In this document: one piece after another, positions 1 through 64,000 of the stretch
How the letters are laid out: each line of letters opens with the position of its first letter
Numbering within the stretch: the first letter of the stretch is position 1
Assembly: GCA_902787755.1 (NCBI GenBank)
Contig: CADAHL010000005.1
Location: forward strand, 19,524-83,523
Reading direction: 5' to 3'
Length of the DNA: 64,000 nucleotides
Source: Oscillospiraceae bacterium
Lineage (GTDB): Bacteria; Bacillota; Clostridia; Oscillospirales; Oscillospiraceae
Notes under the pieces: model-generated
Database searches by the model: none
Seen by the model: only the letters and a program-made list of their open reading frames with translations
What the model was told of the DNA's origin: nothing
Made by a program: the position numbers and the translations under genes

Positions 1-485
1 TCCAGCGGGATGGCGCAGACCTCCGCCAGGATTGCCTGGATCACCGAGGCATGGGCCGCCACGGCAATATCGCCTTCGCTGTTCTGCAGACAGCTCTCCA
101 GCGCCGGCATCACCCGCCGCCGCACCTGTTCCAGGGTTTCGGCGCCGGGAGGGACCAGCAGCGGCTCGGAGGACCGCCGGGCGTAGAGCTCCGGCCAGCC
201 CTCCCGGATCCGGGTAAAGTCCAGCCCGTCCCAGGGACCCATGTCCTGCTCGGCCAGGGCGTCCACCGTCACGAGGGGCAGCCCCAGCGGGGCGGCGGTC
301 TGGCGGCAGCGGGTCAGGGGGCTGGAAAACACCGTCCTCAGCCCGGCACCGGACAGGGCCCGGCCCAGCAGGCAGGCCTGCATCCGTCCCAGAGGCCCCA
401 GGGGGGTGTCGGTCCGGCCCAGGCACATGTGGGTGCCCAGCGGGAAATCCGGGTGGGCATGGCGGATCAGATAGAGTTTACGCAT
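1..485 (-). CDS. Histidine phosphatase (phosphoglycerate mutase/CobC-like) family protein, C-terminus runs off the window
   Basis: Not in the ORF track because it is open at the window edge. The reverse complement from ATG 485..483 reads MRKLYLIRHAHPDFPLGTHMCLGRTDTPLGPLGRMQACLLGRALSGAGLRTVFSSPLTRCRQTA. The RHA..G start motif and the S-P-L-x-R-C-x-Q-T motif are typical of the family. Its start overlaps the upstream stop (TGATG). Confidence 0.6.
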   Translation of the reverse strand, partial: MRKLYLIRHAHPDFPLGTHMCLGRTDTPLGPLGRMQACLLGRALSGAGLRTVFSSPLTRCRQTAAPLGLPLVTVDALAEQDMGPWDGLDFTRIREGWPELYARRSSEPLLVPPGAETLEQVRRRVMPALESCLQNSEGDIAVAAHASVIQAILAEVCAIPL

Positions 486-1408
486 CAGAACAGTCCTTCA
501 AAATACTCTGGATAGAGGCGGGCGGCTTCCTCCCGCAGAGCGGCGCTGTAGGCCTCGTACCGGGCCAGCAGACGCTCGCCGTCCTCGGTCAGCTGACTTT
601 TTCCGCCGCCGGCGCCGCCCTGGCTGCGCCGGACCAGCGTCCGGTTCAGCTGGGACTCCAGGGTGCGGATCACGTTCCAGCCGCTGGAATAGCTCATCTG
701 CATGCGCTTGCAGGCGGTGCGGACCGAGGTGGTCTCCTCCACCAGCCGCAGCAGCATGGCGGTCCGGGCGTCGAAGAAGACCTTCTCCCGGGACAGGGAG
801 ATGCTGAGCACCGGGCGCACCAGATGTTCGTTGTGATAGGCCAGCAGGGCCCGGTAGTCCTCCGGGGTGTCCGCATCATGCAGAATCCCCCGATCCTCCA
901 CCGGGATCCGGCTCATTTCCACCCCGCAGCGCTCCAGCGCGCCGCGCAGCCCGTCCCGGCCGTCGTCGGCCAGAATCCCATCGATCAGCTCGCTTGCGAT
1001 CAGGGTCGGGTGCCCGGACACGCCCCCGCAGACGGGGCAGGCCAGCTTCGCGGAGCTGTCCAGCAGCGCCTGCACGGTGGCGGCGGTAAACAGCGGGATA
1101 TCCACCGGCGTGAAGATCACCCGGTCGCATTTGTCCCGCAGATAGCTCAGACCGATCCGGGCCGAGTCGAACATCTGGGTGGTCTCGTAATTTTCGTTGC
1201 GCAGGAAAACGATCCCGTTGCCGGCCAGGTGCCGCTCCAGGGTGGTGGCGTTGTAACCCGTGACCATCACGATCCGGTCGATCCCCGCCTGCTGGAAGGT
1301 GGCCACCACCCGCTGGGCGATGGAGATGGAGCCGATGTTGAGCATGGGCTTGAAGTCTCCCATCCGGGAAGACATTCCCGCCGCCACGATCAGCGCGCCG
1401 GTGGTCAT
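485..1408 (-). CDS. MobA/MocA-type molybdenum cofactor nucleotidyltransferase fused to a C-terminal ModE-N/LysR-like winged HTH
   Basis: ORF 485..1618 trimmed to ATG 1408 (MTTGALIVAAGMSSRMGDFKPML). GGGAGG lies about 7 nt upstream, and an ATGA overlap joins it to the gene at 1405..2163. The AAGxSxRMG motif marks the NTP transferase. The C-terminal part (SVRTACKRMQMSYSSGWNVIRTLESQLN..GGAGGGKSQLTEDGERLL) resembles the ModE N-terminal HTH. Confidence 0.85.
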   Translation of the reverse strand: MTTGALIVAAGMSSRMGDFKPMLNIGSISIAQRVVATFQQAGIDRIVMVTGYNATTLERHLAGNGIVFLRNENYETTQMFDSARIGLSYLRDKCDRVIFTPVDIPLFTAATVQALLDSSAKLACPVCGGVSGHPTLIASELIDGILADDGRDGLRGALERCGVEMSRIPVEDRGILHDADTPEDYRALLAYHNEHLVRPVLSISLSREKVFFDARTAMLLRLVEETTSVRTACKRMQMSYSSGWNVIRTLESQLNRTLVRRSQGGAGGGKSQLTEDGERLLARYEAYSAALREEAARLYPEYFEGLF

Positions 1409-2163
1409 GGCTCCGCCTCCCTTCCCTTCACCGGAAAGAACGGGCAGCCGCGCCCGATGCACTCCCGGTTTTGACCCATATAGGTACAGCGGACCTCCGC
1501 CTCCGGCATGTCCACGCCAAAGAGCTCCGCGGTGAACAAAACCGCCTCGTGGATGCACAGGCGGCTGCTGCGCTTGCAGCAGCGGGGGCCGCCCACCTGG
1601 GCGATCCGGTTCAGGCATCGGGCCACCAGACGCTGAGGGATAGGCCAGGCATTCTCGTTGACCGGGTCAGAGCCGGTGAGCACGCTCATATAGATCCCCG
1701 CCCCGGCGGCTGCGCCGCAGACGCCCCAGTAGCCGCAAGCGCCCCCGGGCACCTGGCGGCCGCGCTTCAGCGCCGCGGACAGATCCTCCTTCAGATCGTT
1801 GCCGCCCCCGCAGTTGTGGAAGGCGGTGAGCAGCACGCAGGGTACGATGGCGTGGTGCTCCGGCCCGTGCATGTGGACCTGGGGCAGGGCCATCACCTGT
1901 TCCAGCAGCGTCTGGGGGCATTTCTCGCCGCTCTGCAGCAAGAAGGGGATGAAAAAGGCGTCCAGGCCCGCGCTGTGGCAGGCGTCGCAGACAAAGTGCC
2001 CGTCCTCGCAGGCGCAGGAGGAGAGCTTCTCCTCCCCGCAGACCGCGCAGCGCCGCGGCCTGGCCGTTTTCTCATAGCGCAGGGGCTTTCCGCAGAGCAT
2101 GCAGCCGCTGGATTTTCCCACAAAGGGCTGGACCTTTTCGCCTTCACAACAACATTCCGCCAA
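1405..2163 (-). CDS. Cys-rich protein with an N-terminal double-CxxC zinc ribbon and a C-terminal HGPEHH / CGYWGVCGAAAGAG domain (DUF5714-like, from memory)
   Basis: 252 aa ORF with good GC3 bias. Motifs seen: CMLCG..CAVCG..CACEDGHFVCDACH, HMHGPEHH and GACGYWGVCGAAAGAG. It is translationally coupled to the MocA-like gene. Confidence 0.7.
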   Translation of the reverse strand: MAECCCEGEKVQPFVGKSSGCMLCGKPLRYEKTARPRRCAVCGEEKLSSCACEDGHFVCDACHSAGLDAFFIPFLLQSGEKCPQTLLEQVMALPQVHMHGPEHHAIVPCVLLTAFHNCGGGNDLKEDLSAALKRGRQVPGGACGYWGVCGAAAGAGIYMSVLTGSDPVNENAWPIPQRLVARCLNRIAQVGGPRCCKRSSRLCIHEAVLFTAELFGVDMPEAEVRCTYMGQNRECIGRGCPFFPVKGREAEP

Positions 2164-2364
2164 CGTTTGTCACCGGCCTTTCTGTATCATGATCGTCCCA
2201 TGGCAAAATCAATCGAGGCTTCTTCCGAGCGTTCGCGCGGGGATCATTGTTACTATGGAACCAGTATAGCGGATTTGTTTTTGTTTGTAAATCGGAAAAG
2301 GCGTGATTTTGCGTGACCTTTGGGCGGGAGTATGGTAGGATAAAGAAAAAAGGAGGGGCGAGGC

Positions 2365-3318
2365 ATGGAGGTCTATGTCTGGGGCACCGGCTGCGGCGCC
2401 GGGGATCTGATGGATCAGGCGCTGCCGGCGAAAAAGGTGGCGGCTTTCGTGGACAGTCGGCCGGTGGGGGAGCTTTTTCTGGGCAGACCGGTGATCCCGC
2501 CGGAGGAGCTGGCCCGGCGGGACTATGACCTGGTGATCGTCACCAGCCGGCAGGCGGAGGAGATCGCCGAGCGCTGTCAGACGCTGGGGATCGCCCCGGA
2601 AAAGCTGCTGTTTTTGAAAAACCACGCGATACTGCAGGATCGGAACCGCAGCTACGCCCTGGCGGAAGAAGCCCTGGGCGCGCTGTTTGTCGAGAAGCTG
2701 CGGCAGTCCCAGCGGCTGATCCGCGCGCCGCGCTGGTCTGAGGCGGAGCGCCTCCCGCCCGCAGAGCTGGACAACGATTATGTCAGGCTGAAGAGCCTGG
2801 AGGCGATCTGCCGAAGGCTGGGACCGGTGCCGGGCGCCGCGGCGGAGCTGGGCGTGTACCGGGGGAGCTTTGCCGCCTGCATCAACGCCCTTCTGCCGGA
2901 CCGGCGGCTCTATCTGTTCGATACTTTCCGGGGCTTCGATCCGAAAGAGGCGGAGGCTTACGGCCGGGGCTTTGTGGACGCCCACCGGAACACAACGGAA
3001 GACCGGGTCCGGGCAAGGCTGCCCCATCCGGAAAAGGCGGTATTCCGACCGGGCCTGTTCCCGGACAGCGCGGCGGGCCTGGAGGAGCGCTTTGCGCTGG
3101 TGTCCCTGGACGTGGATCTGGAGGAGAGCAGCTATCAGGGGCTGCACTGGTTTCTGCCCCGCCTGAATCCGGGGGGCTTTCTGCTGCTGCACGACTACGG
3201 CAATCCGGATCTGCCGGGGGTCAGAGCGGCGCTAGCGCGCTATGAGCGGGAGGCCGGCCTCCGGCTGCCCGCCGTCCCCCTGTGTGACGTGAACGGGACT
3301 CTGGTGATCTGCGGATAG
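2365..3318 (+). CDS. TylF/MycF-like class I SAM-dependent O-methyltransferase with an N-terminal Rossmann-like extension
   Basis: 317 aa with AGGAGGGG upstream of the ATG. The C-terminal half (ELGVYRGSFAACINALLPDRRLYLFDTFRGF...VSLDVDLEESSYQGLHWFLPRLNPGGFLLLHDY) matches macrocin-O-methyltransferase-type proteins. Confidence 0.8.
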   Translation: MEVYVWGTGCGAGDLMDQALPAKKVAAFVDSRPVGELFLGRPVIPPEELARRDYDLVIVTSRQAEEIAERCQTLGIAPEKLLFLKNHAILQDRNRSYALAEEALGALFVEKLRQSQRLIRAPRWSEAERLPPAELDNDYVRLKSLEAICRRLGPVPGAAAELGVYRGSFAACINALLPDRRLYLFDTFRGFDPKEAEAYGRGFVDAHRNTTEDRVRARLPHPEKAVFRPGLFPDSAAGLEERFALVSLDVDLEESSYQGLHWFLPRLNPGGFLLLHDYGNPDLPGVRAALARYEREAGLRLPAVPLCDVNGTLVICG

Positions 3319-3360
3319 GGCGCAGGTTAAACGCTTTTAATTATCAAAAGTATCCAAAAA

Positions 3361-3391
3361 GCAGTTCGCAGATTCTGCGAATTGCTTTTTG
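3361..3391. terminator. Rho-independent terminator after the TylF-like methyltransferase gene
   Basis: GCAGTTCGCAG-ATT-CTGCGAATTGC forms an 11 bp stem with one G-U pair. It is flanked by AAAAA and TTTTTG and lies inside an AT-rich island. Confidence 0.75.
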
Positions 3392-3398
3392 TTATAAG

Positions 3399-3428
3399 TT
3401 GAAACTTCCAATTCTTGAAGCGTAAAAT
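3399..3428 (+). promoter_or_regulatory. Candidate sigma-A promoter of the mop operon
   Basis: TTGAAA (3399-3404), an 18 nt spacer, then TAAAAT (3423-3428). It lies in the only AT-rich stretch upstream of 3478. Confidence 0.4.
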
Positions 3429-3477
3429 TGAATTGTAAAAGGGGCACTATCGCCTCCGGCACTGGGAGGAAGACAAA

Positions 3478-3735
3478 ATGGATGAGGAACTGTTTGAGAT
3501 CGTGGCGGACAGCATCACCGTGGAGGTGACCGACCGGAACACCGGGAAGGTCTTTCGCCGGGAGCTGCCCATCGACTTCTATGAGAACGCCAATTTTCTG
3601 CGCCTGAGCGGCGAAAATATGGACGGCAGCGTCTCCCAGCTGGTGTTCTACACCCCCCGGGGGATCGAGCGGGTGAAGGATATCACCGGCAAGGGCCCGG
3701 ACCACGACCGCTGCGGCGGCCACGGACATTCCTGA
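3478..3735 (+). CDS. Small hypothetical protein (85 aa) with a C-terminal CGGHGHS; first gene of the mop operon
   Basis: GGGAGGAAG lies 8 nt upstream of the ATG. Third-position GC bias is strong. I recognise no family. Confidence 0.55.
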   Translation: MDEELFEIVADSITVEVTDRNTGKVFRRELPIDFYENANFLRLSGENMDGSVSQLVFYTPRGIERVKDITGKGPDHDRCGGHGHS

Positions 3736-3791
3736 GCGCAAACCCAAACGAGGGTCGTAACATACACGAATATATAAGAGGAGGAAAAAAC

Positions 3792-6551
3792 ATGATCAAA
3801 AAGACACTTGTGATCAACGGTGTCAGCCGGAACCTGGTCCTGGACAAGGACGAGACCCTGGCCAAGGTCCTGCGTGAGCATCTGCTGCTGACCGGCTGCA
3901 AGATCGGATGCGGCGAGGGCCACTGCGGCGCCTGCAACGTCATCATGAACGGCAAGGTCACCAAGTCCTGCATCGTGAAGATGAGCAGAGTTCCCGACAA
4001 TGCCGAGATCACCACCATCGAGGGCGTGGGCACCCTCAGCGATATGCATCCCCTGCAGGTGGCCTGGATGGCCCACGGCTGCGCCCAGTGCGGCTTCTGC
4101 ACCCCGGGCTTCATCATCAGCGCCAAGGTCCTGCTGGAGAACAATCCCAATCCCACCCGGGAAGAGGTCCGCGACTGGTTCAACAAGCAGCGCAACCTGT
4201 GCCGCTGCACCGGCTACAAGCCGCTGATCGACGCGGTGATGGACGCCGCCGCGGTGCTGCGGGGTGAGATGACCAAGGAGGACCTGGTCTTCAAGCCCAC
4301 CGGTGACAGCATCAAGGGCACCAAGTACATCCGTCCCTCCGCCGCCCAGAAGGTCACCGGCACCTGGGACTTCGGCGCCGACGACGCGCTGAAGATGCCC
4401 GGCTGCCTGCGCCTGGCCCTGACCCAGGCCAAGGTCTCCCATGCCAACATCAAGTCCATCGACACCTCCGAGGCCGAGAAGATGCCCGGCGTGGTGAAGG
4501 TCATCACCTACAAGGACATCCTGGCCGCCGGCGGCACCAACCAGATCAACGGTCTGGTCATGCTGCCCAAGCACAACAAGACCGACGGCTTTGAGCGCCC
4601 GGTCCTGTGCTCCGACAAGATCTTCCAGTTCGGCGACGCCATCGCCATCGTGGCCGCCGACACCGAGGAGCATGCCCGGGCCGCCGCCGACGCGGTGAAG
4701 GTGGAGATCGAGGAGCTGCCCGCCTACATGAGCGCCCTGGACGCCATGGCCCCCGACGCCATCGAGATCCATCCCGGCATCCCCAACGTGTTCTATGAGA
4801 CCAACTGCATCAAGGGACCCGACTTCGACTGGGATTCCATCCCCGACGAGCAGCAGGTGGAGATCGAGAGCTACTGTTCCCGTCAGCCCCACCTGCATCT
4901 GGAGCCCGACTGCGGCTACGGCTACATCGATGAGGACGGCATGGTCACCGTGCATTCCAAGTCCATCGGCATCCATCTGCACATGCCCATGATCGCCGCC
5001 GGTATCGGCGTGCCCATGGAGAAGCTGCGCCTGGTCCAGAACCACGCCGGCGGCACCTTCGGCTACAAGTTCTCTCCCACCAACGAGGCCCTCATCGGCG
5101 CCGCCGTCAAGATCCTGGGCGTGCCGGTGTCTCTGAACTTCACCCAGTTCCAGAATATCACCTACACCGGCAAGCGTTCTCCCGCCTTCATGCACATCCG
5201 CCTGGCTGCGGACAAGGACGGCAAGCTGCTGGCCATGTGGGGCGACAACTATGTGGACCACGGCCCGTACTCTGAGTTCGGCGATCTGCTGACCATGCGT
5301 CTGAGCCAGTTCACCGGCGCCGGCTACGGCATCCCCTCCATCCGCAACAAGAGCCAGACGGTGTTCACCAACCACGCCTGGGGCTCCGCCTTCCGGGCCT
5401 ACGGCTCTCCCCAGTCCTTCATGGGCTCCGAGATCGCCATCGACTGCCTGGCCGCCAAGATGGGCATCGATCCCTTTGAGATGCGCGCCCGCAACTGCTA
5501 CAAGGCCGCCGAGCATACCACCATCCCCACCGGCTACGAACCCGACGTGTACTGCGAGGAAGCCCTGTTCGAGAAGGCCCGTCCGCTGTACGAGGCCGGC
5601 AAGAAGAGAGTGGCCGAGAAGAACGCCGCCTCCGACGGCCGCTTCAAGTATGGCATCGGCGTGTCCCTGGGCGTTTACGGCTGCGGCCTGGACGGTGTTG
5701 ACGCCTCCTCCGCCAAGGCCGAGCTGAATCCCGACGGCACCGTTACCATCTACGTCTCCTGGGAGGATCACGGACAGGGCGCCGACATGGGCGCGCTGGT
5801 CTCCGCCCATGAGACCCTGCGCCAGGCCGGCATCAAGCCCGAGCAGATCCGCCTGGTGATGAACGACACCAAGTACACGCCCAACTCCGGTCCTGCCGGC
5901 GGTTCCCGCAGCCAGGTCATGAGCGGCAACGCCTGCCGCCTGGCAGCCGAGGCTCTGGTGGCCGAGATGAAGAAGGACGACGGGACCTTCCGCACCTACG
6001 AGGAAATGGTCGCCGACGGCAAGAAGCTGCTGGTGGAGGGCAACTGGGTCACCACCTACTGCGCCGATCACCCGGTGGATCAGGACACGGCTCAGGGCGA
6101 GCCCTTTGCCACCTATATGTACACCATCTTCCTGCCCGAGGTCTGCGTGGACACCAAGACCGGCAAGGTGAAGGTGGAGAAGTTCACCTGCGTGGCCGAC
6201 GTGGGCACCATCATGAACAAGCTGCTGGTGGACGGCAACTTCTACGGCGGCCTGGTCCAGGGCATCGGCCTGGCCCTCACCGAGGACTTCGAGGATCTGA
6301 GCAAGCACACCAGCCTGATGCGCTGCGGCATCCTCTATCCCAACGACGTTCCCGATGACATCGAGCTGCACTTCAACGAGACCTACCGTCCCAACGGCCC
6401 CTACGGCGCCGCCGGCTGCGGCGAGGCCCCGCTGGATGCGCCGCACCCGGCTATCCTGAACGCCATCTACAACGCCACCGGCGCCCGCATCACCCGCATC
6501 CCGGCCCGTCCGGAGCGCGTGCTGGAGGCCCTGAAGGCTCTGGAGAAATAA
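3792..6551 (+). CDS. mop: Molybdopterin-dependent aldehyde oxidoreductase, MOP type (two [2Fe-2S] domains fused to the MoCo subunit, no FAD domain)
   Basis: 919 aa with AGGAGG upstream. The protein is collinear with my memory of Desulfovibrio gigas MOP (907 aa). Matching segments include CGEGHCGACNV, TIEGVG, CAQCGFCTPGFI, CRCTGYKPLIDAV, AKVSHANIKSIDTSEA, GGTFGYKF, YSEFGDLLT, WEDHGQGAD and PNSGPAGGSR. Confidence 0.92.
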   Translation: MIKKTLVINGVSRNLVLDKDETLAKVLREHLLLTGCKIGCGEGHCGACNVIMNGKVTKSCIVKMSRVPDNAEITTIEGVGTLSDMHPLQVAWMAHGCAQCGFCTPGFIISAKVLLENNPNPTREEVRDWFNKQRNLCRCTGYKPLIDAVMDAAAVLRGEMTKEDLVFKPTGDSIKGTKYIRPSAAQKVTGTWDFGADDALKMPGCLRLALTQAKVSHANIKSIDTSEAEKMPGVVKVITYKDILAAGGTNQINGLVMLPKHNKTDGFERPVLCSDKIFQFGDAIAIVAADTEEHARAAADAVKVEIEELPAYMSALDAMAPDAIEIHPGIPNVFYETNCIKGPDFDWDSIPDEQQVEIESYCSRQPHLHLEPDCGYGYIDEDGMVTVHSKSIGIHLHMPMIAAGIGVPMEKLRLVQNHAGGTFGYKFSPTNEALIGAAVKILGVPVSLNFTQFQNITYTGKRSPAFMHIRLAADKDGKLLAMWGDNYVDHGPYSEFGDLLTMRLSQFTGAGYGIPSIRNKSQTVFTNHAWGSAFRAYGSPQSFMGSEIAIDCLAAKMGIDPFEMRARNCYKAAEHTTIPTGYEPDVYCEEALFEKARPLYEAGKKRVAEKNAASDGRFKYGIGVSLGVYGCGLDGVDASSAKAELNPDGTVTIYVSWEDHGQGADMGALVSAHETLRQAGIKPEQIRLVMNDTKYTPNSGPAGGSRSQVMSGNACRLAAEALVAEMKKDDGTFRTYEEMVADGKKLLVEGNWVTTYCADHPVDQDTAQGEPFATYMYTIFLPEVCVDTKTGKVKVEKFTCVADVGTIMNKLLVDGNFYGGLVQGIGLALTEDFEDLSKHTSLMRCGILYPNDVPDDIELHFNETYRPNGPYGAAGCGEAPLDAPHPAILNAIYNATGARITRIPARPERVLEALKALEK

Positions 6552-6584
6552 GTCCTTTCAAAGTATTTGCACCAATGGTATAAT

Positions 6585-6618
6585 GGGGATGCGGCTGATG
6601 CCGCATCCCCAGTTTTTC
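6585..6618 (+). terminator. Intra-operon terminator-like hairpin between mop and the Fe-S gene
   Basis: GGGGATGCGGC-TGAT-GCCGCATCCCC forms an 11 bp perfect stem followed by AGTTTTTC. It lies 34 nt after the mop stop. Confidence 0.6.
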
Positions 6619-6635
6619 AAACGGGAGGGAGGAAC

Positions 6636-8930
6636 ATGGCGCAGATCCGGGAGCGGGGCTCCACCCATGTGTATAAGGTCAACAAGATCTCCCGGGAGGA
6701 GATCGAGGGCATGGTTTCGCTGTGTGTATACGAGCAGCCGCCCTTCTGCAACGCCGCCTGTCCGCTGAAGCTGGACACCCGGGCCTTTCTGGAGGCTGCC
6801 GCCGCCGGGAATTTCAAGAAGGCTCTGCAGCTGTACGAGAAGATCGCCCCCTTCCCCCTGGTCCTGGCCCGGGGCTGTGAAGCGCCCTGCGAGGGGAAAT
6901 GCCGTCTGGGCGAGGTGGGCGACGCGGTGGCGATCCGGGCGGTGGAGGAGGCCGTGGCCCGCTATGGAGAGGCCTCCCGGGGCGGAAGTATCTTCCGCAC
7001 CAAAAAGAAAAAGACCGTTGCCGTCCTCGGCTCCGATCTGTTCTGCCTGTTTCTGGCCGGAGAGCTGGAGAAGAAGGCCTATCCCGTGACGGTGTTCTGC
7101 CCGGAGCCGGACGCGGAGAGCTTTCTGCGCAGCATGGCGGGCTTCCTGGACGATGGGGCCTTCCGGCTGGAGCTCAGGCGCCTGAAGAGCAAGGACATCC
7201 AATTCGAATACAACAGCCCGGTCACCCGGGAAAGCTATGAGCGGATCCGGGGCGGGTTCGACGTGGTCTGCGCCTCGGAGCCTGTGGCAAAGAGCCTGTT
7301 TCCGGCGGCGGACTGTCTGCCGGAGCTGATGTACTGGGAAGCGGAGAACCTGGTCATGGGCCGGGGCGAGGGCGTGATGGACGCGGCCTTCGGCGCCAAG
7401 AAGGCCGCCCTGACCGTGGACCGGCTGGCCCAGGGCCTGGATCCCCGGAACACCCGGGGCCAGGAGGGGCCGGTGGAGACCCGGCTGTACACCGACCTGT
7501 CGGCGGCCGTCCGGCTGCAGAGGGAACCCGTTCCCCCGGAGGGCTACACGAAGGAGCAGGCGGTGGGGGAGGCCGGGCGCTGCCTGCGCTGCCGCTGCGA
7601 AGAGTGCCTGAAAAGCTGCGCGTATCTGCGGCATTACAAAAAGCATCCCGGCCTGCTGGCCAGGGAGATCTATAACAACACCCAGATCATCATGGGCGAC
7701 CACCAGCTCAACAAGCCCATGAACAGCTGCTCCCTCTGCGGACAGTGCACTGTGGTCTGCCCCAACGGCTTCGACATGGCCCGTGTGTGCCATCTCGCCC
7801 GGCAAAATATGGTCTCTACCGACAAAATGCCCCTGGCGCCTCATGAATTTGCGCTGATGGACATGCTCTTTTCCAACGGCGACGCCTTTCTGTGCCGGCC
7901 CCAGCCGGGCTTTGAGACCTGCCGTTACGTCTTCTTCCCCGGCTGCCAGGCCTCGGCCATCGCCCCGGAGACGGTGAAGGCCGCCTATCTGGACCTGTGC
8001 CGTCGGCTGGAGGGCGGCGTGGGCCTGATGCTGGGCTGCTGCGGCGCCATCTGCGACTGGGCCGGGCGGACGGAGCTGGAGGAGCAGACCCGGGAATTTC
8101 TGGACCGGGAGCTGAGCCGGCTGGGGAATCCCATTGTGATCGCCGGCTGCCCAACCTGTAAAAAGGAACTGAGCCGGCATGAGGGCCTTCGGACCGTCGG
8201 GATCTGGGAGCTGCTGCTGCAGCTGGGGCTGCCGGAGGGCGGGCGCGGGCTGGATCGTCCCGCCGCCCTGCACGATTCCTGCGGCGCCCGGGGCGACCCG
8301 GAGACACAGAAGGCCATCCGGACCCTGGCGGCCCGACTGGGCTGCGAGCTGGTGGAGACCCCGGATTCCGGGGACCGATCCCCCTGCTGCGGCTACGGCG
8401 GCCTTGCCGCCTACGCCAACCCCGAGGTGGCCGGGGAGATGACCGCGTCCTGCCTGGAGCGCTCGGACGCGCCCTATATCTCCTATTGCATGGCCTGTCG
8501 GGACCGCTTTGCCCGGCAGGGGCACGAGTCCCGGCACATTCTGGAGCTGGTCTACGGGACCGACGCCGGCGCGCCGCCGGATATCAGCGAAAAGCGCCGG
8601 AACCGGCTGAATCTGAAAAATGAACTGCTGTGGGAGCTTTGGCAGGAGGAGACGGCGGAGATGAAGCTGGAGTTTGAACTGAAGTATACCGAGGAAGCCC
8701 GGCAGATGATGGACGAGCGGATGATCCTCACCGACGACGTGATCGCCGTGCTGGAGGACTTTCGCCGGACCGGCGAGGCGATCCTGGACGGCGAGGACGG
8801 ACTGCTGGTGGCCCGCTGCCGGGTGGGCAACGCCACCTTCTGGGTCAAATTCACCCGGGACGGGGAGGACGCCTATACGGTGCACCGGGCCTACAGTCAC
8901 CGGATGCAGGTGGTAAAACGGGAGGGCTGA
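6636..8930 (+). CDS. Multidomain Fe-S oxidoreductase: GltD-like N-terminal Fe-S module, degenerate dinucleotide-binding segment, 2x[4Fe-4S] ferredoxin and two CCG (HdrD/GlcF-like) domains
   Basis: ORF 6567..8930 trimmed to ATG 6636, with GGGAGGGAGG 5 nt upstream; the longer form would run through a terminator-like hairpin. Motifs seen: CNAACPLK..GCEAPCEGKC, CLRCRCEECLKSC..CSLCGQCTVVCP, FFPGCQ..GCCGA and HDSCG..SPCCGYGG. Confidence 0.85.
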   Translation: MAQIRERGSTHVYKVNKISREEIEGMVSLCVYEQPPFCNAACPLKLDTRAFLEAAAAGNFKKALQLYEKIAPFPLVLARGCEAPCEGKCRLGEVGDAVAIRAVEEAVARYGEASRGGSIFRTKKKKTVAVLGSDLFCLFLAGELEKKAYPVTVFCPEPDAESFLRSMAGFLDDGAFRLELRRLKSKDIQFEYNSPVTRESYERIRGGFDVVCASEPVAKSLFPAADCLPELMYWEAENLVMGRGEGVMDAAFGAKKAALTVDRLAQGLDPRNTRGQEGPVETRLYTDLSAAVRLQREPVPPEGYTKEQAVGEAGRCLRCRCEECLKSCAYLRHYKKHPGLLAREIYNNTQIIMGDHQLNKPMNSCSLCGQCTVVCPNGFDMARVCHLARQNMVSTDKMPLAPHEFALMDMLFSNGDAFLCRPQPGFETCRYVFFPGCQASAIAPETVKAAYLDLCRRLEGGVGLMLGCCGAICDWAGRTELEEQTREFLDRELSRLGNPIVIAGCPTCKKELSRHEGLRTVGIWELLLQLGLPEGGRGLDRPAALHDSCGARGDPETQKAIRTLAARLGCELVETPDSGDRSPCCGYGGLAAYANPEVAGEMTASCLERSDAPYISYCMACRDRFARQGHESRHILELVYGTDAGAPPDISEKRRNRLNLKNELLWELWQEETAEMKLEFELKYTEEARQMMDERMILTDDVIAVLEDFRRTGEAILDGEDGLLVARCRVGNATFWVKFTRDGEDAYTVHRAYSHRMQVVKREG

Positions 8931-8933
8931 ACC

Positions 8934-9155
8934 ATGGCTGTGGAGAAAAACTACTATACCATCGATCCCCAGGGCAAGCTCAGCTGCCTGAAATGCGGGG
9001 TGCCGCTGGTAAAGGGCAAGGCCAAATTCATGTACCTGGACAACGGTTTTCCCGTGGAACTGCCGGTCTGCCCGGTCTGCGGCTTTGTCTATGTGCCGGA
9101 GGAGCTGGCCCTTGGGAAAGTGGCGTCCGTGGAGCGGGCGCTGGAGGACAAGTGA
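8934..9155 (+). CDS. Small 4-Cys zinc-ribbon/rubredoxin-like protein (73 aa)
   Basis: Motifs CLKCG...CPVCG. It starts 3 nt after the previous stop. From memory it corresponds to the DVU_1557 family redox protein. Confidence 0.75.
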   Translation: MAVEKNYYTIDPQGKLSCLKCGVPLVKGKAKFMYLDNGFPVELPVCPVCGFVYVPEELALGKVASVERALEDK

Positions 9156-9664
9156 ACGGCCATCCCGGCGGCGAGGAGAACACCCGCCGCATGCTCGCCC
9201 TGGCCGAATTGCCCGAGGGGGCGCGGCTCCTGGATCTGGGCGCCGGGGCGGGGGAGACGCTGGCCCTTCTGCGGGGGCTGGGCTTCCGGGCGGAGGGTCT
9301 GGACCTCAGCCCTCGGTCCCCGCTGGTGGACAAGGGGGATCTGCTGCATACGCCCTACCCCGACGGCAGCTTTGACGGAGTGCTCAGTCAGTGCGCCTTC
9401 TTTGCCTCGGGCGACGTGCCCGGCGCGCTGCGGGAGGCCCACCGGCTGCTCCGGCCCGGCGGGAAGCTGCTGCTGTCGGATGTGTTTTTTCAGGCTCCGG
9501 AGGCGCTGCTGAACGGGGCCGGCTTCTCGCTTCTCCGGGCCGAGAATATGACGGCGGCCTGGCGGGAGTATATTCTGGAAGCGCTGTGGCGGGAGGATGT
9601 GCCGTGCTGCACCATCCCCCGGGGCAGATGCGGCTATTGGCTGCTCATCGGGGAAAGGAGATAG
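9152..9664 (+). CDS. Class I SAM-dependent methyltransferase
   Basis: ORF 8993..9664 trimmed to GTG 9152, which overlaps the upstream stop as GTGA. ATG 9191 is an alternative start. Motif I is LLDLGAGAGE, followed by RPGGKLLLSD. Confidence 0.8.
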   Translation: MNGHPGGEENTRRMLALAELPEGARLLDLGAGAGETLALLRGLGFRAEGLDLSPRSPLVDKGDLLHTPYPDGSFDGVLSQCAFFASGDVPGALREAHRLLRPGGKLLLSDVFFQAPEALLNGAGFSLLRAENMTAAWREYILEALWREDVPCCTIPRGRCGYWLLIGERR

Positions 9665-9666
9665 AA

Positions 9667-10092
9667 ATGGATCTGTTTGACAGGATCATGGAGCTGAGCC
9701 GCTATGGGTATTTCTGCGGCCAGATCCTGGCGATCCTCATGCTGGAGACCGTGGGGGAGGAGAATCCGGGCCTGGTGAAGGCCATGGGAGGACTGAACGG
9801 CGGCGTGGGCTTTTCCCAGAACTGCTGCGGCTGCATGACCGGCGGAGCCTGCGTGATCTCATATTTTACCGGCAAGGGCGAGGACACGGGGATGGACTCC
9901 CCGGAGCACAAGCCCGCCCTGGGCGAGTTCACCCGCTGGTTTGAGGATGAGATCACCGCCGATTACGGCGGCATCGACTGCCGGGATATCACCCGGGGCA
10001 ATCCGGCCAGGCGGGTGGAGTGCTGCCCCCAGATCATTGCCGCCACCTATGAAAAATGCATGGAAATTCTGACGGAGCGTGAACTGCTGTGA
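9667..10092 (+). CDS. C_GCAxxG_C_C family putative redox-active protein
   Basis: ORF 9391..10092 trimmed to ATG 9667 (GGAAAGGAG upstream). Motifs seen: YFCGQILA, NCCGCMTGGACV and ECCPQII. Confidence 0.8.
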   Translation: MDLFDRIMELSRYGYFCGQILAILMLETVGEENPGLVKAMGGLNGGVGFSQNCCGCMTGGACVISYFTGKGEDTGMDSPEHKPALGEFTRWFEDEITADYGGIDCRDITRGNPARRVECCPQIIAATYEKCMEILTERELL

Positions 10093-11411
10093 TCATTGGG
10101 AGAACAGAGAGTGTCTGCCCGGTCTGCCTGCGGGTGCTGCCCGCGGAGATCTGCCCGGGAACAGACGGCGTCTATATGGAAAAGTCCTGCCCGGAGCACG
10201 GGGACTTCCGTTCCCTGATCTGGGAGGGAGATCTGCGCTCCTATCTCCGGTGGGCCACGAAGAACAGCGCGGCGGAAGCGCCGAAGGACCCCAAGCCCTG
10301 CAGCCGGGGCTGCCCCTATGACTGTGGCCTGTGCGGGGAGCACCGGACAAAAGGCTGCTGCGTGCTGCTGGAGCTGACAAAACGCTGCAATCTGCGCTGC
10401 CCGGTGTGTTTTGCTTCGGCGGGCGAGACCGGGGACGGCGATCCGAGCCTGGGGCAGATCGCGGCCCAGTACCAATACCTGATGGACCACGGCGGCCCCT
10501 TCAACATCCAGCTGTCCGGCGGCGAACCCACCGTCCGGGACGATCTGCCGGAGATCATCGCGCTGGGGCGGGAGAAGGGCTTCTCCTTCTTTCAGCTGAA
10601 CACCAACGGCCTGCGTCTGGCCTCCGAGCCCGGCTATGCCCGCAGCCTGAAGGAGGCGGGGCTGAGTACGGTGTTTCTCCAGTTTGATGCCGTCAGCGAC
10701 CCGGTGTACGAGATCCTTCGGGGCCGGCGGCTGCTGGCGGAGAAGGAGCGGGCCATCGAGGCCTGCGCCGAGGCCGGACTGGGGATCGTGCTGGTGCCGG
10801 TGATCGCGGCCGGGGTCAATGAGGACCAGGTGGGGCCGATCCTGCGTTACGCGCTGGAGAGGATGCCGGCGGTGCGGGGCGTGCATTTTCAACCGCTGAG
10901 CTATTTCGGCCGCTGCGGCCTGGCTCGGCCCGACAGGCCCGTGACCATCCCCAAAATGCTCCGCCTGATCGAGGAGCAGACCGGAGGCCGGATGTGCGCC
11001 TCCGATTTTGGCGGCGGCGGGGCGGAGAATCCCTATTGCTCCTTCCATGCTAGTTACCTGAAAAAGACCGACGGCAGCCTGAAAGCGCTCAAGCGCAAGT
11101 CCGACAGCGGCTGCTGCTGTGTCAGCTCCGACGACTCCCGCCAGGCCGTCGCCAACCAATGGTCCGGTGAAGCGGAGGAATTTGCCGGTGACGGGGAATT
11201 TCTGGAGACCTCCTCCCTGGACGCCTTTCTGGAGCAGGCGAGGAAGAATACCTTTGCCGTATCCGGCATGGTGTTTCAGGACGCCTGGAACCTGGATCTG
11301 AAGCGCCTGCGGCGCTGCTATATCTGCGAGATGGACCCGGAGCACGGCATGGTGCCGTTCTGCGCCTACAACTTGACCGATACGGAAGGGAGAGCGCTGT
11401 ACCGAAGATGA
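10089..11411 (+). CDS. Radical SAM enzyme with an N-terminal zinc ribbon
   Basis: GTG start overlaps the upstream stop (GTGA). The zinc ribbon is CPVC..CPEHGDF. The CxxxCxxC motif is CNLRCPVC, followed by SGGEPT. A Cys-rich patch SGCCCVSS is present. I saw no SPASM-type C-terminal cluster motif. Confidence 0.9.
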   Translation: MIIGRTESVCPVCLRVLPAEICPGTDGVYMEKSCPEHGDFRSLIWEGDLRSYLRWATKNSAAEAPKDPKPCSRGCPYDCGLCGEHRTKGCCVLLELTKRCNLRCPVCFASAGETGDGDPSLGQIAAQYQYLMDHGGPFNIQLSGGEPTVRDDLPEIIALGREKGFSFFQLNTNGLRLASEPGYARSLKEAGLSTVFLQFDAVSDPVYEILRGRRLLAEKERAIEACAEAGLGIVLVPVIAAGVNEDQVGPILRYALERMPAVRGVHFQPLSYFGRCGLARPDRPVTIPKMLRLIEEQTGGRMCASDFGGGGAENPYCSFHASYLKKTDGSLKALKRKSDSGCCCVSSDDSRQAVANQWSGEAEEFAGDGEFLETSSLDAFLEQARKNTFAVSGMVFQDAWNLDLKRLRRCYICEMDPEHGMVPFCAYNLTDTEGRALYRR

Positions 11412-12628
11412 AGATCTCACGCCTGGATGCGCTCATCATGGAGCAGGAGCAGGTCAATACCCTGGACCGGGAAACGATAGAGGCGATTCAGCTGGCAAAG
11501 CTGAACCGCCTTCTTGCGCGGGAAAGGGAGCGCGGCGGCTTTTACCGCGGTCTGCCGGAACGGCTGGATTCCCTGGCGGAGCTGGGGAGCCTGCCCTTCA
11601 CCACAGAGGCGGATCTGGCCCGGTCAGCTCCCGGGATGCTGCTGATCTCCCAGAGCCGGATCCGGCGGATCATTTCCGAGACCACCTCCGGCACCACCGG
11701 CACTGCCAAGCGGGTGTTCTATACCGACGGGGATCTGGAAAACACCGTCCGGCTCTATATGGCCGGGCTTGGGGAACTGATCTTCCCCGGCAGCAGAACC
11801 ATGATCTGCTTTCCCTTTTCCGGCCCCCATGGCCTGGGCGAGCTGATCGCGGAGGCCGTGACACGGCTGGGCGCCCGGCCGCTGAAGCTGGGCCCATCCC
11901 TGAGCTATGGGGAATATGCCGCCATCCTGGAGCGGGAGCAGCCGGATACCTTTGTGGGGATGCCGGGGCAGCTGCTGTCTCTGCTTCGGGCCTGCGGCAG
12001 GGGAAGCCTCCGCCGGGCGCTGGTCAGCGGCGACGCCTGTCCGGACAGCGTGATATCGGGATGCGAGCGAATCCTGGGCTCCCGGCTGTTCCCCCACTAC
12101 GGTTCCCGGGAGATGGGCATGGCCGGGGCGGTCACCTGCCCGGCCCATGAGGGGATGCATCTCAGAGAAAACCACGTGATCCCGGAGATTGTGGACGAGA
12201 CAGGCCAGGTCCTGCCCCGGGGAGAGTGGGGCGAGCTGGTCATCACCACCGTGGGCATGGAGGCCCTGCCGCTGATCCGCTACCGCACCGGTGACGTGAC
12301 CCGGATCCTGCCGGAGCCCTGCCCCTGCGGGAGTGCGACGATCCGGCTGGACCGTCTCCGCCGCCGGGCGGGAAATCGGATCGAGGAGCTGGACGAAGCC
12401 CTGTTTGCCCTGCCGGAGCTGGTGGACTATACCGCTCGGCTGGAGGGCGGTGTGCTGCGGATCCGGGGCCTGACGGCGGGCCCATACCCGACCGAGAAGA
12501 TCCAAAACCGGGCGGAGGGGATATTCCCCGGCGTTGGGATCCGGGTCGAGCTCTCCCCTGTTCGACCGGAGGACCGGCCGCTGAATCCCGGGAAGAGGAT
12601 CCTGGGCGGGATGGAGCAGTTTTCCTGA
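11408..12628 (+). CDS. PaaK / coenzyme F390 synthetase-like adenylate-forming ligase
   Basis: ATGA overlap with the radical SAM gene. The AMP-binding motif is SETTSGTTGTAKRV, followed by YGSREMG and YRTGD. Confidence 0.9.
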   Translation: MKISRLDALIMEQEQVNTLDRETIEAIQLAKLNRLLARERERGGFYRGLPERLDSLAELGSLPFTTEADLARSAPGMLLISQSRIRRIISETTSGTTGTAKRVFYTDGDLENTVRLYMAGLGELIFPGSRTMICFPFSGPHGLGELIAEAVTRLGARPLKLGPSLSYGEYAAILEREQPDTFVGMPGQLLSLLRACGRGSLRRALVSGDACPDSVISGCERILGSRLFPHYGSREMGMAGAVTCPAHEGMHLRENHVIPEIVDETGQVLPRGEWGELVITTVGMEALPLIRYRTGDVTRILPEPCPCGSATIRLDRLRRRAGNRIEELDEALFALPELVDYTARLEGGVLRIRGLTAGPYPTEKIQNRAEGIFPGVGIRVELSPVRPEDRPLNPGKRILGGMEQFS

Positions 12629-12642
12629 TACCCGATTTTATG

Positions 12643-12688
12643 CCAAACGGAAGAAGGCGCGGCTCCGGCCGCGCCTTCTTCCGTTTGG
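12643..12688. terminator. Bidirectional terminator between the ligase gene (+) and the aldose epimerase gene (-)
   Basis: CCAAACGGAAGAAGGCGCGGC / GCCGCGCCTTCTTCCGTTTGG is a long, near-perfect inverted repeat. Confidence 0.85.
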
Positions 12689-12696
12689 GAGGGGCA

Positions 12697-13572
12697 TTAT
12701 CGGTGAAATTCGATGCTGTAGGAGATTGCTTTCGTCTCTCCGGGCTCCAGCCGCTGCTCGCAGACCTTCTCCGAGATCTCGCCGGTGAAGCCCTCGTCGT
12801 CTGTGCGGCCGCACCAGGGCTCCAGACATACAAAAGGTCCTTCAGCCTTGGCCCAGACCGCCAGGATGGGGAAGTCCTCACAGCGCAGGGTCACCCAGGG
12901 TGTTTTGTCGGGGCGGACCAGCTGCACCGCCGGGACCTGGCGATCCTCGAAGATCCAGGTCTCGGGCAGGGTAGCGCCGTAAGGGGTCAGACCCTCCCGA
13001 AGCGCCAGCTCGCGGATCGTGCCCGGAACGGCAAAGCCCGCCGGGTCGGCGCTGATGTAGCGCAGGGTCTGATTTCCGGGAAAGCCCAGGAGCAGCTCTT
13101 CCTTTTTCACGCCCTCCGGGGGCAGAAAGCCCGGATGCCCGCCGATGGCATAGAACATGGTCCGGTCCCCGGTATTGGTCACCTCCCAGCCCACGTGCAG
13201 CAGCCGGGGGTTCCGGCTGTCCAGCCGGTGGCGCACCAGGAGGCGGAAATCGAAGGGGTAGCGGCGGAGAGTCTCCCCGGTGGACGTGAGCACCTGCGCC
13301 ACACGGCCGTCGGTCTCCTCGGTGCAGACAAAGTCCAGATCCCGGGCAAAGCCGTGCTGGGTCTTCATCTCATACTCCCGACCCTCCAGCCGGTATTTGC
13401 CGTCCAGGACCTTGCCCACGAAGGGGAAAAGAATGGGGGCGTGCCGGTTCCACACCGCGGGATCGGCGCTCCAGAGCCGTTCGCAGCGGGCCTGCTTGTC
13501 CCAGACCCGGCTCAGCTCGGCGCCGCGGTCGGCGATCTCCAGGCGCAGGACTTCATTTTCCAGAATATGCAT
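12697..13572 (-). CDS. Aldose 1-epimerase (galactose mutarotase-like) family protein
   Basis: 291 aa. Family-typical segments are APILFPFVGKV..G.Y, QHGFARD and GGHPGF. Confidence 0.9.
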   Translation of the reverse strand: MHILENEVLRLEIADRGAELSRVWDKQARCERLWSADPAVWNRHAPILFPFVGKVLDGKYRLEGREYEMKTQHGFARDLDFVCTEETDGRVAQVLTSTGETLRRYPFDFRLLVRHRLDSRNPRLLHVGWEVTNTGDRTMFYAIGGHPGFLPPEGVKKEELLLGFPGNQTLRYISADPAGFAVPGTIRELALREGLTPYGATLPETWIFEDRQVPAVQLVRPDKTPWVTLRCEDFPILAVWAKAEGPFVCLEPWCGRTDDEGFTGEISEKVCEQRLEPGETKAISYSIEFHR

Positions 13573-13813
13573 GGCAAGCTCTCCTTGTTCGTTTTTCTTT
13601 CCGGGGAGTCCGGCCCTCCGGGCGGGACTTTTCCCCGCCGGCGCCGGACTCCAGCCTCAGTATACCGCAAAAGCCGCCGGAAGGATACAGAAATTTCTGG
13701 GGTTTGACGCCCCCAGTCAGTGATCGCTCCGCGCCTCAGCGACCGATCCTGAGAAAAGTGGCGGTTACTCAGAAGGGAGAACCGAGAAAAAACTGGTGTT
13801 CCGGCCATGGGTC

Positions 13814-13822
13814 TGTTATAAT
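13814..13822 (+). promoter_or_regulatory. Extended -10-like element (TGTTATAAT) upstream of the HAD gene
   Basis: TGnTATAAT at 13814-13822. No good -35 box is present. It would produce a leader of about 240 nt. Confidence 0.3.
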
Positions 13823-14070
13823 GGGCGCCAGTTTCGGACAAAACCGGCAGACGGGGATGCCATGCGGTCCTTTCCCGGCGACCTGTACCTGGACCATGCC
13901 AGCGTGACCCGGCATGCCGGCTGCCTTTGACCGGTCCGGGAGTCCCCAGAGCAGTAACAGAAGCTGTCCCGCCCGGTGGGATGGTTTCCATCCCCTCCCG
14001 GCCGGGAATCTCCACGGCGTGGCCGGGGATCCCGGGATGAGGACAGAGAAAAGAGAATGGAGAAGAAAAG

Positions 14071-14787
14071 ATGCTCAAAGCGGTATTGTTCGACCTGGAC
14101 GGGACGCTGCTCCCGATGGATCAGGACGCGTTCGTGGATCGGTATTTCAGCCTTTTGTGCAAAAAAATGGCGCCCTGCGGCTATGAGCCAAAGGCGCTGA
14201 TCAAGGCTGTCTGGGGCGGCACGAACGCCATGGTGACAAACGACGGCTCCTGCCGGAATGAAGAGGCGTTCTGGCGCTTTTTCCTGGGGGTGTACGGGGA
14301 GCAGGCCAGGACTCACATCCCGCTGTTCGAGGAGTTCTATGCCAATGAATTCCAGCAGGCGAAGGCCCTCTGCGGCTTTACCCCGAAGGCGCGGGAGACG
14401 GTGCGGCTGGTCAGAGACCTGGGGCTGCGGGCCATCCTGGCCACGAATCCCCTCTTTCCGGCTGTGGCCACCCGGAGCCGCATTCGCTGGGCGGGCCTGG
14501 AGCCGGAGGATTTCGAGTTCGTTACCACCTACGAGAACAGCAGCACCTGCAAGCCCAATCCGGACTATTATCGGGAGATCCTGCAAAAGCGGGGCCTGAA
14601 GCCGGAGGACTGCCTGATGGTGGGCAACGACACCGGGGAAGACATGATCGCCCAGAGCCTGGGCATGAAGGTCTTTCTTTTGACCGACTGCCTGATCAAC
14701 AGGGCGGGCGAGGACCTGGAGCGCTGGCCTCACGGCAGCTTTGAGGAGTTGGGAGCGTATCTGAAAACGCTGGTCGAAGCGGAATAA
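14071..14787 (+). CDS. HAD-superfamily hydrolase
   Basis: MLKAVLFDLDGTLL (DxDGT motif I) and VGNDTGEDM (motif IV region). Confidence 0.9.
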   Translation: MLKAVLFDLDGTLLPMDQDAFVDRYFSLLCKKMAPCGYEPKALIKAVWGGTNAMVTNDGSCRNEEAFWRFFLGVYGEQARTHIPLFEEFYANEFQQAKALCGFTPKARETVRLVRDLGLRAILATNPLFPAVATRSRIRWAGLEPEDFEFVTTYENSSTCKPNPDYYREILQKRGLKPEDCLMVGNDTGEDMIAQSLGMKVFLLTDCLINRAGEDLERWPHGSFEELGAYLKTLVEAE

Positions 14788-14790
14788 TGC

Positions 14791-14834
14791 AGCACGAGGA
14801 CTTTCCGACAGTCTGGAAGGCCCTCGTGCTTTTC
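14791..14834. terminator. Hairpin between convergent HAD and SPL radical SAM genes
   Basis: AGCACGAGG ... CCTCGTGCT is a 9 bp stem with a large loop, followed by TTTCG. Confidence 0.5.
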
Positions 14835-14836
14835 GT

Positions 14837-15706
14837 TTATTCATCAAACAGCGACAGCTGCCCGGTGTTTTCCGGCCAGGCGGCAAGGTAGCGAAAGCAG
14901 GCCTCCGGGTCGTGGAGAACGCCGTATCGCTCACAGCTGTCGTGAAACAGCCGCAGCAGCGCCGGGGCCCGGGGACTGCTGCACTCATAGGCGTTTGCGT
15001 AGGTCCTTCGGTACCGATCGCTGAGCCCGGGGAAGTGCCGGTCCAGCGCCCTGTAAAAATATTCCCGGTTTCCGTCCCGGAGGGTCAGGCCCGCGCCGAA
15101 GCAGACGATGCCCTTTACCCCTGCGTCGAAGCACCAGTCCAGGATCTGCCGCACGTTCTCCTCGGTGTCCGTCAGGAAAGGCAGCAGCGGCGTCATCCAC
15201 ACCACGGTCGGGATGTCCCGGCGCTGGAAAGCCTTCAGCACCTCATAGCGTCTGGCGCTGGTGCAGACCCCCGGTTCCAGGATCCGGCTCAGGGCCTCGT
15301 CTGAGACGGTCAGGGTCATCTGCAGAACGCTTTTAGCCTTCCGGTTGATGCTGTCGAACAGATCCAGGTCCCGCAGCACCAGGTCGGACTTGGTAATGAC
15401 CGAAGCGCCGAAGCCATAGCGGTCCAGCAGCTCCAGGCAGCGGCGGGTCAGCAGGAGATCGCGCTCACAGGGCTGGTACGGATCGCTCATGGACCCGGTG
15501 GAGATCACGCACTTTTTCCGGCGCTTCCGAAGGATCTCCTCCAGCAGCTCCGGCGCGTTCTGCTTGACCTCGATATCTTCAAAGGCGTGAGTGAACTGAT
15601 AGCAGGTGCTCCGGCTGTCGCAGTACACGCAGCCGTGGGCGCAGCCCCGGTACAGATTCATGCCGTTGTACCGGGAGAGCAGCGATTTTGCCTCCGTGAA
15701 ATGCAC
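14837..15706 (-). CDS. SPL/Rv2578c-like radical SAM protein (DNA photolyase-like family)
   Basis: ORF 14837..15796 trimmed to GTG 15706, with AGGAGGTGA 5 nt upstream; the longer form would cross the flavodoxin terminator. The cluster motif is CAHGCVYC. Confidence 0.85.
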   Translation of the reverse strand: MHFTEAKSLLSRYNGMNLYRGCAHGCVYCDSRSTCYQFTHAFEDIEVKQNAPELLEEILRKRRKKCVISTGSMSDPYQPCERDLLLTRRCLELLDRYGFGASVITKSDLVLRDLDLFDSINRKAKSVLQMTLTVSDEALSRILEPGVCTSARRYEVLKAFQRRDIPTVVWMTPLLPFLTDTEENVRQILDWCFDAGVKGIVCFGAGLTLRDGNREYFYRALDRHFPGLSDRYRRTYANAYECSSPRAPALLRLFHDSCERYGVLHDPEACFRYLAAWPENTGQLSLFDE

Positions 15707-15794
15707 AGCCTCACCTCCTGTCTCCGGCTCCAGTATAGCCCGCCTGCGGGGAATACGCAAACAGTTTTTCCGGAGATGCGGCAGGGAAAAGCCC

Positions 15795-15839
15795 AAAACA
15801 CAGGACGCCGCCGAGGCTTTGCCCTCTGCGGCGTCCTGT
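15795..15839 (-). terminator. Rho-independent terminator of the TetR-ABM-CMD/cupin-flavodoxin operon
   Basis: ACAGGACGCCGC / GCGGCGTCCTGT is a 12 bp perfect stem. On the minus strand it is followed by GTTTTGGG. Confidence 0.75.
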
Positions 15840-15862
15840 TGGAAAGCGATGCTTCCCGCGGT

Positions 15863-16339
15863 TTACAGTCCGAGGCTGTCGATCCAGCTTTTCAGCTCGG
15901 TCTCCGAGGCTCTGGCGGAGAAGCGCCGGCCCCGCAGGACCCTGGCGCCCCGGGCCAGCTTCTCGATGCGGCTCTGGCCCTCGCCCAGATCGCTGCCGCC
16001 GGAGGTGAAGAAGGGGACCACGGTCTTGCCGGAGAAGTCATAGGCGTCCAGGAAGCTGTCGATAATGCTGGGCTCCCGGTACCACCAGATGGGGAAGCCC
16101 AGGAAGATCACGTCGGCCTCCGCCACCGGGGCGGCGGGTCCGGCCAGCTCCGGGCGGCAGGAGGGATCCTGCATCTCCAGGGTGCTGCGGGATTTCTTGT
16201 CCATCCAGTTCAGGTCCCGGCGCTCATAGGCAACGGCGGGCTTGATCTCATACAGTGCGGCCCCGGCGGCTGCGGCCAGGGTCTTGGCCAGCTTGGCGGT
16301 GCTGCCGCTGGCGGAAAAACAGGCGACCAGTTTGCTCAT
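15863..16339 (-). CDS. Flavodoxin
   Basis: C-terminal part of ORF 15863..16981. ATG 16339 has GGAAGGAG upstream. Sequence: MSKLVACFSASGSTAKLAK..., FLGFPIWW, FFTSGGS. Confidence 0.85.
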   Translation of the reverse strand: MSKLVACFSASGSTAKLAKTLAAAAGAALYEIKPAVAYERRDLNWMDKKSRSTLEMQDPSCRPELAGPAAPVAEADVIFLGFPIWWYREPSIIDSFLDAYDFSGKTVVPFFTSGGSDLGEGQSRIEKLARGARVLRGRRFSARASETELKSWIDSLGL

Positions 16340-16356
16340 GATAGTTGCTCCTTCCG

Positions 16357-17112
16357 TTATTTCAGCTTGTTGTAATCTTCGTCGGAGACCGGCTCCAGCC
16401 ACTCGTTGGAGGCGTCCTCGCCGGCTACTTCGATGGCCAGGTGGGAGAACCAGCTGTCGGCGGCGGCTCCGTGCCAGTGCTTGACGTTGGCGGGGATGTT
16501 GACCGCCGTGCCGGGAGTCATCTCCACCGCCTCCTTGCCCCACTCCTGATACCAGCCCCGGCCGCCTACGCAGATGAGCATCTGACCGCCGCCGGCGGAG
16601 GCGTGATGGATGTGCCAGTTGTTCCGGCAGCCCGGCTCGAAGGTCACGTTGAACACGGGCACCTGCTGCGTGGAGACCGGAGCCAGGTAGCTCTGTCCCA
16701 CAAAGAACTGGCCGTAGGGGTTGGCCTCCCCGATGGGGAAGAAGATCGTATTCTGATAGGCGTCCTTCTCGGTTTTGGCCGGAGCCTGCTCGTTCCAGAT
16801 CTCCTTGGCCAGACGGAACACCGCCCAGCCCTTGGGCCAGCCCACGTACATGGTGGCGTGGGTGATGACGGCGGCGATCTCCTCCCGGGTGACGCCGTGA
16901 TTCCTGGCGTTCTGCAGGTGGTAGCTCAGAGAGGAATCGGTGATCCCCGAGGCCATCAGGGACACCACGGTGATGATGCACTTGGTTTTGACGTCGATGG
17001 CCTCTTCGTTCCAGACCTCGCCGAACAGCACATCGTCGTTGAGATGGGCGAACATGGGGGCGAACTCGCCCAGCTGGGCCCGGCCGGCCGTCTGCGTGAT
17101 TTTCTTGCTCAT
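16357..17112 (-). CDS. Carboxymuconolactone decarboxylase-family domain fused to a cupin domain
   Basis: 251 aa. The N-terminal half has CMD-like helices (VSLMASGITD..NARNHGVTREEI..VGWP). The C-terminal half has a cupin motif (NNWHIHH...GQMLICVGG..HWHGA). Confidence 0.85.
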   Translation of the reverse strand: MSKKITQTAGRAQLGEFAPMFAHLNDDVLFGEVWNEEAIDVKTKCIITVVSLMASGITDSSLSYHLQNARNHGVTREEIAAVITHATMYVGWPKGWAVFRLAKEIWNEQAPAKTEKDAYQNTIFFPIGEANPYGQFFVGQSYLAPVSTQQVPVFNVTFEPGCRNNWHIHHASAGGGQMLICVGGRGWYQEWGKEAVEMTPGTAVNIPANVKHWHGAAADSWFSHLAIEVAGEDASNEWLEPVSDEDYNKLK

Positions 17113-17125
17113 ACGGTATTCTCCT

Positions 17126-17452
17126 TCAGCGTTTGATAAAGTTCAGATCCTTCTCCGGCAGCTGCTCGTCGGAGAGGAAGCGTTCCACGTTCATGTGCAG
17201 ATCGAATTTCTCCCGAAGAGCGGCGATCTGCCCCATCATGGGCGAGGCGTGATGGGCGTCGATGGCCGCCTGATCCCGCCACTGGTCGATAAGCAGCACC
17301 GTCTCTGGGTCGTCCATGGGGAAAAAGTACTCGTAGCGCAGGTTTCCGGACTCGGCGCGGATCGCCGCCACAAGGCCGCTCCGGAGCATCTCTTCCGCAA
17401 AGGCCCGGGCGGCGCCGTTTTCGCCGGTGTAGTAGATGTTGATCGTGATCAT
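17126..17452 (-). CDS. Antibiotic biosynthesis monooxygenase (ABM)/quinol monooxygenase-like protein
   Basis: 108 aa. Segment LRYEYFFPMDDPETVLLIDQWRDQAAIDAHHASP is typical of the ABM fold. A 4-nt overlap joins it to the TetR gene. Confidence 0.8.
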   Translation of the reverse strand: MITINIYYTGENGAARAFAEEMLRSGLVAAIRAESGNLRYEYFFPMDDPETVLLIDQWRDQAAIDAHHASPMMGQIAALREKFDLHMNVERFLSDEQLPEKDLNFIKR

Positions 17453-18078
17453 AGCAGCCCTCCCAGTAGATTCCGAATAAAGCGGTAAGCCATCTCGTAG
17501 GTGCCCATATACACATAGCCGATCCCGGCCTCGTCCATCGCCTGACGCTGTTTCTCCGTCACCACGGTGTAAGGGTACAGGCCGAAAACGAAGGGCAGGA
17601 AGGCGTACAGGAAGTCCTGCCGCTGCTGCCCGTCCAGAGCGGGGACGAATTTCCGCAGGCAGCGGTCCACCGCGGCGGTGGATTCCCCGTAGGCGGCCTT
17701 GAACTCCACCAGGCGCTCCAGCCGGGAGTTGGCCTCCATGTCATAGAGGTTCATGCTCAGCAGCTTGAGCATCAGGGGCCTGCGCTCCAGCGCGCGGGCG
17801 AGCTGCGAGGCCAGCTCATCCGGCGTGAGCGGATCCTCCCGGAGGCAGAGCGCGTCCAGCTCGGCGGCGAAGCGCTGATATTCCTGGGCGAACAGCGCCA
17901 GAAAGATCTCTTCCTTGGTCTCGAAATAGTTGTAGATCGAGGTCCGGGTAAAGGAGGTCTGCTGTCCGATCTCCTTGAGCGTGATCTCCTTGAAGCTCCG
18001 GGTCTCATACAGGCTCCGGCAGGCGTCGATGATCTCTTCCTTCCGGGCCCGGGTCAGTTCTGGGGATCCCTTTGGCAT
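17449..18078 (-). CDS. TetR/AcrR family transcriptional regulator
   Basis: ORF trimmed to ATG 18078 (GAGGAG upstream). The HTH is ITLKEIGQQTSFTRTSIYNYFETKEEIF. Confidence 0.9.
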   Translation of the reverse strand: MPKGSPELTRARKEEIIDACRSLYETRSFKEITLKEIGQQTSFTRTSIYNYFETKEEIFLALFAQEYQRFAAELDALCLREDPLTPDELASQLARALERRPLMLKLLSMNLYDMEANSRLERLVEFKAAYGESTAAVDRCLRKFVPALDGQQRQDFLYAFLPFVFGLYPYTVVTEKQRQAMDEAGIGYVYMGTYEMAYRFIRNLLGGLL

Positions 18079-18114
18079 CTCTCTGTCTCCTCTCGGCATG
18101 AACGCATGGGTCGC

Positions 18115-18162
18115 TGACATCGTGTCAAGACGTAGTATATCACCGTTCTGACACGGCGTCAA
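18115..18162 (-). promoter_or_regulatory. Promoter plus candidate TetR operator of the tetR operon
   Basis: The minus strand reads TTGACG, a 17 nt spacer, then TATACT. A palindrome TGACAcgaTGTCA (18115-18127) lies just downstream. A further TGTCA half-site sits in the spacer. Confidence 0.5.
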
Positions 18163-18188
18163 TACCAAACAGGCCTTTTCCGACAGCG

Positions 18189-18223
18189 AAAAACCCCTCT
18201 CCGATTTCCCGGAGAGGGGTTTT
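18189..18223 (-). terminator. Rho-independent terminator after rplA
   Basis: CCCCTCTCC-N8-GGAGAGGGG with flanking A and T runs. The minus-strand read ends in TTTTT. Confidence 0.78.
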
Positions 18224-18240
18224 ATCAGACCGAAGCGATC

Positions 18241-18933
18241 TTACAGCTGCTTCTGGGCGTTGATCTTGACGCCGGGGCCCATGGTGGAGGCGGTGACGCA
18301 AGAACGGATGTACTGGCCCTTGGCGGAAGCGGGCTTGGCCTTGATGATGGCGGAGACGAGAGCCACGTAGTTCTCGTACAGCTTCTCAGCGCCGAAGCTG
18401 ACCTTGCCGATGGGGCAGTGGATGATGTTGGTCTTGTCCAGACGGTACTCGACCTTACCGGCTTTGGCTTCCTTGACAGCCTGGGCCACGTTGGGGGTGA
18501 CGGTACCGGCCTTGGGGGAGGGCATCAGGCCCTTGGGTCCCAGGATCTTACCGAGGCGGCCGACGGTACCCATCATCTTGGGGTTGGCGACCACGGTATC
18601 GAACTCAAACCAGTTCTCCTTCTGGATCTTCTCGACGTACTCCATACCGCCGGCGTAATCGGCGCCTGCGGCCAGGGCGTCCTCAACCTGCTCGGGGGGG
18701 CAGAACACCAGCACGCGCACGGTCTTGCCGGTGCCGTTGGGCAGCACGATGGCGCCGCGGACCTGCTGGTCGGCGTGACGGCCGTCGACACCGAGCTTCA
18801 GGTGCAGCTCGACGGTCTCGTCGAACTTGGCCTTGCTGGCGTTGATGACCAGCTGGAGGGCTTCCTGGGGATCGTACAGGGCCTGCTTATCAATGAGCTT
18901 GGCGCTCTCTTTATAATTTTTACCTCTAAACAA
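18241..18933 (-). CDS. rplA: 50S ribosomal protein L1
   Basis: [36 protein letters not shown] and further sequence are unmistakably L1. Confidence 0.97.
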
Positions 18934-19005
18934 TGTCGTTTCCTCCTAACAATGTGGTGTAATGGATGGATAAATCCTCCCACGTTGCAAGCAATGCTGG
19001 CTTGC

Positions 19006-19431
19006 TCAGTCGCCTACGATGACGCCCATGGAACGGCAGGTGCCCTTGATCATGCTGACAGCGGACTCGATGTCGGTGCAGTTGAGATCGCGCATCTTCT
19101 GCTCGGCGATCTTGCGGACATCTTCCATGCTGATCGTGGCGACCTTGTCCCGCTGGGGGACACCGGAGCCGCTCTCAATGCCGCAGGCCTTCTTGATCAG
19201 AAGGGCGGCAGGAGGAGTCTTGGTGATGAAGGTGAAGCTGCGGTCGGAATACACGGTGATGACAACGGGGATCATCAGGCCCATATCGCCCTTGGTGCGC
19301 TCGTTGAAATCCTTGGTGAACTGACCGATGTTGACGCCGTACTGGCCCAGGGCGGGACCCACAGGGGGAGCCGGAGTGGCCTTGCCGGCAGGAACCTGGA
19401 ATCTGACGTATCCTACTACTTTCTGTGCCAT
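19006..19431 (-). CDS. rplK: 50S ribosomal protein L11
   Basis: [32 protein letters not shown]. Confidence 0.97.
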
Positions 19432-19450
19432 GGTAGCACCTCTTTCTCAA

Positions 19451-20020
19451 TTATTTAATGACTTCGACCTGATCGAGCTCCATATCCAGAGGAGTCTCGC
19501 GGCCGAACATGGTGATGACGACGCGGACCCGATTGCGCTCGGGCTCCAGCTCGCTCACCACGCCGTTGTGACCGGCAAAGGGGCCTTCCTTGACCCGGAC
19601 CTCGTCGCCCACAGCATAGTTGACCACGATCTTCAGCAGCTGTTCGCTGGGATCGAAGAACTCCGGTTCGTCCTCCGGGGCGACTTCCACGCCCAGATCG
19701 TAGATTTCCTTCTCGGTCAGGGGGATGGCCTTTCCATCGGCCCCGACAAAGCCCGTCGCACCGCGGACATTGTGGATCAGGTGCCAGCTGTCGTCCGTCA
19801 GCGTCATCTTCACCAGCACATAGCCGGGGAAGACCTTGCGCTCCACCGTTTTCTTCTCACCGCTGTCGGTGATCTCGGTCACGGTCTCCAGAGGGATCCT
19901 GGTCTCCAGGATCAGATCCGTCATCCTGCGGTTCTCCGCCGCCTTCATGATCGCGGCGGAAACGGCGTTTTCATATCCGGAGTACGTGTGTACCACGTAC
20001 CATTTCGCTTCTTCAGCCAT
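19451..20020 (-). CDS. nusG: Transcription termination/antitermination factor NusG
   Basis: KWYVVHTYSGYENAV.., and a KOW motif VRVKEGPFAGHNGVV. Confidence 0.97.
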   Translation of the reverse strand: MAEEAKWYVVHTYSGYENAVSAAIMKAAENRRMTDLILETRIPLETVTEITDSGEKKTVERKVFPGYVLVKMTLTDDSWHLIHNVRGATGFVGADGKAIPLTEKEIYDLGVEVAPEDEPEFFDPSEQLLKIVVNYAVGDEVRVKEGPFAGHNGVVSELEPERNRVRVVITMFGRETPLDMELDQVEVIK

Positions 20021-20026
20021 TTCTGC

Positions 20027-20299
20027 TTACCCCAGAAGAGTGAAGAGCGCGCGAACCAGCAGCTGGGCCAGCTCATCGAAGCCCCACAGCAACACCGCGG
20101 AAACCAGCATCATGCCCAGAGAGACGGCGGAATTCTTGACCAGCGCCTTGGGCGTGGGCCAGATGACCTTCTTCAGCTCGCTTCTCATCTCGCGGAACCA
20201 CTTGGCGATCCGCTGGAAGAAGCCGGGCTTGGCGTCGTCCTTCTTGACGGCGGTGACGGCCTTGGCGGGAGCTGCGTTCGTTTTCTTTTCTTCAGCCAT
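20027..20299 (-). CDS. secE: Preprotein translocase subunit SecE
   Basis: FFREMRSELKKVIWPTPKALVKNSAVSLGMMLV, in the conserved position between rpmG and nusG. Confidence 0.9.
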   Translation of the reverse strand: MAEEKKTNAAPAKAVTAVKKDDAKPGFFQRIAKWFREMRSELKKVIWPTPKALVKNSAVSLGMMLVSAVLLWGFDELAQLLVRALFTLLG

Positions 20300-20319
20300 G
20301 ATAACGCTTCCTTTCCCGC

Positions 20320-20481
20320 TTACTTGGTCTCAACGTGCTTGGTGTGCTTTCTGCAGAAGGGGCAATATTTGCTCCGCTCCAAACGGTCGGAAGTATTTTT
20401 CTTGTTCTTGACCGTGTTGTAGTTTCTCTGCTTGCATTCTTCGCATCTGAGAGTGATTTTAACTCTTGCGCCTGCAGCCAT
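20320..20481 (-). CDS. rpmG: 50S ribosomal protein L33
   Basis: Not in the ORF track (53 aa). The reverse complement reads [60 protein letters not shown] lies 9 nt upstream. Confidence 0.9.
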
Positions 20482-20591
20482 GTTAACGGCACCTCCTATG
20501 ATTATTTACCCGCGTGGCGGGCATTGCCTCCCTGTGTGGATCGAGAAAAATGCGCACAAAAAGAAAACCTCTCGTCCGACAGGTAAGGCTA

Positions 20592-20620
20592 ACTATAGCA
20601 CAACCCGAACGAGAGGTCAA
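20592..20620 (-). promoter_or_regulatory. Promoter of rpmG-secE-nusG-rplK-rplA
   Basis: The minus strand reads TTGACC, a 17 nt spacer, then TGCTATAGT (extended -10). Confidence 0.6.
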
Positions 20621-20631
20621 CACTTTTTTGC

Positions 20632-20750
20632 GTGAAAAATGAAGAGTGAAGAGTGAAAAGTTATGGTATCTCGCCCTCGGCGTGGCGGATCTTGATCCGT
20701 CGCGTCAGCGACACCTGAACTCTTCACTCTTCACTTTTCTCTTTTCTCTT
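20632..20750. repeat. Heptad-armed inverted-repeat element, copy A
   Basis: Left arm GTGAAAAATGAAGAGTGAAGAGTGAAAAGTT and right arm GAACTCTTCACTCTTCACTTTTCTCTTTTCTC. The core has three hairpins: CGCC-CTCG-GGCG, CGGAT-CTTG-ATCCG and GTCGC-GTCA-GCGAC. It ends 3 nt from the plsY stop. Confidence 0.8.
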
Positions 20751-20753
20751 GAC

Positions 20754-21401
20754 TTACAGCCGTCCGATCCGCCGAAGCTCCTTTTCCCGGTCCCAGAGAA
20801 AGCTCAGGCGCAGCTCCTCGCCGGTGCGGATCCGGTGGAAGTTCACCAGATGCTTGCAGAAAATGGGAACCGCGGGGATGGCCAGAATGGCGGCGCCCAG
20901 CCAGAAGGCGCTGGACAGACCCACGTAAAGCGGGAAAATAACGGACATGCTCACGGTGGCAATGCAGACGTAATTGGTGACCAGGCCGATGAACAGGGCG
21001 ATGCCCAGCATCAGCAGCAGGACCTTCCAGTCGTAGGCCAGGGCCAGACCGCCCAGACAGGCCAGCCCTCTGCCGCCCCGGAAATGCAGGAACACCGGAA
21101 ACATGTGTCCCAGCAGGGCGGCCACGCCTCCCAGCATCCCGCTGACCTTCAGCAGGGGGAAGAGCCACCGGCACAGCCACCAGGCGCAGGCGGCCTTGAG
21201 AATGTCCGTCAGCGCCACCGCGAATCCCGCCAGCTTGCCGACCAGGATCACGGTGTTGGAGGCTCCGGCATTGCCCGAGCCGTCCCGGCGCACGTCAAAG
21301 CCCTTGATCCTGCCGATGAGATAGGAGGGACTGAAGCAGCCCATCAGGTATCCGATGAGCAGGCAGCACAGTATTTGCACGACAGGGTGATCCATTGGCA
21401 A
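20754..21401 (-). CDS. plsY: Glycerol-3-phosphate acyltransferase PlsY
   Basis: GSGNAGASN motif, HMFPVFLHFRGGRG, and a multi-TM profile. Confidence 0.9.
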   Translation of the reverse strand: MPMDHPVVQILCCLLIGYLMGCFSPSYLIGRIKGFDVRRDGSGNAGASNTVILVGKLAGFAVALTDILKAACAWWLCRWLFPLLKVSGMLGGVAALLGHMFPVFLHFRGGRGLACLGGLALAYDWKVLLLMLGIALFIGLVTNYVCIATVSMSVIFPLYVGLSSAFWLGAAILAIPAVPIFCKHLVNFHRIRTGEELRLSFLWDREKELRRIGRL

Positions 21402-21428
21402 TTTCCCTCCTCTTGAGTCCGGTCTTGT

Positions 21429-22265
21429 TTATTCCGTCATCAGCGCCCGGAGCATTTTCCCCAGGCCGCCTTCATTATTATTCCCCGCCACCGCGCCGGC
21501 GATCCGCAGCACCGGCTCCTGGGCATTGGACATGGCCACGCCGAGGCCCGCCATCTCCAGCAGCTCCAGATCGTTGCTGCCGTCGCCGAAGGCCACGGTT
21601 TCCCTCGGGTCGATTCCCAGGTGGCCGCACAGGGCGTGCAGCGCCTTGCCCTTGCCGGCGTGAACGCTGTTGATCTCAATGTTGTTGGACACGGAGCTGG
21701 TGGCGCACAGCTGGGGAAAGCGCTCCGGCAGGGCTCTGAGCTGGTCGGCCCGCTGCTCCATCTGATCCGGGCGGAAGAACATCTGCAGCTTCTGCACCGG
21801 CTCTCCCCGGGCTTTCAGCGTCTCATACAGATCCTCCACCGGGGTCCGGGTCTGCCGGATCAGCTCCAGCATCCGGGGCTCGGTGACGAAGAAGGGCTCC
21901 AGGTTCTCATAGAAGGCCCGGTTCATCCAGCCCCGCTCGTTCTGATAGCAGTCATAGACAAAGGGGAACCCGGCCATGTACCGGCAGCAGTCCAGAGCAA
22001 GCTCCAAAGGGATATCCGCCCGGAGCAGCAGCCTGTCCTCCCGGGCGTCATAGATCGCCGCGCCGTTGGTGACGATAAAGTAGCGCACAAAGGGCAGCTG
22101 ACGCACCACCGGGGGGATGGCGCTGACGATGCGCCCGGTGGCGGGCACGCATACCACGCCCTGCCCGGCGGCTTCCTGCAGCGCCTCCAGATTCTCCCGG
22201 GGCAGCCGCTTCTCGTCGTCCAGCAGGGTTCCGTCCAGATCGAAGGCCACAAGCCGGATCTTCAT
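21429..22265 (-). CDS. Cof-type HAD-IIB phosphatase
   Basis: VAFDLDGTLLDD, a cap domain, and FGDGSNDLELL. Confidence 0.9.
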   Translation of the reverse strand: MKIRLVAFDLDGTLLDDEKRLPRENLEALQEAAGQGVVCVPATGRIVSAIPPVVRQLPFVRYFIVTNGAAIYDAREDRLLLRADIPLELALDCCRYMAGFPFVYDCYQNERGWMNRAFYENLEPFFVTEPRMLELIRQTRTPVEDLYETLKARGEPVQKLQMFFRPDQMEQRADQLRALPERFPQLCATSSVSNNIEINSVHAGKGKALHALCGHLGIDPRETVAFGDGSNDLELLEMAGLGVAMSNAQEPVLRIAGAVAGNNNEGGLGKMLRALMTE

Positions 22266-22280
22266 TGGTACACCTGTCCT

Positions 22281-22706
22281 TTACTGCGGGATCTCCCGCA
22301 CGGAGATCTGGAAGCGGTTCCGGGATACCATGGAGTGGCCCAGATCCACCACGTACTCGATGTCCACCCGGCCGCCCTCTGCGCCGATCTGCTGATCGAT
22401 CCGCCGGGTACGCATGCCCAGAGTGGTCTCCCCGTAGGGCGTCTGATACAGGAAGGAGGTCTGAAGCCCCTCCCGGAAAACCATCCGGCTGGTGACGGTG
22501 CCCTCCCGGTCCACCACCACCTGGTCGGGCATGACGAACAGGCTGGTCCGGGTGCCCTCCATGCCGGTGACCTCGGTCTCGAAGTAGCTGATGCAGGCGG
22601 TGTCGCCCTCCAGCAGATAGAAGCCGTCGGTGGTAAACTGCAGCTGATCCTCTTCCTCCTCTTCCAGGTTGAAGCGGCTGTTGATATCGATGATCACGTC
22701 TTTCAT
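22281..22706 (-). CDS. DUF1934 (YwiB-like beta-barrel) protein
   Basis: 141 aa. The overall pattern resembles DUF1934 proteins. A 4-nt overlap joins it to murI upstream. Confidence 0.75.
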   Translation of the reverse strand: MKDVIIDINSRFNLEEEEEDQLQFTTDGFYLLEGDTACISYFETEVTGMEGTRTSLFVMPDQVVVDREGTVTSRMVFREGLQTSFLYQTPYGETTLGMRTRRIDQQIGAEGGRVDIEYVVDLGHSMVSRNRFQISVREIPQ

Positions 22707-23506
22707 GGTTCTCCTGCCTCCATGGGGGGAATGTGCCGGGCGGCAATGGCCCGCCCGCGTCCCAGAAACAGGGAGGCGGCGGCCTGAAATTCCTCGGCCG
22801 GGCCGCTGGTGAGAAACAGCTCCTGCCCCTGGCCGCCGGTGAGATCGCGGCGGACCAGATAGTCCCGCAGGGCCTCGGCCCCGCAGCCGGAGGCCTCCAG
22901 CAGCCGGGTGTGCGGCCCCAGGGCCTGGCGGATCGCCTCCGCTACGATGCCGTAGTGGGTGCAGCCCAGCAGCAGCGCGTCCGCGCCCCGGAGGGGGGCC
23001 AGGTCGTCCATGGCCTCCTGCAGCAGGGGATCGTCGGGACGGATGTGACCGAATTCAATAAGCGGCACCAGCTTGGGACAGGGCAGCGCGATGATCGGCC
23101 TGTCCGGGCAGAGCTCCCGCAGGGCGGCTTCAAAAGCGCCGGAGCGGATGGTGGCCTCGGTGGCGATGATGCCCAGAGGGCCCGTCCCCGGCATCCGGGC
23201 CATGGCCTCCACGCTGGCCTTCATCACGCCGAAGGTGGGGATGGCGTTTTCCTCCAGCAGGTCCGGGGCGTTGCTGGAGACGGTCCCGCAGGCGACCAGA
23301 ACCGCTTTCACTCCGTGAGAAGCCATCAGGTCCAGGTCCTGCCGGGCCATGCGCCGCAGCTGGCTTCTGCTTCTGCCCCCGTAGGGCAGGCGGCCGCTGT
23401 CGGCAAAATATATGAGATTCTCCTCCGGGAGCAGCTGCCGCAGGGCTTTTACCGCGGTGAGGCCGCCCAGACCGGAGTCAAAGATCCCGATGGGTCTGTT
23501 ATCCAT
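22703..23506 (-). CDS. murI: Glutamate racemase
   Basis: ORF 22703..23674 trimmed to ATG 23506. Motifs: IGIFDSGLGGLTA, ACGTVSS, LGCTHY. Confidence 0.93.
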   Translation of the reverse strand: MDNRPIGIFDSGLGGLTAVKALRQLLPEENLIYFADSGRLPYGGRSRSQLRRMARQDLDLMASHGVKAVLVACGTVSSNAPDLLEENAIPTFGVMKASVEAMARMPGTGPLGIIATEATIRSGAFEAALRELCPDRPIIALPCPKLVPLIEFGHIRPDDPLLQEAMDDLAPLRGADALLLGCTHYGIVAEAIRQALGPHTRLLEASGCGAEALRDYLVRRDLTGGQGQELFLTSGPAEEFQAAASLFLGRGRAIAARHIPPMEAGEP

Positions 23507-23633
23507 ATCGTATCCTTCCTTAGTCCCTTGAAGACTCAATATACAACAAAAGGCCCGGTATGACAAGAAAAATTTGCAACCCGGCCCTCTCTGGAGTATA
23601 ATGCCCTGAGATTGAACTTCGGAGGGCAGATCT

Positions 23634-24416
23634 ATGGATGTAAGCAAGATCCTGGCGGAGATGCAAAAGGCCATGCGACGGGCGGGGGAGCGGATCCTTC
23701 AGGCCCACGACGTGCTGGCGGAGGCCAAGACCGATCGGCGCAATGTGGTCACCGAGTACGACCGGGCGGTGCAGGAGCTGCTGATCCGGCTGCTGGGGGA
23801 GGCCGTGCCCGGCGCGCGGTTTTTCTGCGAGGAAAACGACCGGCACGACGACCTGGGGGCTGAGGACCTGTTTATCATCGACCCCATCGACGGCACCATG
23901 AACTTTGTCCACGGCTTCCACCACAGCTGCGTGTCTGTGGCTTACAGCCGCCGGGGCCGCATCGAGGCCGGCGCGGTGTACAACCCCTATGTGAACGAGA
24001 TGTTCACCGCCATCCGGGGCGGCGGCGCCTTCCTGAACGGCCGTCCCATCCATGTCACCGACGCGCCGCTGAGCGAGACGGTGATCTGCTTCGGCTCCGC
24101 GCCCTACAACCCGGAGCTGACCGGCGAGACCTTCCGCCTGGCTCAGCGGGCCTATGAGACGGGCCTGGACGTGCGCCGGGAGGGCTCCGCGGCCCTGGAT
24201 CTGTGCAGCGTGGCCGCGGGCCGGGCGGGGATCTATTTCGAGCTGCGGCTGTCCCTGTGGGACTACGCGGCCGGGAGCCTGATCGTGGAGGAGGCCGGCG
24301 GCCGCTGCCTGCGGGTGGACGGCTCAGCCCTGCCCTTCGACGCCGGTCGCCCCTCGGTGCTGGCCGGCTCGAAGTCCTGCGTGGAGGCCTTCCTGGAGCT
24401 GGCCGGGAAGAGCTGA
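23634..24416 (+). CDS. Inositol monophosphatase (SuhB/IMPase) family protein
   Basis: FIIDPIDGTMNFVHG and WDYAAG motifs. Confidence 0.9.
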   Translation: MDVSKILAEMQKAMRRAGERILQAHDVLAEAKTDRRNVVTEYDRAVQELLIRLLGEAVPGARFFCEENDRHDDLGAEDLFIIDPIDGTMNFVHGFHHSCVSVAYSRRGRIEAGAVYNPYVNEMFTAIRGGGAFLNGRPIHVTDAPLSETVICFGSAPYNPELTGETFRLAQRAYETGLDVRREGSAALDLCSVAAGRAGIYFELRLSLWDYAAGSLIVEEAGGRCLRVDGSALPFDAGRPSVLAGSKSCVEAFLELAGKS

Positions 24417-24437
24417 GCCCGGCCCTTGCGCTTCCTT

Positions 24438-24719
24438 TTACTCGAAAAACCTCTTCTGGGGTCGCTTCCGCCGGGGCAGCTCCTGCTTGGGATCAATGAG
24501 GATGATATCCTGCCCGATCCGGGCGATGCAGTCCCAGGGCAGCACGTAGTCGTCCTCCCGGCCCAGCAGGCCGAACCATTTGGCCCGGCCTGGGGTGATC
24601 AGGGAGAGGATGCGCCCCTCGGTCTGGTCGTATTCGGCGTCGCATACATAGCCCAGGCGAAAGCCGGAGCGGACGTCGATGACCTCCTTGTATCGGAGAT
24701 CGGAGAAAAAGCTGATCAT
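24438..24719 (-). CDS. ylmC: YlmC/YmxH family sporulation protein (PRC-barrel)
   Basis: ORF trimmed to ATG 24719. Sequence: MISFFSDLRYKEVIDVRSGFRLGYVCDAEYDQTEGRILSLI. Confidence 0.82.
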   Translation of the reverse strand: MISFFSDLRYKEVIDVRSGFRLGYVCDAEYDQTEGRILSLITPGRAKWFGLLGREDDYVLPWDCIARIGQDIILIDPKQELPRRKRPQKRFFE

Positions 24720-24721
24720 GG

Positions 24722-24764
24722 AAAAACCCCCTTCATGTCCTGTCAACAGGATATGAAGGGGTTT
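24722..24764 (-). terminator. Rho-independent terminator after the noc-like gene, abutting the ylmC start
   Basis: The minus strand reads CCCCTTCATATCCTG-TTGA-CAGGACATGAAGGGG followed by GTTTTTCC and then the ylmC ATG. Confidence 0.7.
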
Positions 24765-24840
24765 CTGTGTTTATGTGGGTTTTCGCGGCGCTTTTTCTCC
24801 CGCCTTTCACTGCCCCTCTTCCGCGGACCGCCGCACAGCC

Positions 24841-24915
24841 GACGGATCACCATTCACGCCGCGAAGCGGCATACCATAACTCTTCCCTTTTCATTCTTCG
24901 CTCTTCGCTTTTCCT
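24841..24915. repeat. Heptad-armed element, right-half copy D
   Basis: GACGGATCACCATTCACGCCGCGAAGCGGCATACCATAACTCTTCCCTTTTCATTCTTCGCTCTTCGCTTTTCC aligns with the right half of copy B. It overlaps the last codons and the stop of the noc-like gene. Confidence 0.7.
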
Positions 24916-25724
24916 TTGGGAATGGAGATGGTCAGGATCAGAGAGTCCTCGGTCTCCTCCTTTGTAAAGCCCGCGTCGATGCCGCCCTGCTTCATCAGAT
25001 CGATGTTCCGGGTCAGGCTGTTGAGAAAGATGCGCACGTCCTTCAGGACCAGGCTGCGCCGGGGCTCCCGCTTCTCCTCCGGGGCCTCCCCGGGCGGGCT
25101 GAGAAGGGTATCCACGTAGCTCTCCGTGGCCGCGACCGTCAGATCGTTTTCCAGCACGTACGCCAGGGCCAGCTTCTGGGCGGCCGCATCCGGCAGCCGC
25201 AGCAGGGCCCGGCCGTGGCGCTCGCTGAGACCGTGCTCCCGCAGGGATTCCAGCACCTCCCGGGGCAGCTTCAGCAGCCGCAGCTTGTTGGCCACGGCGG
25301 ACTGGGACTTGCCGATCCGCCGGGCCGCCTCCTCCTGGCTCATGCCGAACATGCGGATGAGCCGCTGCAGACCCTCCGCCTCCTCCAGAAAATCCAGATC
25401 CTTCCGCTGGAGATTTTCGATCAGGGCCAGGAGACTGGCGTCCTCCATGTTCACGTCCACCAGGATGCAGGGCACCTCCCGCAGCCCGGCCATCCTGGCG
25501 GCCCGAAGACGCCGTTCTCCGGCTACCAGCTCGTATTTGCCGCAGCGCAGCCGGACGGTCAGCGGGTTCAGGATCCCGTAGCTCTGGATGCTCTCGCTCA
25601 GCTCCCGCAGGGCCTGCTCGTCAAAATGTTTTCGCGGCTGGACCGGATTGGGAGACAGATCCTCCACCCGCAGCGAGACGATCCCGCCCCGCCGGATGCC
25701 GGGGCGCGTGCGATAAGTCTGCAT
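24891..25724 (-). CDS. ParB/Noc-like CTP-binding DNA-binding protein (orphan, no parA neighbour)
   Basis: The N-terminal domain has the AGERRLRAA arginine patch. The HTH is SQEEAARRIGKSQSAVANKLRLL. A Noc-like C-terminus is present (VLKDVRIFLNSL..LILTISIPK). Confidence 0.85.
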   Translation of the reverse strand: MQTYRTRPGIRRGGIVSLRVEDLSPNPVQPRKHFDEQALRELSESIQSYGILNPLTVRLRCGKYELVAGERRLRAARMAGLREVPCILVDVNMEDASLLALIENLQRKDLDFLEEAEGLQRLIRMFGMSQEEAARRIGKSQSAVANKLRLLKLPREVLESLREHGLSERHGRALLRLPDAAAQKLALAYVLENDLTVAATESYVDTLLSPPGEAPEEKREPRRSLVLKDVRIFLNSLTRNIDLMKQGGIDAGFTKEETEDSLILTISIPKGKAKSEE

Positions 25725-25890
25725 ATCGAGACCTCACTTTCGTATGAATCTTCGCCCACAAGCATACTCGCCCGCCCGAAAAAACCGGAGGGAAGGCTGT
25801 CGAGCAAAAAACCGGCGGCCCGGGCTTTTTTTCGGCCCGGGAGGGGTATACTTCCCTGTGAAAAAACTGCGGACAAAGGGAGGAGAGAAG

Positions 25891-26973
25891 ATGGAGGAAC
25901 GGCTGCGCCGGGGACTGCGGCTGCTGATAAGCCTGGGAGGCTTAGTGGGCTTTCTGTGGCTGCTGATTCATTTTCTGCTGCCCTGGGGAGCCCCCTTTCT
26001 GCTGGCCTTCGCCCTGGCCGGACTGATGGAGCCGGCGGTGCGCTGGCTGGCATCCCACGGCTGGCCCAGAGGCGCGGCCGCGGGTCTGGGCACCCTGACG
26101 CTGACGGCGCTGCTGCTGCGGGGGCTGGCGGCGCTGATCGGCTGGCTGGGCTCTTTAGGCGCGGAGCTTGCCGATGAGGTTCCGGCCCTGGTCCGGGCCC
26201 TGGGCAGCTGGCTGCAGGAGCTGGAGGCCTGGGCCGAGCGGGCCGTCCGCTACGCCCCGGAGGGCAGCACCGGCCTGCTGAACGCCGTCCTGAAGTCGGC
26301 GGGCCAGGCGCTGTCCGGGATCCCGGGGAGCCTGTCCCGGGCGGCGCTGGAGGGGATGACGGGTCTTGCCCAGGCCGGGCCGGATCTGCTCCTTTTTGCC
26401 GCCACGGCCGGGATCGGGACCTATTTTCTCTCCGCCGGCTTTCCCCGGGTCCTCCGCTTCCTGGGCGCGCAGCTGCCGGAGAGGACCCGGGAAAAGCTCC
26501 GGGAGCTGTGGCAGGATCTGCGTCTGAGCTTCGGAGGCTTCCTGCGGGCCCAGCTGATCCTGATGGCCATGACCTTCTTCGAGCTGCTGCTGGCGTTTCT
26601 TCTGCTGGGCGTCAGGGGGGCCGCCGGGCTGGCGGCGGTCACCGCCCTGGTGGACGCCCTGCCGGTGTTCGGAACGGGTACGGTGCTGCTGCCCTGGGCG
26701 CTGGCGGCGGCCCTGCTGGGGCAGTCCGGCCTGGGTCTGGGCCTGGTGATCACCTGGCTGGTGGTGAACCTGGTGCGCTCCTGCGTGCAGGCCAAGCTCC
26801 TGGGGGACCAAATCGGTCTGGATCCCCTGGCCTCCCTGCTGGCCATCTATGTGGGCTGGCGGGCCATGGGCGTCTGGGGGATGCTGCTGTTCCCGCTGCT
26901 GCTGGTGACCCTGGACCAGCTCAACGAAAAGGGGTTGCTGCGGCTTTGGAAGAACGAAGGGAAGGGGGCGTGA
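25891..26973 (+). CDS. AI-2E family transporter / YtvI-like sporulation membrane protein
   Basis: ORF 25744..26973 trimmed to ATG 25891 (GGGAGGAGAG upstream). It has a multi-TM profile, and the C-terminal half is typical of the family (ALVDALPVFGTGTVLLPW). Confidence 0.85.
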   Translation: MEERLRRGLRLLISLGGLVGFLWLLIHFLLPWGAPFLLAFALAGLMEPAVRWLASHGWPRGAAAGLGTLTLTALLLRGLAALIGWLGSLGAELADEVPALVRALGSWLQELEAWAERAVRYAPEGSTGLLNAVLKSAGQALSGIPGSLSRAALEGMTGLAQAGPDLLLFAATAGIGTYFLSAGFPRVLRFLGAQLPERTREKLRELWQDLRLSFGGFLRAQLILMAMTFFELLLAFLLLGVRGAAGLAAVTALVDALPVFGTGTVLLPWALAAALLGQSGLGLGLVITWLVVNLVRSCVQAKLLGDQIGLDPLASLLAIYVGWRAMGVWGMLLFPLLLVTLDQLNEKGLLRLWKNEGKGA

Positions 26974-27013
26974 AAAATAATAGGGGAAAGGGCGAAAAAC
27001 CGGACGGTGCTTC

Positions 27014-27042
27014 TTGCAAATCCAAAAAACGGATGATATACT
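27014..27042 (+). promoter_or_regulatory. Promoter of the first LRR gene
   Basis: TTGCAA, a 17 nt spacer, then TGATATACT (extended -10), in an AT-rich gap. Confidence 0.55.
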
Positions 27043-27108
27043 CAGAAAGAGTTAAAGAATTATTCATAACTGGGATTGTATCCATTTCGGGATTTGGGAG
27101 GCTGAGGT

Positions 27109-28956
27109 ATGGGCGCGAAACGTGTCATTACGATCATCTTGGGGCTGGTGTATACGGTTGCCCTGTTCCTGTTCGGCTTTTCGCCGCTGAGCGCGGGACG
27201 CGGAGGGGACGCCGGGACCAACGCCGGGACGGAGCGCCGTCCGGCGCTCGCTCTGGTTACGCCTACGCCCGAGCCGGAGATCCCGGACGTGAACTTTGCC
27301 GCCGGAGCGGTGCCCGCGGATACCGAAGAGCTGACCCTGGTTCTGGAGCAGGGGGAGACCCGGCTGCTGAACCGGCTGAAGGAGCTCAAGAGCGCGGATC
27401 TGAGCGGCAGCACCTGCTATGAGGAGATCGTGAGCTGGGCCCAGGCGCACCCGGAGGTGGCGGTACGCTACACGGTGCAGCTGCCCAACGGCGCTACCCT
27501 TCCCAACGACGCCCAGGAGGCGGATCTGACCGGGCTGGCGGCCGAGGACGGAGAGAAGGCGGCGGAGCTGCTGGCCTTCCTGCCCGGACTGAAGAAGGTG
27601 GAGCTGGGCGATCCCGCCATCAGCGCGGCCCAGATCCTGGCCCTGCGGGAGAGCTACCCCGAGGTGGAGTTCCACTATGACGTGATGCTTCTGGGCCAGA
27701 AGCTGGATCCCCAGGTGGAGGAGCTGGACCTGACGGAGCTGAGCCCGGAGGAGGCCGACAAGGCGGTGCTGGCCCTGGCGGGGCTGGAAAATCTGCAGAC
27801 CATCTATCTGTCTCCCGATTCCGGACTGAGCTGGGATCAGATCACCGCCATCGGTGACGCCTGCCCCGACACGGTGCTGAATATGCCGGTGACCATGTTC
27901 GGCAAGAGCTTCAACCTGGCCGATCCCTGGCTGGACTTCAACCACATTTACATGGACGACAACGGCGAGGCCATCCGGGGCCTGATGCCCTATATGCGCA
28001 ACTGCACGGTCCTGGATATGGACTCCTGCGGTGTCAGCAATGAGGCCATGGCCCAGATCCGGGATGAAAATCCGGGGATGGACGTGGTCTGGCGCGTGAA
28101 CTTCGGCGACAACTACTCCGTGCGCACCAATGTGACCAAGATCCTGGCCTCCAAGCCCTCCAAGGGCGGCGCCCTGTATGACAGCGCGGCCGAACAGCTC
28201 AAGTACTGCACCAACGTGCGCTATCTGGACGTGGGCCACAACGGCAACCTCTCCGACTTCAGCTTCGTCAGCTATATGCCCAACCTGGAGATCGCTGTGG
28301 TCTCCATGACCGGCATCTACGATCTGTCTCCCTTTGCCAACTGCCCGAACCTGCTGTACCTGGAGGCGGGCAACACGCCCATCTACGATCTGAGCCCTCT
28401 GGCCAACTGCACGAAGCTGGCCCACCTGAACGTTGGCACCTGCGTGGGCGTCAGCGACATCAGCCCCCTGTACGAGCTGGATATGAAGCGGCTCTGGCTG
28501 GGCGTGGTGGACCCGGTGCCTCAGGACCAGATCGACTATATGCGCGAGCTTCATCCCAGCTGTGAGGTCAACACCACCGTGCCCTCCGGTCTGGAGCGCA
28601 ACGCCGACGGCGGCGCCGCCAACGAGGGCTACGTCATGGGCGACTGGAAGAGCTACCAGAACTACCTGACCGCCGACTGGGAGTCCTACGCCCGGACCGG
28701 TTCCTTCCCGGCCCAGCGTCCCATCGGCTACTTCAAGGTGATCTACAAGTGCTTTGACTACAACCTGGCCGACGGCGCCTACGCCTTCTCCTGGAACGAT
28801 CCCAAGTACAGCGCCCACAGCCCGGACGTGTTCCCGGTGAACACCGCCATCCACAATACCGAGCTTCTGAGTCAGGACTGGGTCAACCCCGAGTCCGTGA
28901 TCCCCGAGCTGCTCTCCGATCCCCCCGGAGAGGTGCTGTGGACCATCGAATACTGA
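27109..28956 (+). CDS. Membrane-anchored leucine-rich-repeat (LRR) surface protein
   Basis: 615 aa with an N-terminal TM segment. LRR-like units recur (LxxLxLxxN.I.DLSPL), e.g. CPNLLYLEAGNTPIYDLSPLANCTKLAHLNVG. It is a paralog of the next gene. Confidence 0.8.
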   Translation: MGAKRVITIILGLVYTVALFLFGFSPLSAGRGGDAGTNAGTERRPALALVTPTPEPEIPDVNFAAGAVPADTEELTLVLEQGETRLLNRLKELKSADLSGSTCYEEIVSWAQAHPEVAVRYTVQLPNGATLPNDAQEADLTGLAAEDGEKAAELLAFLPGLKKVELGDPAISAAQILALRESYPEVEFHYDVMLLGQKLDPQVEELDLTELSPEEADKAVLALAGLENLQTIYLSPDSGLSWDQITAIGDACPDTVLNMPVTMFGKSFNLADPWLDFNHIYMDDNGEAIRGLMPYMRNCTVLDMDSCGVSNEAMAQIRDENPGMDVVWRVNFGDNYSVRTNVTKILASKPSKGGALYDSAAEQLKYCTNVRYLDVGHNGNLSDFSFVSYMPNLEIAVVSMTGIYDLSPFANCPNLLYLEAGNTPIYDLSPLANCTKLAHLNVGTCVGVSDISPLYELDMKRLWLGVVDPVPQDQIDYMRELHPSCEVNTTVPSGLERNADGGAANEGYVMGDWKSYQNYLTADWESYARTGSFPAQRPIGYFKVIYKCFDYNLADGAYAFSWNDPKYSAHSPDVFPVNTAIHNTELLSQDWVNPESVIPELLSDPPGEVLWTIEY

Positions 28957-28981
28957 TTTGCGACGTTACGACAACCATCAG

Positions 28982-29018
28982 CCCTCGTCCCGCCCAACGG
29001 CCGGGGCGAGGGACTTTT
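28982..29018 (+). terminator. Terminator-like hairpin between the two LRR paralogs
   Basis: CCCTCGTCCCG ... CGGGGCGAGGG pairs at 10 of 11 positions and is followed by ACTTTTAT. Confidence 0.55.
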
Positions 29019-29037
29019 ATCCCGGGAGGGAGTTTTT

Positions 29038-30795
29038 ATGCGCATGAAGATCCTGAAACTGCTGCCGACTCTGCTGCTGGCTCTGCTGCTGGCCGGCTGC
29101 GGCATGAGCGGCCTGGAGGGCGAAGCGGCGCCGGAGCCTACCCCGGAGCCCAAGGAGTTCAGCGGTGTGATCACCGCTCAGGGCCTGAAGAAGCTGGAGG
29201 AGATGCCGGGCCTGCGCACGGCGGATCTGAGCGGCAGCACCTGTTATGCCGAGATGATGGCCTGGGCCGCGGAGCATCCGGAGGTCAAGGTCATCTATAC
29301 CGTTCCCCTGCCCGACGGGACCGCGGTGCCCAACGATACCGAGGGCCTGGATCTGAGCGGCTACAGCGCCGCTCAGATGAAGGATACCTGGCAGCTGCTG
29401 GGCTATCTGCCCCGGCTGCGGCTGCTGCGCCTGGGGGAGGAACCCCTGGAGCCCGAGACCCTGGCCCTGCTGCGCGAAAGCCTGCCGGAGGCGGAACTTC
29501 AGGGCAGCGTCCGCTTTGCCGATCAGAAGCTCACCCTGGGGCGGTCGGGCCTGAGCCTGCCCAATCTGGACGGGGAGCAGCTGCGGGAACTGACAGAGCT
29601 TCTGCCGCTGATGGACGGCCTGGAGGAAGTGAACCTGGGCCGGGAGGCGGCGGAGGGCGATACGGACTGGGAGGCCATGGGGGAGCTTTGCTCCGCGCTG
29701 CCGGACCTGAAGATCCATTATGTCTTCAGCGTGTACGGCAAGGAGTGCAGCCTGGAGGACACGGATCTGGACCTGAGCTTTATCCGGATCTATGACGAGG
29801 GCCAGGCCCTGCGGCCGATCCTGCCCTGCATGAGAGACTTGAAGACCCTGGATATGGAGCACTGCGAGGTCAGCGACGACGCTATGGGCGCTCTGCGGGA
29901 GGACTTCCCGGAGATCCAGATCGACTGGCGCATCTATTTCGGCACCTGCTACTCGGTGCGAACCGACGCCATCAAGATCCTGGCCTCCAAGCCCACCGTG
30001 GGCGGGGACCTGATGCGGGAGGATCTGGAGGTACTCAAGTACTGCACCAAGCTCAAATACCTGGATCTGGGCCACAATGAGATGCTGACGGACATCTCCT
30101 TCATCTCCTATATGCCCGAGCTGGAGGTGGCCATTCTGGCTATGGACAAGTGGACCGACGGCTCCCCGCTGGCCGACTGCCCCAATCTGGAGTTTCTGGA
30201 GGTCCAGACCACCAATCTGAAGGATCTGACGCCTCTGTCCGGCCTGACCAAGCTCCGGCACCTGAATATCTGCCGGCTGGAGGAGCTGACGGATCTGAGC
30301 CCCATCTACGATCTGGATCTGGAGCGGCTGTGGATCGGCTGCGTCACGCCCATCCCGCCGGAGCAGGTGGAGCACTATCAGCGCTTGCACCCCAACTGCA
30401 AGATCAATACCGAGGCCTTCGACCCCCACGACGGCTGGCGCTGGCTGGGCTATGACGACGATCTCAACCCCATCCGGGATCCCCGCTACGATCTGCTGGT
30501 GCAGCAGTTCGGCTACGACAAGGGCGACTATTCCTTTGTCTGGTTTACCGATCCCAGCTACGTCTCCGACGTGCTGTGGGAGTACGGCGGCGATTTTGAG
30601 TCCACCACGGACGACGACGGCGGCAGCTCCGGCGGCGGAGGCTACATAGACTACGGCGGCTCCGGCAGCAGCGAGGGCGGCTCCGGCGGCGGTGAAACCG
30701 GCGGAGGCGGCGGCTCGGGTGACAGCGGCGGGGGAGACTCCGGCGGCGGAGCTCCGGACCCCGGAGACGGCGGCGTGGTCGTCATCGAACCCTGA
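29038..30795 (+). CDS. LRR lipoprotein paralog with a Gly/Ser-rich C-terminal tail
   Basis: The lipobox is LLLAGC. It shares the segment ADLSGSTCY.E...WA..HPEV.V.YTV.LP.G with the previous gene. LRR units such as CPNLEFLEVQTTNLKDLTPLSGLTKLRHLNI are present. The tail reads GGSSGGGGYIDYGGSGSSEGGSGGGETGGGGGSGDSGGG. Confidence 0.8.
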   Translation: MRMKILKLLPTLLLALLLAGCGMSGLEGEAAPEPTPEPKEFSGVITAQGLKKLEEMPGLRTADLSGSTCYAEMMAWAAEHPEVKVIYTVPLPDGTAVPNDTEGLDLSGYSAAQMKDTWQLLGYLPRLRLLRLGEEPLEPETLALLRESLPEAELQGSVRFADQKLTLGRSGLSLPNLDGEQLRELTELLPLMDGLEEVNLGREAAEGDTDWEAMGELCSALPDLKIHYVFSVYGKECSLEDTDLDLSFIRIYDEGQALRPILPCMRDLKTLDMEHCEVSDDAMGALREDFPEIQIDWRIYFGTCYSVRTDAIKILASKPTVGGDLMREDLEVLKYCTKLKYLDLGHNEMLTDISFISYMPELEVAILAMDKWTDGSPLADCPNLEFLEVQTTNLKDLTPLSGLTKLRHLNICRLEELTDLSPIYDLDLERLWIGCVTPIPPEQVEHYQRLHPNCKINTEAFDPHDGWRWLGYDDDLNPIRDPRYDLLVQQFGYDKGDYSFVWFTDPSYVSDVLWEYGGDFESTTDDDGGSSGGGGYIDYGGSGSSEGGSGGGETGGGGGSGDSGGGDSGGGAPDPGDGGVVVIEP

Positions 30796-30806
30796 GGAGG
30801 AGCGGT

Positions 30807-31022
30807 ATGGAAGAGCTTCGGCCGGGAAGATACCGGCATTTCAAGGGAAAGGAATACGAATTGCTGTTTGTGGCCACCCATTCGGAGACCATGGAGCCCA
30901 TGGTGGTCTATCGGGCTCTGTACGGGCAGCGCGGCCTCTGGGTGAGACCCGCCTCCATGTGGACCGAGATCGTGGAGCGGGACGGAAAGCGGCAGCCCCG
31001 CTTCACCTACGTAGGAGACTGA
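30807..31022 (+). CDS. DUF1653 domain protein
   Basis: GRYRHFKGKEYELLFVATHSETMEPMVVYRALYG is the characteristic DUF1653 pattern. Confidence 0.8.
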   Translation: MEELRPGRYRHFKGKEYELLFVATHSETMEPMVVYRALYGQRGLWVRPASMWTEIVERDGKRQPRFTYVGD

Positions 31023-31025
31023 GCC

Positions 31026-31961
31026 ATGCTGGAAGTCTGCCTTCTGGGTACCGCCGCCGCCCAGCCCCTGCCGGATCGGGCGCTCTGCTCGGCTACGCTG
31101 CGCTGCGCGGGGCGGCGGATCCTCTTCGACTGCGGAGAAGGGACCCAGGTCTCCCTCCGCCGGGAGCATATCAGCCCGGTGAAGATCGATCTGATCGCCC
31201 TGACCCATTATCACGGAGATCACATCTTCGGCCTGCCCGGCCTGCTGCAAAGCATGGTTCTGCAGGAGAGGCGGGATCCCCTGTGGATCACGGGCCCTGA
31301 GGGACTGGAGGAGGCCATGGCGCCCGTTCTGAGCCTGGCGGGGGAGCTGAGCTTTCCCCTGAAGCTGCTGCCCCTTCCGGCGGAGGGGCTGGCACTGGCC
31401 GCTCTGCATCCCGCCTGGCCCGCCGGGGCGAGGCTCCGGGCGATTCCCACCCGGCACCGGGTGCCCAGCCAGGGCTATGTCTTTACCCTGGCCCGGCCCG
31501 GCCGCTTTGACGTGGCCGCCGCCCGGGCGCTGGGCGTGCCCCAGACCGACTGGTCCCGGCTCCAGGCCGGAAAACCGGTGTCCCTGGGCGGAGCCTGGAT
31601 CCTGCCGGAGCAGGTGATAGGCCCGGAACGGCCGGGACTGAAGCTGGTGTTCTCCGGGGACACCGCCGCCTGCCCGGCCTTGGAGGAGGCCGCGGCCGGG
31701 GCGGATCTGCTGATCCACGAGGCCACCTATGCCGACGAGGAGGAGAAGGCCGCCCTCTACGGCCACTCCACCTTTGTCCAGGCCGGGCAGCTGGCTGCCC
31801 GGGCCGGGGTAAAGCGGCTCTGGCTATGCCATTTTTCCCAGACCATCGGGGAGCCGGAGCAGGCCCTGCCCCTGGCCCAGGCCCGGTTCCCGGCGGCGGA
31901 GTGCGGCTTTGACGGTCTGTGCACGACGCTGGTTTTTCGGGATCCGACGGAAAACGACTGA
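31026..31961 (+). CDS. rnz: Ribonuclease Z (metallo-beta-lactamase fold)
   Basis: LFDCGEGTQ, the HYHGDH motif, and HEATY near the C-terminus. Confidence 0.85.
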   Translation: MLEVCLLGTAAAQPLPDRALCSATLRCAGRRILFDCGEGTQVSLRREHISPVKIDLIALTHYHGDHIFGLPGLLQSMVLQERRDPLWITGPEGLEEAMAPVLSLAGELSFPLKLLPLPAEGLALAALHPAWPAGARLRAIPTRHRVPSQGYVFTLARPGRFDVAAARALGVPQTDWSRLQAGKPVSLGGAWILPEQVIGPERPGLKLVFSGDTAACPALEEAAAGADLLIHEATYADEEEKAALYGHSTFVQAGQLAARAGVKRLWLCHFSQTIGEPEQALPLAQARFPAAECGFDGLCTTLVFRDPTEND

Positions 31962-31986
31962 ACCGGCTGCTTTTTTACACTAAAGA

Positions 31987-32015
31987 TTGACAGACCCGAT
32001 CCCCCGTGCTACGAT
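31987..32015 (+). promoter_or_regulatory. Candidate promoter of the zinc-ribbon membrane protein gene
   Basis: TTGACA, a 17 nt spacer, then TACGAT. Confidence 0.5.
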
Positions 32016-32072
32016 GAAGCTGCGCGGGGGATTTCTGTGGATTCCCGCAGCCTGAACCGGGAGAGATGCTGT

Positions 32073-32519
32073 ATGAAAATTTGTCCGAACTGCGGAACCC
32101 AGGTGGAGGACAGCGCCGGCTTCTGCACGGCCTGCGGAGCTTCCCTGATCGGGAACGTGCCGGTATCCTTTGACCCTGCGGACCATACCGCGGAGTTTGC
32201 GCCGGAGGATATCCGGGAGAACAAGCTGCTGGCCATGGCGGTCTATCTGCTCAGCGCCGTGGGCGTCATCATTGCCCTGCTGGCCGCGCCTAATTCCGCC
32301 TACGTCCGCTTCCACGTGAAGGAAGCCCTGAAGCTGATGATCTGCGAGGTCCTGGTGGGCTTGATCACCGCGGTCCTGGCCTGGACCGTGATCGTGGCCA
32401 TCCTGGGCGGCATCGCCGTGATCGTCCTGGTGGTGGTGCAGATCATCTGCTTTGTCTGGGTCTGCAAGGGCCAGGCCAAACAGGCGCCGATCCTTGACAA
32501 GATCGACTTTCTGAACTGA
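32073..32519 (+). CDS. Zinc-ribbon domain protein with a C-terminal 3-TM (DUF4870-like) domain
   Basis: ORF trimmed to ATG 32073. Sequence: MKICPNCGTQVEDSAGFCTACG. Hydrophobic segments follow. Confidence 0.75.
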   Translation: MKICPNCGTQVEDSAGFCTACGASLIGNVPVSFDPADHTAEFAPEDIRENKLLAMAVYLLSAVGVIIALLAAPNSAYVRFHVKEALKLMICEVLVGLITAVLAWTVIVAILGGIAVIVLVVVQIICFVWVCKGQAKQAPILDKIDFLN

Positions 32520-32526
32520 ATATCCG

Positions 32527-32569
32527 CATAAAAAATATCCGGAAGCGCCGCTTCCGGATATTTTTTATG
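32527..32569. terminator. Bidirectional terminator between the zinc-ribbon gene (+) and dnaJ (-)
   Basis: CATAAAAAATATCCGGAAGCG / CGCTTCCGGATATTTTTTATG is a long perfect palindrome with A and T runs on both sides. Confidence 0.85.
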
Positions 32570-32585
32570 CCATAACCGCAATGGA

Positions 32586-33722
32586 TTATATCTTTTTCTT
32601 CTTTCCGAACAGGCCGCCCCTGCCGCTGTCGCTCTCGCCCATGGCGGCGGCGAACTGCCGCAGGGCCTCCTTCTGGCTGCTGTTCAGGCCCTTGGGGACC
32701 TGCAGCTTCACGGAGACGAACTGATCGCCCCGGCCGCCGCCCCGCAGGAAGGGGATGCCCTTGCCACGCAGCCGGAACACAGCGCCGGGCTGGGTGCCCT
32801 CGGGGATGTTCAGCTTCACCTTGCCGTCCAGAGTGGGGACCTCGATCTCCGCGCCCAGAACCGCCTGAGCGTAGCTCAGCTCCTGCTCCATGTACACCGA
32901 GGTGCCTTCGCGCTCGAAAATGGCATGGGGACGAACGATCACGGAGATGAGCAGGTCGCCGGCGGGACCGCCGTTGAGACCCGTGTTGCCGTAACCGGCC
33001 CGGGAGATGGCCTGACCGTCGTCGATGCCGGCGGGGATTTTCACGGTCATCTTATGCTGCCGGCGGATATTGCCCAGACCCCGACAGGTCTTGCAGGGCT
33101 GATGGATGATCTTTCCGGTGCCCCGGCACTTGGGACAGGCCTGGGTGGACTGGGCCATGCCGAAGGGGGTGCGCTGAGTGGTGCGCACGGTGCCGCTGCC
33201 GTGGCAGTCGGGGCAGATCTCCGGCGTGGTACCGGCGGCGCAGCCGCTGCCGCTGCAGTCCGGGCAGGGCTCGATGCGGCCGTAGGTGATCTCCTTTTCA
33301 CAGCCGAAGGCCGCTTCCTCAAAGCTGATATTCGCGCTGACACGGATATTGTCGCCCCGGCGCGGCGCGTTGGGATTGCTTCTGGTGCCGCCGCCGAAGC
33401 CGAAGATATCGCCGAAGAGGTCGCTCAGATCCCCGAAATCCCCGAAGCCGCCGCCGAAGCCGCCGAATCCGCCGCCGCCGAAGCCCGCGTTGGGGTCGAA
33501 GGCCGCGTGACCGAACTGGTCATATTTCTTGCGCTTCTCCTCGTCGGAGAGCACCTCGTAGGCCTCGTTGGCCTCCTTGAAGCGCTCCTCGCATTCCTTG
33601 TCGCCGGGGTGCAGGTCGGGATGGTTCTCCCGGGTGATTTTGCGGTAGGCTTTTTTGATCTCATCGGCCGTGGCGCTCTTGTCCACGCCCAGGACCTCAT
33701 AATAATCTCGCTTCTCTGCCAT
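32586..33722 (-). CDS. dnaJ: Molecular chaperone DnaJ
   Basis: J domain with HPD, a G/F-rich region, and four CxxCxGxG zinc-finger repeats. Confidence 0.97.
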
Positions 33723-33824
33723 AAGTAGACTCCAAATATGTGGATGATTTACGCACGATTGAGCTGAGACCGGGGCCTCAGCTCAATCGCGGGTTTTGTG
33801 AAAGTGGAACGTAAGGGAGATCGA

Positions 33825-35675
33825 TTACTTCTGATCGTCGTCGACCACGGTGTAATCGGCGTCGTAGTAGTCCTGGCCGCCGGGGGTGCCGCCCTGGGGA
33901 CCCTGGGGTCCCTGAGGACCGCCCTGGAAGCCCTGAGGACCGCCCTGCTGCTGATACAGCTTCTCGCTGAGCTTGTAGAAGGCCTGGGTCAGTTCTTCGG
34001 TGGCGGACTTGATGGCGGCGGAATCGGTGCCCTTCAGGCTCTCCTTCAGAGCGTTGAGCTTGGCCTCAACCTCGGCCTTCTCGGCGCCGTCCAGCTTATC
34101 GCCCAACTCGCTCATGGTCTTCTCGGTCTGGTAGACCATCTGGTCGCCCTGGTTGCGGATCTCCACCTCTTCCTTCCGCTTCTTGTCCTCGGCGGCGTAC
34201 ATCTCGGCCTCCTTGACGGCCTTCTCGATGTCTTCCTTGGACATGTTGGTGGAAGAGGTGATGGTGATGTGCTGCTCCTTGCCGGTGCCCAGATCCTTGG
34301 CGGATACGTTCACGATGCCGTTGGAGTCGATGTCGAAGGTGACCTCGATCTGAGGCACACCGCGGCGGGCCGGGGCGATGCCGTCCAGATTGAAGCGGCC
34401 CAGGGTCTTGTTCTGAGCAGCGAACTCACGCTCGCCCTGCAGGACATGGATCTCCACGGCGGTCTGGTTGTCCGCGGCGGTGGAGAAGATCTGGCTCTTG
34501 CGGGTGGGGATGGAGGTGTTGCGGTCGATGAGCTTGGTGCACACGCCGCCCAGGGTCTCGATGCCCAGGCTCAGCGGGGTCACGTCCACCAGGACCATGC
34601 CCTTCACGTCGCCGGAGAGCACGCCGCCCTGAATGGCAGCGCCCAGAGCCACGCACTCGTCGGGGTTGATGCCCTTGAAGCCTTCCTGACCGATCAGGGA
34701 CTTGACCATCTCCTGCACGGCGGGGATACGGGTGGAGCCGCCCACCAGCAGGACCTTGCTGATGTCGGAGGGCTTCAGGCCGGAGTCGGACAGAGCCTGA
34801 CGTACGGGGCCGGCGGTGGCTTCCACCAGGTGGTGGGTCAGCTCATTGAACTTGGCCCGGGTCAGGGTCACGTCCAGGTGCTTGGGGCCGGTGGCGTCGG
34901 CGGTGATATAAGGCAGGTTGATGTTGGAGGTGGTCACGCCGCTCAGCTCCACCTTGGCCTTCTCGGCGGCCTCGCGCAGACGCTGCATGGCGACCTTGTC
35001 GCCGCTCAGGTCGATGCCCTCGGCCTTCTTGAACTCTTCCACCAGGAAGCGGGTGATGCAGGCGTCGAAGTCGTCGCCGCCCAGACGGTTGTTGCCGGCG
35101 GTGGCCAGGACCTCGATGACGCCCTCGCCGATCTCCAGCACGGACACGTCGAAGGTGCCGCCGCCCAGGTCGTAGACCATGATCTTCTGGTCGTTTTCCT
35201 TGTCCAGACCGTAGGCCAGAGCGGCCGCGGTGGGCTCGTTGATGATACGCTTGACCTCCAGGCCGGCGATGTGGCCGGCGTCCTTGGTGGCCTGACGCTG
35301 AGCGTCGGTGAAGTAAGCGGGGACGGTGATGACCGCCTCGGTGACGGGGTGGCCCAGATAGGCCTCGGCGTCGGCCTTCAGCTTCTGCAGCACGAAGGCG
35401 GAAATCTGCTGGGGAGTGTAGGTCTTGTCGTCAATGTGGACCTTGTAATCGGAGCCCATTTCTCTCTTGATGGAGGAGATGGTGCGGTTGGGGTTGGTGA
35501 TGGCCTGGCGCTTTGCCACCTGGCCCACCATACGCTCGCCGTTCTTGGCGAAGGCCACAACGGACGGAGTGGTGCGGGCGCCTTCCGGATTGGGGATGAC
35601 GACGGCTTCGCCGCCTTCCAGAACGGCCACACAGCTATTGGTTGTACCAAGATCGATACCGATAATCTGACTCAT
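33825..35675 (-). CDS. dnaK: Molecular chaperone DnaK (Hsp70)
   Basis: [20 protein letters not shown] and other canonical Hsp70 sequence. Confidence 0.98.
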
Positions 35676-35736
35676 GATTTTTTCCTCCTATATGAAACAA
35701 TTTTTTACCTGTAACTAAAATATGAAAACTGAAAAC

Positions 35737-36363
35737 TCAGTTTGCCACCTTGACCATGGCGAAGCGGATCACCTTGTCTCCGAGCAGGAAGCCCTGCTGG
35801 AAGACCTCCACGATCTCGTTTTCGCCCTTTTCCTCGTCGTCCACGTGCATGACGGCGTTGTGCAGCGCGGGATCAAAGGTCTTGCCCAGGCACTCCATGG
35901 GCTTGACCCCCAGCTTCTCCAGGGTCTGGCAGAACTGGGTCATGATCATTTCCACGCCCTTGCGGTAGGCCTCGTCCTCGGTGCCCTGCTTTAGGGCCCG
36001 TTCCAGGTTGTCGTAGACCGGCAGGAATTTCCGCACCACGTCGGAGCGGATGTCGCCGTACAGGCTCTCCTTTTCCTTCTGGCTGCGGCGGCGGAAGTTG
36101 TCGTACTCGGCGCAGATGCGAAGGAAGCGCTCGTTGAGCTCCGCCTTCTCCGCCTCCAGGGCGGCCACGCGCTCGTCGTCCTTTTTCTTTCCGAACTTCT
36201 TGTCTTTCTTGTCCGGCTTCTTTTCCGCTTTTGCTTCAGCTGCTTCGGCCTTGGTCCCGGGCTGTTCGGCCCCGGCCTCGGCCTCGGCCTGCTCCTCCCG
36301 GACCTGGGTTTCAGCCTGCTGGGGCTCCCCGGTCTCGGGAACTTCCTTTTCTACCTCACTCAT
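35737..36363 (-). CDS. grpE: Nucleotide exchange factor GrpE
   Basis: The acidic N-terminus is followed by RLRAE-like EYDNFRRRSQKE. It lies between hrcA and dnaK. Confidence 0.95.
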   Translation of the reverse strand: MSEVEKEVPETGEPQQAETQVREEQAEAEAGAEQPGTKAEAAEAKAEKKPDKKDKKFGKKKDDERVAALEAEKAELNERFLRICAEYDNFRRRSQKEKESLYGDIRSDVVRKFLPVYDNLERALKQGTEDEAYRKGVEMIMTQFCQTLEKLGVKPMECLGKTFDPALHNAVMHVDDEEKGENEIVEVFQQGFLLGDKVIRFAMVKVAN

Positions 36364-37444
36364 GTTTGTCTTCCGGCTCCTTGATGATCAATTTATTATG
36401 CATGCCCTCCGGCGGGGCTTCTCCGGCGCCGAGCCTGCGGCTGAGACCCGCAGCCAGAACGCTCAGCTTGGCGGCCACGGCGGAATAGTCCATTCGGGTG
36501 GGTCCCACCACGCCGATCAGGCCCCGGGTATTGTCCCCGGCGTCGTAGCTGGCGATGATAACGCTGGAATCCTTCAGCTCCTCCGCCACGTTCTCCGGCC
36601 CGATGAAGACCTTGACCTCGCCGGTCTGGCCCGGCGTGTCCGAGGGGGGCAGGATGTAGCCGCCGCCGGCCAGATAGCTCATCAGCCGGTGGGCCTTGTC
36701 CGGATCCCGGAACTCCGGCTGGTTCAGCAGCCGGTTCTCGCCGAAGACAGAGGCCGAGGGGGCGTTGGCCTCCGTCAGCGTCTCGATGGCGAAGGCGGCG
36801 ATCACCGCCGTCAGACCCAGGCTGTCGTCCGCCGCCTGCTCGGTGGCGTGGATCAGCACCGGGTTCATCTCCGAGGCGGAGATGCCCAGAAAGCTGGCGT
36901 TGAAGAGAGTGGAGAGCCGCTGCATCATCTCCTGATCCACCGACACCGGCAGCTTCACCAGCTTGCTCTTGACGGTGTTGCCCGAGAGCATGAGGACGAT
37001 GATGAAGGTGTTGGCGTCCACGTAAATAAGGTCGATGCGCTTGAGGGTCACCGAAGTACTGCTGGTCAGGGCCAGGGCCGGATAATTGGTCAGCTGGGAG
37101 GCCAGGCGGCTTACGGCGCCGATGGTGGCGTCCAGCTCCTGGAGCTTCTGGTTCAGGCGGCGGTTCAGTTCCTCTGTCTCCTGGATCCCCAGGCGCTGCC
37201 GGTCCATCAGCTCGTTGACGTACATCCGGTAGCCCATGGGGGTGGGGACCCGGCCGGCGGAGGTGTGGGGCTGCTCCAGATAGCCCAGAGCCACCAGCTC
37301 CGCAAGCTCGTTGCGGATGGTGGCGGAGGAGCATTTGAGCTGCCCGCTCTGGGCGATGGCCTTGCTGCCCACCGGCTCCGCCGAACGGATGTATTCTTCC
37401 ACGACGATCGCCAGTATTTTCTTTTTTCTCTCGCTGATCGACAC
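36356..37444 (-). CDS. hrcA: Heat-inducible transcription repressor HrcA
   Basis: ERKKKILAIVVEEYIRSAEPVGSKAI. Start taken as GTG 37444 (GAGGTGA 6 nt upstream). GTG 37453 is an alternative start. Confidence 0.93.
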   Translation of the reverse strand: MSISERKKKILAIVVEEYIRSAEPVGSKAIAQSGQLKCSSATIRNELAELVALGYLEQPHTSAGRVPTPMGYRMYVNELMDRQRLGIQETEELNRRLNQKLQELDATIGAVSRLASQLTNYPALALTSSTSVTLKRIDLIYVDANTFIIVLMLSGNTVKSKLVKLPVSVDQEMMQRLSTLFNASFLGISASEMNPVLIHATEQAADDSLGLTAVIAAFAIETLTEANAPSASVFGENRLLNQPEFRDPDKAHRLMSYLAGGGYILPPSDTPGQTGEVKVFIGPENVAEELKDSSVIIASYDAGDNTRGLIGVVGPTRMDYSAVAAKLSVLAAGLSRRLGAGEAPPEGMHNKLIIKEPEDKHE

Positions 37445-37485
37445 GGCTTTCACCTCGAGGACTTAGCACTCGTTCCCGTGGACTG

Positions 37486-37512
37486 TTGGCACTCTCTTTC
37501 TTCGAGTGCTAA
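37486..37512 (-). promoter_or_regulatory. CIRCE operator (HrcA binding site)
   Basis: The minus strand reads TTAGCACTC-GAAGAAAGA-GAGTGCCAA. The consensus is TTAGCACTC-N9-GAGTGCTAA, so there is one mismatch. It lies directly downstream of the -10 box. Confidence 0.88.
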
Positions 37513-37539
37513 TATAGCACCCCGGGCAGCGCCTGTCAA
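37511..37539 (-). promoter_or_regulatory. Promoter of hrcA-grpE-dnaK-dnaJ
   Basis: The minus strand reads TTGACA, a 17 nt spacer, then TATATT. The -10 box overlaps the first CIRCE arm. Confidence 0.65.
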
Positions 37540-37614
37540 TAGTTTCCGAGAAAAACAAAAGAAAATTCACGGTTTGGTCACGAATGAAAAACCACCTATT
37601 TCCAGTTTCTGGAC

Positions 37615-37643
37615 TTGCAGGGCTGTGGGCCATACTCTATAAT
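37615..37643 (+). promoter_or_regulatory. Candidate promoter of the MscS-family gene
   Basis: TTGCAG, a 17 nt spacer, then TATAAT. Confidence 0.55.
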
Positions 37644-37707
37644 AATAAAGAACGCAGTCCCGCCGGTTCGACGGGCAAACGGGGAAAATGAGAAAGGACG
37701 ATCCGAT

Positions 37708-38577
37708 ATGAAAGAAAAGAAAACAGGCGGTTCCTGGCTGCCTCCGGTGATCTGGGCGCTGCTGCTGGCTCTGGGGCTGGGCCTGAGCGCGCTGGGCCTG
37801 GGCCGGGACAGCGGCGCGGTGGATAAGCTCCTGAAGATCCTGACGCTGGTGGGCGGCGTGCTGCTGGCCGCCTGGCTGCTGCGGCGGCTTCTGCTGCTGG
37901 TAAAACCGGCGTCTCACCGCTCAAAGACGCTGTTTACCGTGTTTGCCAGCGTCATTCGCTATGTGGCGGCCATCGTGCTGCTGTGCTGGGGCCTGTCCAT
38001 CCTGGGCGTGGACCTGAGCACCATCGTCACCAGCGTGGGCATCCTGGCCCTGATCATCGGCTTCGGCGCCGAGAGCCTGATCGAGGATCTGGTCACCGGT
38101 ACCTTTATGCTCCTGGAGAATCAGTATAATGTAGGTGACATCGTGGAGGTAGGCGGCTTCCGGGGCACCGTCCACGAGATCGGCATCCGTACCACTTCCC
38201 TGATGGACGTGGGCGGCAACATCAAGATCATCAACAACTCCGACATGCGCAATATCCTCAACCGCTCGGACAAGGCCTCCGTGGCCGGGACCAGCATCGA
38301 CGTGCCCTATGAGACCGATCTGGAGGACTTTGAGCCCAAGATTCCCGGCCTGATGCAGCAAATCTTCGAGAAGCACCGGGACGTGATGCTCTCTCCGCCC
38401 CGGTATCTGGGCGTGCAGGAGCTGGGCGCTTCCGGCGTGACCCTGAAGTTCGTGGTAGAGGTGGAGGAGGACAAGATCTTCTCCGCGCCCCGGATCCTGA
38501 ACCGGGAGCTGCTGGTGGGCTTTAAGAAGCTGGGCGTGGAGTGCCCCTTCCCCCAGGTGGATGTGCACCAGCGCTGA
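37708..38577 (+). CDS. Small-conductance mechanosensitive channel (MscS family)
   Basis: ORF trimmed to ATG 37708. TM helices are followed by LIGFGAESLIEDLVTGTFMLLENQYNVGDIVEVGGFRGTVHEIGIRTT. Confidence 0.9.
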   Translation: MKEKKTGGSWLPPVIWALLLALGLGLSALGLGRDSGAVDKLLKILTLVGGVLLAAWLLRRLLLLVKPASHRSKTLFTVFASVIRYVAAIVLLCWGLSILGVDLSTIVTSVGILALIIGFGAESLIEDLVTGTFMLLENQYNVGDIVEVGGFRGTVHEIGIRTTSLMDVGGNIKIINNSDMRNILNRSDKASVAGTSIDVPYETDLEDFEPKIPGLMQQIFEKHRDVMLSPPRYLGVQELGASGVTLKFVVEVEEDKIFSAPRILNRELLVGFKKLGVECPFPQVDVHQR

Positions 38578-38596
38578 GCGCTGCTGGTGATGCGCT

Positions 38597-39706
38597 ATGG
38601 AAAAACGAGAGTTTGAAACCCATCCGCCCCGGGAGGAAGTTTCCTTCCCGGCCGCCAGGTCGGAATGGAACCAGCCCGATCCGGAGCGGGAGTTCTCGCC
38701 GCCCCGGCCGGAGGCGGAGTTCAGCCCGGTGGGCTCTCAGCTGGAGCTGCCCCGGCGGACCCGGAGGAAGCGGAAGATCCGCACGGCGGCCTTCGCGGTC
38801 ATGCTGGTCATCCTGCTGCTGATGCTCCGGCCGCCCCAGCTGCCCGGTCTGCCGCAGATTCGGCCGGCCCCGGCGGAGGAGCCGCCGGCGTCGGAGCCCC
38901 TGCCCACCCCGGAGCCGACGAGTACACCCGCGCCCACACCGACGCCCGCGCCGACCCCCGCGCCCACGCCGGAGCCGGAGCCCGGCTATCAGGTGCTGTA
39001 TTTCCAGTTCTCCCACGCCCATTACGGCAGACTCCGCTTTACCCGGCCGGAGGCCTTCCGCTCGGTGCATCTGGAGATCTGGGAGCCCTATCTGGACCTG
39101 ACCGTGGCCAGCTTCGACCTGGTGCCGGAGGACTATGCCGACGGGGAGTACCTGCTGCCCATGCAGAGCACCGGCGACGTGTTCGAGGCCCACATGGATG
39201 AGTATCTGGCCCGGGATGTTTGGCCGGAGGCTCTGATGCTCCGGGGAACGGTGAGCTATGAGAAGGACGGGGAGCTGGTGGAGGAGAGCTTTACCCAGGA
39301 GCCGGACTACGAGCAGGGCTGGGGCCTGACCTGGTGGCCCGAGGACGAGCCGGCCTCGGATTGGACCTTCCCCGGCTGCTTCGTGTTCGCCACCTACGAG
39401 TCTGAGGTCCCGCTGGAGATCGTGGTCAACGATCCGGACGGGGTGAAGGCAGGGGTCCTGGGCGTCAGCATCCGGATCGACGGCCGGGAGATCCCGGCGG
39501 AGGCCTACCGCTTCGAGCCCTATGAGGAGACCTGGACCGCTATGGACCGGGACGGAAACCAGCGGGAAGTGGTCTTCTACTATGCCCGGGCGGTGGTGGA
39601 AAAGCCCGACTGGGCGCCGGAGCACAGCGTGGCCCATGCCGTGGTGACCCAGCTGCTGGAGGGCAGCGGGGAGATCTGGGTGTCCGAGCAGGACGTGGAA
39701 TACTGA
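38597..39706 (+). CDS. Hypothetical single-pass membrane protein with a Pro/Thr-rich linker and an extracellular domain of roughly 230 aa and unknown family
   Basis: 369 aa. The TM segment is IRTAAFAVMLVILLLMLRP and the linker is PTPEPTSTPAPTPTPAPTPAPTPEPEP. GC3 bias is coding-like. I recognise no motif. Confidence 0.7.
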   Translation: MEKREFETHPPREEVSFPAARSEWNQPDPEREFSPPRPEAEFSPVGSQLELPRRTRRKRKIRTAAFAVMLVILLLMLRPPQLPGLPQIRPAPAEEPPASEPLPTPEPTSTPAPTPTPAPTPAPTPEPEPGYQVLYFQFSHAHYGRLRFTRPEAFRSVHLEIWEPYLDLTVASFDLVPEDYADGEYLLPMQSTGDVFEAHMDEYLARDVWPEALMLRGTVSYEKDGELVEESFTQEPDYEQGWGLTWWPEDEPASDWTFPGCFVFATYESEVPLEIVVNDPDGVKAGVLGVSIRIDGREIPAEAYRFEPYEETWTAMDRDGNQREVVFYYARAVVEKPDWAPEHSVAHAVVTQLLEGSGEIWVSEQDVEY

Positions 39707-39784
39707 TAGCTGACCCGACAAAAACCGGCGGGATGTCTTAAAAAATCTTAATTTTGCGGAGGCGTTCTTGTGACGCCTCCGCGT

Positions 39785-41062
39785 TTATGTTACCATCAGA
39801 CCCAAAGTGAGGATCCCCTCGTTCCGGCGGTAGATGGCGTCGAAGTCGGTCAGCGGCAGGGGATTGACGCCCCGGCCCACCTCGACGGTATAGCCCGGGC
39901 GGTCGTAGTCCTGGAGGAACCAGTCCTTGTACCCGGCGAAGCCCGAGGCGTAGGGGGTGTCCTCCACCGCGTAGCCCGAGGCTTCCCCGAAAAGGCGGGC
40001 GATGGCCTGGGCGTTCTCCGGCTGATAGTCCAGATATTTCCAATAGATCACCTCGCCCTGGCTGTGATAGGCTAAGACGAGGGCGGGGTCGAAGCGGCGG
40101 GTCCAGTCGTACAGCGCCCGGCTCTCCGGGGCCGTCAGCGGGGCGGCGCCCACATAGTCCGCCGGCGCCGGGGAGACGATCCCCTGGGCGAATTTGTTCG
40201 CCCGGGCCTGCTCCCAGCCCGCGGGGTACTGGAGATTCAGGTCTACGCCCCGAATGTTTGCCTTCCAGCCGGAAGGGAAGGGGTAGCGCGGATAGTTGAG
40301 GGCCAGAGCCCTTGCCTGGTCGTAGGCCTCGCCCGAGGAGAGCTCTCCGGTGACCAGATCCATCCCGTCCGGATTCAGGCAGGGGATCAGGCTGAGCCTG
40401 GCATAGTCCAGCAGCTCTGCCGCCGGGGTCCCGAAGAGGCTGCCGCCGTCGGCGCAGGCGATGCACAGCTGCTCCAGAAAGCGGAGGAGCAGCGGCGTGG
40501 TGATCCACTCGTTGGCGTGATGGGTCCCGTTATAGAGCACCCGATTCTCTCCGGACCCGATCTCCAGGCTCCAAAGGGGCTTTCCCAGCGCGCTTTTGCC
40601 GATGCTGCCGCTGCGCAGAAAGGGGTAGCGGGCGCTGAGCCCCCGGACCACCAGGGCCAGCAGGGACGAGCACCAGCGGATCCCGGTGGGCACGACCTCG
40701 AAGGGCAGGGGCACGGTGATCCGGGCTCCCACAGGCAGATTCTCCGGAGTCAGGGTGGGATTGGCCAGGATCAGGGCCTCGGGTCTGGCGCCATAGAGAC
40801 GGGCGATGGACCAGAAGCTCTCGCCCCGGCGGACCGTATGGCTGAGAGCGCCGGTGGTCCAGGGCAGCAGGGCCTGCCGGGTGACGGGCCCCGCCACCGC
40901 GTCCTGCCGCAGCCCGTTTTCTCCCTGAAAGCGGCGGAGCGCGCTGCGGGTCCGGACGCCGAATACGCCGTCGGTCTCCAGGGGGCCGAAGCCCGCCCGG
41001 TTCAGGGCCAGCTGCAGCAGCTCCACCGCCGGCCCGGTGCTTCCGAAACTGAGAGTTCGCAT
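39785..41062 (-). CDS. Peptidoglycan-binding domain + LysM + M14 zinc carboxypeptidase (gamma-D-glutamyl-meso-diaminopimelate peptidase-like)
   Basis: ORF trimmed to ATG 41062 (GAAGGAGGAA upstream). PG_binding_1-like segment: GSTGPAVELLQLALNRAGF..DGVFG.RT. LysM: HTVRRGESFWSIARLYG. M14 motif: GTHHANEWIT. Confidence 0.85.
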   Translation of the reverse strand: MRTLSFGSTGPAVELLQLALNRAGFGPLETDGVFGVRTRSALRRFQGENGLRQDAVAGPVTRQALLPWTTGALSHTVRRGESFWSIARLYGARPEALILANPTLTPENLPVGARITVPLPFEVVPTGIRWCSSLLALVVRGLSARYPFLRSGSIGKSALGKPLWSLEIGSGENRVLYNGTHHANEWITTPLLLRFLEQLCIACADGGSLFGTPAAELLDYARLSLIPCLNPDGMDLVTGELSSGEAYDQARALALNYPRYPFPSGWKANIRGVDLNLQYPAGWEQARANKFAQGIVSPAPADYVGAAPLTAPESRALYDWTRRFDPALVLAYHSQGEVIYWKYLDYQPENAQAIARLFGEASGYAVEDTPYASGFAGYKDWFLQDYDRPGYTVEVGRGVNPLPLTDFDAIYRRNEGILTLGLMVT

Positions 41063-41164
41063 GATCGTTCCTCCTTCGACTGCTTTTCCCAAGAGTATGC
41101 TCTCAGACGCCGGAAAATGACGCGCCGGGAACTTTAGTCCCCCAAAAACGTCGAAAGAGCAGCT

Positions 41165-41200
41165 GCACACTGAGCACTACGCACTAAGCACTGTATAAAT
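41165..41200 (+). promoter_or_regulatory. Four 7-nt-phased direct repeats (nnGCACT) abutting a TATAAAT -10-like box upstream of the motA-like gene
   Basis: GCACACT GAGCACT ACGCACT AAGCACT G TATAAAT. GCACT occurs at 41174, 41181 and 41188, exactly 7 nt apart. Confidence 0.4.
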
Positions 41201-41219
41201 AGAAAGCGAGGGATCTACT

Positions 41220-42131
41220 ATGAGCAATTTCCGCAATATCCCCCCGGCGGGGCTGATCGTGATCGCCGTGATCGGCGCGCTGTTCGTGCTGGCGGTGATC
41301 CTGCTGCTCTACGTCCACATGCGCTACCGCCTGCTGAGCCTGGGCGCCAGCGGACAGGGCGAAGAGGGCCGGGGCTTCCGGGGCGCGCTGCTGAAGGAAT
41401 ACGTGGCCGCCTACAAAAAGTACGGCCGGGACGTGAACACCCCGGCGATCATCACCGACGTGATCAGCGCCAGACTGTCCGGCCTTCTGCTGTGTGAGCG
41501 GTTTCTGAACAACGCCGTCTCCCTGTTTGTGACTCTGGGCCTGTTCGGCACCTTCCTGGGTCTGAGCCTTTCGGTGGCTTCTCTGACAGAGCTGATCGGC
41601 CTGAGCAACACCGAGGAGTGGCTCAGCGTCCTGGACAGCGTGGGCGGCGGCCTGATGAGCGCCCTTTCCGGTATGGGCGTGGCCTTCTACACCTCTCTGG
41701 TGGGCGCGGGCTGCTCCATCCTGCTGACGGTGCTGCGCACGATCTTCAGCCCTCAGGCCCAGCGGGAGAAGCTGGAGACCCGGCTGGAGCTGTGGCTGGA
41801 CATGGAGGTGGCCCCGGGTCTGGCCACCGACGCGGCCAAGGACGACGCCCAGCTGGTGCGGCAGATGATCGAGGCTATGAAGACCGCCTCCGGCGAGGTG
41901 AGCCGGGCGCTGAACGGCGCCTGCGCCTCCTTCGGCAGGGCTACCGAGGCCAACCGGGCCTCCCTGCAGACCTTTGACGGCACGGTGGAGAAGTTTAACG
42001 GCGGCGTCCACGACTTCGGCGAGGTGGATTACAACCTCCGCGGCACGGTGGAGCGCCTGGATCTGGCGGTGCGGGATCTGTCCGCGGCCATGCGGGAGAT
42101 CAACCGCCGCATGGAAGGAGCGGGAAAATGA
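41220..42131 (+). CDS. MotA/TolQ/ExbB-family proton-channel protein with a C-terminal helical tail of roughly 110 aa
   Basis: 3-TM profile. The signature LGLFGTFLGL lies in TM2 and AFYTSLVGAG in TM3. The tail is rich in heptad-like A/E/R/L residues. Confidence 0.8.
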   Translation: MSNFRNIPPAGLIVIAVIGALFVLAVILLLYVHMRYRLLSLGASGQGEEGRGFRGALLKEYVAAYKKYGRDVNTPAIITDVISARLSGLLLCERFLNNAVSLFVTLGLFGTFLGLSLSVASLTELIGLSNTEEWLSVLDSVGGGLMSALSGMGVAFYTSLVGAGCSILLTVLRTIFSPQAQREKLETRLELWLDMEVAPGLATDAAKDDAQLVRQMIEAMKTASGEVSRALNGACASFGRATEANRASLQTFDGTVEKFNGGVHDFGEVDYNLRGTVERLDLAVRDLSAAMREINRRMEGAGK

Positions 42132-43150
42132 AGCGGCGCTTCGTCGGGCGCTCCGACGCCATGACCCGCAGCCAGGAGGGGGAGCAGGGCTTCTGGCCCA
42201 GCTACGCGGACATGATGTCCGCCGTGGCTCTGATCCTGTTCTTCCTGATGCTGCTCAGCTACATTCAGAACCTGATCACCGGCAACAATCTCCAGAGCAC
42301 CCGGGAGCTGCTGGAGGATACCCGGGTGCAGCTCAGCGATACCCAGACCGAACTGGACGACACCCAGGCGGTCCTGTCCCTGACCCTGCAGCAGGCCCGG
42401 GAGGCCCAGGCGGATCTGGATAAGATCACCATCGATCTGGACCAGGCCCGGCTCACCCTGACCCAGCAGCAGCAGGAGCTGTCGGAGACGAAGAAGGATC
42501 TGGCTGCCCAGAACCGGCTGCTGGCGGATCAGAAGGCCCTGATCGGCAAGCAGGAGGAGTACATGAAGGCCGCCAGTCAGGAGCTGCTGGCCATGCGCAG
42601 CCAGATGCAGACCATCGCCGTGCTGCGGCTTTCGATCCTGGAACAGATCCGGGACAGCATGGCCCGGGTGATGGGGGACGCATCCAAGGTCTCCATCGGC
42701 CCCAACGGCAACATTATCCTCAGCGAGGGCGTGCTGTTCGACGTGGGTTCCTCGGATATCAAGCCCGAGGCCGCCCCGGCTCTGAATCAGCTGATCCAGG
42801 TCTTCTCCGCCTTCCTGGCCGACGAGGAAAATTCCAAATACGTGGACAGCATCGTCATCTCCGGCCACACCGATTCCACCGGCACCAACGAGGAGAACCA
42901 GGTGCTGTCCACCGACCGGGCCAACGCGGTCCTGGGCTATCTGATGGCCAACGACGGCGGGCGTCTGGACGCTTATGCCAACTATTTCTGCGCCGCCGGC
43001 TATGGCGAGACCCGCCCCGTGGCGGACAACGGCACCACCCAGGGCCGGGCGGCCAACCGGCGCATCGAGATCTCCATCATCCTCCGGGACGATACGGTCA
43101 TGGAGATCGTGGAGAGCTATCTGGATCTGGAGCTGCCCGAGGAGCCCTGA
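42128..43150 (+). CDS. MotB-like / OmpA-family peptidoglycan-anchoring protein with a coiled coil of roughly 140 aa
   Basis: ATGA overlap with the upstream gene. The MotB-type plug/TM with conserved Asp is FWPSYADMMSAVALILFF. A Q/L/D-rich coiled coil follows. The OmpA-like C-terminus is ISGHTDSTGTNEENQVLSTDRANAV..GYGETRPVADNGTTQGRAANRRIEI. Confidence 0.85.
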   Translation: MKRRFVGRSDAMTRSQEGEQGFWPSYADMMSAVALILFFLMLLSYIQNLITGNNLQSTRELLEDTRVQLSDTQTELDDTQAVLSLTLQQAREAQADLDKITIDLDQARLTLTQQQQELSETKKDLAAQNRLLADQKALIGKQEEYMKAASQELLAMRSQMQTIAVLRLSILEQIRDSMARVMGDASKVSIGPNGNIILSEGVLFDVGSSDIKPEAAPALNQLIQVFSAFLADEENSKYVDSIVISGHTDSTGTNEENQVLSTDRANAVLGYLMANDGGRLDAYANYFCAAGYGETRPVADNGTTQGRAANRRIEISIILRDDTVMEIVESYLDLELPEEP

Positions 43151-43257
43151 ACGGGGCGTGTCCATGTGTGACGGACACCTGTTCGCAAAATCGCGCGTTT
43201 TGTGAGGGACAACGGCACTTTCCAAAGGCTTTGCGTGTATTTTGTATAAATTTATCC

Positions 43258-43287
43258 TTGATTTGCCCCTGGTGCTCATGATATAAT
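43258..43287 (+). promoter_or_regulatory. Promoter of the BMP/ABC nucleoside-type transporter operon
   Basis: TTGATT, an 18 nt spacer, then TGATATAAT (extended -10). Confidence 0.55.
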
Positions 43288-43350
43288 CCAAGCAGTATGT
43301 GATGAAACGCATACAGAAAACTGTCCAAAAATTTTTATGGAGGAAAAAAC

Positions 43351-44544
43351 ATGAAAAAGATTCTTGCGCTTGTTCTGGCTCTGTGCATGGTCTTTGCTCT
43401 GGCCGCCTGCGGTCAGCAGGCCGCTCCTGCTGAGGCTCCCGCTGAGCAGCCCGCCGAGGCTCCTGCCGAGCAGCCCGCCGAGGCTCCTGCCGAGGCTCCC
43501 GCTGAGGCCCCTGCCGAGGCCGCTGGTGAGTACAAGGTCGCCATGATCACCGACTACGGCGATATCACCGACCAGTCCTTCAACCAGACCACCTACGAAG
43601 CCTGCAAGGCCTTCTGCGAAGCCAACGCTGTGGACTTCACCTACTTCAAGCCCGGTTCTGACTCCGATGAGGATCGTATCTCCATGATCGAGGCCGCCAT
43701 CGACCAGGGCTACAACGTCATCGTGATGCCCGGCTACGCCTTCGGCGCCGCCATCGCTGCCACCGCTCCCGAGTACCCCGACGTGACCTTCATCGCTCTG
43801 GACGTGTCCGAGTTCGACATTGGCCTGGACGAGATCCCCGCCAACCTGTTCTCCGCTGTTTACCAGGAAGAGCTCTGCGGCTTCATGGCCGGCTACGCCG
43901 CCGTTAAGCTGGGCTACACCAAGCTGGGCTTCCTGGGCGGCATGGCTGTTCCCGCTGTTGTCCGCTACGGCTACGGCTTCGTGCAGGGTGCTGACAAGGC
44001 TGCCGCTGAGATCGGCGCCGACGTCACCCTGAACTACGTGTACGGCAACCAGTTCTACGGCGACGCGGACATCACCGCCGCTATGGACACCTGGTACGGC
44101 GCCGGCACTGAGATCGTCTTCGCCTGCGGCGGCGGCATCTTCACCTCCGCTGCTGAGGCTGCTGCCAAGGTCGGCGGCAAGGTCATCGGCGTGGACGTCG
44201 ATCAGGCTGCCACCATCGACGCCGGCTACGGCGAGGGCATGACTGTTACCTCCGCTATGAAGGGCCTGGCTGCCACCGTCAACACCGAGCTGGCTGCCGT
44301 TCTGGCCGGTCAGTTCCAGGGCGGTCAGATCGCCAACCTGGGCCTGGTCTCCGAGGTCCCCGAAGAGAACTACGTCCAGCTGGCCGGCTCCACCCAGTTC
44401 GGTGAGGGCTTCACCGTTGAGGACTACAACGCTCTGGTCGCCGCCATGTTCAAGGGTGAGATCACCGTGAACAACGACATCTCCATCAGCGCTGCCGACA
44501 ACGCCACCACCATCACTGTTGTGGATCAGGGCACTGTCAAGTAA
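43351..44544 (+). CDS. BMP-family (PnrA/Med-like) ABC transporter substrate-binding lipoprotein, probably for nucleosides
   Basis: The lipobox is LAAC. An AEAP/AEQP repeat linker follows. Then KVAMITDYGDITDQSFNQ. Confidence 0.93.
   Translation: MKKILALVLALCMVFALAACGQQAAPAEAPAEQPAEAPAEQPAEAPAEAPAEAPAEAAGEYKVAMITDYGDITDQSFNQTTYEACKAFCEANAVDFTYFKPGSDSDEDRISMIEAAIDQGYNVIVMPGYAFGAAIAATAPEYPDVTFIALDVSEFDIGLDEIPANLFSAVYQEELCGFMAGYAAVKLGYTKLGFLGGMAVPAVVRYGYGFVQGADKAAAEIGADVTLNYVYGNQFYGDADITAAMDTWYGAGTEIVFACGGGIFTSAAEAAAKVGGKVIGVDVDQAATIDAGYGEGMTVTSAMKGLAATVNTELAAVLAGQFQGGQIANLGLVSEVPEENYVQLAGSTQFGEGFTVEDYNALVAAMFKGEITVNNDISISAADNATTITVVDQGTVK
43429..43524 (+). repeat. In-frame 12/24-nt tandem repeat encoding the (AEAP/AEQP)n linker of the BMP lipoprotein
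   Basis: The units gctgaggctccc and gctgagcagccc/gccgaggctcct are iterated. They translate to AEAPAEQPAEAPAEQPAEAPAEAPAEAPAEAA. Confidence 0.85.
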
Positions 44545-44560
44545 TTAAACCTAAAAACGC

Positions 44561-44592
44561 AAAAAGAGCAGGCCATCGGGCCTGCTCTTTTT
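44561..44592 (+). terminator. Terminator/attenuator after the substrate-binding protein gene
   Basis: AGAGCAGGCC-ATCG-GGCCTGCTCT followed by TTTTGC. The ABC ATPase gene follows 128 nt later. Confidence 0.75.
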
Positions 44593-44719
44593 GCATGCTC
44601 CCGGGGCGATCGGAAGGCCGCTCCCAAGTTCTGACTTTTTCTTCTTTTTTTGTTTACAAAAAGGTCATAGATAGTGTAGAATAAAAAAGTAAACGCAAGC
44701 GAAAGGGAGGTCGATACGC

Positions 44720-46258
44720 TTGGAGAGTCCATACGCAATCGAGATGCTTCACATCACGAAACGATTCCCCGGCATCATTGCCAACGACGATATCACCCTG
44801 CAGCTGAAAAGGGGCGAGATCCACGCTCTTCTGGGTGAGAACGGCGCTGGTAAATCCACGCTGATGAGCGTTCTGTTCGGTCTGTATCAGGCGGAAGAGG
44901 GCGTCATCAAGAAAGACGGCAAGGAAGTTCAGATCAAGGATCCCAACGACGCCAACGACCTTGGCATCGGCATGGTGCACCAGCACTTCAAGCTGGTGGA
45001 ATGCTTCACGGTCCTGGACAACATCATTCTGGGCGTGGAGCCCAGCAAGCACGGCTTCCTGCAGAAAAAGGAGGCCCGGGAAAAGGTCCTGGCTCTGTCG
45101 GAAAAGTATGGCCTGCAGGTCGACCCTGACGCGCTGATCGAGGATATCACCGTGGGTATGCAGCAGCGTACCGAGATCCTGAAGATGCTCTATCGGGACA
45201 ACGAGATCCTGATCTTTGACGAACCCACCGCGGTTCTCACGCCCCAGGAGATCGAGGAACTGATGCAGATCATGAAGAATCTGGCGGCCGAGGGCAAGAG
45301 CATCCTGTTCATTTCCCATAAGCTGGCCGAGATCATGGCCGTGGCCGACCGCTGCACCGTTCTGCGCAAGGGCAAGTACATCGGTACGGTGGAGACCAAG
45401 AACACCACCATGGAGCAGCTTTCCGCCATGATGGTGGGCCGCAACGTCAACTTCCACGTGGAGAAAAAGCCCGCTCACCCCGGCGAGGTGATCCTGGACG
45501 TGGAGGGCATGACCGTGGCCTCCAAGGTCCATAAGAACGACGCGGTGAAGAACGTCAGCTTCAAGGTGCGCGCCGGCGAGATCGTCTGCATCGCCGGTAT
45601 CGACGGCAACGGCCAGACCGAGCTGGTCTACGGCCTGTCCGGCCTGGAGCCGCTGAAATCCGGCACCATCACCCTGATGGGCAAGGACATCACCAACGCC
45701 TCCATCCGCAAGCGCTCCACCTCCGGCATGAGCCATATTCCCGAGGACAGGCACAAGCACGGCCTGGTCCTGGACTACCCGCTGGAGTACAACCTGATCC
45801 TCCAACGCTATTTCGAGCCGCAGTTCACTTCGAAGGCCGGCTTCCTGAAGCGGCCCCCCATCCGGGAGTATGCCAACCGGCTGATCGAGGAGTACGACGT
45901 GCGCTCCGGCCAGGGCGCCGTCACCCCCGCCCGGGCCATGTCCGGCGGCAACCAGCAGAAGGCCATCATCGCCCGTGAGATCGACAAGGATCCCGAGCTG
46001 CTCATCGCCGTTCAGCCCACCCGCGGCCTGGACGTGGGCGCCATCGAGTTTGTCCATAAGCAGCTGGTGGCCCAGCGCGACGCCGGCAAGGCGGTGCTGC
46101 TGGTGTCCCTGGAGTTGGACGAGGTCATGGACGTGCCCGATCGGATCCTGGTGATGTACGAGGGCGAGATCGTGGGCGAGCTGGATCCCAAGACCACCAC
46201 CCAGGAGGAGCTGGGCCTGTACATGGCCGGCGCCAAGAGAGATGAGGTGAAGGCATGA
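44720..46258 (+). CDS. ABC transporter ATP-binding protein (duplicated ATPase, sugar/nucleoside type)
   Basis: TTG start with GAAAGGGAGG 9 nt upstream. Walker A GENGAGKST. LSGGQQ-like signatures VGMQQRTEI and MSGGNQQK. Confidence 0.95.
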   Translation: MESPYAIEMLHITKRFPGIIANDDITLQLKRGEIHALLGENGAGKSTLMSVLFGLYQAEEGVIKKDGKEVQIKDPNDANDLGIGMVHQHFKLVECFTVLDNIILGVEPSKHGFLQKKEAREKVLALSEKYGLQVDPDALIEDITVGMQQRTEILKMLYRDNEILIFDEPTAVLTPQEIEELMQIMKNLAAEGKSILFISHKLAEIMAVADRCTVLRKGKYIGTVETKNTTMEQLSAMMVGRNVNFHVEKKPAHPGEVILDVEGMTVASKVHKNDAVKNVSFKVRAGEIVCIAGIDGNGQTELVYGLSGLEPLKSGTITLMGKDITNASIRKRSTSGMSHIPEDRHKHGLVLDYPLEYNLILQRYFEPQFTSKAGFLKRPPIREYANRLIEEYDVRSGQGAVTPARAMSGGNQQKAIIAREIDKDPELLIAVQPTRGLDVGAIEFVHKQLVAQRDAGKAVLLVSLELDEVMDVPDRILVMYEGEIVGELDPKTTTQEELGLYMAGAKRDEVKA

Positions 46259-47394
46259 AGAAAAATTTGCTCAAGAGCGACGCCGTGCAGTCCCTGATCG
46301 CCTCCTTCCTCTGCATCATCCTGGGCCTGCTCATCGGCTTTATCGTTCTGCTGTTTATTAACCCCACCGGCGCCTGGGACGCCATCGTGGCGGTCATGAA
46401 GAACTTCCTGACCTATTCCCGGGCAAACCTGCAGATGAAGAACTTCGGCAACACCCTGGTCAAGACCGCGCCGCTGCTGATGTGCGCGCTGTCGGTGCTG
46501 TTCGCCTATAAGGTCGGCCTGTTCAACATCGGCGCCGCCGGCCAGTATGTGGCGGGCGTCTGCGCCAGCATCTACGCCGCGCTGGCCTGGGGCTGGGGCT
46601 GGTTCCCCTGCATGATCCTGGCCATCGTGTTCGGCGCCGCTCTGGGCGCCGTGGTGGGTCTGCTGAAGGCCTACTGCAACGTCAACGAGGTCATCTCCGG
46701 CATCATGCTCAACTGGATCGGCCTGTACCTGACCAATATGCTGCTGACAAAGGTCAAAGAGAGTACAAGCCCCTACACCCTGCACATCAAGTCCGCCGCG
46801 CCGCAGGCGCTGCTGCCCGGCCTGGGCCTGGGCGCCCTCTTCAACAACAACCAGTACGTGACCATCGCCATCCCCCTGGCCATCATCGCGGCCATCGTGA
46901 TCCTGGTGGTGCTGGAAAAGACGAAGTTTGGCTACGAGCTGAAGGCCACCGGCAACAACAAGAACGCCGCCAAGTACGCCGGCATGGCGGAGAAGCGCAA
47001 CATCATCCTGACCCTGATCATCGCCGGCGCTCTGGCCGGGATCGGCGGGGCCCTGCTGTACCTGACCGACTACGAGCAGTGGCAGTGCACCCAGACCTCC
47101 GTGCCCGGCATGGGCTTCAACGGCATCGCCGCCACCTTCCTGGGCGGCCTGAACCCCATCGGCACCATCTTCGCCTCCTACTTCATCCAGCACATCACCT
47201 CCGGCGGCGCGTACGTGGATAAGACCATGTACTGCTCCCAGATCTCCGACCTGATCTCCTCCATCATCATCTACCTGTGCGGCTTCGTGCTGTTCATCAA
47301 GTACGCCATCAACCAGGGGATCGCCAAGAGCGAGGAGAAAAAGCTGCAGAAAGAAAAACTTGCCGCGGCTGAGGCGAAAGGAGGCGAGAAGTAA
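46255..47394 (+). CDS. ABC transporter permease (BMP/nucleoside system)
   Basis: Multi-TM profile. A 4-nt overlap joins it to the ATPase gene. Confidence 0.92.
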   Translation: MKKNLLKSDAVQSLIASFLCIILGLLIGFIVLLFINPTGAWDAIVAVMKNFLTYSRANLQMKNFGNTLVKTAPLLMCALSVLFAYKVGLFNIGAAGQYVAGVCASIYAALAWGWGWFPCMILAIVFGAALGAVVGLLKAYCNVNEVISGIMLNWIGLYLTNMLLTKVKESTSPYTLHIKSAAPQALLPGLGLGALFNNNQYVTIAIPLAIIAAIVILVVLEKTKFGYELKATGNNKNAAKYAGMAEKRNIILTLIIAGALAGIGGALLYLTDYEQWQCTQTSVPGMGFNGIAATFLGGLNPIGTIFASYFIQHITSGGAYVDKTMYCSQISDLISSIIIYLCGFVLFIKYAINQGIAKSEEKKLQKEKLAAAEAKGGEK

Positions 47395-48335
47395 TGCTGC
47401 TTCTGGTTCAATACACCCTGATCTTCGCGTCCGTGCTGCTTCTTGTGGCCCTGGGCGGCTGCTTCTCGGAGCATTCCGGCGTCATCAACCTGGGCCTTGA
47501 GGGCATCATGGTCATCGGCGCCCTGGGCGGCGCGCTGATGATGCGTTATCTGCCCGCGGGTACCAGCGGCTTTATGATCGTGATCCTGACCCTGCTGGCC
47601 GCCATCGTCTTCGGCGTGGCGTACTCCGCCCTTCTGGCCGTGGCCAGCATCAACTTCAAGGCCGACCAGACCATCGTCGGCACCGCCCTGAACATGCTGG
47701 GCACCGCCGGCGCCACCGTTCTGGTGAAGGCCATCAACACCGCCGCCAACCCCGACGACGTGTCCTCCACCATCCAGTACATCGAGCCCAAGAAGGCCTT
47801 CATCGTCAACATCGGCTCCTTTGAGTTCAACTGGTTCATGGTCGTGGCGGTCATTATGCTGATCTTCGCCTATGTGGTCCTCTACAAGACCAAGTTCGGC
47901 CTGCGTCTGATGGCCTGCGGCGAGCATCCCCAGGCGGCGGACTCCGTAGGCATCGACGTGCACAAGATGCGCTGGGCCGGCGTGCTGATTTCCGGCATGC
48001 TGGGCGGCCTGGGCGGCATCTGCTACATCCTGGCCGGCGTATCCGAATGGAAATTCGAAAACGGTGTGGCCGGCTTCGGCTTCCTGGCTCTGGCGGTCAT
48101 GATCTTCGGTCAGTGGAAGCCCACCCGCATCGCCCTGGCAGCGCTGCTCTTCGGCTTCTTCCGGGCCCTGTCGAACGTCTACTTCGGCTTCGATTGGCTG
48201 GTGAGCCTGAACATCCCCGGCTCCGTGTACAACATGATGCCCTATATCATCTCCCTGATCGTTCTGGCGCTGACCTCTCAGCACTCCAGAGCCCCCAAGG
48301 CGGAGGGTATCCCCTACGACAAGGGCATGAGGTAG
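47394..48335 (+). CDS. ABC transporter permease (BMP/nucleoside system)
   Basis: Multi-TM profile. A 1-nt overlap joins it to the previous permease gene. Confidence 0.92.
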   Translation: MLLLVQYTLIFASVLLLVALGGCFSEHSGVINLGLEGIMVIGALGGALMMRYLPAGTSGFMIVILTLLAAIVFGVAYSALLAVASINFKADQTIVGTALNMLGTAGATVLVKAINTAANPDDVSSTIQYIEPKKAFIVNIGSFEFNWFMVVAVIMLIFAYVVLYKTKFGLRLMACGEHPQAADSVGIDVHKMRWAGVLISGMLGGLGGICYILAGVSEWKFENGVAGFGFLALAVMIFGQWKPTRIALAALLFGFFRALSNVYFGFDWLVSLNIPGSVYNMMPYIISLIVLALTSQHSRAPKAEGIPYDKGMR

Positions 48336-48358
48336 CCTTTTCCCCACACGTAAACGAT

Positions 48359-48389
48359 CCCCCGGCGGAATATCCGCCGGGGGATTTTT
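48359..48389 (+). terminator. Rho-independent terminator of the ABC transporter operon
   Basis: CCCCCGGCGG-AATAT-CCGCCGGGGG followed by ATTTTT. Confidence 0.82.
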
Positions 48390-48463
48390 CCGTCCGCCCG
48401 GCTTGTTTTCCTCAGGCGGGCATGGTAAAATAACAGAACTGAAACTGCGCAGGGGGTGATTCC

Positions 48464-49873
48464 GTGGAAGAGAAAGACGAGCGGGAAGCATTGGACTATG
48501 ATACCCTGCAGGAACGGCAGGATGACGAGCTGACGGCGCTGCTGGATGCCAGAGACGCCAAGGGCCTGAAGGCCCGGCTCCTGGAGATGAACGAGTTCGA
48601 CGTGGCGGAATTTCTCTCCGAGCTGGACGCCGGGCGGATGCTTCGGGTGTTCCGGCTGCTGCCCAAAGAGACGGCGGCGGAGGTCTTCGCCAATCTGGAG
48701 CCGCCGGAGCAGAAGCGGATCATTGAATCCATTTCCGACGCCGAGCTGGGCGGGATCGTGGAAGAGCTGTACGTGGACGACGCGGTGGACATGATGGAGG
48801 AGCTGCCCGCCAACGTGGTCAAGCGTGTGATGCGCACCGCCACCCCCCAGACCCGGGCCCTGATCAACCAGTTTCTGAATTATCCGGAGAACTCCGCCGG
48901 CAGTATTATGACGGCCGAGTTCGTGGATCTGAAAAAATACATGAGCGTGAAGGAGTCCATCGCCCGGATCCGGCGGATCGGTGAGGACAAGGAGACCATC
49001 TACGTCTGCTTCGTCATCTCCGCGGATCGGAAGCTGGAGGGCATCGTCACGGTCAAGGATCTGCTGCTGCACAATGACGACACGGTCATCGAAGAACTGA
49101 TGGACCGGAACGTGGTCTTTGCCACCACCACCGAGGACCAGGAGAGCGTGTCCGAGAAGTTCTCCGACTACGACCTGATGGCCATGCCGGTGGTGGACAC
49201 CGAGGGCCGGCTGGTGGGCATCGTCACCGTCGACGACGTTATCGACGTTATGGAGCAGGAGGCCACCGAGGATATCCAGCTGATGGCCGGTATCAATCCT
49301 TCGGACACCCCCTATTCCCGGTCCCAGCCCCTGGAGATCTGGAAGAGCCGGATCCCCTGGCTCATGTTCCTGATGCTCTCGGCTACCTTTACCAGTATGA
49401 TCCTGACCCGCTTCGAGGAGCGGCTGGCCGCCGTGGCCGGTCTGGTTCCCTTCATCCCCATGCTCATGGGAACCGGCGGCAACTCCGGAGCCCAGTCGGC
49501 CACCGCGGTGATCCGCAGCCTGTCCCTGGGGGATATCGAGCCCCGGGACGCCCTGCGGGTGATCTGGAAGGAGTGGCGGGTGGCCCTGCTGTGCGGCCTG
49601 AGCCTAGCGGCGGTGAATTTCGTCAAAATGCTGCTGCTGGACGGCCTGATCCTGGGCAATTCCCATGTGACGGTGGCCGTGGCGGCTACGGTGAGCCTGT
49701 CTATCGTGTTCATTGTCATGTTTGCCAAGCTGGTGGGAAGCCTGCTGCCCATTGGAGCGGAGAAGGTGGGCCTGGACCCGGCGGTGATGGCCAATCCCCT
49801 GATCTCTACCCTGACCGACGCGGTATCCCTGCTCATCTACATCGGCATCGCCACCCTGATCCTGCACATCTGA
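48464..49873 (+). CDS. mgtE: Magnesium transporter MgtE
   Basis: GTG start with AGGGGGTGA upstream. It has an MgtE N-domain, two CBS domains and a TM domain with MGTGGNSGAQS. Confidence 0.93.
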   Translation: MEEKDEREALDYDTLQERQDDELTALLDARDAKGLKARLLEMNEFDVAEFLSELDAGRMLRVFRLLPKETAAEVFANLEPPEQKRIIESISDAELGGIVEELYVDDAVDMMEELPANVVKRVMRTATPQTRALINQFLNYPENSAGSIMTAEFVDLKKYMSVKESIARIRRIGEDKETIYVCFVISADRKLEGIVTVKDLLLHNDDTVIEELMDRNVVFATTTEDQESVSEKFSDYDLMAMPVVDTEGRLVGIVTVDDVIDVMEQEATEDIQLMAGINPSDTPYSRSQPLEIWKSRIPWLMFLMLSATFTSMILTRFEERLAAVAGLVPFIPMLMGTGGNSGAQSATAVIRSLSLGDIEPRDALRVIWKEWRVALLCGLSLAAVNFVKMLLLDGLILGNSHVTVAVAATVSLSIVFIVMFAKLVGSLLPIGAEKVGLDPAVMANPLISTLTDAVSLLIYIGIATLILHI

Positions 49874-49884
49874 GGTAATGTCCC

Positions 49885-50805
49885 GTGGAACTGTCTGTAC
49901 TTCTCAATAAAATGTTCGTGTTCGTGGTCCTGATGGTCATCGGCTACGTGCTGGCCCGTCGGGGCGTGCTGGACAGGAGCTTTACCAAGGCTGCCAGCAA
50001 CCTGACCCTGAACGTATTCATGGCCGCGACCATCGTCAATTCCGTCCTGAATGTGGATGCCAGCCTGAGCTGGGCGGAGCTGGGAAAGATCCAGCTGGTG
50101 GTCTGGGTCATGCAGCTGACAGGCTATGTCCTGGCCTGGCTGGTGGCCAGGGTGGTGCCCTGCGAAGAGGAGCACAGGCCCGGCTTCGAGCTGCTGATGT
50201 CGATGGGCAACAGCATGTTCATCGCCCTGCCGCTGGTGGACGCGCTCTACGGACCGGTGGCCGTGTTCTATATGTCCATGACCTGCATCCCCTTCAATAT
50301 CCTGCTGTACAGCTACGGCGTCTGGCGGCTGAACAGCGGCCGGAGCCGGAAGGGCTTCCGGTTCCGGGACATCCTGTCCGTGCCCCTGATCGCCGCGCTC
50401 ATCGCCCTGGCCATCTTCCTGCTCAAGCCCCCGGTGCCGACGGCGCTGAAGGGCCTGATCGGCGCCATGTCCGGGGCTACCATGCCCCTGTCCATGATCG
50501 TCATCGGCTCCTCTCTGGGCTCGGTGAGCCTGTTTGACGCCTTTAAACACGGCCGGCTGTACCTGGCCAGCTTCGTGCGCCTGATCCTGATCCCGCTGCT
50601 GACCTGGTTTCTCTGCCGGCTGCTGACCCAGGATCCGGTGCTGCTGATGACCATGCTCATCACCGCCGGCTGCCCCAGCGCCGTGGTGGTCACGGTGCTG
50701 TCCATCCAATACGGCCGGGACGGGGTCTTTACCGCCGAGGGCACCCTGCAGAGTACGGTCCTGTCCATGATCACCCTGCCCCTGTGGGTGATGATCCTGG
50801 GCTAA
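49885..50805 (+). CDS. AEC (auxin efflux carrier) family transporter
   Basis: 10-TM-like profile with a family-typical N-terminus. GTG start; ATG 49912 is an alternative. Confidence 0.82.
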   Translation: MELSVLLNKMFVFVVLMVIGYVLARRGVLDRSFTKAASNLTLNVFMAATIVNSVLNVDASLSWAELGKIQLVVWVMQLTGYVLAWLVARVVPCEEEHRPGFELLMSMGNSMFIALPLVDALYGPVAVFYMSMTCIPFNILLYSYGVWRLNSGRSRKGFRFRDILSVPLIAALIALAIFLLKPPVPTALKGLIGAMSGATMPLSMIVIGSSLGSVSLFDAFKHGRLYLASFVRLILIPLLTWFLCRLLTQDPVLLMTMLITAGCPSAVVVTVLSIQYGRDGVFTAEGTLQSTVLSMITLPLWVMILG

Positions 50806-50817
50806 GGAGGCGAGCGG

Positions 50818-51438
50818 ATGCATATTCCAAGCGGGGCCAGCCAGACCGTTGAGCTGCTGCCCTTTGAGGAGGCCCTGGCGCTCTCGGGTAAAAACGGCGG
50901 CTACGATCCGGAGAAGTGGCTCTACGTGCCGGATTTCTACACCGAATACCGATACATATTGGGCACCCGGGGGAGGAATCCCCTGATCTGCCTGGGGGTG
51001 AATCCCTCCACCGCCGCGCCGGACGATCTGGACAACACGCTGAAATCCGTCTCCCGCATCGCCGCGGGGAACGGCTACGACTCCTGGATCATGTTCAACG
51101 TCTACGCCCAGCGGGCCACGCGGCCGGAGGACATGGACCGGGAGTGCAACCAGCGGCTGCACCGGGAGAATCTCCGGGCCTTCGAATACATCCTGTCCCG
51201 CATCGCCGGCGACGGCGTTCAGCCCTCTGTCTGGGCGGCCTGGGGCGCGGTGATCGAAAAGCGGCCCTACCTGCCGGACTGCGTCCGGGATATGGTAGCC
51301 CTGGGCAAACGCTACGAAGCCCGCTGGCTCCGGGCGGGGAAGTGCTCGGTGAAGGGGCATCCCCATCACCCGCTGTATCTGCGCAAGGATGAAAAAACCG
51401 TGGATTTTGACATCGAGGGGTATCTGGACAGCCTATGA
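50818..51438 (+). CDS. DUF1643 domain protein
   Basis: LICLGVNPSTA...DNT, WIMFNVYAQRAT and KGHPHHPLY are the pattern I associate with DUF1643. Confidence 0.78.
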   Translation: MHIPSGASQTVELLPFEEALALSGKNGGYDPEKWLYVPDFYTEYRYILGTRGRNPLICLGVNPSTAAPDDLDNTLKSVSRIAAGNGYDSWIMFNVYAQRATRPEDMDRECNQRLHRENLRAFEYILSRIAGDGVQPSVWAAWGAVIEKRPYLPDCVRDMVALGKRYEARWLRAGKCSVKGHPHHPLYLRKDEKTVDFDIEGYLDSL

Positions 51439-52001
51439 GAGAACAGCTGATGGAACAGCTCCGCCGTTTCCGGCCCTGGAACGAGCAGGAGGAACAGGAC
51501 AAGGCCCTGATCCTCCGATTCCTGGAGGAGCAGGAGGACGCGTTCCTCCGCTCCAACAGGACGGCGCACATGACCGCCTCCTCCTGGATCGTCAATCCCG
51601 CCAGGGACAAGGTGCTGATGATCTATCATAAGATCTATGACTCCTGGTCCTGGACCGGGGGCCACGCCGACGGGGACCAGGATCTGCTGGCCGTGGCCCT
51701 GCGGGAGGCCCGGGAAGAGACCGGTGTGGAGCACATTTCCCCGGTGAGCCCGGAGATCTATTCTCTGGAGATCGTCACCGTGGACGGACACGAGAAGCGG
51801 GGGGAATACGTCTCCAGTCACCTGCACATGAATGTGACCTATCTGCTCCAGGCCGATGACCGGGATCCGCTGCGGATCTGCGAGGACGAGAACAGCGGCG
51901 TGGGCTGGTTCCGCCTGGACGAGGCGCTGACAGCCTCCACCGAGCCCTGGTTCGTCAAGCGGATCTACAAAAAACTCAATGATAAGCTGAAAGCGCTCTG
52001 A
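51435..52001 (+). CDS. NUDIX hydrolase
   Basis: The Nudix box is GGHADGDQDLLAVALREAREETGV. An ATGA overlap joins it to the DUF1643 gene. Confidence 0.88.
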   Translation: MREQLMEQLRRFRPWNEQEEQDKALILRFLEEQEDAFLRSNRTAHMTASSWIVNPARDKVLMIYHKIYDSWSWTGGHADGDQDLLAVALREAREETGVEHISPVSPEIYSLEIVTVDGHEKRGEYVSSHLHMNVTYLLQADDRDPLRICEDENSGVGWFRLDEALTASTEPWFVKRIYKKLNDKLKAL

Positions 52002-52028
52002 CCGACGTCAAAGCGCTTTCAGCTTTTC
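51987..52028 (+). terminator. Terminator-like hairpin after the NUDIX gene
   Basis: CTGAAAGCGCT ... AGCGCTTTCAG is an 11 bp stem followed by CTTTTCC. The left arm overlaps the end of the coding region. Confidence 0.55.
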
Positions 52029-52131
52029 CGGAATGCTGCGAGGGCAGACGATCTGCTTTGGCAATTTGCATCAAAATCGGGGGAGGCGAATTGTGCAAGT
52101 TCATGGAAGCCTACGAAGAAAAAATAGGGAC

Positions 52132-52159
52132 TTGCAATTTCCGGGGCGTGTGTTATAAT
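52132..52159 (+). promoter_or_regulatory. Promoter of pyrR-pyrP
   Basis: TTGCAA, a 16 nt spacer, then TGTTATAAT (extended -10). Confidence 0.6.
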
Positions 52160-52185
52160 CCCCGACGAAAAGAAGATTTTTAAGC

Positions 52186-52290
52186 TTCGGTACAGAGAGA
52201 CCGGCAAAATCGCTTATAGAGGACGGATGCACCGGGAGTGTGTCCGCGTCGCTGCGTGTCTTGCCGGATCCGGCAGGGCATTTTTTTGTT
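52186..52290 (+). promoter_or_regulatory. PyrR-binding attenuator leader
   Basis: GGTACAGAGAGACCGGCAAAA resembles the PyrR binding loop (..CAGAGAG..GCAA). A downstream terminator CTTGCCG-GATC-CGGCAGG followed by GCATTTTTTTG lies just before the pyrR RBS. Confidence 0.6.
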
Positions 52291-52307
52291 GCCCGGAAGG
52301 AGCGAGG

Positions 52308-52853
52308 ATGAAGGTCAAAGCCCAGCTGATGGACGAGCCTGCCCTGTCCAGAGCGCTGATGCGGATCTCCCACGAGATCGTGGAGAAGAACAAAGGCGCG
52401 GAGAATCTGCTGCTGGTGGGCATCCGCCGCCGGGGCGAGCCCATTGCCCGGCGCATCCGGGACAACATCCAGCGGATCGAGGGCGTTTCGGTCCCCTGCG
52501 GCAGCGTGGATATCCGCTGGTACCGGGATGATCTGAGCACACTGTCCGAGCTGCCCCAGCTGCGAAAGGCCGAGCTTGGCTACGACGTGACCGACCGGGA
52601 CGTGGTTCTGACCGACGACGTGATCTATACCGGGCGCACGGCCCGGGCCGCCATCGAGGCGGTCTTCTCCTGCGGCCGCCCCCGCTCGATCCAACTGGCG
52701 GTGCTGGTGGACCGGGGCCACCGGGAGCTGCCCATCCGCCCGGACTACGTGGGCAAGAATATCCCTACCGCCCGCACGGAGCTGGTAGAGGTCCGGCTGC
52801 CGGACTACGACAACGAGACCGGCGTGTACCTGATGGACATGACCGGGGACTGA
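52308..52853 (+). CDS. pyrR: Bifunctional pyr mRNA-binding attenuation protein / uracil phosphoribosyltransferase PyrR
   Basis: ORF trimmed to ATG 52308 (GGAAGGAG upstream). Sequence: RALMRISHEIVEKN..LLLVGIRRRG..VVLTDDVIYTGRTARAA. Confidence 0.93.
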   Translation: MKVKAQLMDEPALSRALMRISHEIVEKNKGAENLLLVGIRRRGEPIARRIRDNIQRIEGVSVPCGSVDIRWYRDDLSTLSELPQLRKAELGYDVTDRDVVLTDDVIYTGRTARAAIEAVFSCGRPRSIQLAVLVDRGHRELPIRPDYVGKNIPTARTELVEVRLPDYDNETGVYLMDMTGD

Positions 52854-52893
52854 TTTGCGCAAAACCAAATTACATAAAAGAGAGGTACTAACT

Positions 52894-54258
52894 ATGGCAA
52901 AAGAAAAGAAGAACGCGGTTGACGAGCCGATTTATGACGCCCGCACCCTCGGCACGCCGAAGATGCTGGTGCTCGGCCTGCAGCACCTGTTCGCCATGTT
53001 CGGCGCCACCGTTCTGGTTCCCATCCTAACGGGCCTGAGCGTGTCCGCCACGCTGCTGTTCGCCGGCCTTGCCACCCTGTTTATGCATCTGGTCACCGGC
53101 AAGAAGGTCCCCGTGTTCCTGGGCTCCTCCTTCGCCTTCCTGGGCGGCTACTTCGCCGTCGTCGCCTCCGGCGCTGAGCTTGGTCTCAGCCAGGCCGAGT
53201 CCCTGCCCTACGCCTGCATCGGCGTGGCCTGCGCGGGTCTGCTGTACCTGGTCCTGGCCCTCATTTGCAAGGCCTTCGGCTCCAAGAACGTCATGCGCTT
53301 CTTCCCGCCTGTGGTCACCGGCCCCATCATCATCGCCATCGGCCTGATCCTGGCCCCCTCCGCCATCAATAACTGCTCCACCAACTGGTGGATCGCCCTG
53401 GTCGCCATCGTGGTCGTCATTGTCTGCAACATCTGGGGCAAGGGTATGATCAAGATCGTTCCCATCCTGATGGGCGTTCTGGTCTCCTACCTGGTGGCCG
53501 CCGTCAGCGGCAATGTGGACTTCAGCGGCGTGAAGGAAGCCGCCTGGATCGGCCTGCCCTTCCAGATGAAGGACACCGTGTTCGGCCTGCTCGCCTCCGG
53601 CAACGTGAACGGCGGTCTGGTGATCTCCTCCATCGTGATGATCGTCCCCATCGCCTTCGCCACCATGATGGAGCACGTGGGCGATATCTCCGCCATCGGC
53701 GGCGCCATCGAGAAGAACCTGATCGAGGATCCCGGCCTGCACCGCACCCTGATCGGCGACGGTATCGGAACCACCATCGCCGCCCTCTTCGGCGCCCCTG
53801 CCAACACCACCTACGGCGAGAACACCGGCGTGCTGGTGCTCACCAAGGTCTATGACCCCAAGGTCGTGCGCCTGGCTGCCATCTACGCCATCGTCCTGTC
53901 CTTCTGCCCCAAGTTTGCGGCTCTCATTTCCGCCATGCCTGCCGCTACCATCGGCGGCGTGTCCATCATCCTCTACGGCATGATCTCCGCCGTCGGCGTG
54001 CGCAACATGGTCGAGAACCACACCGACTTCCAGAAGTCCCGGAACGTCATCGTGGCCGCCGTCATCCTGGGCCTGGCCCTGGGCGTGAACTTCTCCGATC
54101 TGGGCGCCATCAGCTTCCCCATCGGCAGCCTGAACATCTCCCTGTCCGGTCTGGCCGTGGCCTCCATCGTGGGCATCCTGCTCAACGCCGTTCTCCCCGG
54201 CAAGCGCGACGAGTACATGCCCAACCAGGAGAACTCCGGCTCTCTGGGCAAGTTCTAA
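52894..54258 (+). CDS. pyrP: Uracil permease (NCS2 family)
   Basis: ORF trimmed to ATG 52894. Sequence: LGLQHLFAMFGATVLVP, GENTGVL. It lies directly downstream of pyrR. Confidence 0.92.
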   Translation: MAKEKKNAVDEPIYDARTLGTPKMLVLGLQHLFAMFGATVLVPILTGLSVSATLLFAGLATLFMHLVTGKKVPVFLGSSFAFLGGYFAVVASGAELGLSQAESLPYACIGVACAGLLYLVLALICKAFGSKNVMRFFPPVVTGPIIIAIGLILAPSAINNCSTNWWIALVAIVVVIVCNIWGKGMIKIVPILMGVLVSYLVAAVSGNVDFSGVKEAAWIGLPFQMKDTVFGLLASGNVNGGLVISSIVMIVPIAFATMMEHVGDISAIGGAIEKNLIEDPGLHRTLIGDGIGTTIAALFGAPANTTYGENTGVLVLTKVYDPKVVRLAAIYAIVLSFCPKFAALISAMPAATIGGVSIILYGMISAVGVRNMVENHTDFQKSRNVIVAAVILGLALGVNFSDLGAISFPIGSLNISLSGLAVASIVGILLNAVLPGKRDEYMPNQENSGSLGKF

Positions 54259-54284
54259 GGCAGTACAGAACCATAACACAAGCC

Positions 54285-54325
54285 CCGGGCGGGATCGTAG
54301 GCAATTGCGATCCCGCCCGGTTTTT
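54285..54325 (+). terminator. Rho-independent terminator of pyrR-pyrP
   Basis: CCGGGCGGGATCG-N10-CGATCCCGCCCGG followed by TTTTTG. Confidence 0.85.
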
Positions 54326-54365
54326 GCGTCCATGACCGGATCCGAAGCTCCCGGCCGGAACGAAA

Positions 54366-54399
54366 ACACCTCCCGGACATAGAATGAGCCGGGAGGTGT
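54366..54399 (+). promoter_or_regulatory. Shine-Dalgarno-sequestering hairpin in front of the ZIP transporter gene
   Basis: ACACCTCCCGG-N12-CCGGGAGGTGT is an 11 bp perfect stem. The 3' arm contains the only SD (GGGAGGTG) and ends 0-3 nt before the start codon. Confidence 0.5.
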
Positions 54400-55176
54400 G
54401 TGATGGAACATCCTGTATTTCTGGCCCTGTTGGCCACCCTGGGGACCTGGCTGCTGACAGCTCTGGGGGCGGCCACCGTGGCCTTCTTTCGCTCTCCCTC
54501 CGAAAAATGGATGGATCTGAGCCTGGGCTTTGCCGCGGGGGTGATGATCGCGGCCAGCTTCTGGTCCCTGCTCCAGCCCGCCATCGAACAGGCAGAGGCC
54601 ATGGGCCGGAACGCCGCCCTGATGGCGGCGGGAGGCTTTCTGACCGGAGCGCTGTTTCTGTGGGCCTCCGATCGGGCGGTGAATCTGGCCCGGGGGACCG
54701 CAGGGGAGAAAAATCGGATCCTGCTGCTGGTCTCGGCCATCACCCTGCACAACATCCCCGAGGGCCTGGCCGTGGGCGTGGCCTTCGGCGCGCTGGCGGC
54801 CAACCCCGGCCGGGAGGGCCTGATGGGGGCCGTGTCCCTGGCGGTGGGCATCGGCCTGCAGAATTTCCCGGAGGGGGCGGCGGTGTCCCTGCCGCTGCGG
54901 GCGGCGGGCTGCTCCCGGCGGCGCAGCTTCTGGATCGGCCAGGCGTCGGGCCTGGTGGAACCGGCAGCCGGAGTGCTGGGAGCCCGGCTGGTGGTCTATG
55001 CCCGGGCGGTGCTGCCCTATGCCCTGAGCTTCGCCGCCGGGGCCATGATCCTGGTGGCGGTGCATGAGCTGATCCCCGAATGTCAGAAGCGACAGGCGCA
55101 GCTGCCCTATTTCTCCACCATGGGCATCATTCTGGGCTTTGCGATGATGATGTTTCTGGACGTGGCCCTGGGCTGA
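54400..55176 (+). CDS. ZIP-family divalent metal transporter (ZupT-like)
   Basis: [17 protein letters not shown] and HELIPE motifs. The start is GTG 54400 or ATG 54403. Confidence 0.9.
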
Positions 55177-55453
55177 AATCCCGGATCAGGGCCAGCTTCT
55201 CCTGTCGGGACAGGCGCTTGAGGTGCCATTCCCGGCTCATGGCGGCCTGCCGGGACCCGCAGTCCTCCCAATAGACCAGCTCCACCGGACGGCGGCTGCG
55301 GGTGTACTTTCCGCCCAGACCCGCGTTGTGGGTCCGGAGCCGATGGACCAGATCGTTGGTCCAGCCGGTGTACAGGGTCCCGTCGGCGCAGCGGAGCATG
55401 TAGCAGTAGTTGCCGCTCTCCGGCTGCCCGGGGGCCGGAAGCTCAGTTCCCAT
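55127..55453 (-). CDS. GIY-YIG nuclease-domain protein (UPF0213/YhbQ-like)
   Basis: ORF trimmed to ATG 55453. Sequence: [28 protein letters not shown]...[14 protein letters not shown]. Confidence 0.8.
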
Positions 55454-55646
55454 GGGCCTGGACCTGGCCGTCTCGCAGGATCTGGCGGACATTTTTCTCG
55501 AACTTGGACCGGGCGCCCATGACCTCATGGCCACAGCCCCGGCAGCGGAGCTTGAAGTCCGCCCCGACGCGCAGCACTTCCCAGTCCCGGCTGCCGCAGG
55601 GGTGGGCTTTTTTCATGGTGAGAACATCACCGATCTGGATATCCAT
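55443..55646 (-). CDS. DUF951 family protein
   Basis: ORF trimmed to ATG 55646 (GGAGGAAAC upstream). Sequence: [43 protein letters not shown]. Confidence 0.8.
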
Positions 55647-55661
55647 AGATGTTTCCTCCGG

Positions 55662-55780
55662 AAAAAGTGAAGAGTGAAGAGTGAATAGTTGCGGTGTCGC
55701 CTTCGGCGACGGATTATAATTGATGCCGCAAAGCGGCATACCATAACTTTTCACTTTTCACTCTTATCTCTTCACTTTTT
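55662..55780. repeat. Heptad-armed inverted-repeat element, copy B
   Basis: AAAAAGTGAAGAGTGAAGAGTGAATAGTT ... GTCGCC-TTCG-GGCGAC ... ATGCCGC-AAA-GCGGCAT ... AACTTTTCACTTTTCACTCTTATCTCTTCACTTTTT. It overlaps the rarA stop codon. Confidence 0.8.
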
Positions 55781-57022
55781 GATCTCATCCCAGTAGCGTT
55801 TGGCGGCCTGCTCGGTCTTGTTGTCGCCGTACTCGTAGTAATGGGCGCCCTTCAGCTCGTCGGGCAGATACTGCTGCCTCACCCAGCGGTGGGGGAAGTC
55901 GTGAGGATAGAGATAGCCCTGCTCCCGTTCGAAGCCGGTTCCGTCAGCGTGGACGTTCTGCAGCTCTCTCGGCACGCTGCCGGTGCGCCCGGCGCGTACG
56001 TCCGCCAGGGCCGCGTCGATGGCCATGCAGGCGGTGTTGGACTTGGGGGCGGTGGCCAGAACAAGGCAGGCCTCCGCCAGAGGCAGCCGGGCCTCCGGCA
56101 GACCCAGCTGCAGGGCCGAGTCCACGCAAGCCTTCACGATGGGCACCGCCTGGGGCCAGGCCAGGCCGATATCCTCGCTGGCCGAGCAGAGGATCCGGCG
56201 ACAGGCGCCGATCAGGTCTCCCACCTCCAGCAGCCGGGCCAGATAGTGCATGGCCGCGTCCGGGTCCGAGCCCCGAAGGGACTTCATCAGGGCCGAGAGA
56301 ATGTCAAAGTGGTCGTCTCCATCCCGATCGTAGCGCATGGCGCTGCGCTGGGAGATGGCGATGGCATCCTCCAGGCGGATGAGGCCGTCCTCCATGGCGG
56401 CGGAAAAGAGAAGCTCCACAGAGTTGACGGCCTTGCGCACATCGCCTCCGCAGGCCGCGGCGATCCGGGCCGCCACACCCTCCTCCAGACGCAGGGGGGT
56501 GGCGCGGCGCTCGTTCTCAATGCGAACCGCCCGCTCCACCGCCTTCTCCACGTCTCGGGCAGCCACGGGCTTGAACTCAAAGACCGTAGAGCGGCTGAGA
56601 ATGGCGTTGAAGACGCAGAAGTAGGGATTCTCGGTGGTGGAGGCGATCAGAGTGATGCGCCCGTCCTCGATGAACTCCAGCAGGGACTGCTGCTGTTTTT
56701 TGTTGAAATACTGGATCTCGTCCAGATACAGCAGAACGCCTCCCGGGGTGAGGAAGGTATCCAGCTCGTCGATGATGCGCTTGATGTCCGCGATGCCGGC
56801 GGTGGTGGCGTTGAGCTTGCGCAGGCTGCGGTTGGTGCGCTGGGCGATGATCCGGGCCACGGTGGTCTTCCCGGTGCCGGAGGGGCCGTAGAAGATCATA
56901 TTGGGGATCTGTCCGCTCTCCACGATGCGTCGGAGCATGCCGCCCTTTCCCAGAATGTGCTGCTGTCCCACCACATCGTCCAGGGAATCCGGGCGGATCT
57001 GGTCGGCAAGGGGCTGATACAT
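55772..57022 (-). CDS. rarA: Replication-associated recombination protein A (AAA+ ATPase RarA/MgsA)
   Basis: LDDVVGQQHILG, Walker A GPSGTGKTT, LYLDEIQYFNK, and the MgsA C-terminal domain. Confidence 0.95.
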   Translation of the reverse strand: MYQPLADQIRPDSLDDVVGQQHILGKGGMLRRIVESGQIPNMIFYGPSGTGKTTVARIIAQRTNRSLRKLNATTAGIADIKRIIDELDTFLTPGGVLLYLDEIQYFNKKQQQSLLEFIEDGRITLIASTTENPYFCVFNAILSRSTVFEFKPVAARDVEKAVERAVRIENERRATPLRLEEGVAARIAAACGGDVRKAVNSVELLFSAAMEDGLIRLEDAIAISQRSAMRYDRDGDDHFDILSALMKSLRGSDPDAAMHYLARLLEVGDLIGACRRILCSASEDIGLAWPQAVPIVKACVDSALQLGLPEARLPLAEACLVLATAPKSNTACMAIDAALADVRAGRTGSVPRELQNVHADGTGFEREQGYLYPHDFPHRWVRQQYLPDELKGAHYYEYGDNKTEQAAKRYWDEIKK

Positions 57023-57229
57023 AAAAACTGCCTCCCGGTGTGTGTTTTAGACCATTATACCACTCCCGGGGGCCTTTGTACAACCGGATTTCGGCCCGAC
57101 GAAGAGGCATTGTCAAATATTGCCGAATTCTTAATTTTTGTGAAATCCGACCCTCCCGCCTGTTCTTTGCGGGAAATCTGTGATATAGTAGGCCCATCCA
57201 ATCCTACGGACAGAGAAAGGAGGCCTCCC

Positions 57230-57949
57230 ATGGACGGGCTGAGCGGAACACACACATCTCCCGCCGACAGACGGCGACCCGGACCGATCGTAAAAGCGGC
57301 GGTTCTGGTTTTGGCGCTGGCGCTGTTGGTGTTTGTCGGGATCCGGCTCTACGCCTGGTCCGAGCAGGCCCGGGAGGCCCGGGTAGTGGTGCTGGTCAAC
57401 TCCTGGAACGACGTGGATCATTCCGGTTTTACCCCCAAGCTCCGGGAACTCGGGGACGGCTTCCGGGTGGACGCCGCCTGCCGAAAGCCGCTGAACGAGC
57501 TGCTGGAGGCCTGCCGGGAGGCGGGCTTCGATCCGGTGCTCACGGCGGCCTATCGCAGCCGGGAGGAGCAGCAGGCGCTGTTTGAACAGACCGTGGAGGG
57601 CCTGCTCGGGCAGTACGGCGGGGACCGTCAGGCCGCTGAGGAGGCGGCGGAGAGGGCGGTGGCCCGACCCGGGGCCAGCGAGCATGAGCTGGGTCTGGCC
57701 GTGGATCTGGAGAGCCGGGACGGCCGCAGCGAGCCGATGTACCAGTGGCTCCAGGAAAACGCCTGGCGCTACGGCTTCATCCTTCGTTACCCCCGGGGCG
57801 GGGAGGAGATCACCGGTGAGGACTACACCCCCGGCCACTTCCGATACGTGGGGATGTCCGCCGCCGGTCAGATCTACGCCCTGCAGATCACCCTGGAGGA
57901 ATATATGGGCATGTTCTTCTCCGAGAGCGCCCAGATCATCTTTGAATAA
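57230..57949 (+). CDS. VanY/M15B-family D-alanyl-D-alanine carboxypeptidase, membrane-anchored
   Basis: C-terminal part of ORF 55841..57949. ATG 57230 has GAAAGGAGG upstream. A TM segment is followed by SAYRSREEQ-like AAYRSREEQQALF, SEHELGLAVDL and PGHFRYVG. Confidence 0.88.
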   Translation: MDGLSGTHTSPADRRRPGPIVKAAVLVLALALLVFVGIRLYAWSEQAREARVVVLVNSWNDVDHSGFTPKLRELGDGFRVDAACRKPLNELLEACREAGFDPVLTAAYRSREEQQALFEQTVEGLLGQYGGDRQAAEEAAERAVARPGASEHELGLAVDLESRDGRSEPMYQWLQENAWRYGFILRYPRGGEEITGEDYTPGHFRYVGMSAAGQIYALQITLEEYMGMFFSESAQIIFE

Positions 57950-58057
57950 AAAAGTAAAGAGTGAAGAGTTGTGGTATCGCCTTCGGCGATGGATGGTAAT
58001 CCGTCCCGCTTTGTGGGACACCAGATCTCTTCACTCTTCACTTTTCTTTTTTCACTT
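57949..58057. repeat. Heptad-armed inverted-repeat element, copy C
   Basis: AAAAAAGTAAAGAGTGAAGAGTT ... ATCGCC-TTCG-GGCGAT, GGAT-GGTA-ATCC, GTCCC-GCTTTGT-GGGAC ... TCTCTTCACTCTTCACTTTTCTTTTTTCAC. It fills the gap between the convergent vanY-like and trkH genes. Confidence 0.8.
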
Positions 58058-59495
58058 ATTTCTTCCAGGTCCTGGGGCTCAGGAGCACCAGAATGGGATA
58101 GATCTCCAGACGGCCCAGAAGCATGGCCAGGGTCATCCAGAGCTTGCTGTGCCAGGAGAAGAAGGCGAAGCCTCCCGCCGGGCCGATGGCCTGGGTCATG
58201 CCCGGGCCGATGTTGGACAGACAGCTGAGCGCGGCGGTGAAGCTGGTGGCGATATCCACCCCGTCCAGGGAGATGAGCAGGGAGAAGAACAGGAGCAGGC
58301 CCATGTAGATGGTGAAGAACACCCGGGCCGCCTGCACGGTGCCGGCTTCCACCCGCTTGCCGTCCAGCTCCACCCGGGTCACGCTCCGGGGCCGGATCAT
58401 CTTTTTCAGCTCCGACACCGAGCTCTTGCCCAGGATCATCAGGCGGGAGAGCTTGATGCCGCCGCCGGTGCTGCCCGCGCAGCCGCCGCAGAACATCAGC
58501 AGGATCAGGATCCACTTGCAGTACTCCGGCCAGACGGTGAAGTCCACGGTGCCGTAGCCGGTGGTGCTCAGCAGCGCGCCCACGTTGAAGAAGGCCTGGT
58601 GGACGCCCTGCCAGAAGCCGCCGTACAGATTCCGGATCCCCAGGCTCAGCAGCAACACCGCCGAGAAGATGATACCCAGATACCAATGCAGCTCCTCGCT
58701 TTTCAGCGCCTCTTTCCAGCGCCCGATCAGGATCAGGAAGTAAAGGTTGAAGTTCACGCCGAACAGGAACATGAACACACAGATTACCGTCTCGATGTAC
58801 CGGCTGCCAAAGCCGCCGATGCTGGCGGGATTGGTGGAGAAGCCGCCGGTGCCGGCGGTGGAGAAGGCGTGGAGCAGCGCTTCATAGAAGCTCATGCCCC
58901 CGAAGAGCAGCAGCACCGTCTCCAGCAGGGTCAGACCGATATAGATGAGATACAGGATCATGGCGGTGCGCCTGACCCGGGGGACCAGCTTGCCCACGGT
59001 GGGGCCCGGCACCTCCGCCCGCATGATGTGCATGGAGTGCTCGCCGCTCATGGGCATCACCGCCATCAGAAACACCAGCACGCCCATGCCGCCGATCCAG
59101 TGGGTGAACATGCGCCAGAACATGTCGCCCCGGGGCATGGCCTCGATATCCGTCAGGATGGTGGCGCCGGTGGTGGACAGGCCCGAGGCGGTCTCGAACA
59201 GGGCGTCGATGTAGCTGGGGATGCTGCCGCTGAACCAGAAGGGCAGGGCGCCCAGCAGGGAAATGGAGATCCAGCCCAGACCCACGATCACAAAGCCGTC
59301 CCTGGCCACCAGGGAGCCGGTGCGGGGCTTGGGGATCAGCAGCAGCAGACCCAGGGCGGCGGAGATGCCGATGGTGGCCAGGAAATTCAGAACCGACTCG
59401 CCGTAGACCAGCCCCGCGATCATGGGCAGGAGCAGCAGTCCCGCATAGATCAGCAGAATCAGTCCCAGCACCCGGCAGATCATTCGGTAATTCAT
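58056..59495 (-). CDS. trkH: TrkH/KtrB-family potassium uptake membrane protein
   Basis: 479 aa, multi-TM, with repeated selectivity-filter-like TTGATI, SGLSTTG and STAGTGG segments. Confidence 0.93.
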   Translation of the reverse strand: MNYRMICRVLGLILLIYAGLLLLPMIAGLVYGESVLNFLATIGISAALGLLLLIPKPRTGSLVARDGFVIVGLGWISISLLGALPFWFSGSIPSYIDALFETASGLSTTGATILTDIEAMPRGDMFWRMFTHWIGGMGVLVFLMAVMPMSGEHSMHIMRAEVPGPTVGKLVPRVRRTAMILYLIYIGLTLLETVLLLFGGMSFYEALLHAFSTAGTGGFSTNPASIGGFGSRYIETVICVFMFLFGVNFNLYFLILIGRWKEALKSEELHWYLGIIFSAVLLLSLGIRNLYGGFWQGVHQAFFNVGALLSTTGYGTVDFTVWPEYCKWILILLMFCGGCAGSTGGGIKLSRLMILGKSSVSELKKMIRPRSVTRVELDGKRVEAGTVQAARVFFTIYMGLLLFFSLLISLDGVDIATSFTAALSCLSNIGPGMTQAIGPAGGFAFFSWHSKLWMTLAMLLGRLEIYPILVLLSPRTWKK

Positions 59496-60856
59496 GTGTC
59501 CGCCTCAACGATCTCGTCCAGGTCCTTCAGACGGCCCGCGGCGGTGACGATCACCGCGTGGTCCCCGGCCAGGATCTCCGTATTGCCGTCGGGGATCAGG
59601 CACTTGCTGCCCCGGATGATCCCGGCTACCAGGATATTCTTCTTCAGCTTCAGCTGCTTCAGAGGCTTGCCGATGCATTTGGCGTCCTCGCCCACTTTGA
59701 ACTCCAGGGCCTCCACTTTGCCGTCGGCCACCCGGTAGAGCGTCTCCATGCTGCTGCCCAGGGAATTGTCCATGGCGCGGACATAGCGGGCGATCTGCTG
59801 GGCCACGATCTCCTTGGGGGTGACCACGCTGTCCAGACCGGAGTTTTCCAGCAGCTCGGAGAAGTGCTCCCGGTTGACCTTGGTGACGATCTTGGACACG
59901 CTGCAGCTTCTGGCGTACAGGGAGGTGACGATATTATCCCCGTCCTCTCCGGTCAGCGCCACAAAGGCGTCGGTGGAGCTCAGACCGTCCTCCAGCAGCA
60001 CGTCGCTGCGGGTGGCGTCGCCGCAGACCACATGGGCCCTGGGGATCAGATCGCACAGCGCCTCGCAGCGCTCCCGGTCCCGTTCCACCACCGTGACGGC
60101 AATGCCGCTCTCGTCCAGCAGCCGGGACAGGTAAACCGCGATGCGTCCGCCGCCCATGATCATCACCTTCCGTACCGGCTTCTTGAAGCGGCCGGTGGCC
60201 ACGAAGAAGCGGCGGAGTTCCCGGGAAGAGCCGGTGATGCTCAGCCGGTCCCCGTCCTTCAGCGTAAAGCTGCCGTTGGGGATCAGAGCTTCGCCGCCCC
60301 GCTCCACCACGCTGATCAGGATCTTGGCGCCGAACTTCCCCACCAGGGACTTCAGCTGAAGACCGTTCAGCGGGTCGTCCTTTGTGATTTTGTACTCCAC
60401 GATCTCCAGGCTGCCCTTGGAGAAGGCGTCCACCCGCACCGCACTGGGCAGGCGAAGAATGCGGGAGATCTCCTTGGCGCACTCGTATTCCGGATTCATG
60501 ATCACGGACAGGCCCAGCGCCTCCCGCAGAAACTCGGTCTGGCCCAGGTACTCCGGGTCCCGGATCCGGGCGATCACGTGGCGGGTGCCCAGACGGCGGG
60601 CAGAGATGCCGCAGACCATGTTCACCGCGTCTTCCTCGGTGGCGGCCATGAGCAGATCCGCGTCGGCCGCTCCGGCCTCCCGGAGGACCTCCGGATTGGT
60701 GGCGCTGCCCTCTACGCAGATCACGTCCAGCTCATTGGACAGGGTGCTGATGGTGTCGGGATCCTGGTCGATGATGGTCACGTCGTGGCCCTCGTCGGCC
60801 AGAATCGCGGCAACGGCGTGGCCGATCTTGCCGGCGCCGGCGATGATAATTTTCAT
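59492..60856 (-). CDS. trkA: Trk system NAD-binding protein TrkA (tandem RCK domains)
   Basis: MKIIIAGAGKIGHAV and a second IMGGGRIAVYL Rossmann motif. A 4-nt overlap joins it to trkH. Confidence 0.95.
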   Translation of the reverse strand: MKIIIAGAGKIGHAVAAILADEGHDVTIIDQDPDTISTLSNELDVICVEGSATNPEVLREAGAADADLLMAATEEDAVNMVCGISARRLGTRHVIARIRDPEYLGQTEFLREALGLSVIMNPEYECAKEISRILRLPSAVRVDAFSKGSLEIVEYKITKDDPLNGLQLKSLVGKFGAKILISVVERGGEALIPNGSFTLKDGDRLSITGSSRELRRFFVATGRFKKPVRKVMIMGGGRIAVYLSRLLDESGIAVTVVERDRERCEALCDLIPRAHVVCGDATRSDVLLEDGLSSTDAFVALTGEDGDNIVTSLYARSCSVSKIVTKVNREHFSELLENSGLDSVVTPKEIVAQQIARYVRAMDNSLGSSMETLYRVADGKVEALEFKVGEDAKCIGKPLKQLKLKKNILVAGIIRGSKCLIPDGNTEILAGDHAVIVTAAGRLKDLDEIVEADT

Positions 60857-60888
60857 ATGACTTCACCTCAAGAGAAAGGTTCCCGAAA

Positions 60889-60917
60889 ATTATATCACCG
60901 AAACTTCGGTTTGTACA
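60889..60917 (-). promoter_or_regulatory. Candidate trkA-trkH promoter with a palindrome in the spacer
   Basis: The minus strand reads TGTACA, a 17 nt spacer, then TGATATAAT. The spacer contains ACCGAAgtTTCGGT, a 6-2-6 palindrome at 60897-60910. Confidence 0.45.
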
Positions 60918-60925
60918 GACGGCCC

Positions 60926-60954
60926 TTGCGGAAAACGCCTCTTCCGGGTATAAT
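60926..60954 (+). promoter_or_regulatory. Candidate promoter of the DUF2461 - GT2 - acyltransferase genes
   Basis: TTGCGG, a 17 nt spacer, then TATAAT. Confidence 0.55.
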
Positions 60955-60984
60955 GGCAGGGAGTCCAAAGAAAGAGGAACAACT

Positions 60985-61686
60985 ATGTTTGAAGGATTTA
61001 CCCAGGAGACCAGCGAGTTTCTCTGGGAGCTGAGCTTCCACAACGAGAGGCCCTGGTTCCTGGAGCACAAGGAGCAGTTTGAGCGGGTGCTGAACCGGCC
61101 CTTCAAGGCCCTGGCGGAGGATACCCTGGAGAAAATGCGGGAGCTGTATCCGGAAAAGGGCATGCAGGCCCACGTCTCCCGGATCTACCGGGACGCCCGG
61201 CGGCTCTTCGGCCGGGGGCCCTACAAGGATCATCTCTGGTTCACCGTCAAGGGAGACGGCAGCTATCAGGAGGGACCCATGTTCTGGTTTGAGATCCACG
61301 CCGCCACCTACAGCTACGGCCTGGGCTTCTTCGACGTGACCCCGGCGGAGATGGAGCGTTTTCGCCGCACCATAGACGCCGACCCCGCCCGCTTTGAGCG
61401 CCTGGCGGAACAGGTCCGGCGGGACGGACGCTTTCGGGTCATCGGCCAGGAGTACAGCCGCCAAAAGGGCGACTACGCCGAGCCGGTGCGCTCTTATTAC
61501 AACCGCAGGTACCTGGGGCTGGAATGCCAGAAGGATTTTGGAGGAGAACTCTTCCGCCCCGAGCTGCCGGAAATCCTGGCCCAGGCGTATCGAAGCCTGA
61601 TGCCCATGTACGAATATTTCCTCTCGGTCCACAACGCGGCCAAGGCTGCCGGGGAGACCTGGGAGACGAGGAGAAGCCATGGATAA
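60985..61686 (+). CDS. DUF2461 (TIGR02453) family protein
   Basis: FLWELSFHNERPWFLEHKEQFE and SRIYRDARRLFGRGPYKDHLW are the typical pattern. Confidence 0.85.
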   Translation: MFEGFTQETSEFLWELSFHNERPWFLEHKEQFERVLNRPFKALAEDTLEKMRELYPEKGMQAHVSRIYRDARRLFGRGPYKDHLWFTVKGDGSYQEGPMFWFEIHAATYSYGLGFFDVTPAEMERFRRTIDADPARFERLAEQVRRDGRFRVIGQEYSRQKGDYAEPVRSYYNRRYLGLECQKDFGGELFRPELPEILAQAYRSLMPMYEYFLSVHNAAKAAGETWETRRSHG

Positions 61687-62725
61687 GACGACGAAGCCTC
61701 TGGTGACCATCATCATCCCGGCCTGGAACGCTCAGAGGGACATTGAGGCCTCGGTCCGCTCCGCCCTGGGCCAGACCTATAAAAACCTCCGGGTCCTGGT
61801 GGCGGACGACGGCTCCACCGACCGGACCCCGGAGATCCTGGACCGGATGGCGGCGAAGGACGAGCGCCTGGTGGTGCTGCATCTGACAAACGGCGGCCCT
61901 GCCGCCGCCCGGAACCGTGCTCTGGACCGGCTGCCGGAGGGGACGGACTATGTGATGTTCCAGGACGCGGATGACCTGCTGGCCCCGGATACCGTGGAAT
62001 ATGCCCTGGCCGCCGCCGAACGGGGCGCGGAGATGGTGCTCTTCGGCTTTGCCATCCGGGAACTGGACGGCTCCCTCCGGCCCTACTGCGAACTGGAGCA
62101 GGCGCTGGACCGGGAGAGCCTGGGGCAGGCCCTGGGCAAGCTCTACAAGGCCAATCTGCTCAACCAGGTCTGGGCCAAGCTCTACGCGGTCCGGCTGGTG
62201 CGGGACTGCGGCATCCGCTTTCCGGACTACCGCTGGGGCGAGGACCGGCTGTTCGTGTTCCAGGCGCTGCGGCAGGCGAAAAGCCTGAGCGTGCTGCCGG
62301 AATGCAAGTACGAGTATGTCATGCACCAGGGAGAGAGCCTGATCACCCGGTATTACGACAAGAAGTTTCCGGTCTGCTGTGAGATCGACCGGCAGGTCCA
62401 GGCCCTGTGCGGAGAGCTGAAGGTCGCTGACGACGGGGATTTCCGCTACATGTTCGCCAAGAGCGTCTTTTCCTGCCTGACCAATCTCTTTGCCGCCTCC
62501 TGCCCCCTGGATCGGGCGGGCAAACGGGCGGCGGCGGAGAGAATCCTCCGGGAGCCCCAGGTGAAGGAGCGCTTGACGGGAGTGCCCGGGGGCCTGTCCG
62601 TAAAGCTCCTGAGCGCCGTCGTGCGCTCCGGGAGCGTGGGACTGAATCTGCTGACCTTCCGGACGGTGACGGCGGTGAGCCGCCTGGCGCCCGGCCTGGT
62701 CATCCGCATCAAGCACAGGAAGTGA
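61679..62725 (+). CDS. Family 2 glycosyltransferase
   Basis: VTIIIPAWNAQRDIEASVRSALGQTYKNLRVLVADDGSTD, with a DAD motif (FQDADDLL). Confidence 0.9.
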   Translation: MDKTTKPLVTIIIPAWNAQRDIEASVRSALGQTYKNLRVLVADDGSTDRTPEILDRMAAKDERLVVLHLTNGGPAAARNRALDRLPEGTDYVMFQDADDLLAPDTVEYALAAAERGAEMVLFGFAIRELDGSLRPYCELEQALDRESLGQALGKLYKANLLNQVWAKLYAVRLVRDCGIRFPDYRWGEDRLFVFQALRQAKSLSVLPECKYEYVMHQGESLITRYYDKKFPVCCEIDRQVQALCGELKVADDGDFRYMFAKSVFSCLTNLFAASCPLDRAGKRAAAERILREPQVKERLTGVPGGLSVKLLSAVVRSGSVGLNLLTFRTVTAVSRLAPGLVIRIKHRK

Positions 62726-62728
62726 GCC

Positions 62729-63757
62729 ATGAAAACAGCCAAACGTGAACTGGAGCTGGATCTGCTGCGGATCCTGTCCCTGCTGGCGGTGATGGTGATG
62801 CATGCCCGCACCACCGGGGCCGCCATGCCCACGGATCCCTTCGGCAAGCTGATGATCCACGCCATCTGGGCTTCCGTCACCTGGTGCGTGCCCTGCTTTG
62901 TGATGATCTCCGGCCGCTTTTTCCTGGATCCGGACCGGAACGTGACCATCGGAAGCATCTTTCGCCGCTCCCTGCCCCGGATCGTTCTGGCCTTTGTGTT
63001 CTGGTCGGCGGTCTATCAGCCCTTCTTCCATTATGTGATGCACTGGGACACGGACTGGCACAGCATGTTCTCCCAGTTTCTGGTGGGAGCCTATCACATG
63101 TGGTATCTGTTCCTCATCGCCGGGCTGTATCTGATCGCGCCGCTGCTGCGGCCCATCGCCCGGGAGGAAAAGCTGAGCCTGTATTTTATGGCCCTGTTTC
63201 TTCTCATGAACTTCCTGACGGAATATGGGGTGTACCTGCCCCACGTCAGCTGGGCCTTGAAGCAGATCCTGGAGTATGCCCACATCCACATGGTCCTCAG
63301 CTACAGCGGCTATTTTCTGCTGGGCTGGGTGATCTACCGGACGAAGCTGCCCCGATGGGCCGAGCTGGGCCTGTATGCCCTGGGCCTGGCCGCCTGGCTG
63401 TTTACCACCTTCGGCGGGGCCTTCCTGCCGGTGCCGGAGGGGGAGGACGAGTTTTTCTTCCAGCTGTATATGCGCCCCAACGTGGTGCTGGAGTCCGCGG
63501 CGCTGTACTGTTTCTTTGTCAAGCGGGTCTCCCGGCTGCGCTTCTCCCAAGGGGCGAGCCGGATCATCAGCCTGCTGTCGGAGCTGAACTTCGGCATGTA
63601 TCTGAGCCATATCCTGTTTCTGGAGACCCTGGTGCTGTTCTGTCCGGGGATCAACGTGTTCCTCTGGGTGCCCATTGAGGTGGCGATCGCCTTCCTGGGC
63701 AGCGCGGTCCTTACCTGGATCCTGAAGCGGATCCCGCTGCTGAGAAAGGTCTGCTGA
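62729..63757 (+). CDS. Acyltransferase 3 family membrane protein
   Basis: ELDLLRILSLLAVMVMHA N-terminus and about 10 TM segments. Confidence 0.88.
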   Translation: MKTAKRELELDLLRILSLLAVMVMHARTTGAAMPTDPFGKLMIHAIWASVTWCVPCFVMISGRFFLDPDRNVTIGSIFRRSLPRIVLAFVFWSAVYQPFFHYVMHWDTDWHSMFSQFLVGAYHMWYLFLIAGLYLIAPLLRPIAREEKLSLYFMALFLLMNFLTEYGVYLPHVSWALKQILEYAHIHMVLSYSGYFLLGWVIYRTKLPRWAELGLYALGLAAWLFTTFGGAFLPVPEGEDEFFFQLYMRPNVVLESAALYCFFVKRVSRLRFSQGASRIISLLSELNFGMYLSHILFLETLVLFCPGINVFLWVPIEVAIAFLGSAVLTWILKRIPLLRKVC

Positions 63758-63766
63758 GCGCAAGAC

Positions 63767-64000
63767 TCAGGTCCCGCGCAGCTCTGTTCCGGGATAGTAA
63801 TGGCGGAGGATCTCCCGGTAATCCGAGCCGGCCTCGGCCATGAGCTTGGCGCCGTACTGGCTCATGCCCACGCCGTGGCCGTTTCCCGCCACCGTGAAGG
63901 TGAAGCGCCCGTCGGCATAGTCCAGGGTGAAGGCCGTGGAGCGCAGGGAAAAGAGCCGGCGCAGCTCCGTAGCCGGGATCTCCACGCCGCCGATCACCGC
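63767..64000 (-). CDS. spoIID: SpoIID/LytB-domain protein (stage II sporulation protein D-like), C-terminal fragment; N-terminus lies beyond the window
   Basis: [36 protein letters not shown] is the conserved SpoIID C-terminus. Confidence 0.8.

Follow-up and report, generated by a model that had tools for sequence, protein, structure and literature searches.

The window analysed here is a stretch of 64 000 nucleotides from an Oscillospiraceae bacterium (contig CADAHL010000005.1), and at its left end lies a cassette of about a dozen helper genes around a MOP-type aldehyde oxidoreductase (Table 1). On re-reading, all of the genes that the sequence-only reading had placed here were recovered at their positions, together with their junctions and a strong bidirectional terminator. 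Neighbouring genes are tightly packed: they overlap through ATGA at 1405-1408, GTGA at 9152, GTGA at 10089 and ATGA at 11408, the start of H overlaps the stop of N by 1 nt, and the gaps between X and z and between M and C are 3 and 2 nt. The terminator, common to ligase L and a convergent gene (12697-13572, minus strand), marks where the cassette ends on the right; beyond it are unrelated genes for a HAD hydrolase, an Rv2578c-type radical SAM protein, a flavodoxin, ribosomal protein L1, DnaK and transporters. On the other side the cassette extends past the edge of the window, which cuts it; in relatives the corresponding place is taken by HisPhos-HD, XdhC, mod and Moco genes.

Table 1. Genes and transcription signals of the MOP cassette, in window coordinates.
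Feature	Position	Strand	Basis
H, histidine phosphatase, N-terminal part (His_Phos_1)	3-485	-	truncated by window edge
N, MocA-like NTP transferase + ModE/LysR-type HTH	485-1408	-	NTP_transf_3 residues 4-195; HTH residues 207-297
D, Cys-rich DUF5714 protein	1405-2163	-	PF18978, 203 bits
TylF-type SAM methyltransferase	2365-3318	+	Pfam match
Promoter-like site upstream of p85-MOP	3399-3428	+	TTGAAA, 18-nt spacer, TAAAAT; consensus scan only
p85, 85 aa ending CGGHGHS	3478-3735	+	no Pfam/NCBIfam family
MOP, 919-aa aldehyde oxidoreductase	3792-6551	+	NF045668, 1509 bits (cutoff 1100)
Promoter-like site and overlapping terminator-like hairpin, between MOP and X	6557-6611	+	
X, 764-aa Fe-S/CCG protein	6636-8930	+	NF045663, 797 bits; Pfam Fer4_20, Fer4_17, CCG
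z, 73-aa 4-Cys zinc-ribbon/rubredoxin-like protein	8934-9155	+	DUF7479/NF045645, DVU_1557 family
M, class-I SAM methyltransferase, DVU_1556 family short form	9152-9664	+	NF045667, 120.7 bits (cutoff 155)
C, C-GCAxxG-C-C protein, DVU_1555 family	9667-10092	+	NF045669, 150 bits (cutoff 103)
T, TrsS radical SAM enzyme, Tes/GDGT-MAS clade	10089-11411	+	NF045646, 594.5 bits (cutoff 490)
L, PaaK-like adenylate-forming ligase, DVU_1553 family	11408-12628	+	NF045666, 330.6 bits (cutoff 300)
Bidirectional terminator	12643-12688	both	21-bp perfect stem, dG -49.4 kcal/mol, z-score -8.0

The cassette had been described as wrapped around MOP in one operon, with a single plus-strand unit running from p85 to L; it is instead made up of at least three units. 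Since a hairpin with a T-run and a promoter-like site separate MOP from X, the stretch 3478-12628 is probably more than one transcription unit, a single one being unlikely. The promoter-like site (6557-6584; TTCAAA, 16-nt spacer and TATAAT with an upstream TG, giving TGnTATAAT in a consensus scan) runs into a GC-rich 12-bp hairpin (6584-6611; dG -28.2, z-score -5.6). A strong hairpin lies 3' of MOP in all 54 loci examined (54/54; median dG -25.8 kcal/mol), and in at least 12 loci from Oscillospiraceae and Lachnospiraceae TGnTA(T/C)AAT stands just before this hairpin.

Upstream, the TylF gene ends at a terminator hairpin of its own (~3355-3391; dG -23.8, z-score -8.3), and p85 is co-transcribed with MOP. 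Pfam and NCBIfam profile searches returned no match for p85, of which 705 homologues were found, every one named hypothetical, sharing the motif ...DLTG.GPD.D.CG.H. Its fold appears to be all-beta and its C-terminal Cys-Gly-x-His tail disordered; the AF2 models of p85 and z are of a quality (pLDDT 57.8) unfit for structural analogy. The methyltransferase, previously taken to look unrelated, may not be so, as its gene recurs beside p85 in Oscillospiraceae and, differently arranged, in Lachnospiraceae; it is possibly a lineage-specific cassette member tied to p85.

MOP, which the sequence-only reading had likened to the D. gigas enzyme, aligns collinearly from end to end with PDB entries 1dgj (1150 bits) and 1sij (1112 bits), and according to Pfam it consists of two [2Fe-2S] domains and the Mo domains, without an FAD domain. 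By homology, it oxidizes aldehydes to carboxylic acids at an Mo-MCD centre and passes the electrons on through its two [2Fe-2S] clusters.

By homology, the minus-strand genes belong to a block for cofactor supply and insertion. Its members are a MocA-like nucleotidyltransferase, which here bears a DNA-binding domain of the ModE type, and a histidine-phosphatase/HD phosphohydrolase; judging by relatives, it goes on just outside the window with an insertion factor of the XdhC family and with genes for molybdate transport and Moco. The N-terminal domain of N scores 109 bits against the MocA model TIGR03310 versus 24 bits against MobA, and relatives have, alongside N, a protein of the XdhC family listed at NCBI as 'aldehyde oxidoreductase maturation factor'; the link to MCD proposed at the outset is therefore plausible, and N is likely to be the MCD-forming enzyme. 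It is possibly an Mo/Moco-responsive regulator as well. Further matches are to NF045665 (198.8 bits against a cutoff of 315, confined to the N-terminal half), ModE_repress (66 bits) and PF12804 (100 bits), and NTP transferases of other phyla carry HD as their C-terminal domain instead of the HTH. H, which reaches 108 bits on the CobC-type phosphatase model TIGR03162, under that model's cutoff, is a cassette member; it adjoins the NTP transferase in 31 of 55 TrsS-anchored loci. In L084, the closest relative among those of the same layout, the complete H gene encodes a fusion of His_Phos_1 and HD of 345 aa, and genes for XdhC, modABC and Moco come after it. D is a short, Cys-only relative of the double selenoprotein MbdU (NF045648, 136 bits, far under the cutoff of 600). 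DUF5714 is present in only 6/55 TrsS-anchored loci, and is fused to TrsS in four cases (P0137, P0149, P0234 and L044).

The order of domains in X is a DPD/GltD-type 2x[4Fe-4S] module, a Rossmann remnant, a ferredoxin dicluster, two CCG motifs of the type found in HdrB/HdrD and a C-terminal domain of ~100 aa. Both CCG motifs are complete and the cysteine pattern is invariant. The GxGxxG dinucleotide-fold motif is kept in most lineages and is degenerate in the window (GSDLFC); that the FAD motif of X is degenerate in the window's own lineage speaks against the electron-outlet role proposed below. The small protein z ends in LEDK in three sequence sets (69/70, 115/120 and 144/150), and since all four codons vary synonymously this ending is invariant at the protein level; it is a new observation here.

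Methyltransferase M resembles ArsM around a conserved cysteine (ArsM-type models match residues 61-115), and C, with five conserved cysteines, may be a redox or thiol protein. TrsS combines an N-terminal Zn-ribbon, the cluster motif CPxDCGLCxxH, CX3CX2C at C100/C104/C107, a C-terminal set of cysteines and a variable Cys-Cys loop, the copy in the window being the Cys form; it scores 333 bits on the Tes model NF045702 (cutoff 450) and 265 bits against structure 7tol over residues 5-307 plus 385-429. L matches the PaaK structures 4r1l (E 1e-31) and 2y27 (E 1e-28). Among representative clusters, TrsS is fused to L in seven, to M in five and to an NTP transferase, with or without HD, in four.

Loci of this kind form a gene neighbourhood that is widespread among anaerobes and already catalogued: the arrangement is found in hundreds of anaerobic bacteria, and the accessory proteins match NCBIfam models named for D. 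vulgaris DVU_1551-1557, TrsS or MbdU; the family names given in the sequence-only reading are all real and all match. Three search anchors were used, namely TrsS (55 informative genomes), X (80 metagenome contigs) and p85, which identically returned the core MOP-X-z-M-C-T-L, present in at least eight phyla, as expected of one module shared by distant lineages. Around TrsS, the 55 informative loci contained MOP in 51, X in 52, z in 51, M in 50, C in 51 and L in 50; from X, MOP was directly upstream in 47/48, with z (32/32), C (31/32), M (30/32), T (29/32) and L (27/31) downstream; and p85 led to seven places. In the great majority of loci the accessory families thus lie beside a MOP orthologue, the opposite of what the sequence-only reading had named as refuting a single module. 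Seen in ~160 independent loci, the arrangement goes far beyond what chance would give. Recurrent extras are XdhC, an MoCF-domain protein, a NifS-like enzyme with a 93-aa protein, ModABC, MoeA, sigma-54 activators and AdhE or Fe-ADH.

A single module is therefore supported, and two candidate explanations of it were proposed earlier. In the less likely one, a short pathway, the acid made from an aldehyde by MOP would be converted by L into an acyl-AMP or acyl-CoA. This would employ the ligase only and give no role to X, z, M, C, T and D; moreover, none of the genes conserved around the loci compared codes for a transporter or for acyl-CoA processing. In the other, the accessory genes would mature or modify the MOP cofactor, which fits the fusions of NTP transferase with TrsS. 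These fusions, and the loci of Sporomusa, Terrisporobacter and Lachnospiraceae in which C and T are separated by XdhC, N, the NifS-like enzyme and the 93-aa protein s93, argue for placing T and L with the Moco block instead of with z and X, against the electron-outlet role preferred below. Two points speak against cofactor modification: published MOP crystal structures reportedly contain ordinary MCD, and a single locus from one MAG (L076) has z-M-C-T-L and a stand-alone X C-terminal domain beside a different enzyme. The latter joins a 2Fe-2S domain to an FDH/PhsA-like bis-MGD enzyme and is accompanied by an XdhB-like FAD subunit; within 10 kb there was neither XdhC nor an NTP transferase nor a phosphatase. 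The helpers in L076 thus track z and the C-terminal domain of X, not MCD.

The explanation that we favour, at a probability of roughly 0.45, is that MOP is combined with MCD supply and insertion and with an HdrD-like electron outlet formed by X and z, which M, C, T, L and D would serve as accessory enzymes. Electrons would exit MOP via the multi-cluster X, a direction and acceptor suggested by domain content only, and the two CCG motifs would be the signature of a reductase site of the disulfide type (or similar). C. ljungdahlii has two tandem sets of just MOP-X-z-C, the first of which is induced on syngas/H2-CO2, and the authors of that study had proposed X as a redox link via its CCG pair. 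The constant partner z would take part, with LEDK as a docking or attachment site. M, C, TrsS, L and D would be accessory factors of the acceptor branch, making or maintaining a thiol-based group or cofactor carried by z, C or X, and MOP and the accessory genes would be transcribed as separate units.

The loci differ in how much of the set they keep. MOP-X-z is never broken and can stand alone (L165); M-C is kept without T and L in two loci (L149 and L159); T and D, which close relatives often lack in cis, are missing from six of the seven p85-anchored places, although absence in cis does not imply a copy in trans; and lone TrsS genes occur in the same family (L012 and L015). This graded association, strongest for MOP-X-z, weaker for M-C and weakest for T and D, is what one would expect if MOP, X, z and C were stoichiometric parts and the helpers catalysts; M, T, L and D would then act catalytically and be able to work in trans, rather than as steps of aldehyde catabolism.

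All of the genes and overlaps that the sequence-only reading had claimed for this locus were reproduced in the ORF list and the junction sequences, and profile searches with each protein upheld its assignments gene by gene and confirmed the family names that it had given. The aldehyde oxidoreductase MOP matches the enzymes from D. desulfuricans and D. gigas over its full length in PDB sequence comparisons (1150 and 1112 bits, respectively) and, as had been proposed, is collinear with D. gigas MOP (residues 1–907 of 1sij against residues 1–916). It displays the same domain order as D. gigas MOP and D. desulfuricans MOD (1vlb/1sij and 1dgj), with the Pfam domains Fer2, Fer2_2, Ald_Xan_dh_C, MoCoBD_1 and MoCoBD_2, two [2Fe–2S] domains and no FAD domain, and is predicted by homology to be a Mo-MCD enzyme that oxidizes aldehydes. 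Partner and helper genes were not addressed in the structural work on the D. gigas and D. desulfuricans proteins. Here, MOP is followed by the Fe–S/CCG protein X, the small zinc-ribbon protein z, the methyltransferase M, the C-GCAxxG-C-C protein C, the radical SAM enzyme TrsS (T in gene orders) and the ligase L, which is closest to PaaK among PDB structures, while the NTP transferase N, the histidine phosphatase H and the DUF5714 protein D are encoded on the opposite strand.

Coordinates of the features discussed, with scores against family models
Feature	Position (strand)	Family model	Score (bits)	Cutoff (bits)	Remark
H, histidine phosphatase	3–485 (−)				cut by window edge
N, NTP transferase + HTH	485–1408 (−)	NF045665 DVU_1551 family	198.8	315	below; N-terminal half only
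D, DUF5714 protein	1405–2163 (−)	NF045648 MbdU	135.9	600	far below
TylF	2365–3318 (+)
p85, 85 residues	3478–3735 (+)
MOP, 919 residues	3792–6551 (+)	NF045668	1509.2	1100	above
Promoter-like site	6557–6584
Post-MOP hairpin	6584–6611
X, 764 residues	6636–8930 (+)	NF045663 diclust_near_Sec	797	530	above
z, 73 residues	8934–9155 (+)	NF045645 DVU_1557 family / DUF7479	92.5	60	above; four Cys
M, methyltransferase	9152–9664 (+)	NF045667 DVU_1556 family	120.7	155	below
C, C-GCAxxG-C-C protein	9667–10092 (+)	NF045669 DVU_1555 family	150.4	103	above
T, TrsS	10089–11411 (+)	NF045646 TrsS	594.5	490	above
L, PaaK-like ligase	11408–12628 (+)	NF045666 DVU_1553 family	330.6	300	above
Terminator	12643–12688
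Second radical SAM gene	14837–15796 (−)				Rv2578c/PA0069 type
Flavodoxin gene	15863–16357 (−)	NF005501	195	198	just under
z-M-C-T-L beside another molybdoenzyme	L076:4289–8569
TrsS-DUF5714 fusion	L044:9968–12145				725 residues
His_Phos_1+HD phosphatase	L084:6064–7101				345 residues
s93	L009:9711–9992
s93	L028:9680–9964
s93	L026:9652–9966

The neighbourhood is already catalogued as a block of NCBIfam models (NF045645 DVU_1557, NF045646 TrsS, NF045648 MbdU, NF045663 diclust_near_Sec, NF045664 XdhC_rel_AOR and NF045665–045669), and part of it was noted in C. ljungdahlii in 2017 (PMC5640608). The neighbourhood was reportedly described by Haft & Tolstoy (2025; mSystems 10:e0141724), cited in PMC13188914, and a 2026 review lists TrsS and MbdU as selenoproteins from that work. 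The families and their order are the same in the window, where MOP, X, z, C, TrsS and L exceed their cutoffs, but the window locus is the all-Cys form, without Sec, with a rearranged N/HD/phosphatase block and with p85 and a TylF-type methyltransferase as extra, lineage-restricted members. N, which aligns with positions 2–196 of the 359-position NF045665 profile, carries a ModE-type HTH in place of the HD domain, which in this lineage lies on the phosphatase. M is a short form (170 residues against a 213-position profile) that keeps the usual operon position. D is a DUF5714 member (203 bits, Pfam) of 252 residues and a short, Sec-free relative of MbdU that matches positions 38–267 of its profile, whereas MbdU has ∼468 residues and two Sec. 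PDB sequence searches with D and C returned no match; between C and DUF5714 nothing was found by BLASTP, and hhalign gave a probability of 14%, with alignment only along the G-x-CGA-x-x-G ... C stretch.

The conservation of the arrangement was assessed from three anchors. For the first, 22 diverse TrsS sequences were aligned and scanned against one genome per species, the best 80 loci of at least 597 relatives were kept and the 55 with enough flanking sequence were counted, using iterated HMMs built from the window proteins and run on six-frame ORFs of the loci. MOP was present in 51 of these 55 loci, X in 52, z in 51, M in 50, C in 51 and L in 50; the NTP transferase (41), XdhC (39) and the phosphatase (31) followed, and p85 (18), a NifS-like enzyme (eight) and DUF5714 (six) were rarer. 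The usual order is MOP-X-z-M-C-T-L, often continued by XdhC-N-H, and the cassette occurs, among other taxa, in several classes of Bacillota, in Desulfobacterota, Nitrospirota, Acidobacteriota, Spirochaetota and Chloroflexota, in one alphaproteobacterium and in one actinomycete. The second anchor, X, gave 80 metagenome contigs from at least 558 X relatives in metagenome contigs: MOP lies directly upstream of X in 47 of 48 loci, and z (32/32), C (31/32), M (30/32), TrsS (29/32) and L (27/31) lie downstream. Around the third, p85, all seven places in close relatives show p85-MOP-X-z-M-C-L, with TrsS between C and L in one of them. As the TrsS-, X- and p85-anchored samples all place MOP in the cassette, the accessory families are not found mostly apart from MOP, and the sequence-only interpretation is supported in part, namely in its proposal that these genes constitute one functional module.

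The association between the genes of the cassette is graded. MOP-X-z is never broken, and one locus (L165) holds only these three genes; M-C come next, being retained in two loci without TrsS and L (L149 and L159); T-L rank after them, and the XdhC-N-H block is adjacent or remote. Lone TrsS genes of Oscillospiraceae (L012 and L015) fit, at the level of loci, the T-less operons of this family. In a Desulfosporosinus MAG (L044), a TrsS-DUF5714 fusion is encoded beside CbiM/CbiN-type metal transporter genes, with neither MOP nor X.

The single plus-strand operon of the sequence-only reading stands as regards its tight junctions, but probably not as regards its unity. Genes overlap at 1405–1408 (ATGA), 9152 (GTGA), 10089 (GTGA) and 11408 (ATGA), the gaps are of 3 nt between X and z and of 2 nt between M and C, and the terminator recognized after L proved to be a 21-bp perfect stem (ΔG −49.4 kcal/mol, z-score −8.0). 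Between the MOP stop and the X start, however, lie a promoter-like site (TTCAAA, 16 nt, TATAAT, with TG upstream) and a 12-bp GC-rich hairpin with a T-run (ΔG −28.2, z-score −5.6). Directly after MOP, a comparable hairpin was seen at every one of the 54 loci examined, from many phyla (median ΔG −25.8 kcal/mol within 50 nt of the stop), and TGnTA(T/C)AAT precedes it in at least 12 loci of Oscillospiraceae and Lachnospiraceae. Because of this hairpin and promoter-like site, and because the remaining cassette junctions are all tight, p85-MOP and X...L are likely to be separate transcription units. In Oscillospiraceae and Lachnospiraceae the extended −10 box TGnTATAAT abuts the 5′ arm of the hairpin, so that promoter and terminator overlap. 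An Rfam scan of window positions 1–14000 (E ≤ 1) gave only two chance-level hits and no Moco riboswitch, and in the D. vulgaris proteomics supplement DVU_1551–1558 are without entries, the main texts mentioning DVU_1559 only. The genes to the right of the terminator are unrelated and of the housekeeping type; they include a radical SAM gene unrelated to TrsS and, 3 kb from the cassette, a flavodoxin gene.

X has an N-terminus of the GltD/DPD type, together with a ferredoxin dicluster and two CX(n)CCGX(m)CXXC motifs, both complete and resembling those of HdrB/HdrD; every cysteine of the clusters and CCG motifs is invariant. The GxGxxG dinucleotide fold present in most lineages (GAGLSGLT) is degenerate in the window protein (VLGSDLFCLF). 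X resembles both the CCG proteins HdrD, HdrB and DsrK and the Fe–S flavoproteins GltD and NfnB, sharing the GltD-type 2×[4Fe–4S], the dinucleotide fold, the dicluster and the two CCG motifs, but differs from them in being one soluble polypeptide of 760 residues with an extra C-terminal domain, and in the loss of the FAD motif in the lineage of the window. C. ljungdahlii possesses two tandem MOP-X-z-C sets, the first of which is induced on syngas or H2/CO2, and the CCG pair has been proposed to let X link to an electron carrier (Aklujkar et al., 2017; PMC5640608).

We consider it nearly an even chance (probability of about 0.45) that electrons leave MOP via X, with z working together with X, and that M, C, TrsS, L and D serve this acceptor branch and not the breakdown of the substrate. 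The aldehyde would be oxidized by MOP at the Mo-MCD, electrons would pass out through X together with z, and M, C, TrsS, L and D would make or maintain a thiol-based group on z, C or X. This reading draws on the graded association (MOP-X-z, then M-C, then T-L), on the transcription-unit boundary after MOP, on the duplicated MOP-X-z-C sets of C. ljungdahlii, on the CCG motifs of X, on the lack of conserved catabolic follow-up genes and on a variant locus, L076. In vitro, D. gigas MOP uses flavodoxin as its acceptor, not X and z.

L076, a single locus from one MAG, is an exception, in which z-M-C-T-L are preceded by another enzyme in place of MOP and X. This comprises an XdhB-like FAD subunit and an 809-residue fusion of a [2Fe–2S] domain with an FDH/PhsA-like bis-MGD enzyme, after which comes a stand-alone 105-residue protein whose match to the X profile is confined to its last 87 positions; within 10 kb there is neither an XdhC gene nor one for an NTP transferase or a phosphatase. 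Since z-M-C-T-L are here paired with a bis-MGD-type enzyme, this one locus suggests that the company kept by M, C, TrsS and L is that of z and the X C-terminal domain, and not that of the MCD cofactor or the xanthine-oxidase fold.

N scores 109 bits against the MocA model TIGR03310 (under its cutoff of 186.45) and 24 bits against MobA, and is by homology MocA-like without being a curated member of that family. Its HTH resembles the DNA-binding domain of ModE (ModE/LysR-type), and it is conceivable that N senses the cofactor and regulates the divergent mop genes. Most phyla have a DVU_1551-type transferase made up of NTP_transf_3+HD, and a separate phosphatase, whereas in the lineage of the window NTP_transf_3 is fused to the HTH and HD has moved onto the phosphatase; as both fusion layouts keep all three, the transferase, HD and phosphatase domains always travel together. 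The genes placed in the cassette by the sequence-only reading are as claimed, but its left border lies too far to the right, since H, truncated by the window edge and with a start overlapping the N stop by one base, belongs to it. In L084, which has the exact layout of the window, the phosphatase is a His_Phos_1+HD fusion, after which come an XdhC-family gene, modABC, MoaA and a pair of MoCF-domain genes. The window itself contains no XdhC gene; in L084 and in L002–L008, which share its layout, XdhC is immediately left of the phosphatase. This XdhC relative corresponds to NF045664, named `aldehyde oxidoreductase maturation factor' at NCBI (416 bits). Elsewhere, a 341-residue MoCF-domain protein lies directly upstream of MOP, in the slot occupied by p85 in the window. 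The nearest family to the NifS-like enzyme of some loci is EF2568/SclA (289 and 204 bits, neither of which reaches the cutoff), whose members are encoded in loci for selenium-dependent molybdenum hydroxylases. It is always followed by an unannotated 93-residue protein (s93; MxFECKKxENCF..., two conserved Cys, no NCBIfam family) just upstream of TrsS, which may be a sulfur or selenium acceptor. N and the XdhC-family protein are, by homology, assigned to cofactor formation and insertion. As in the maturation of E. coli PaoABC (MocA and the XdhC-family chaperone PaoD) and in the R. capsulatus XdhC/NifS4 system, the cassette loci encode a xanthine-oxidase-family enzyme along with a MocA-like transferase and an XdhC-family protein, joined in some lineages by a NifS-like enzyme. 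Unlike in those systems, HD and histidine-phosphatase domains, absent from MocA, invariably go with the transferase, and there are many additional helpers.

The main rival reading extends this role to the whole set: the cofactor of MOP would be built, modified or loaded by TrsS, M, L, C and D in concert with the NTP transferase/HD/phosphatase trio, with XdhC and, in some lineages, with the NifS-like enzyme. This cofactor might have an altered dinucleotide, or a ligand (sulfur, selenium or carbon) so labile that aerobic purification removes it. We regard this as rather unlikely. It gains from fusions of NTP_transf_3, with or without HD, to TrsS (P0122, P0132, P0183 and P0256, representative protein clusters), from the insertion of XdhC, N, the NifS-like enzyme and s93 between C and TrsS and of H after L in several lineages, from the named maturation factor and the kinship of the NifS-like enzyme with EF2568/SclA, from the MoCF-domain protein directly upstream of MOP at many loci, and from the post-MOP terminator, which fits a highly expressed structural gene with helpers at lower levels. 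On the other hand, the high-resolution structures of MOP from D. gigas and D. desulfuricans (1vlb/1sij and 1dgj) reportedly show an ordinary MCD and no protein modification, and D. vulgaris, the namesake of the families, has the cassette. Moreover, z-M-C-T-L stand beside a bis-MGD-type enzyme in L076 with XdhC, N and H not nearby, operons such as L081–L083 keep M-C-L with X-z while N, H and XdhC are not within 10 kb, and M-C-T-L probably belong to the transcription unit of X-z, not to that of MOP.

A catabolic route, in which MOP would convert an aldehyde to an acid, L would convert the acid to an acyl-adenylate or acyl-CoA and M and TrsS would tailor substrate or product, appears very unlikely. 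L is by homology a bona fide adenylate-forming enzyme, closest to phenylacetate-CoA ligases, and among the recurrent neighbours of the cassette that are absent from the window (ModABC, MoeA, sigma-54 activators of the AcoR/PrdR type, and AdhE or Fe-ADH) the alcohol dehydrogenases and the activators, through their recurrence, place the cassette in alcohol and aldehyde metabolism. This route, however, leaves all but one of the roughly ten accessory genes unaccounted for; neither an organic-substrate transporter nor a thiolase, an acyl-CoA dehydrogenase or any other acyl-CoA-processing or downstream enzyme is conserved in the neighbourhood; the MOP-X-z and MOP-X-z-M-C variants occur without L; and in L076 the set goes with an FDH-like enzyme. 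Furthermore, seven clusters contain fusions of L with TrsS, an arrangement that links the ligase with the radical SAM step and not with MOP.

These fusions come from a phmmer search with TrsS against 1.84 billion representative proteins, which gave 615 clusters at E ≤ 1e-30. Among the best 150, which were checked for fusions, TrsS is joined to four other cassette families: besides the four clusters with the NTP transferase, with or without HD, it is fused to DUF5714 (P0137, P0149 and P0234), to the methyltransferase, in either order (P0128, P0130, P0138, P0167 and P0247), and to the ligase (P0136, P0148, P0152, P0166, P0203, P0254 and P0258).

TrsS itself matches the archaeal tetraether synthase Tes (GDGT-MAS, MJ0619; PDB entry 7tol) at 265 bits over residues 5–307, and again over a C-terminal stretch (residues 385–429). 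It matches PF23545 and PF04055, keeps the N-terminal Zn-ribbon and the CPxDCGLCxxH and CX3CX2C motifs, and C100/C104/C107, C10/C13/C34(H37), C75/C79/C82(H85), C317, C410 and C425 are invariant or nearly so. Judged by these matches, TrsS is a genuine relative of Tes, with which it shares the radical SAM clade, the rubredoxin-like Zn-ribbon, the second cluster motif, CX3CX2C and the C-terminal MxFxDA...C...PFC motif; by analogy, both may employ a chemistry in which a carbon radical is captured by an auxiliary cluster. Unlike in Tes, the middle region of TrsS (residues 308–384) is shorter and carries a Cys-Cys loop, and the context is a molybdoenzyme, not lipid genes. Zeng et al. (2022; PMC8941075) put forward 456 Tes homologues of bacteria as possible producers of brGDGTs. 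This proposal and the core match, cluster motifs included, would speak for TrsS being a bacterial Tes orthologue that makes membrane-spanning lipids, its adjacency to MOP being incidental. Such a reading is hardly credible: TrsS scores 333.1 bits against the Tes model NF045702, not reaching its cutoff of 450, yet lies above the TrsS cutoff; residues 308–384 differ; TrsS resides in a MOP cassette in 51 of 55 genomes and forms fusions with cassette proteins; its surroundings show no conserved lipid genes; and bacterial membrane-spanning lipids are made by Mss, most producers being without Tes homologues (PMC13159169).

The window TrsS is an uninterrupted 440-residue ORF in the Cys form, which the family name allows. 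No Sec forms were found among the 167 loci, searched through stops inside tblastn alignments, same-frame split HSPs and split ORFs. In-frame stops do occur in TrsS of L101, in MOP of L093 and L088 and in X of L106 (three TAG, and one TGA at a Gly position), and look like sequencing errors or pseudogenes, not Sec codons. This bears on a further reading, in which M, the radical SAM enzyme, the Cys/Sec-rich MbdU/DUF5714 and C-GCAxxG-C-C proteins and the ligase would process As, Se, Te or Hg, while MOP and X would supply low-potential electrons or be protected from inhibition. M matches arsenite-methyltransferase-type models around a conserved Cys, several neighbourhood families have selenoprotein forms (TrsS, MbdU and the C-GCAxxG-C-C `(seleno)protein'), reportedly described in a paper on the neighbourhoods of selenoproteins, and the TrsS-DUF5714 fusion of L044 adjoins a CbiM/N-type metal transporter. 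We nevertheless deem this reading highly unlikely, as genes for resistance to, or uptake of, arsenic, mercury or selenium are not conserved across about 160 loci, Sec forms are missing from the loci searched and the ArsM similarity of M covers about 50 residues of generic SAM fold.

The four-cysteine protein z ends in LEDK in 69 of 70 genome loci, in 115 of 120 database homologues and in 144 of 150 genes overall, a set that spans at least eight phyla (the window and L001–L167). In the first 80 loci and the window no ORF but z has this end (70 of 17,901 six-frame segments), and the C-termini of all other cassette proteins are variable. The codons vary synonymously (GAG 78/GAA 72, GAC 88/GAT 60, AAA 89/AAG 61), as does the stop codon, and on sequence evidence the extreme C-terminus of z is under selection at the protein level. 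An embedded Shine–Dalgarno site for M was rejected as the origin of the motif, given that the four codons vary synonymously and that it is kept where M is not adjacent. The AF2 model of z has a pLDDT of 57.8 from a shallow alignment.

The LEDK end also allows a more specific scheme, which we think quite unlikely, in which z would be more than a rubredoxin-like electron carrier, namely a carrier protein of a new kind, with a prosthetic group on the lysine of LEDK (or on the terminal carboxylate). The PaaK-like L would attach this group covalently to the LEDK end, TrsS would tailor it by C–S or C–C chemistry via its auxiliary cluster, as LipA does on octanoyl-lysine, M would tailor it further, and the HdrD-like X would redox-cycle it with electrons from MOP. 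By analogy only, z recalls LysW/ArgW and the lipoyl- and biotinyl-lysine carriers: it is small, contains a Zn-ribbon and has an acidic C-terminus that is strictly conserved, and its gene is accompanied by those of an ATP-dependent ligase and a radical SAM enzyme. Unlike LysW, it ends in Lys and not in Glu, and the ligase is of the ANL/PaaK type, not ATP-grasp or LplA; no ATP-grasp gene is conserved in the neighbourhood.

p85 belongs to no Pfam or NCBIfam family, its 705 homologues are all `hypothetical' and its AF2 model, from a shallow alignment, has a pLDDT of 57.8; its tail is conserved (...GPD.D.CG.H, Cys-Gly-x-His). TylF, described as unrelated-looking from sequence alone, may not be unrelated, as it recurs beside p85 in Oscillospiraceae and, rearranged, in Lachnospiraceae (the window and L023, L041, L045 and L084–L087). 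That the two stay neighbours in two families despite a differing gene orientation hints at a joint function.

MOP is a textbook molybdoenzyme, along with which some ten genes travel. The existence of this widespread system around a classic enzyme was already known, and its mechanism is what we infer here. As far as could be checked, the fusion evidence, the terminator/promoter boundary after MOP, the graded strength of the associations, the variant seen at L076 and the invariance of LEDK in z are additional, as is the finding that a molybdoenzyme cassette houses a large clade of those `Tes homologues' of bacteria that had been put forward as brGDGT synthases. Tes hits are therefore unfit as lipid biomarker genes unless their clade and context are checked, while the LEDK end of z and the TrsS fusions offer handles for finding which substrate a Tes-like radical SAM enzyme uses in a non-lipid context. 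If acceptor branch and carrier were both as sketched, the anaerobes concerned would possess a lipoyl-like swinging arm devoted to aldehyde oxidation. Physiologically, electrons probably leave MOP through X and z, and not through flavodoxin, its acceptor in vitro. Since the cassette is present in gut Oscillospiraceae, Blautia, acetogens and sulfate reducers, it bears on the turnover of alcohols and aldehydes in the habitats of these organisms.

Follow-up and report, generated by a model that had tools for sequence, protein, structure and literature searches.

The window analysed here, a stretch of DNA of 64 kb, contains two adjacent plus-strand genes, referred to as A and B and defined by open reading frame calls on the window. 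They overlap by four bases, ATGA at 42128-42131, within the sequence AAAATGAAG. An earlier note on this DNA, made from the sequence alone, had described them as two translationally coupled genes with this overlap, and both the coordinates and the overlap are confirmed; since the same 4-base overlap recurs in most of 84 related loci, the pair is more than a chance arrangement. GC3 is 0.89 for A and 0.90 for B, and the surrounding genes are alike. The features of the locus are as follows.

41062..41219, no strand: divergent intergenic region, 157 bp between the start of the minus-strand M14 peptidase gene and gene A
41192-41200, upstream of A: extended -10-like sequence TGTATAAAT (sequence reading)
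41208-41213, upstream of A: putative ribosome-binding site GAGGGA (sequence reading)
41220..42131, plus strand: gene A, ZorA-like channel or rotor subunit with three transmembrane (TM) helices, 303 aa (ORF, ZorA models, ZorA PDB chains, AF2, Foldseek)
42128..43150, plus strand: gene B, ZorB/MotB-like stator subunit, 340 aa, translationally coupled to A (ORF, ZorB1 model, OmpA Pfam)

A consensus scan of 41062..41219 gave no full sigma-70 match and no consensus promoter before A, so that a promoter before A is a sequence-level suggestion only, and a terminator scan found none 3' of B. On one side the pair is adjoined by a divergent gene with PG_binding_1, LysM and Peptidase_M14 domains, for which 41062 is the most likely start (425 aa) as against the longest-ORF start, and on the other side by a Bmp/ABC transporter; a Pfam scan thus agrees with the neighbours first described. 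The flanking genes in the window are core genes, none of them a defence gene, and PADLOC returned no match on the ten flanking genes bar a generic ABC ATPase similarity. The earlier remark that no flagellar, Ton, Tol, gliding or Zorya genes are adjacent also holds, as genes of the first four kinds and Zorya-effector-like genes numbered zero among these ten and 30 other genes scanned in the window.

The membrane core and tail of protein A

Hydropathy and the AF2 model, which is an all-helical single-chain model with a pLDDT of 83.9, place the three TM helices of A at about residues 9-32, 99-122 and 148-175. The parts of the gene that matter to its classification are these.

41514..41744, plus strand: A residues 99-175, TM2, a short acidic outer loop and TM3 (alignment A1, HMMER alignment to 8qyk/8vvn, hydropathy, charge)
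41745..42128, plus strand: A residues 176-303, cytoplasmic helical tail with helices at 178-202 and 209-301 (AF2 secondary structure, periodicity, alignment A1)
42012..42059, plus strand: A residues 265-280, DFGEVDYNLRGTVERL, family-wide tail motif with the consensus DFxEFNxxLRxNIxRM (alignment A1)

The motif LGLFGTFLG is present in the translation, and the residues invariant in alignment A1 are G107, L108, G110, T111, F112, G114 and L115, together with M152, A155, F156, S159 and G162. Of these, Thr111 and Ser159 align with the Thr147/Ser184 ion filter of ZorA in the HMMER alignment to 8qyk/8vvn, residues whose roles in the ion path have been described (PMC11946911). The cytoplasmic loop is modelled by AF2 as two helices, 49-68 and 74-85, with no strand.

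The length of 303 aa, the three TM helices and LGLFGTFLG had all been read correctly at the outset, but the helical tail, then put at about 110 aa, is about 128 aa long (176-303). It is modelled with moderate confidence (pLDDT about 55-85), has a hydrophobic periodicity of 3.5 residues and carries an invariant E190 near its base, while F252, F259, D265, F266, F269, N270, L273, N276 and R279 are invariant or near-invariant in alignment A1. Among A proteins the tail motif, which was also picked by a tool as a search pattern, is found in 75 of the 85 close ones and 69 of the 78 distant ones at an overall identity of about 25%, and the length of A is held at 300-321 aa across 120 close homologues. 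Two kinds of annotation among A proteins were set aside: a nuclease domain on a 490-aa A variant (JGI name 'RNase H-fold protein', one member), where Pfam finds coiled-coil-like noise only, and the name 'methyl-accepting chemotaxis protein', where Pfam finds no MCP domain and which was put down to the helical tail as annotation noise.

In sequence the nearest relative of A is ZorA, and at the level of fold A is ExbB/TolQ-like. ZorA models are its only matches in PADLOC and NCBIfam at the thresholds used, with none to the MotA, PomA, ExbB or TolQ models of NCBIfam, and the ZorA1 model PDLC00597 is matched by 33 of 33 diverse members of the A family. When the A family profile was compared with the PDB at E<=10, ZorA chains were the only natural membrane proteins matched, and no MotA, PomA, ExbB, TolQ or GldL chain was among the hits. 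Foldseek with the A model likewise ranked ZorA (8vvn) first and TolQ and ExbB next; MotA and PomA are both missing from the top 50. The label ExbB/TolQ-like given to A in the earlier note therefore survives for the fold and gives way to ZorA for the sequence, and the HMM and Foldseek searches that the note had proposed were run, with ZorA and ZorB as the best matches. In that note Zorya had figured only as something absent from the neighbourhood. The similarity of A to ZorA spans TM2-TM3 only, and the NCBIfam ZorA scores are far under their cut-offs (25.3 vs 100 bits); Pfam MotA_ExbB reaches 20.4 bits against a gathering cut-off of 22.9. The end of the A tail weakly matches the C-terminal end of another ZorA1 model, PDLC00598 (571-661 of 663, E 6.5e-4), as do 5 of 33 A family members.

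The transmembrane helix, stalk and head of protein B

Protein B matches the ZorB1 model PDLC00609 end to end (residues 9-330, E 7e-37), and its translation contains FWPSYADMMSAV, which includes Asp28, as well as GHTDSTGT, NQVLSTDRANAV, GYGETRP and NRRIEI. Three regions can be distinguished beyond its basic, cytoplasmic residues 1-21.

42191..42277, plus strand: B residues 22-50, FWPSxxDxxS motif with invariant Asp28 inside the TM helix (alignment A2, ZorB 8qyd_F match, hydropathy, charge)
42281..42682, plus strand: B residues 52-185, extracytoplasmic coiled-coil stalk of about 19 heptads in one register (AF2, periodicity, alignments)
42689..43120, plus strand: B residues 188-331, OmpA-like peptidoglycan-binding domain (Pfam, PDB sequence matches, Foldseek, invariant columns)

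A single TM helix at about 24-50 is predicted by hydropathy and the AF2 model. F22, W23, S25, D28 and S31 are invariant in alignment A2, Asp28 being invariant in alignment A3 as well, and the N-terminus matches ZorB 8qyd_F in the PDB sequence search. The MotB_plug model PF13677 gives E 0.04 and 13.9 bits against a cut-off of 24, and this weak match covers residues 20-44, which is the TM region. The stalk is unbroken, would measure about 20 nm if extended, and forms part of a single helix, 27-182, in an AF2 model of modest confidence (pLDDT 68 overall, single chain), because the alignment consisted of close homologues only. One heptad position is L, I, V, M or F in 89% of cases, with periodicity maxima at 7.0 and 3.5. 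Near the membrane the stalk consists of TQxxLxx heptads in variable number, the distal part (QEEYMKA...ILEQIRD) is strongly conserved, and the length of the stalk varies between species partly by whole heptads. The head is matched by Pfam OmpA over residues 203-311 (E 1.5e-17) and by Foldseek to OmpA-like domains, ZorB, MotS and MotB, and contains invariant D249 and R264 in alignment A2. The first description of B, as a protein of 340 aa with a conserved TM Asp and a closing OmpA-type domain, is upheld, as is the presence of a coiled coil; this coiled coil, originally given as about 140 aa and Q/L/D/T-rich, is about 134 aa (52-185) and rich in L, Q, A, T and D.

As judged from sequence, the pair belongs to the MotAB/ExbBD/ZorAB motor superfamily as a non-flagellar member. 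Motors of this kind are marked by A and B genes that adjoin and are translated together, by an Asp in the one TM helix of B and by Thr or Ser on the A helices opposite it, and the pair has all three features. The ZorA and ZorB matches and the invariant ion-path residues point the same way as the original proposal of another motor of this superfamily in a Clostridia host, with a long stalk reaching the wall and a peptidoglycan-binding head. The pair is predicted to be a stand-alone ZorAB-type motor with a 'short tail, long stalk' architecture that is the reverse of ZorAB, and literature searches returned nothing relevant on stand-alone or short-tailed ZorAB-like pairs, or on non-flagellar MotAB in Clostridia.

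The most familiar alternative, that the pair is the flagellar stator MotAB, could draw on the source names 'flagellar motor protein MotB' or 'chemotaxis protein MotB' of some B homologues and on the alignment of B over its length with PomB and the MotB family. It is already contradicted by architecture and can be given almost no weight, since A has three TM helices rather than four, no large cytoplasmic domain between TM2 and TM3, no MotA or PomA match in the searches above and a Pfam MotA_ExbB score under the gathering cut-off, while the 134-aa coiled coil of B is absent from stators; the gene context, considered below, adds to this.

The stalk invites a different question, namely whether the pair is a motor at all. 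A static tether or spacer between membrane and wall, or a gated ion channel, could have been built on a stator scaffold; a long rigid coiled coil with a peptidoglycan-binding head would suit a tether or ruler, the partly heptad-wise changes in stalk length would fit, and no output partner of the pair is known. We consider this improbable, as Asp28, Thr111, Ser159 and the tail motif are strictly invariant at about 25% identity, which argues for an ion-coupled activity and a cytoplasmic interaction that a passive tether would not need.

Gene context and distribution of the family

Genes A and B adjoin each other in 84 of 86 Oscillospiraceae loci and in 71 of 82 distant Clostridia-type loci, every exception being a contig end, and more than 80 species-level MAGs show identities of 58-80%. 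The earlier note had made its reading depend on two points, and the outcome is that the two genes are conserved as a unit and that motAB is excluded by their architecture. In the 86 and 82 loci the pair has no recurrent third gene beside it, with the exception of a TPR-like gene in one branch, which accompanies the longer-tailed 490-aa A variant exactly (17 of 17 loci). In relatives at 99, 92 and 80% A identity the pair still lies at the same place, flanked by hrcA/MscS/M14 and the Bmp transporter. A link to the M14 peptidase, for which a check of neighbourhood conservation had been suggested, does not extend to the family: the gene is syntenic only in the closest relatives, at 80-99% A identity (within the genus), and is absent from the other ~85 Oscillospiraceae loci. 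Other cell-wall genes, seen next to two distant members of the family, namely MurNAc recycling genes in locus L089 and LrgAB in L088, were left out as evidence because each is a single case that does not recur in neighbour clustering. At L088 a long-tailed relative adjoins an NYN-domain gene.

Homologues of A fall into 556 clusters at 50% identity (E<=0.001), a count into which true ZorA proteins may have entered, and at least 324 species-level genomes contain relatives. The distant branch includes Acidaminobacter sp. JC074 and Candidatus Petromonas, found by exact look-ups. The named hosts are Clostridia; at least one distant locus, L086, has 66% GC and no phylum assignment, so that a restriction of the family to monoderms reaches no further than the named hosts. 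Labels for the family in the databases are inconsistent and include MotB, OmpA family protein, chemotaxis receptor and hypothetical protein. A mobile or viral origin was rejected: A of the window has no match in 50,697 phage records or 72,556 plasmid records, only a 41-residue fragment was found in the 2.9 million viral contigs of IMG/VR, and a distant family member has one weak partial match, to an Arcobacter plasmid.

The surroundings of the pair in about 170 loci contained no flagellar gene, which, with the absence of such genes from those scanned in the 64-kb window, also speaks against a stator. The context bears equally on whether the pair is an energiser of ExbBD/TolQR type, powering transport or an envelope process through a TonB- or TolA-like partner. 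In fold, A is almost as close to TolQ and ExbB as to ZorA, its topology is of the 3-TM kind, and in the window a nucleoside ABC transporter lies downstream of the pair. This reading is nevertheless very unlikely, given that the head of B is OmpA-like and not an ExbD/TolR domain, that A has no TolQ or ExbB sequence match, that the 86 and 82 loci have no conserved TonB/TolA-like or transporter gene next to the pair, and that the named hosts, being Clostridia, have no outer membrane.

A defence role, the main rival to the reading favoured below, deserves closer attention. The pair might be a minimal Zorya-like anti-phage system, in which the wall-anchored AB complex senses phage damage to the envelope and acts either via an effector encoded elsewhere or alone, for instance by leaking protons, once unplugged, until the membrane potential collapses (abortive infection). 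The sequence relatives whose function is known are ZorA and ZorB alone, the pair has kept the ion-path residues that Zorya needs for defence, the end of the A tail weakly matches the C-terminal end of PDLC00598, and the L088 relative has its NYN-domain neighbour. Because the nearest characterised relatives are defence proteins, such a role keeps some probability, and we judge it unlikely rather than implausible. All Zorya subtypes are reported to possess a long ZorA tail, and defence was lost whenever it was truncated (PMC11946911), whereas the tail of A has 128 aa; the beta-hairpin, which together with three helices characterises the Zorya cytoplasmic domain (PMC12505986), is missing from the A model; the NCBIfam ZorA score is 25 bits against a cut-off of 100; and no ZorC/D/E/F/G or other defence gene adjoins the pair. 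The stable core-gene site, high conservation, absence from phage records and near-absence from plasmids and viral contigs are also atypical of defence islands.

Possible role and comparison with known motors

The pair is not a flagellar stator, nor is it a canonical Zorya system of phage defence, and from its context and conservation it appears to have the status of a core gene pair. An envelope-related role is likely. With moderate confidence we favour a self-contained ZorAB-type ion-driven motor, carried on a stable Clostridia chromosome, with a constitutive envelope function, and we infer that such a function is somewhat to be preferred to phage defence. By homology to MotAB and ZorAB, five A subunits would surround a B dimer whose heads bind the thick wall and so hold B still, and proton flow past Asp28 would turn the A ring together with its tail bundle. 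The conserved motif of the A tail may then be an output surface acting on a partner encoded elsewhere, or, in one branch, perhaps on the TPR-like protein encoded with the pair, and the complex could signal to the cytoplasm, or couple to it, the state of the cell wall or its distance. MotB of B. subtilis reaches the wall without a comparable stalk, so that the length of the stalk is not explained simply by the geometry of the wall.

A more specific version of this favoured reading is put forward tentatively, as a possibility. The pair may be a housekeeping, proton-powered rotary device of monoderm (Clostridia-type) bacteria, in which the coiled coil of B serves as a molecular ruler from membrane to wall, adjusted in length partly by gain or loss of whole heptads, and the short tail, as it rotates, tells a cytoplasmic partner whether the wall is intact or how far away it lies. 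In that case the family would stand as a non-defence counterpart of the Zorya sensor, or perhaps as its precursor, and would provide the first case of a core cellular role for a ZorAB-type motor.

Ion-driven 5:2 motors power flagella, gliding, Ton/Tol transport and Zorya defence, and each new output has revealed new cell biology. [quoted passage not shown] With a housekeeping function the family would represent a new envelope system in Gram-positive-type bacteria, and a function in defence would make it the smallest of the known Zorya-like systems.

Among known proteins, the succession of a coiled coil and an OmpA-like domain in B recalls the NCBIfam PRK09039-type 'peptidoglycan-binding protein' (NF006544 and relatives): residues 63-317 of B align with positions 84-340 of the 343 in a model of this type (E 1.6e-13), at 51 bits vs a cut-off of 362. 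With ExbBD/TolQR the pair shares the 3-TM fold class of A, with Foldseek TM-scores of about 0.4-0.6 (normalised to the target chain), and the conserved TM2 Thr, which in ExbB and TolQ sits in an LGxxGT motif; it differs in its OmpA-like rather than ExbD/TolR-like B subunit, in having no TonB or TolA partner and in hosts with no outer membrane. MotAB, PomAB and MotPS resemble it in their adjacent A and B genes, the Asp in the TM helix of B, the OmpA-like peptidoglycan anchor and an ion-driven rotation mechanism, the last being presumed for the pair. The flagellar A subunit has four TM helices (square fold) and a torque-generating cytoplasmic domain (PMC12505986), whereas A has three and no such domain, and shows no sequence similarity to MotA; stators have no counterpart to the long stalk of B, and flagellar genes are missing from the context of the pair.

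The best match of both subunits, in sequence and in fold, is ZorAB (E. coli 8QYD, Shewanella 8VVN; PMC11946911, PMC11890865). The two have in common a 3-TM A subunit with a cytoplasmic helical tail, the filter of TM2 Thr and TM3 Ser, the Asp of the B subunit, an OmpA-like peptidoglycan-binding domain on B and no clear MotB plug. They differ in the tail, 128 aa in A against the long tail of ZorA (about 70 nm in E. coli), and in the stalk, 134 aa of coiled coil in B against solved ZorB chains of about 250-280 aa in all. The cytoplasmic loop of A is predicted to form two helices without the beta-hairpin of Zorya, whose cytoplasmic domain has a Ca2+ site as a further feature (PMC11946911, PMC12505986). 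Unlike Zorya, the pair is found without ZorC/D/E/F/G genes and at a stable site among core genes rather than in a defence island, and its hosts are Clostridia, whereas type I Zorya has been described across Gram-negative phyla.

Genes and topology of the A–B pair

The pair comprises a ZorA-like subunit with three transmembrane (TM) helices (A) and a ZorB/MotB-like subunit with an OmpA-like head (B). Both ORFs lie where the earlier note placed them, and every peptide motif that it quoted is found in the translations.

Genes, with strand, and topology of A and B as derived from hydropathy, charge distribution and structure prediction
41220-42131, +, gene A, ORF of 303 aa
42128-43150, +, gene B, ORF of 340 aa
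39785-41170, -, PG_binding_1/LysM/M14 peptidase gene, longest ORF; likelier start 41062
A, residues ~9-32, TM1, preceded by a short N-terminus outside
A, residues 33-98, basic cytoplasmic loop with 10 Lys/Arg
A, residues ~99-122, TM2, followed by an acidic outer loop
A, residues ~148-175, TM3
A, 128 aa, C-terminal cytoplasmic tail
B, basic cytoplasmic N-terminus, single TM helix bearing Asp28, remainder outside

The stop codon of A and the start codon of B overlap in ATGA, and the GC3 values of the two genes (0.89 and 0.90) are the same as those of their neighbours, so both are native to this ~63% GC genome. For the peptidase gene 41062 is the most likely start: GGAGG lies upstream, and the resulting protein of 425 aa agrees with the calls made for three relatives. 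The start of the longest ORF, 41170, is probably an error.

Affinities of A and B and their conserved residues

On sequence comparison the nearest relative of A is ZorA, as judged from NCBIfam, PADLOC and PDB profile searches. The Pfam MotA_ExbB model matches A only weakly (20.4 bits against a cut-off of 22.9), and in NCBIfam, where MotA, TolQ and ExbB models are also included, nothing matches at E≤1 except four ZorA models, each far under its cut-off. ZorA models of PADLOC match A and each of the other 32 proteins in a diverse alignment of the family, the match covering the TM2-TM3 region alone. When the family profile was searched against all PDB sequences (E≤10), the only natural membrane proteins matched were ZorA chains (8vvn, 8qyk, 8qyd, 8qyy and 8qyh), with no MotA, PomA, ExbB, TolQ or GldL. 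The all-helical AF2 model of A has a mean pLDDT of 83.9, at least 90 in the membrane core, and its best structural match is ZorA 8vvn, followed by TolQ and ExbB, with no MotA among the top 50. The ExbB/TolQ-like three-TM layout proposed earlier agrees with the fold; in sequence A is closest to ZorA.

Residues 9-330 of B match the ZorB1 model PDLC00609 (E 7e-37), its TM region matches ZorB 8qyd_F, and its C-terminal domain has a clear OmpA-like fold, with A. baumannii OmpA-like domain structures among the matches. D249 and R264 of this domain are invariant in the family alignment, and we take them to be equivalent to the Asp and Arg that touch peptidoglycan diaminopimelate in the A. baumannii structures. 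Public names for family members (P0203, P0166, P0186, P0187, P0393, P0399, P0414, P0421) are inconsistent, namely flagellar motor protein MotB, chemotaxis protein MotB, methyl-accepting chemotaxis protein and RNase H-fold protein, and domain searches support none of them.

In ZorAB the essential ion-binding residue is ZorB Asp26, and the ion filter is formed by Thr147 (TM2) and Ser184 (TM3) of ZorA (Hu et al., PMC11946911). By residue count in the HMMER alignment of the family profile to PDB ZorA, Thr147 corresponds to the Thr in the family LGLxGTF motif (A Thr111) and Ser184 to the Ser in AFxTS (A Ser159); both, together with B Asp28, are invariant among members with only ~25% overall identity.

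Distribution and chromosomal site

Homologues number in the thousands, those labelled being Oscillospiraceae or Ruminococcaceae MAGs, and A-related sequences form 556 clusters at 50% clustering (E≤0.001; these may include true ZorA). When a single genome per species was scanned, 324 carriers came up; the best 80 (58-72% identity) all belong to uncultured Oscillospiraceae or Candidatus Limivicinus of the rumen and gut. B lies directly 3' of A in 84 of 86 Oscillospiraceae loci, most of which retain the 4-base overlap, and in 71 of 82 loci of a branch with 25-45% identity, all exceptions being contig ends, so the pair is conserved as a unit. This second branch (B of 300-327 aa) comes from low-GC, strong-RBS genomes; the hosts that have a name belong to the Clostridia, Acidaminobacter and Candidatus Petromonas among them.

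The order hrcA, MscS, unknown gene, divergent M14 peptidase, A, B, Bmp is kept at 99, 92 and 80% A identity, and the pair therefore occupies a stable site among core genes. The functional link to the M14 peptidase suggested earlier does not stand: it is a positional coincidence at genus level, and no third gene family recurs beside the pair in the 86 loci (best 13/86, position not fixed). The window genes scanned include no flagellar genes, as had been stated for the adjacent genes, and no defence-related or mobile genes. The family is absent from phage records, nearly absent from viral contigs, and has one weak partial match in plasmid records. Because the pair is strongly conserved, keeps a fixed place in the chromosome and is all but absent from mobile elements, we favour a constitutive envelope role; a minimal defence system, with its effector encoded elsewhere or a proton leak as effector, is a less likely alternative.

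Several other genes were noted. At 38597-39706 (+) lies a 369-aa protein with an N-terminal TM segment, a Pro/Thr-rich linker and no Pfam or PADLOC match, which adjoins the MscS gene in close relatives too (572 aa in one, L172). Two tandem ~600-aa genes (27109-28956 and 29038-30795, +) have leucine-rich repeats (LRR_4) as their sole recognisable feature and may encode surface proteins. The 702-aa product of 55841-57949 (+) has a VanY D-Ala-D-Ala carboxypeptidase domain confined to residues 543-671, and its gene has a codon-position GC odd for the window (GC1 0.77, GC3 0.71). A cluster at 3792-12628 (+), unrelated to the pair, encodes a molybdopterin xanthine-dehydrogenase-like enzyme, an Fe-S/CCG protein, a methyltransferase, a radical SAM protein with HMPTM zinc ribbon and an AMP-binding enzyme. 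One distant pair (L089, 736-4985) is immediately preceded by MurNAc recycling genes (SIS/MurQ-like, PTS EIIBC, MupG, RpiR-type regulator), a lone case without recurrence in other loci.

Stalk, tail and comparison with known systems

Residues 27-182 of B are predicted by AF2 to be one unbroken helix, and residues 52-185 hold ~19 heptads in a single register (periodicity peaks 7.0 and 3.5), with L/I/V/M/F filling one core position in 89% of heptads, compared with 28% overall. The membrane-proximal part consists of TQxxLxx heptads whose number differs among species (B 326-393 aa), and strong conservation marks the distal part, distant relatives included. At ~0.15 nm per residue the stalk would be roughly 20 nm long. 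The inner wall zone of Bacillus subtilis, as Matias and Beveridge reportedly found by cryo-EM, is also roughly 20 nm, a match that would be only a lead since MotB of that species has no stalk and still reaches the wall. In E. coli the membrane-to-wall distance is ~9 nm (Hu et al., PMC11946911).

The A protein is 300-321 aa long in 120 close homologues, and its tail consists in the AF2 model of helices 178-202 and 209-301. Near the end of the tail, residues 265-280 (DFGEVDYNLRGTVERL) match the family consensus DFxEFNxxLRxNIxRM, which a loose pattern finds in 75/85 close and 69/78 distant A proteins, and F252, F259, D265, F266, F269, N270, L273, N276 and R279 are invariant or almost so in the family alignment. 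Such conservation points to a specific interaction surface rather than a generic coiled coil. The tail also has a weak match in one ZorA1 model, at that model's C-terminal end (E 6.5e-4), which is suggestive only.

In one sub-branch the helical tail of A extends further beyond the motif; A is ~490 aa there and B ~320 aa. Directly downstream of the pair in 17/17 complete loci of this variant (L087, L122, L125, L127, L128, L130, L132, L141, L143, L145, L146, L150-L152, L160, L161, L165), and in no other loci, is a TPR-like gene (320-336 aa), whose product is a candidate for the partner of the tail. Of long-tailed relatives one was examined (L088, 2794-8353): it has an A of 686 aa and a short B of 242 aa without stalk, the reverse of the window pair, and as a counter-example fits the short tail/long stalk pattern. 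It has an NYN-domain gene upstream and LrgA/LrgB (murein-hydrolase regulator-like) genes downstream.

A flagellar stator is excluded by the architecture of the pair, and ExbBD/TolQR by the B subunit and the absence of a conserved partner gene nearby. A literature search found no account of a short-tailed stand-alone ZorAB-like pair or of a non-flagellar stator pair in Clostridia; a 2025 survey of MotAB relatives left Zorya-type proteins out of its phylogeny (PMC12505986). Canonical Zorya is rejected on four tested defining features, namely long tail, beta-hairpin, effector genes and defence-island behaviour. A long ZorA tail is reported for every Zorya subtype, and each truncation abolished defence (PMC11946911), whereas that of A is short, at 128 aa. 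The cytoplasmic loop of ZorA has three helices and a beta-hairpin, a feature that serves to recognise Zorya-type A subunits (PMC12505986), whereas that of A is modelled by AF2 as two helices with no strand. The data fit a ZorAB-type ion-driven complex, for which we infer by homology a 5:2 stoichiometry and rotation, with an A ring bearing a short motif-containing cytoplasmic tail and a B dimer anchored to the wall via a coiled-coil stalk whose length sets it apart from ZorAB.

Follow-up and report, generated by a model that had tools for sequence, protein, structure and literature searches.

A heptad-armed palindromic DNA repeat at gene 3' ends in an Oscillospiraceae genome, probably of the REP/MITE kind

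The window, by which we mean the whole 64-kb stretch of DNA analyzed here, carries a short repeat at four places, which we call copies A to D. A first-pass annotation, made by reading the letters alone, had described three full copies and one right half with inverted-repeat arms built from heptads, each touching the stop codon of a minus-strand gene. The sequence, an nhmmer profile search, and an excess of arm-derived 17-mers bear out this description, and Pfam searches confirmed the flanking genes as plsY, a ParB/Noc-like gene, rarA/mgsA, and trkH, with the addition of a convergent VanY-domain gene. In the window, the arms begin 0 to 3 nt from a stop codon or include it. The elements measure 110 to 122 bp, within the size range of MITEs (<300 bp), contain no ORF, and amount to 3.5 copies in 64 kb.

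Copy A (positions 20632-20753, no strand assigned) consists of a left arm (20632-20662) reading GTGAAAA ATGAAGA GTGAAGA GTGAAAA GTT, a core of GC hairpins (20663-20717), and a right arm (20718-20753) that is directly adjoined by the TAA (20754-20756) of plsY (20754-21401, minus strand; PF02660, 3e-37). A sigma-70-like promoter of the rpmG-secE-nusG-rplK-rplA cluster (20592-20620, minus strand; TTGACC-17-TATAGT) lies 12 nt beyond the left arm, so that copy A separates plsY from this promoter; the gene at 19451-20020 is the canonical nusG of that cluster and not a LoaP-like paralogue. Copy D (24839-24915) is truncated to its second hairpin and right arm, and the last codons (..KAKSEE*) and TGA (24891-24893) of the ParB/Noc-like gene (24891-25724, minus strand) are heptad-derived sequence of this arm. 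Copy B (55662-55780, no strand assigned) has a left arm of A5 plus heptads (55662-55690), a core (55691-55744), and a right arm ending in T5 (55745-55780). The TGA (55772-55774) of rarA (55772-57022, minus strand) is the first TGA of the copy B arm, within heptad-derived sequence, and the last two rarA codons (AAAAAG) form the outermost stem pairs. Downstream of copy B is a DUF951 gene (55443-55646, minus strand), whose GGAGG ribosome-binding site and ATG follow the element by 4 and 16 nt. Copy C (57947-58058, no strand assigned; left arm 57947-57970, core 57971-58023, right arm 58024-58058) is the entire gap between the stop codons of two convergent genes, a VanY-domain carboxypeptidase gene (57230-57949, plus strand; stop 57947-57949) and trkH (58056-59495, minus strand; stop 58056-58058), with the arm directly after the trkH TAA.

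The nhmmer profile, built from the three full copies, matched just these four places in 64 kb, with E-values of 3e-42 (copy B), 1.4e-40 (copy C), 6e-39 (copy A), and 1.3e-12 (half copy D). The 17-mer AGTGAAGAGTGAAGAGT, allowing up to 3 mismatches, matched 15 times compared with 0.09 expected from shuffles; all 15 matches fell inside the four elements, on the plus strand in left arms and on the minus strand in right arms. The cores at these unlinked loci are homologous as well: TCGCCTTCGGCGA is common to copies B and C, GCCGC.AAGCGGCATACCATAAC to copies B and D, and ATCCGTC occurs once in each of the four copies.

Whichever strand is read, the arms are tandem heptads, with (GTGAAGA)n 5' of the core and (TCTTCAC)n 3' of it, and they pair over a median of 23 bp (range, 13 to 50 bp; 105 elements). 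A short closing helix, TGGT/ACCA, connects them to a core of two GC-rich hairpin units of about 20 nt, framed GGTnTC..GAnGGAT and ATCCnTC..GAnACC and inverted around an AT-rich or palindromic linker; there are two or three GC hairpins per core, and they resemble a REP doublet. In copy B, hairpin 1 (55696-55710) is GTCGCC-TTC-GGCGAC, and hairpin 2 (55724-55738) is TGCCGC-AAA-GCGGCA, which is also the hairpin of half copy D. Whichever strand is folded, full copies have predicted energies between -53 and -62 kcal/mol (z = -7 to -10; per strand, -62.1 and -55.4 kcal/mol for copy A and -57.4 and -53.8 kcal/mol for copy B), and half copy D does not fold (z about +0.5). Covariation supports the structure: across genomes, 89.5% of alignment cells pair, compared with 73% after shuffling and 41 to 52% when partners are slid, and compensatory changes were seen in 38 of 40 pairs. 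The core helices are 94 to 97% paired using four pair types (hairpin 1, 96 to 97%; hairpin 2, 94%).

The covariance model scored copies A, B, and C at 103, 132.6, and 115.5 bits, and it matched both strands with similar scores. On both strands, T5 to T6 follows the outer stem in copies A, B, and C, as the first-pass annotation had noted. Its claim that all copies share one core orientation proved weak; the core is a pseudo-palindrome, and same-orientation alignment was better for A-C, B-C, and B-D, whereas flipped alignment was better for A-B, A-D, and C-D. Two candidate features were rejected. A TATAAT motif in the core of copy B lacks usable -35 spacing and is not in copies A and C, and the promoter scan was negative; the resemblance of GTGAAA/TTTCAC to parS half-site arrays is no more than that, with the halves in the wrong order and 60 nt apart.

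Further copies were found in relatives and in many other genomes. The arm design is present at at least 119 loci in at least 13 phyla or major lineages, and each lineage has its own unrelated core. Carriers belong to abundant gut, rumen, and soil lineages and include Oscillospiraceae, Prevotella, Endomicrobia, Acidobacteriota, and Planctomycetota; several genomes have 3 to 5 separate loci each among the matches listed. The sharing of a heptad between phyla is left unexplained by a REP- or MITE-type interpretation. Distribution is patchy, with one element in 536 kb of unselected related Oscillospiraceae DNA compared with three in the 64-kb window.

Presence also varies between species at a single site. 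The rarA-DUF951 junction, which spans about 125 nt in the window, is without an element in most relatives (rarA 71 to 89% identical), where the rarA stop mostly abuts or overlaps the DUF951 start, for example AAGTAATGG, or is otherwise followed by a short element-free spacer. The exact insertion junction is blurred because the nearest empty relative is 89% identical, and one relative (L127; rarA 84% identical) has an element with a different heptad at this same junction, so ancient presence followed by repeated loss is possible. The comparison of empty and filled sites comes from this one junction; synteny of trkH and the VanY-domain gene is not conserved outside the species. No consistent target-site duplication was found in 105 elements (2-nt matches, 18 compared with 6.6 expected; 3-nt matches, 4 compared with 1.6 expected); since the arrays are unequal, the outer boundary is fuzzy, and this could explain the excess of 2-nt matches.

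There was no transposase between paired copies, where the genes are housekeeping (OmpA, aconitase, FabH, PknB, and GH95). A tblastn search with Escherichia coli RayT over 1.6 Mb, a weak test, gave chance matches only, the best (E = 0.12) being antisense to a ferredoxin-like (RnfB-like) gene, and copy B had no blastn match among 72,556 plasmids and 50,697 phages. The first-pass annotation had not recognized the element as a named family, and Rfam 15 at the gathering threshold likewise returned nothing for the window, and nothing for 18 loci from other phyla; permissive searching gave sub-threshold eukaryotic miRNA-precursor models only (e.g., mir-577, 53 bits compared with the 100 needed). Literature searches by sequence, using exact heptad dimers and all heptad rotations, retrieved unrelated primers and oligonucleotides only, and we found no paper describing an inverted-heptad element.

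Taken together, the window copies are probably palindromic DNA repeats of REP/REPIN/MITE type, non-coding and non-autonomous, in agreement with the dispersed inverted-repeat element first proposed. Such a repeat would have slippage-prone heptad arms and be tolerated at gene ends, where individual copies may be recruited as terminators or RNase III sites. It would presumably spread as DNA through an enzyme that recognizes folded or cruciform DNA, with replication slippage resizing the arms and keeping them alike, and insertions would be expected to survive only in the narrow spaces where genes end. In such spaces, ribosomes arriving from either side would meet TGA in all three frames, supplied by the purine-rich heptads, and the upstream stop and downstream start could stay adjacent because the long stem would fold the insert away. 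Once transcribed, the hairpin (-53 to -62 kcal/mol) and its A/T runs might terminate transcription weakly in both directions at copies A and C; alternatively, it might protect 3' ends or serve as an RNase III site, as in the Correia/NEMIS elements of Neisseria.

More tentatively, the window may hold one lineage of an undescribed, pan-bacterial group of palindromic mobile repeats defined by inverted (R)TGAA(R)A-type heptad arrays. Arms maintained by slippage would then clamp interchangeable, lineage-specific hairpin cores, and the arms themselves would be the functional module, either as the recognition site of a widespread mobilizing or binding factor or as a "bumper" that ends translation in all frames from both directions and folds the insert out. 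Bumpers of this type would let elements colonize overlapping stop/start junctions within operons.

The position of the elements relative to genes fits insertions tolerated at gene ends. Of about 109 inward-facing long ORFs, about 80 stop within 20 nt of an arm or inside it, and for 36 of these the end coincides with an arm TGA or lies next to one (offset +1, +8, or +15 in 33, and +9 in 3); many elements leave just 0 to 25 nt to both neighboring genes. The statement that copies always follow minus-strand genes holds in the window but not elsewhere, as both strands are used in other genomes and the neighboring genes can be tandem or convergent. It is possible, though on balance unlikely, that the element is instead a host-selected, portable, bidirectional intrinsic terminator or insulator, in which the long stem and U-run halt polymerase both ways and selection keeps the element at gene ends. 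The T-runs of copies A, B, and C on both strands would suit this function, as would the position of copy A between plsY and the rpmG-secE-nusG operon promoter, that of copy C as the sole sequence between two convergent genes, and the rarity of divergent, promoter-side contexts (9 of 93). Copy B, however, sits within a gene pair, rarA-DUF951, that overlaps or abuts in most relatives, and the promoter scan called none after it. At an Endomicrobia locus (L067), four gaps within 3.7 kb contain elements, and three of these gaps were shown to separate same-strand genes. Only 63 of 210 tails (30%) are T rich (at least 5 T in 8 nt), and among the 56 elements with one inward-facing gene, such a tail is on the sense side in 12 and on the antisense side in 20. 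The portable terminator suggested by the first-pass annotation is thus not upheld as a general function, given the site of copy B, the L067 locus, and the lack of a sense-side T-tail excess; local use at copies A and C is plausible, since nothing else occupies those gaps. A consensus terminator scan missed the elements because the stem by the U-run is a heptad duplex of 50% GC and the loop is far too long.

We also compared the heptads themselves. Arrays contain 2 to 12 units, and in variant heptads, six of the seven positions are 80 to 91% conserved. A stop codon is retained in 120 of 161 variant heptads, where 107 would be expected, and conservation is no higher at the TGA positions than at the rest; selection for stop codons is therefore only weakly visible. 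The order of the arms, 5' purine to 3' pyrimidine, was never reversed (103 loci to 0; 3 viral contigs to 0), although the loci had been selected by that same order and independent counts come only from the viral contigs and a few extra copies. This constancy, together with the conserved unit positions and the recurrence of one heptad in at least 13 phyla or major lineages with unrelated cores, could be expected if the arrays were binding sites, one unit per subunit, for a conserved DNA- or RNA-binding factor, making the element a regulatory landing pad of the sort proposed for TAACTGA heptamer repeats (PMC4679880). We consider this improbable, as the number of units varies from strain to strain and can differ between the arms of a single element, the arms would normally be base-paired, and no candidate protein was found; moreover, a related element in L127 keeps the core with AATGAAT as its heptad, and others use AATGATT, GAAGTAT, or AATGTTG.

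Variation in unit number was followed within the species, in strains with rarA 97 to 100% identical: one arm of copy C is longer by 14 nt (two heptads), one arm of copy B is longer by one heptad, and the other arm is shorter by 7 nt in L205. Such whole-heptad differences are in keeping with simple-sequence repeats grown in place by polymerase slippage around older terminator hairpins, with no mobility at all. According to Mrazek 2007, as cited in PMC4679880, tandem repeats of heptanucleotides outnumber other long simple repeats in bacteria and are attributed to slippage; in addition, rarA itself supplies the outermost stem pairs of copy B with its last codons, and other heptad arrays follow rarA in two relatives (L126 and L152). 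Growth in place is nevertheless improbable, because the cores are homologous at unlinked loci, most relatives have no hairpin of any kind at the rarA-DUF951 junction, and at every locus the two arms have one heptad in common, in inverted order. A strand-specific structured RNA, either a cis-regulatory 3' untranslated region element or a small RNA gene, could account for the strong folds and covarying helices but is very improbable: the near-symmetry of strand scores, folding energies, and T-runs argues against it, stability is unrelated to the sense strand (24 compared with 32 of the 56 elements with one inward-facing gene, p = 0.2), the promoter scan found no promoter inside the element, Rfam gave nothing beyond the sub-threshold miRNA hairpin models, and presence varies between species.

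Small palindromic repeats (REP, REPIN, Correia, and BOX) shape mRNA stability, termination, and genome plasticity, and detailed study of them has been confined to a few Proteobacteria and pathogens. The element described here is a variant carried by abundant gut, rumen, and soil lineages, and its arms form a heptad microsatellite that is hypervariable. Should a common factor or mechanism underlie the shared heptad, this would indicate a new and very broad route for the spread of non-coding DNA between phyla. On a practical level, the elements can confuse gene callers, because the stops and C-terminal tails of real genes (rarA and parB) are element-derived; whole-heptad strain differences could serve as strain markers, and the elements are compact natural cassettes combining stops in all frames with a hairpin.

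Among known systems, bidirectional intrinsic terminators resemble copies A, B, and C in their location, at gene ends or in convergent gaps, and in a stem with an A-run on one side and a T-run on the other whichever strand is read. Unlike such terminators, the element has a 25- to 35-bp stem of heptad duplex, 50% GC, that encloses a 55-nt core with several hairpins, most family members are without T-runs, and copies occur within operon-like gene strings. Integron attC sites have outer core sites ordered RYYYAAC ... GTTRRRY. In our element this order is inverted on both strands, ..GAAGAGTT ... AACTCTTC.., and attC identity was rejected on that basis; no integrase lies near the window copies.

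Tandem heptamer repeats also have precedents, among them the cyanobacterial STRR heptamers. TAACTGA heptamer direct repeats have been described in Beggiatoaceae, Cyanobacteria, and Bacteroidetes (MacGregor 2015, PMC4679880), and the two systems have in common intergenic tandem heptamers with variable copy number and slippage behavior, whose patchy presence across phyla suggests horizontal spread with no visible vehicle. In both, arrays cannot reach far into genes, since the unit contains stop codons. TAACTGA arrays, however, are direct, unstructured, and mostly located just upstream of start codons, whereas here an inverted pair of arrays, with a different heptad sequence, clamps a hairpin core at gene 3' ends.

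Neisseria Correia/NEMIS elements and pneumococcal RUP and BOX elements are likewise non-coding, about 100 to 150 bp long, bounded by terminal inverted repeats, and present in many copies in intergenic regions near genes. Intergenic MITEs with stops in all frames are known, and RNase III cleaves NEMIS hairpins (Delihas 2008, PMC2229807); our element shares with bacterial MITEs the stops in all frames, the empty and filled sites between relatives, and co-transcribed hairpins, which are RNase III substrates in Neisseria. It differs from them in that no TA or other target-site duplication was seen and no insertion sequence with matching ends is known, in having tandem heptads rather than unique 20- to 30-bp sequences as terminal repeats, and in an arm motif that spans many phyla, known bacterial MITE families being genus-level.

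For the comparison with REP, REPIN, and BIME sequences, we drew on Di Nocera et al. 2013 (PMC3733652) and Bertels and Rainey 2011 (PMC3116915). REPs are palindromic units of 20 to 40 bp, often arranged as inverted dimers able to adopt a larger fold (PMC3733652). As in REP dimers, the core consists of two GC-rich palindromic units of about 20 nt, inverted across a short spacer, and the partner units have different stems, as in REP heterodimers. One unit per window copy is preceded by CGTC (ATCCGTC), and units end in ACC(A), a possible counterpart of the unpaired terminal CGTC (or TGTC/CCTC) tag and CCA tail of CGTC REPs; hairpin 1 of copy B, read on the minus strand as ATCCGTCGCC..GGCGACACC, is a REP-like unit with a CGTC head and ACC tail, and in an 18-sequence alignment counted by eye, YGTC precedes hairpin 2 in 11 of 18 sequences and an ACC tail is found in 11 of 18. 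Several details depart from the published CGTC REPs, which lack a dedicated transposase and have not been reported from Firmicutes (PMC3733652). The CGTC tags here face the linker ("TT"), with GTC predicted to pair with GAC, whereas in published dimers the tag is unpaired and mostly lies outside ("HH"); our stems measure 5 to 8 bp with loops of 3 to 4 nt, compared with 8 to 9 bp and 4 to 5 nt; and published stems start A-T, T-A, where we found an AT start only in ATTCGCC (L053 and L068) and ATCGCC (copy C). REP dimers embedded in longer palindromes occur in Anabaena variabilis and Halothiobacillus neapolitanus, and REPs are located downstream of ORFs (Di Nocera et al. 2013, PMC3733652). The element described here shares this placement, between same-direction or convergent genes; unlike in REPs, the palindrome flanking its core is built of tandem heptads and is variable between strains.

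Searched with a profile of the three full copies, the 64-kb window gave exactly four hits: copies A (20632-20753), B (55662-55780), and C (57947-58058), with E values within 3e-42 to 6e-39, and the half copy D (24839-24915; E = 1.3e-12). Rereading the sequence confirmed these three full copies and one half copy as the first-pass annotation had described them. With up to three mismatches allowed, the arm 17-mer AGTGAAGAGTGAAGAGT had 15 matches in the window, against 0.09 expected from shuffles; all 15 lie inside the four elements, the plus-strand matches all on the left arm and the minus-strand matches all on the right arm. Each full copy consists of two arms of tandem heptads, a short closing helix, and a core of roughly 55 nt. 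Whichever strand is read, the 5' arm is (GTGAAGA)n, with GTGAAAA, ATGAAGA, and GTGAATA as variant units, and the 3' arm is (TCTTCAC)n; in copies A to C an A-run and a T-run extend the arms. On both strands, the full copies have folding energies between -53 and -62 kcal/mol (z from -7 to -10); computation gave no stable fold for the half copy D. The core carries two GC hairpins, to which copies A and C add a small linker hairpin (GGAT..ATCC), and forms a pseudo-palindrome (GGTnTC-hairpin-GAnGGAT, linker, ATCCnTC-hairpin-GAnACC) whose hairpins lie in one frame on opposite strands. Because of this pseudo-palindromy, pairwise comparison of the four window cores returned a mixture of "same" and "flipped" orientations, and the earlier statement that all copies share one core orientation is unreliable.

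Neighboring genes were assigned from Pfam and from gene calls on identical metagenome contigs. Copy A lies between plsY and the rpmG-secE-nusG-rplK-rplA cluster, copy D between a ParB-like gene and a PRC-barrel gene, copy B between rarA and the DUF951 and GIY-YIG genes, and copy C between the convergent trkH and VanY genes. The arms reach stop codons at all window copies: an arm directly follows the plsY TAA and the trkH TAA, the VanY TAA belongs to a degenerate heptad, rarA ends at the arm's first TGA (the last two rarA codons forming the outermost stem pairs of copy B), and the last six or so codons of parB plus its TGA are derived from heptads in copy D. Just past copy A, a strong, sigma-70-like promoter (TTGACC-17-TATAGT; 20556-20620, minus strand) heads the rpmG cluster; its -10 box lies in the loop of the hairpin CCTCTCGT..ACGAGAGG, which is followed by a T-run, and a leader or attenuator may therefore precede rpmG. 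Beside the truncated end of copy D, a terminator-like 15-bp GC-rich hairpin followed by TTTCTGTGTT (24728-24761, plus strand) overlaps the region where the minus-strand PRC-barrel gene starts. Elsewhere in the window, 43411-43530 holds at least seven tandem 12-nt units (GCTCCTGCCGAG and similar) that apparently encode an Ala/Pro/Glu-rich repeat, and 27394-30131 holds two adjacent paralogous genes with 72-73% identical stretches and internal 66-nt repeats, called as proteins of 585 and 615 aa with faint LRR_4 hits on the identical contig L210.

Copies B and C were present at the same sites in contigs of the same species from other samples (rarA 97-100% identical), with differences of whole heptads: copy C has two extra heptads (+14 nt) in one arm, and copy B has one extra heptad in one arm, with the other arm 7 nt shorter in one contig (L205). 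The arms thus behave as a heptad microsatellite. The rarA-DUF951 junction, where the gap in the window is about 125 nt, is without the element in most of 80 metagenome rarA relatives (71-88% identical) and likewise in the nearest other species (89%). At these element-free junctions, the stop of rarA and the start of DUF951 overlap or adjoin each other (e.g., AAGTAATGG) or have a short unrelated spacer between them; a minority of the rarA relatives have different, unrelated sequence downstream of rarA. One relative, L127 (rarA 84%), has an element at this junction, with the two-hairpin core and ATTATAAT linker found in the window and arms of AATGAAT instead. When 536 kb of these unselected relatives was searched generically for inverted arrays of period 7, this element alone was found, compared with three in the window, and the family is therefore patchy and expanded in particular genomes. 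In two related species, another heptad array that contains a stop codon and has no inverted partner directly follows the rarA stop: (TAGGTTT)4 in L126 (about 5243-5275) and (TAGTCTA)2 in L152 (about 1675-1705).

The expectation of further copies in relatives and other genomes was borne out. A scan of one genome per species across phyla, requiring a 55- to 85-nt spacer flanked on both sides by two arm heptads, yielded at least 119 loci, whereas a calculated 0.1 or so would be expected in random sequence. Among the 119 matches listed, 59 were in Bacteroidota (mostly Prevotella and rumen Bacteroidales, also Haliscomenobacter, Fibrella, and Cytophagales), 29 in Clostridia, 10 in Acidobacteriota, 4 in Gemmatimonadota, 3 in Endomicrobia, 2 each in Verrucomicrobiota, Planctomycetota, and Latescibacterota, and 1 each in Chloroflexota, Cyanobacteria, Burkholderiaceae, Deltaproteobacteria, and Campylobacterales, with no group assigned to the remaining 3. 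Mis-binning does not account for this breadth, since several of the hits come from isolates or from contigs of 0.3-1.3 Mb. Three contigs of the IMG/VR viral collection (L202, L203, and L204) also contain the element.

Among the loci compared, the arms are common across lineages and the cores are not: the two-hairpin core is seen in Clostridia and Endomicrobia loci, AATTTGCTGCCGC...GCGGCAGCAAATT in Prevotella, and single GC-rich hairpins in the soil phyla, and some Gemmataceae copies are nearly arms alone. On one Gemmataceae contig of 1.03 Mb (L114), near-pure arm hairpins of 7+11 and 12+5 heptads (4711-4847 and 6981-7111) enclose an 11- to 12-nt spacer without a core. The scanned loci also contain elements that follow this design with AATGATT, GAAGTAT, AATGTTG, or AGTGACG as the heptad; GTGAAGA is therefore not the sole unit but the commonest one in a scan that selected for it. 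The order 5'-GTGAAGA...TCTTCAC-3' was seen 103 times versus 0 reversed, the single apparent exception (L106) being an orphan arm beside a full copy; since these loci were selected for arm order, independent support comes from extra copies and the viral-contig scans (3 versus 0 reversed) alone, and the independent evidence that the purine arm is always 5' is thin.

Gene contexts of the scanned elements, taken from a crude ORF caller, were tandem in 57 cases, convergent in 27, and divergent in 9, and many elements leave only 0-25 nt of the gap free on each side. Of some 109 credible ORFs facing inward, 36 stop at an arm TGA or next to one (offset +1, +8, or +15 in 33 and +9 in 3), and another 44 end 20 nt or less upstream of the arm. 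As the 7-nt unit contains TGA, three units suffice to put stops in all frames from both sides, as is known of TAACTGA repeats (PMC4679880) and, among intergenic MITEs, of the 155-bp Correia element and RUP (PMC2229807). Variant heptads keep a stop in 120 of 161 cases, versus 107 expected, and the TGA positions are conserved no better than positions 1, 5, and 7, position 6 (G/A) alone being loose; selection for the arm stop codons is weakly indicated. In a Prevotella MAG (L005), an element (258-367) lies immediately upstream of a cobalamin riboswitch (374-569; 75.7 bits), a 5' leader context and not a gene 3' end. An Endomicrobia MAG (L117) has an element at 283-414, a 6S RNA gene (427-586; 49.4 bits, above the Rfam threshold) starting 13 nt after it, and a second element with AATGATT-type arms at 903-1019.

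Of the first-pass proposal of a bidirectional terminator, partial or local activity is plausible: T5-T6 runs occur on both strands of copies A to C, copy A sits between plsY and a strong promoter, and copy C is the sole sequence between two convergent genes. As a general purpose, however, termination fits poorly. Copy B lies within a gene pair that overlaps or abuts in most relatives, no promoter was detected in or after it, and a consensus terminator scan did not call the elements. On an Endomicrobia contig (L067), elements at 1073-1198, 2385-2511, 3790-3945, and 4637-4760 occupy four gaps within 3.7 kb, three of them shown to be between same-strand genes; a Fic-domain protein is encoded between the third and fourth. 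Family-wide, T-rich tails are a minority. They also showed no sense bias in 56 elements flanked by a long inward-facing ORF on a single side, where they follow the 3' arm on the sense side in 12 and on the antisense side in 20.

A covariance model made from seven close copies recovered elements in Clostridia, Endomicrobia, and others, with both strands scoring similarly. In the model alignment, 89.5% of cells pair (versus 73% shuffled and 41-52% with partners slid), both sides change at 38 of 40 pairs, and pairing in the two core hairpins reaches 94-97% and uses all four Watson-Crick pair types; these numbers lean toward structure because the alignment was fitted to the model and includes both strands. 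An independent MAFFT/RNAalifold run found compensatory pairs in hairpin 2. In the same 56 elements, the more stable strand was sense in 24 and antisense in 32 (P = 0.2). Without a sense-strand preference and with similar strand scores, what is conserved is a two-strand-symmetric fold, as expected of palindromic DNA that forms a cruciform or a single-strand hairpin, or of a two-sided function. An RNA acting from one strand would not be expected to fold symmetrically on both.

The reading with the best support is a palindromic DNA repeat of REP/REPIN/MITE-like kind, with heptad microsatellites as its terminal inverted repeats. The MITE/REP-like classification suggested at first pass stands on homologous dispersed copies, an empty site in related species, and the inverted-repeat fold, alongside whole-heptad strain differences, covarying hairpins, two-strand symmetry, and a tight gene-end fit. 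Such an element may have spread as DNA through a hairpin-recognizing enzyme and would survive only where its insertion is harmless; stops in all frames, and a stem holding the upstream stop beside the downstream ribosome-binding site, would render it so. The transcribed hairpin may secondarily serve as a weak two-way terminator, a 3' end protector, or an RNase III site.

In Rfam 15, no family matched at threshold for the window or 18 loci from other phyla, in line with the first-pass annotation, which recognized no named family; permissive searches gave generic long-hairpin resemblance to eukaryotic miRNA precursor models and nothing else, and the heptad dimer had no match in the literature searched by sequence. 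The nearest described counterparts are REP dimers, MITEs, and heptamer or long simple-sequence repeats. REPs, with units of 20-40 bp, often form inverted pairs, lie downstream of ORFs, and are in some cases embedded in longer palindromes; one superfamily has a CGTC/TGTC tag and a CCA tail (PMC3733652). Each window core likewise contains one ATCCGTC, along with ACC(A) tails, but the tag is inward-facing and predicted to be paired, stems and loops fall short of the published lengths, and no Firmicutes appear among the reported hosts (PMC3733652); we therefore do not file them as CGTC-REP members. RNA hairpins of Correia/NEMIS-type MITEs are cleaved by RNase III (PMC2229807). The elements resemble Correia/NEMIS and RUP in size, inverted ends, all-frame stops, and gene-proximal position and differ in that no target duplication was seen and no parent insertion sequence was found (ORFs between paired copies; RAYT search). 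Cyanobacterial STRR heptamer direct repeats and long simple-sequence repeats resemble them in unit length, slippage, stop content, and cross-phylum distribution. TAACTGA heptamers share the first three of these features and a puzzling cross-phylum distribution (PMC4679880). What distinguishes the elements from all three kinds of repeat is the arrangement of their heptads as an inverted clamp around a core.
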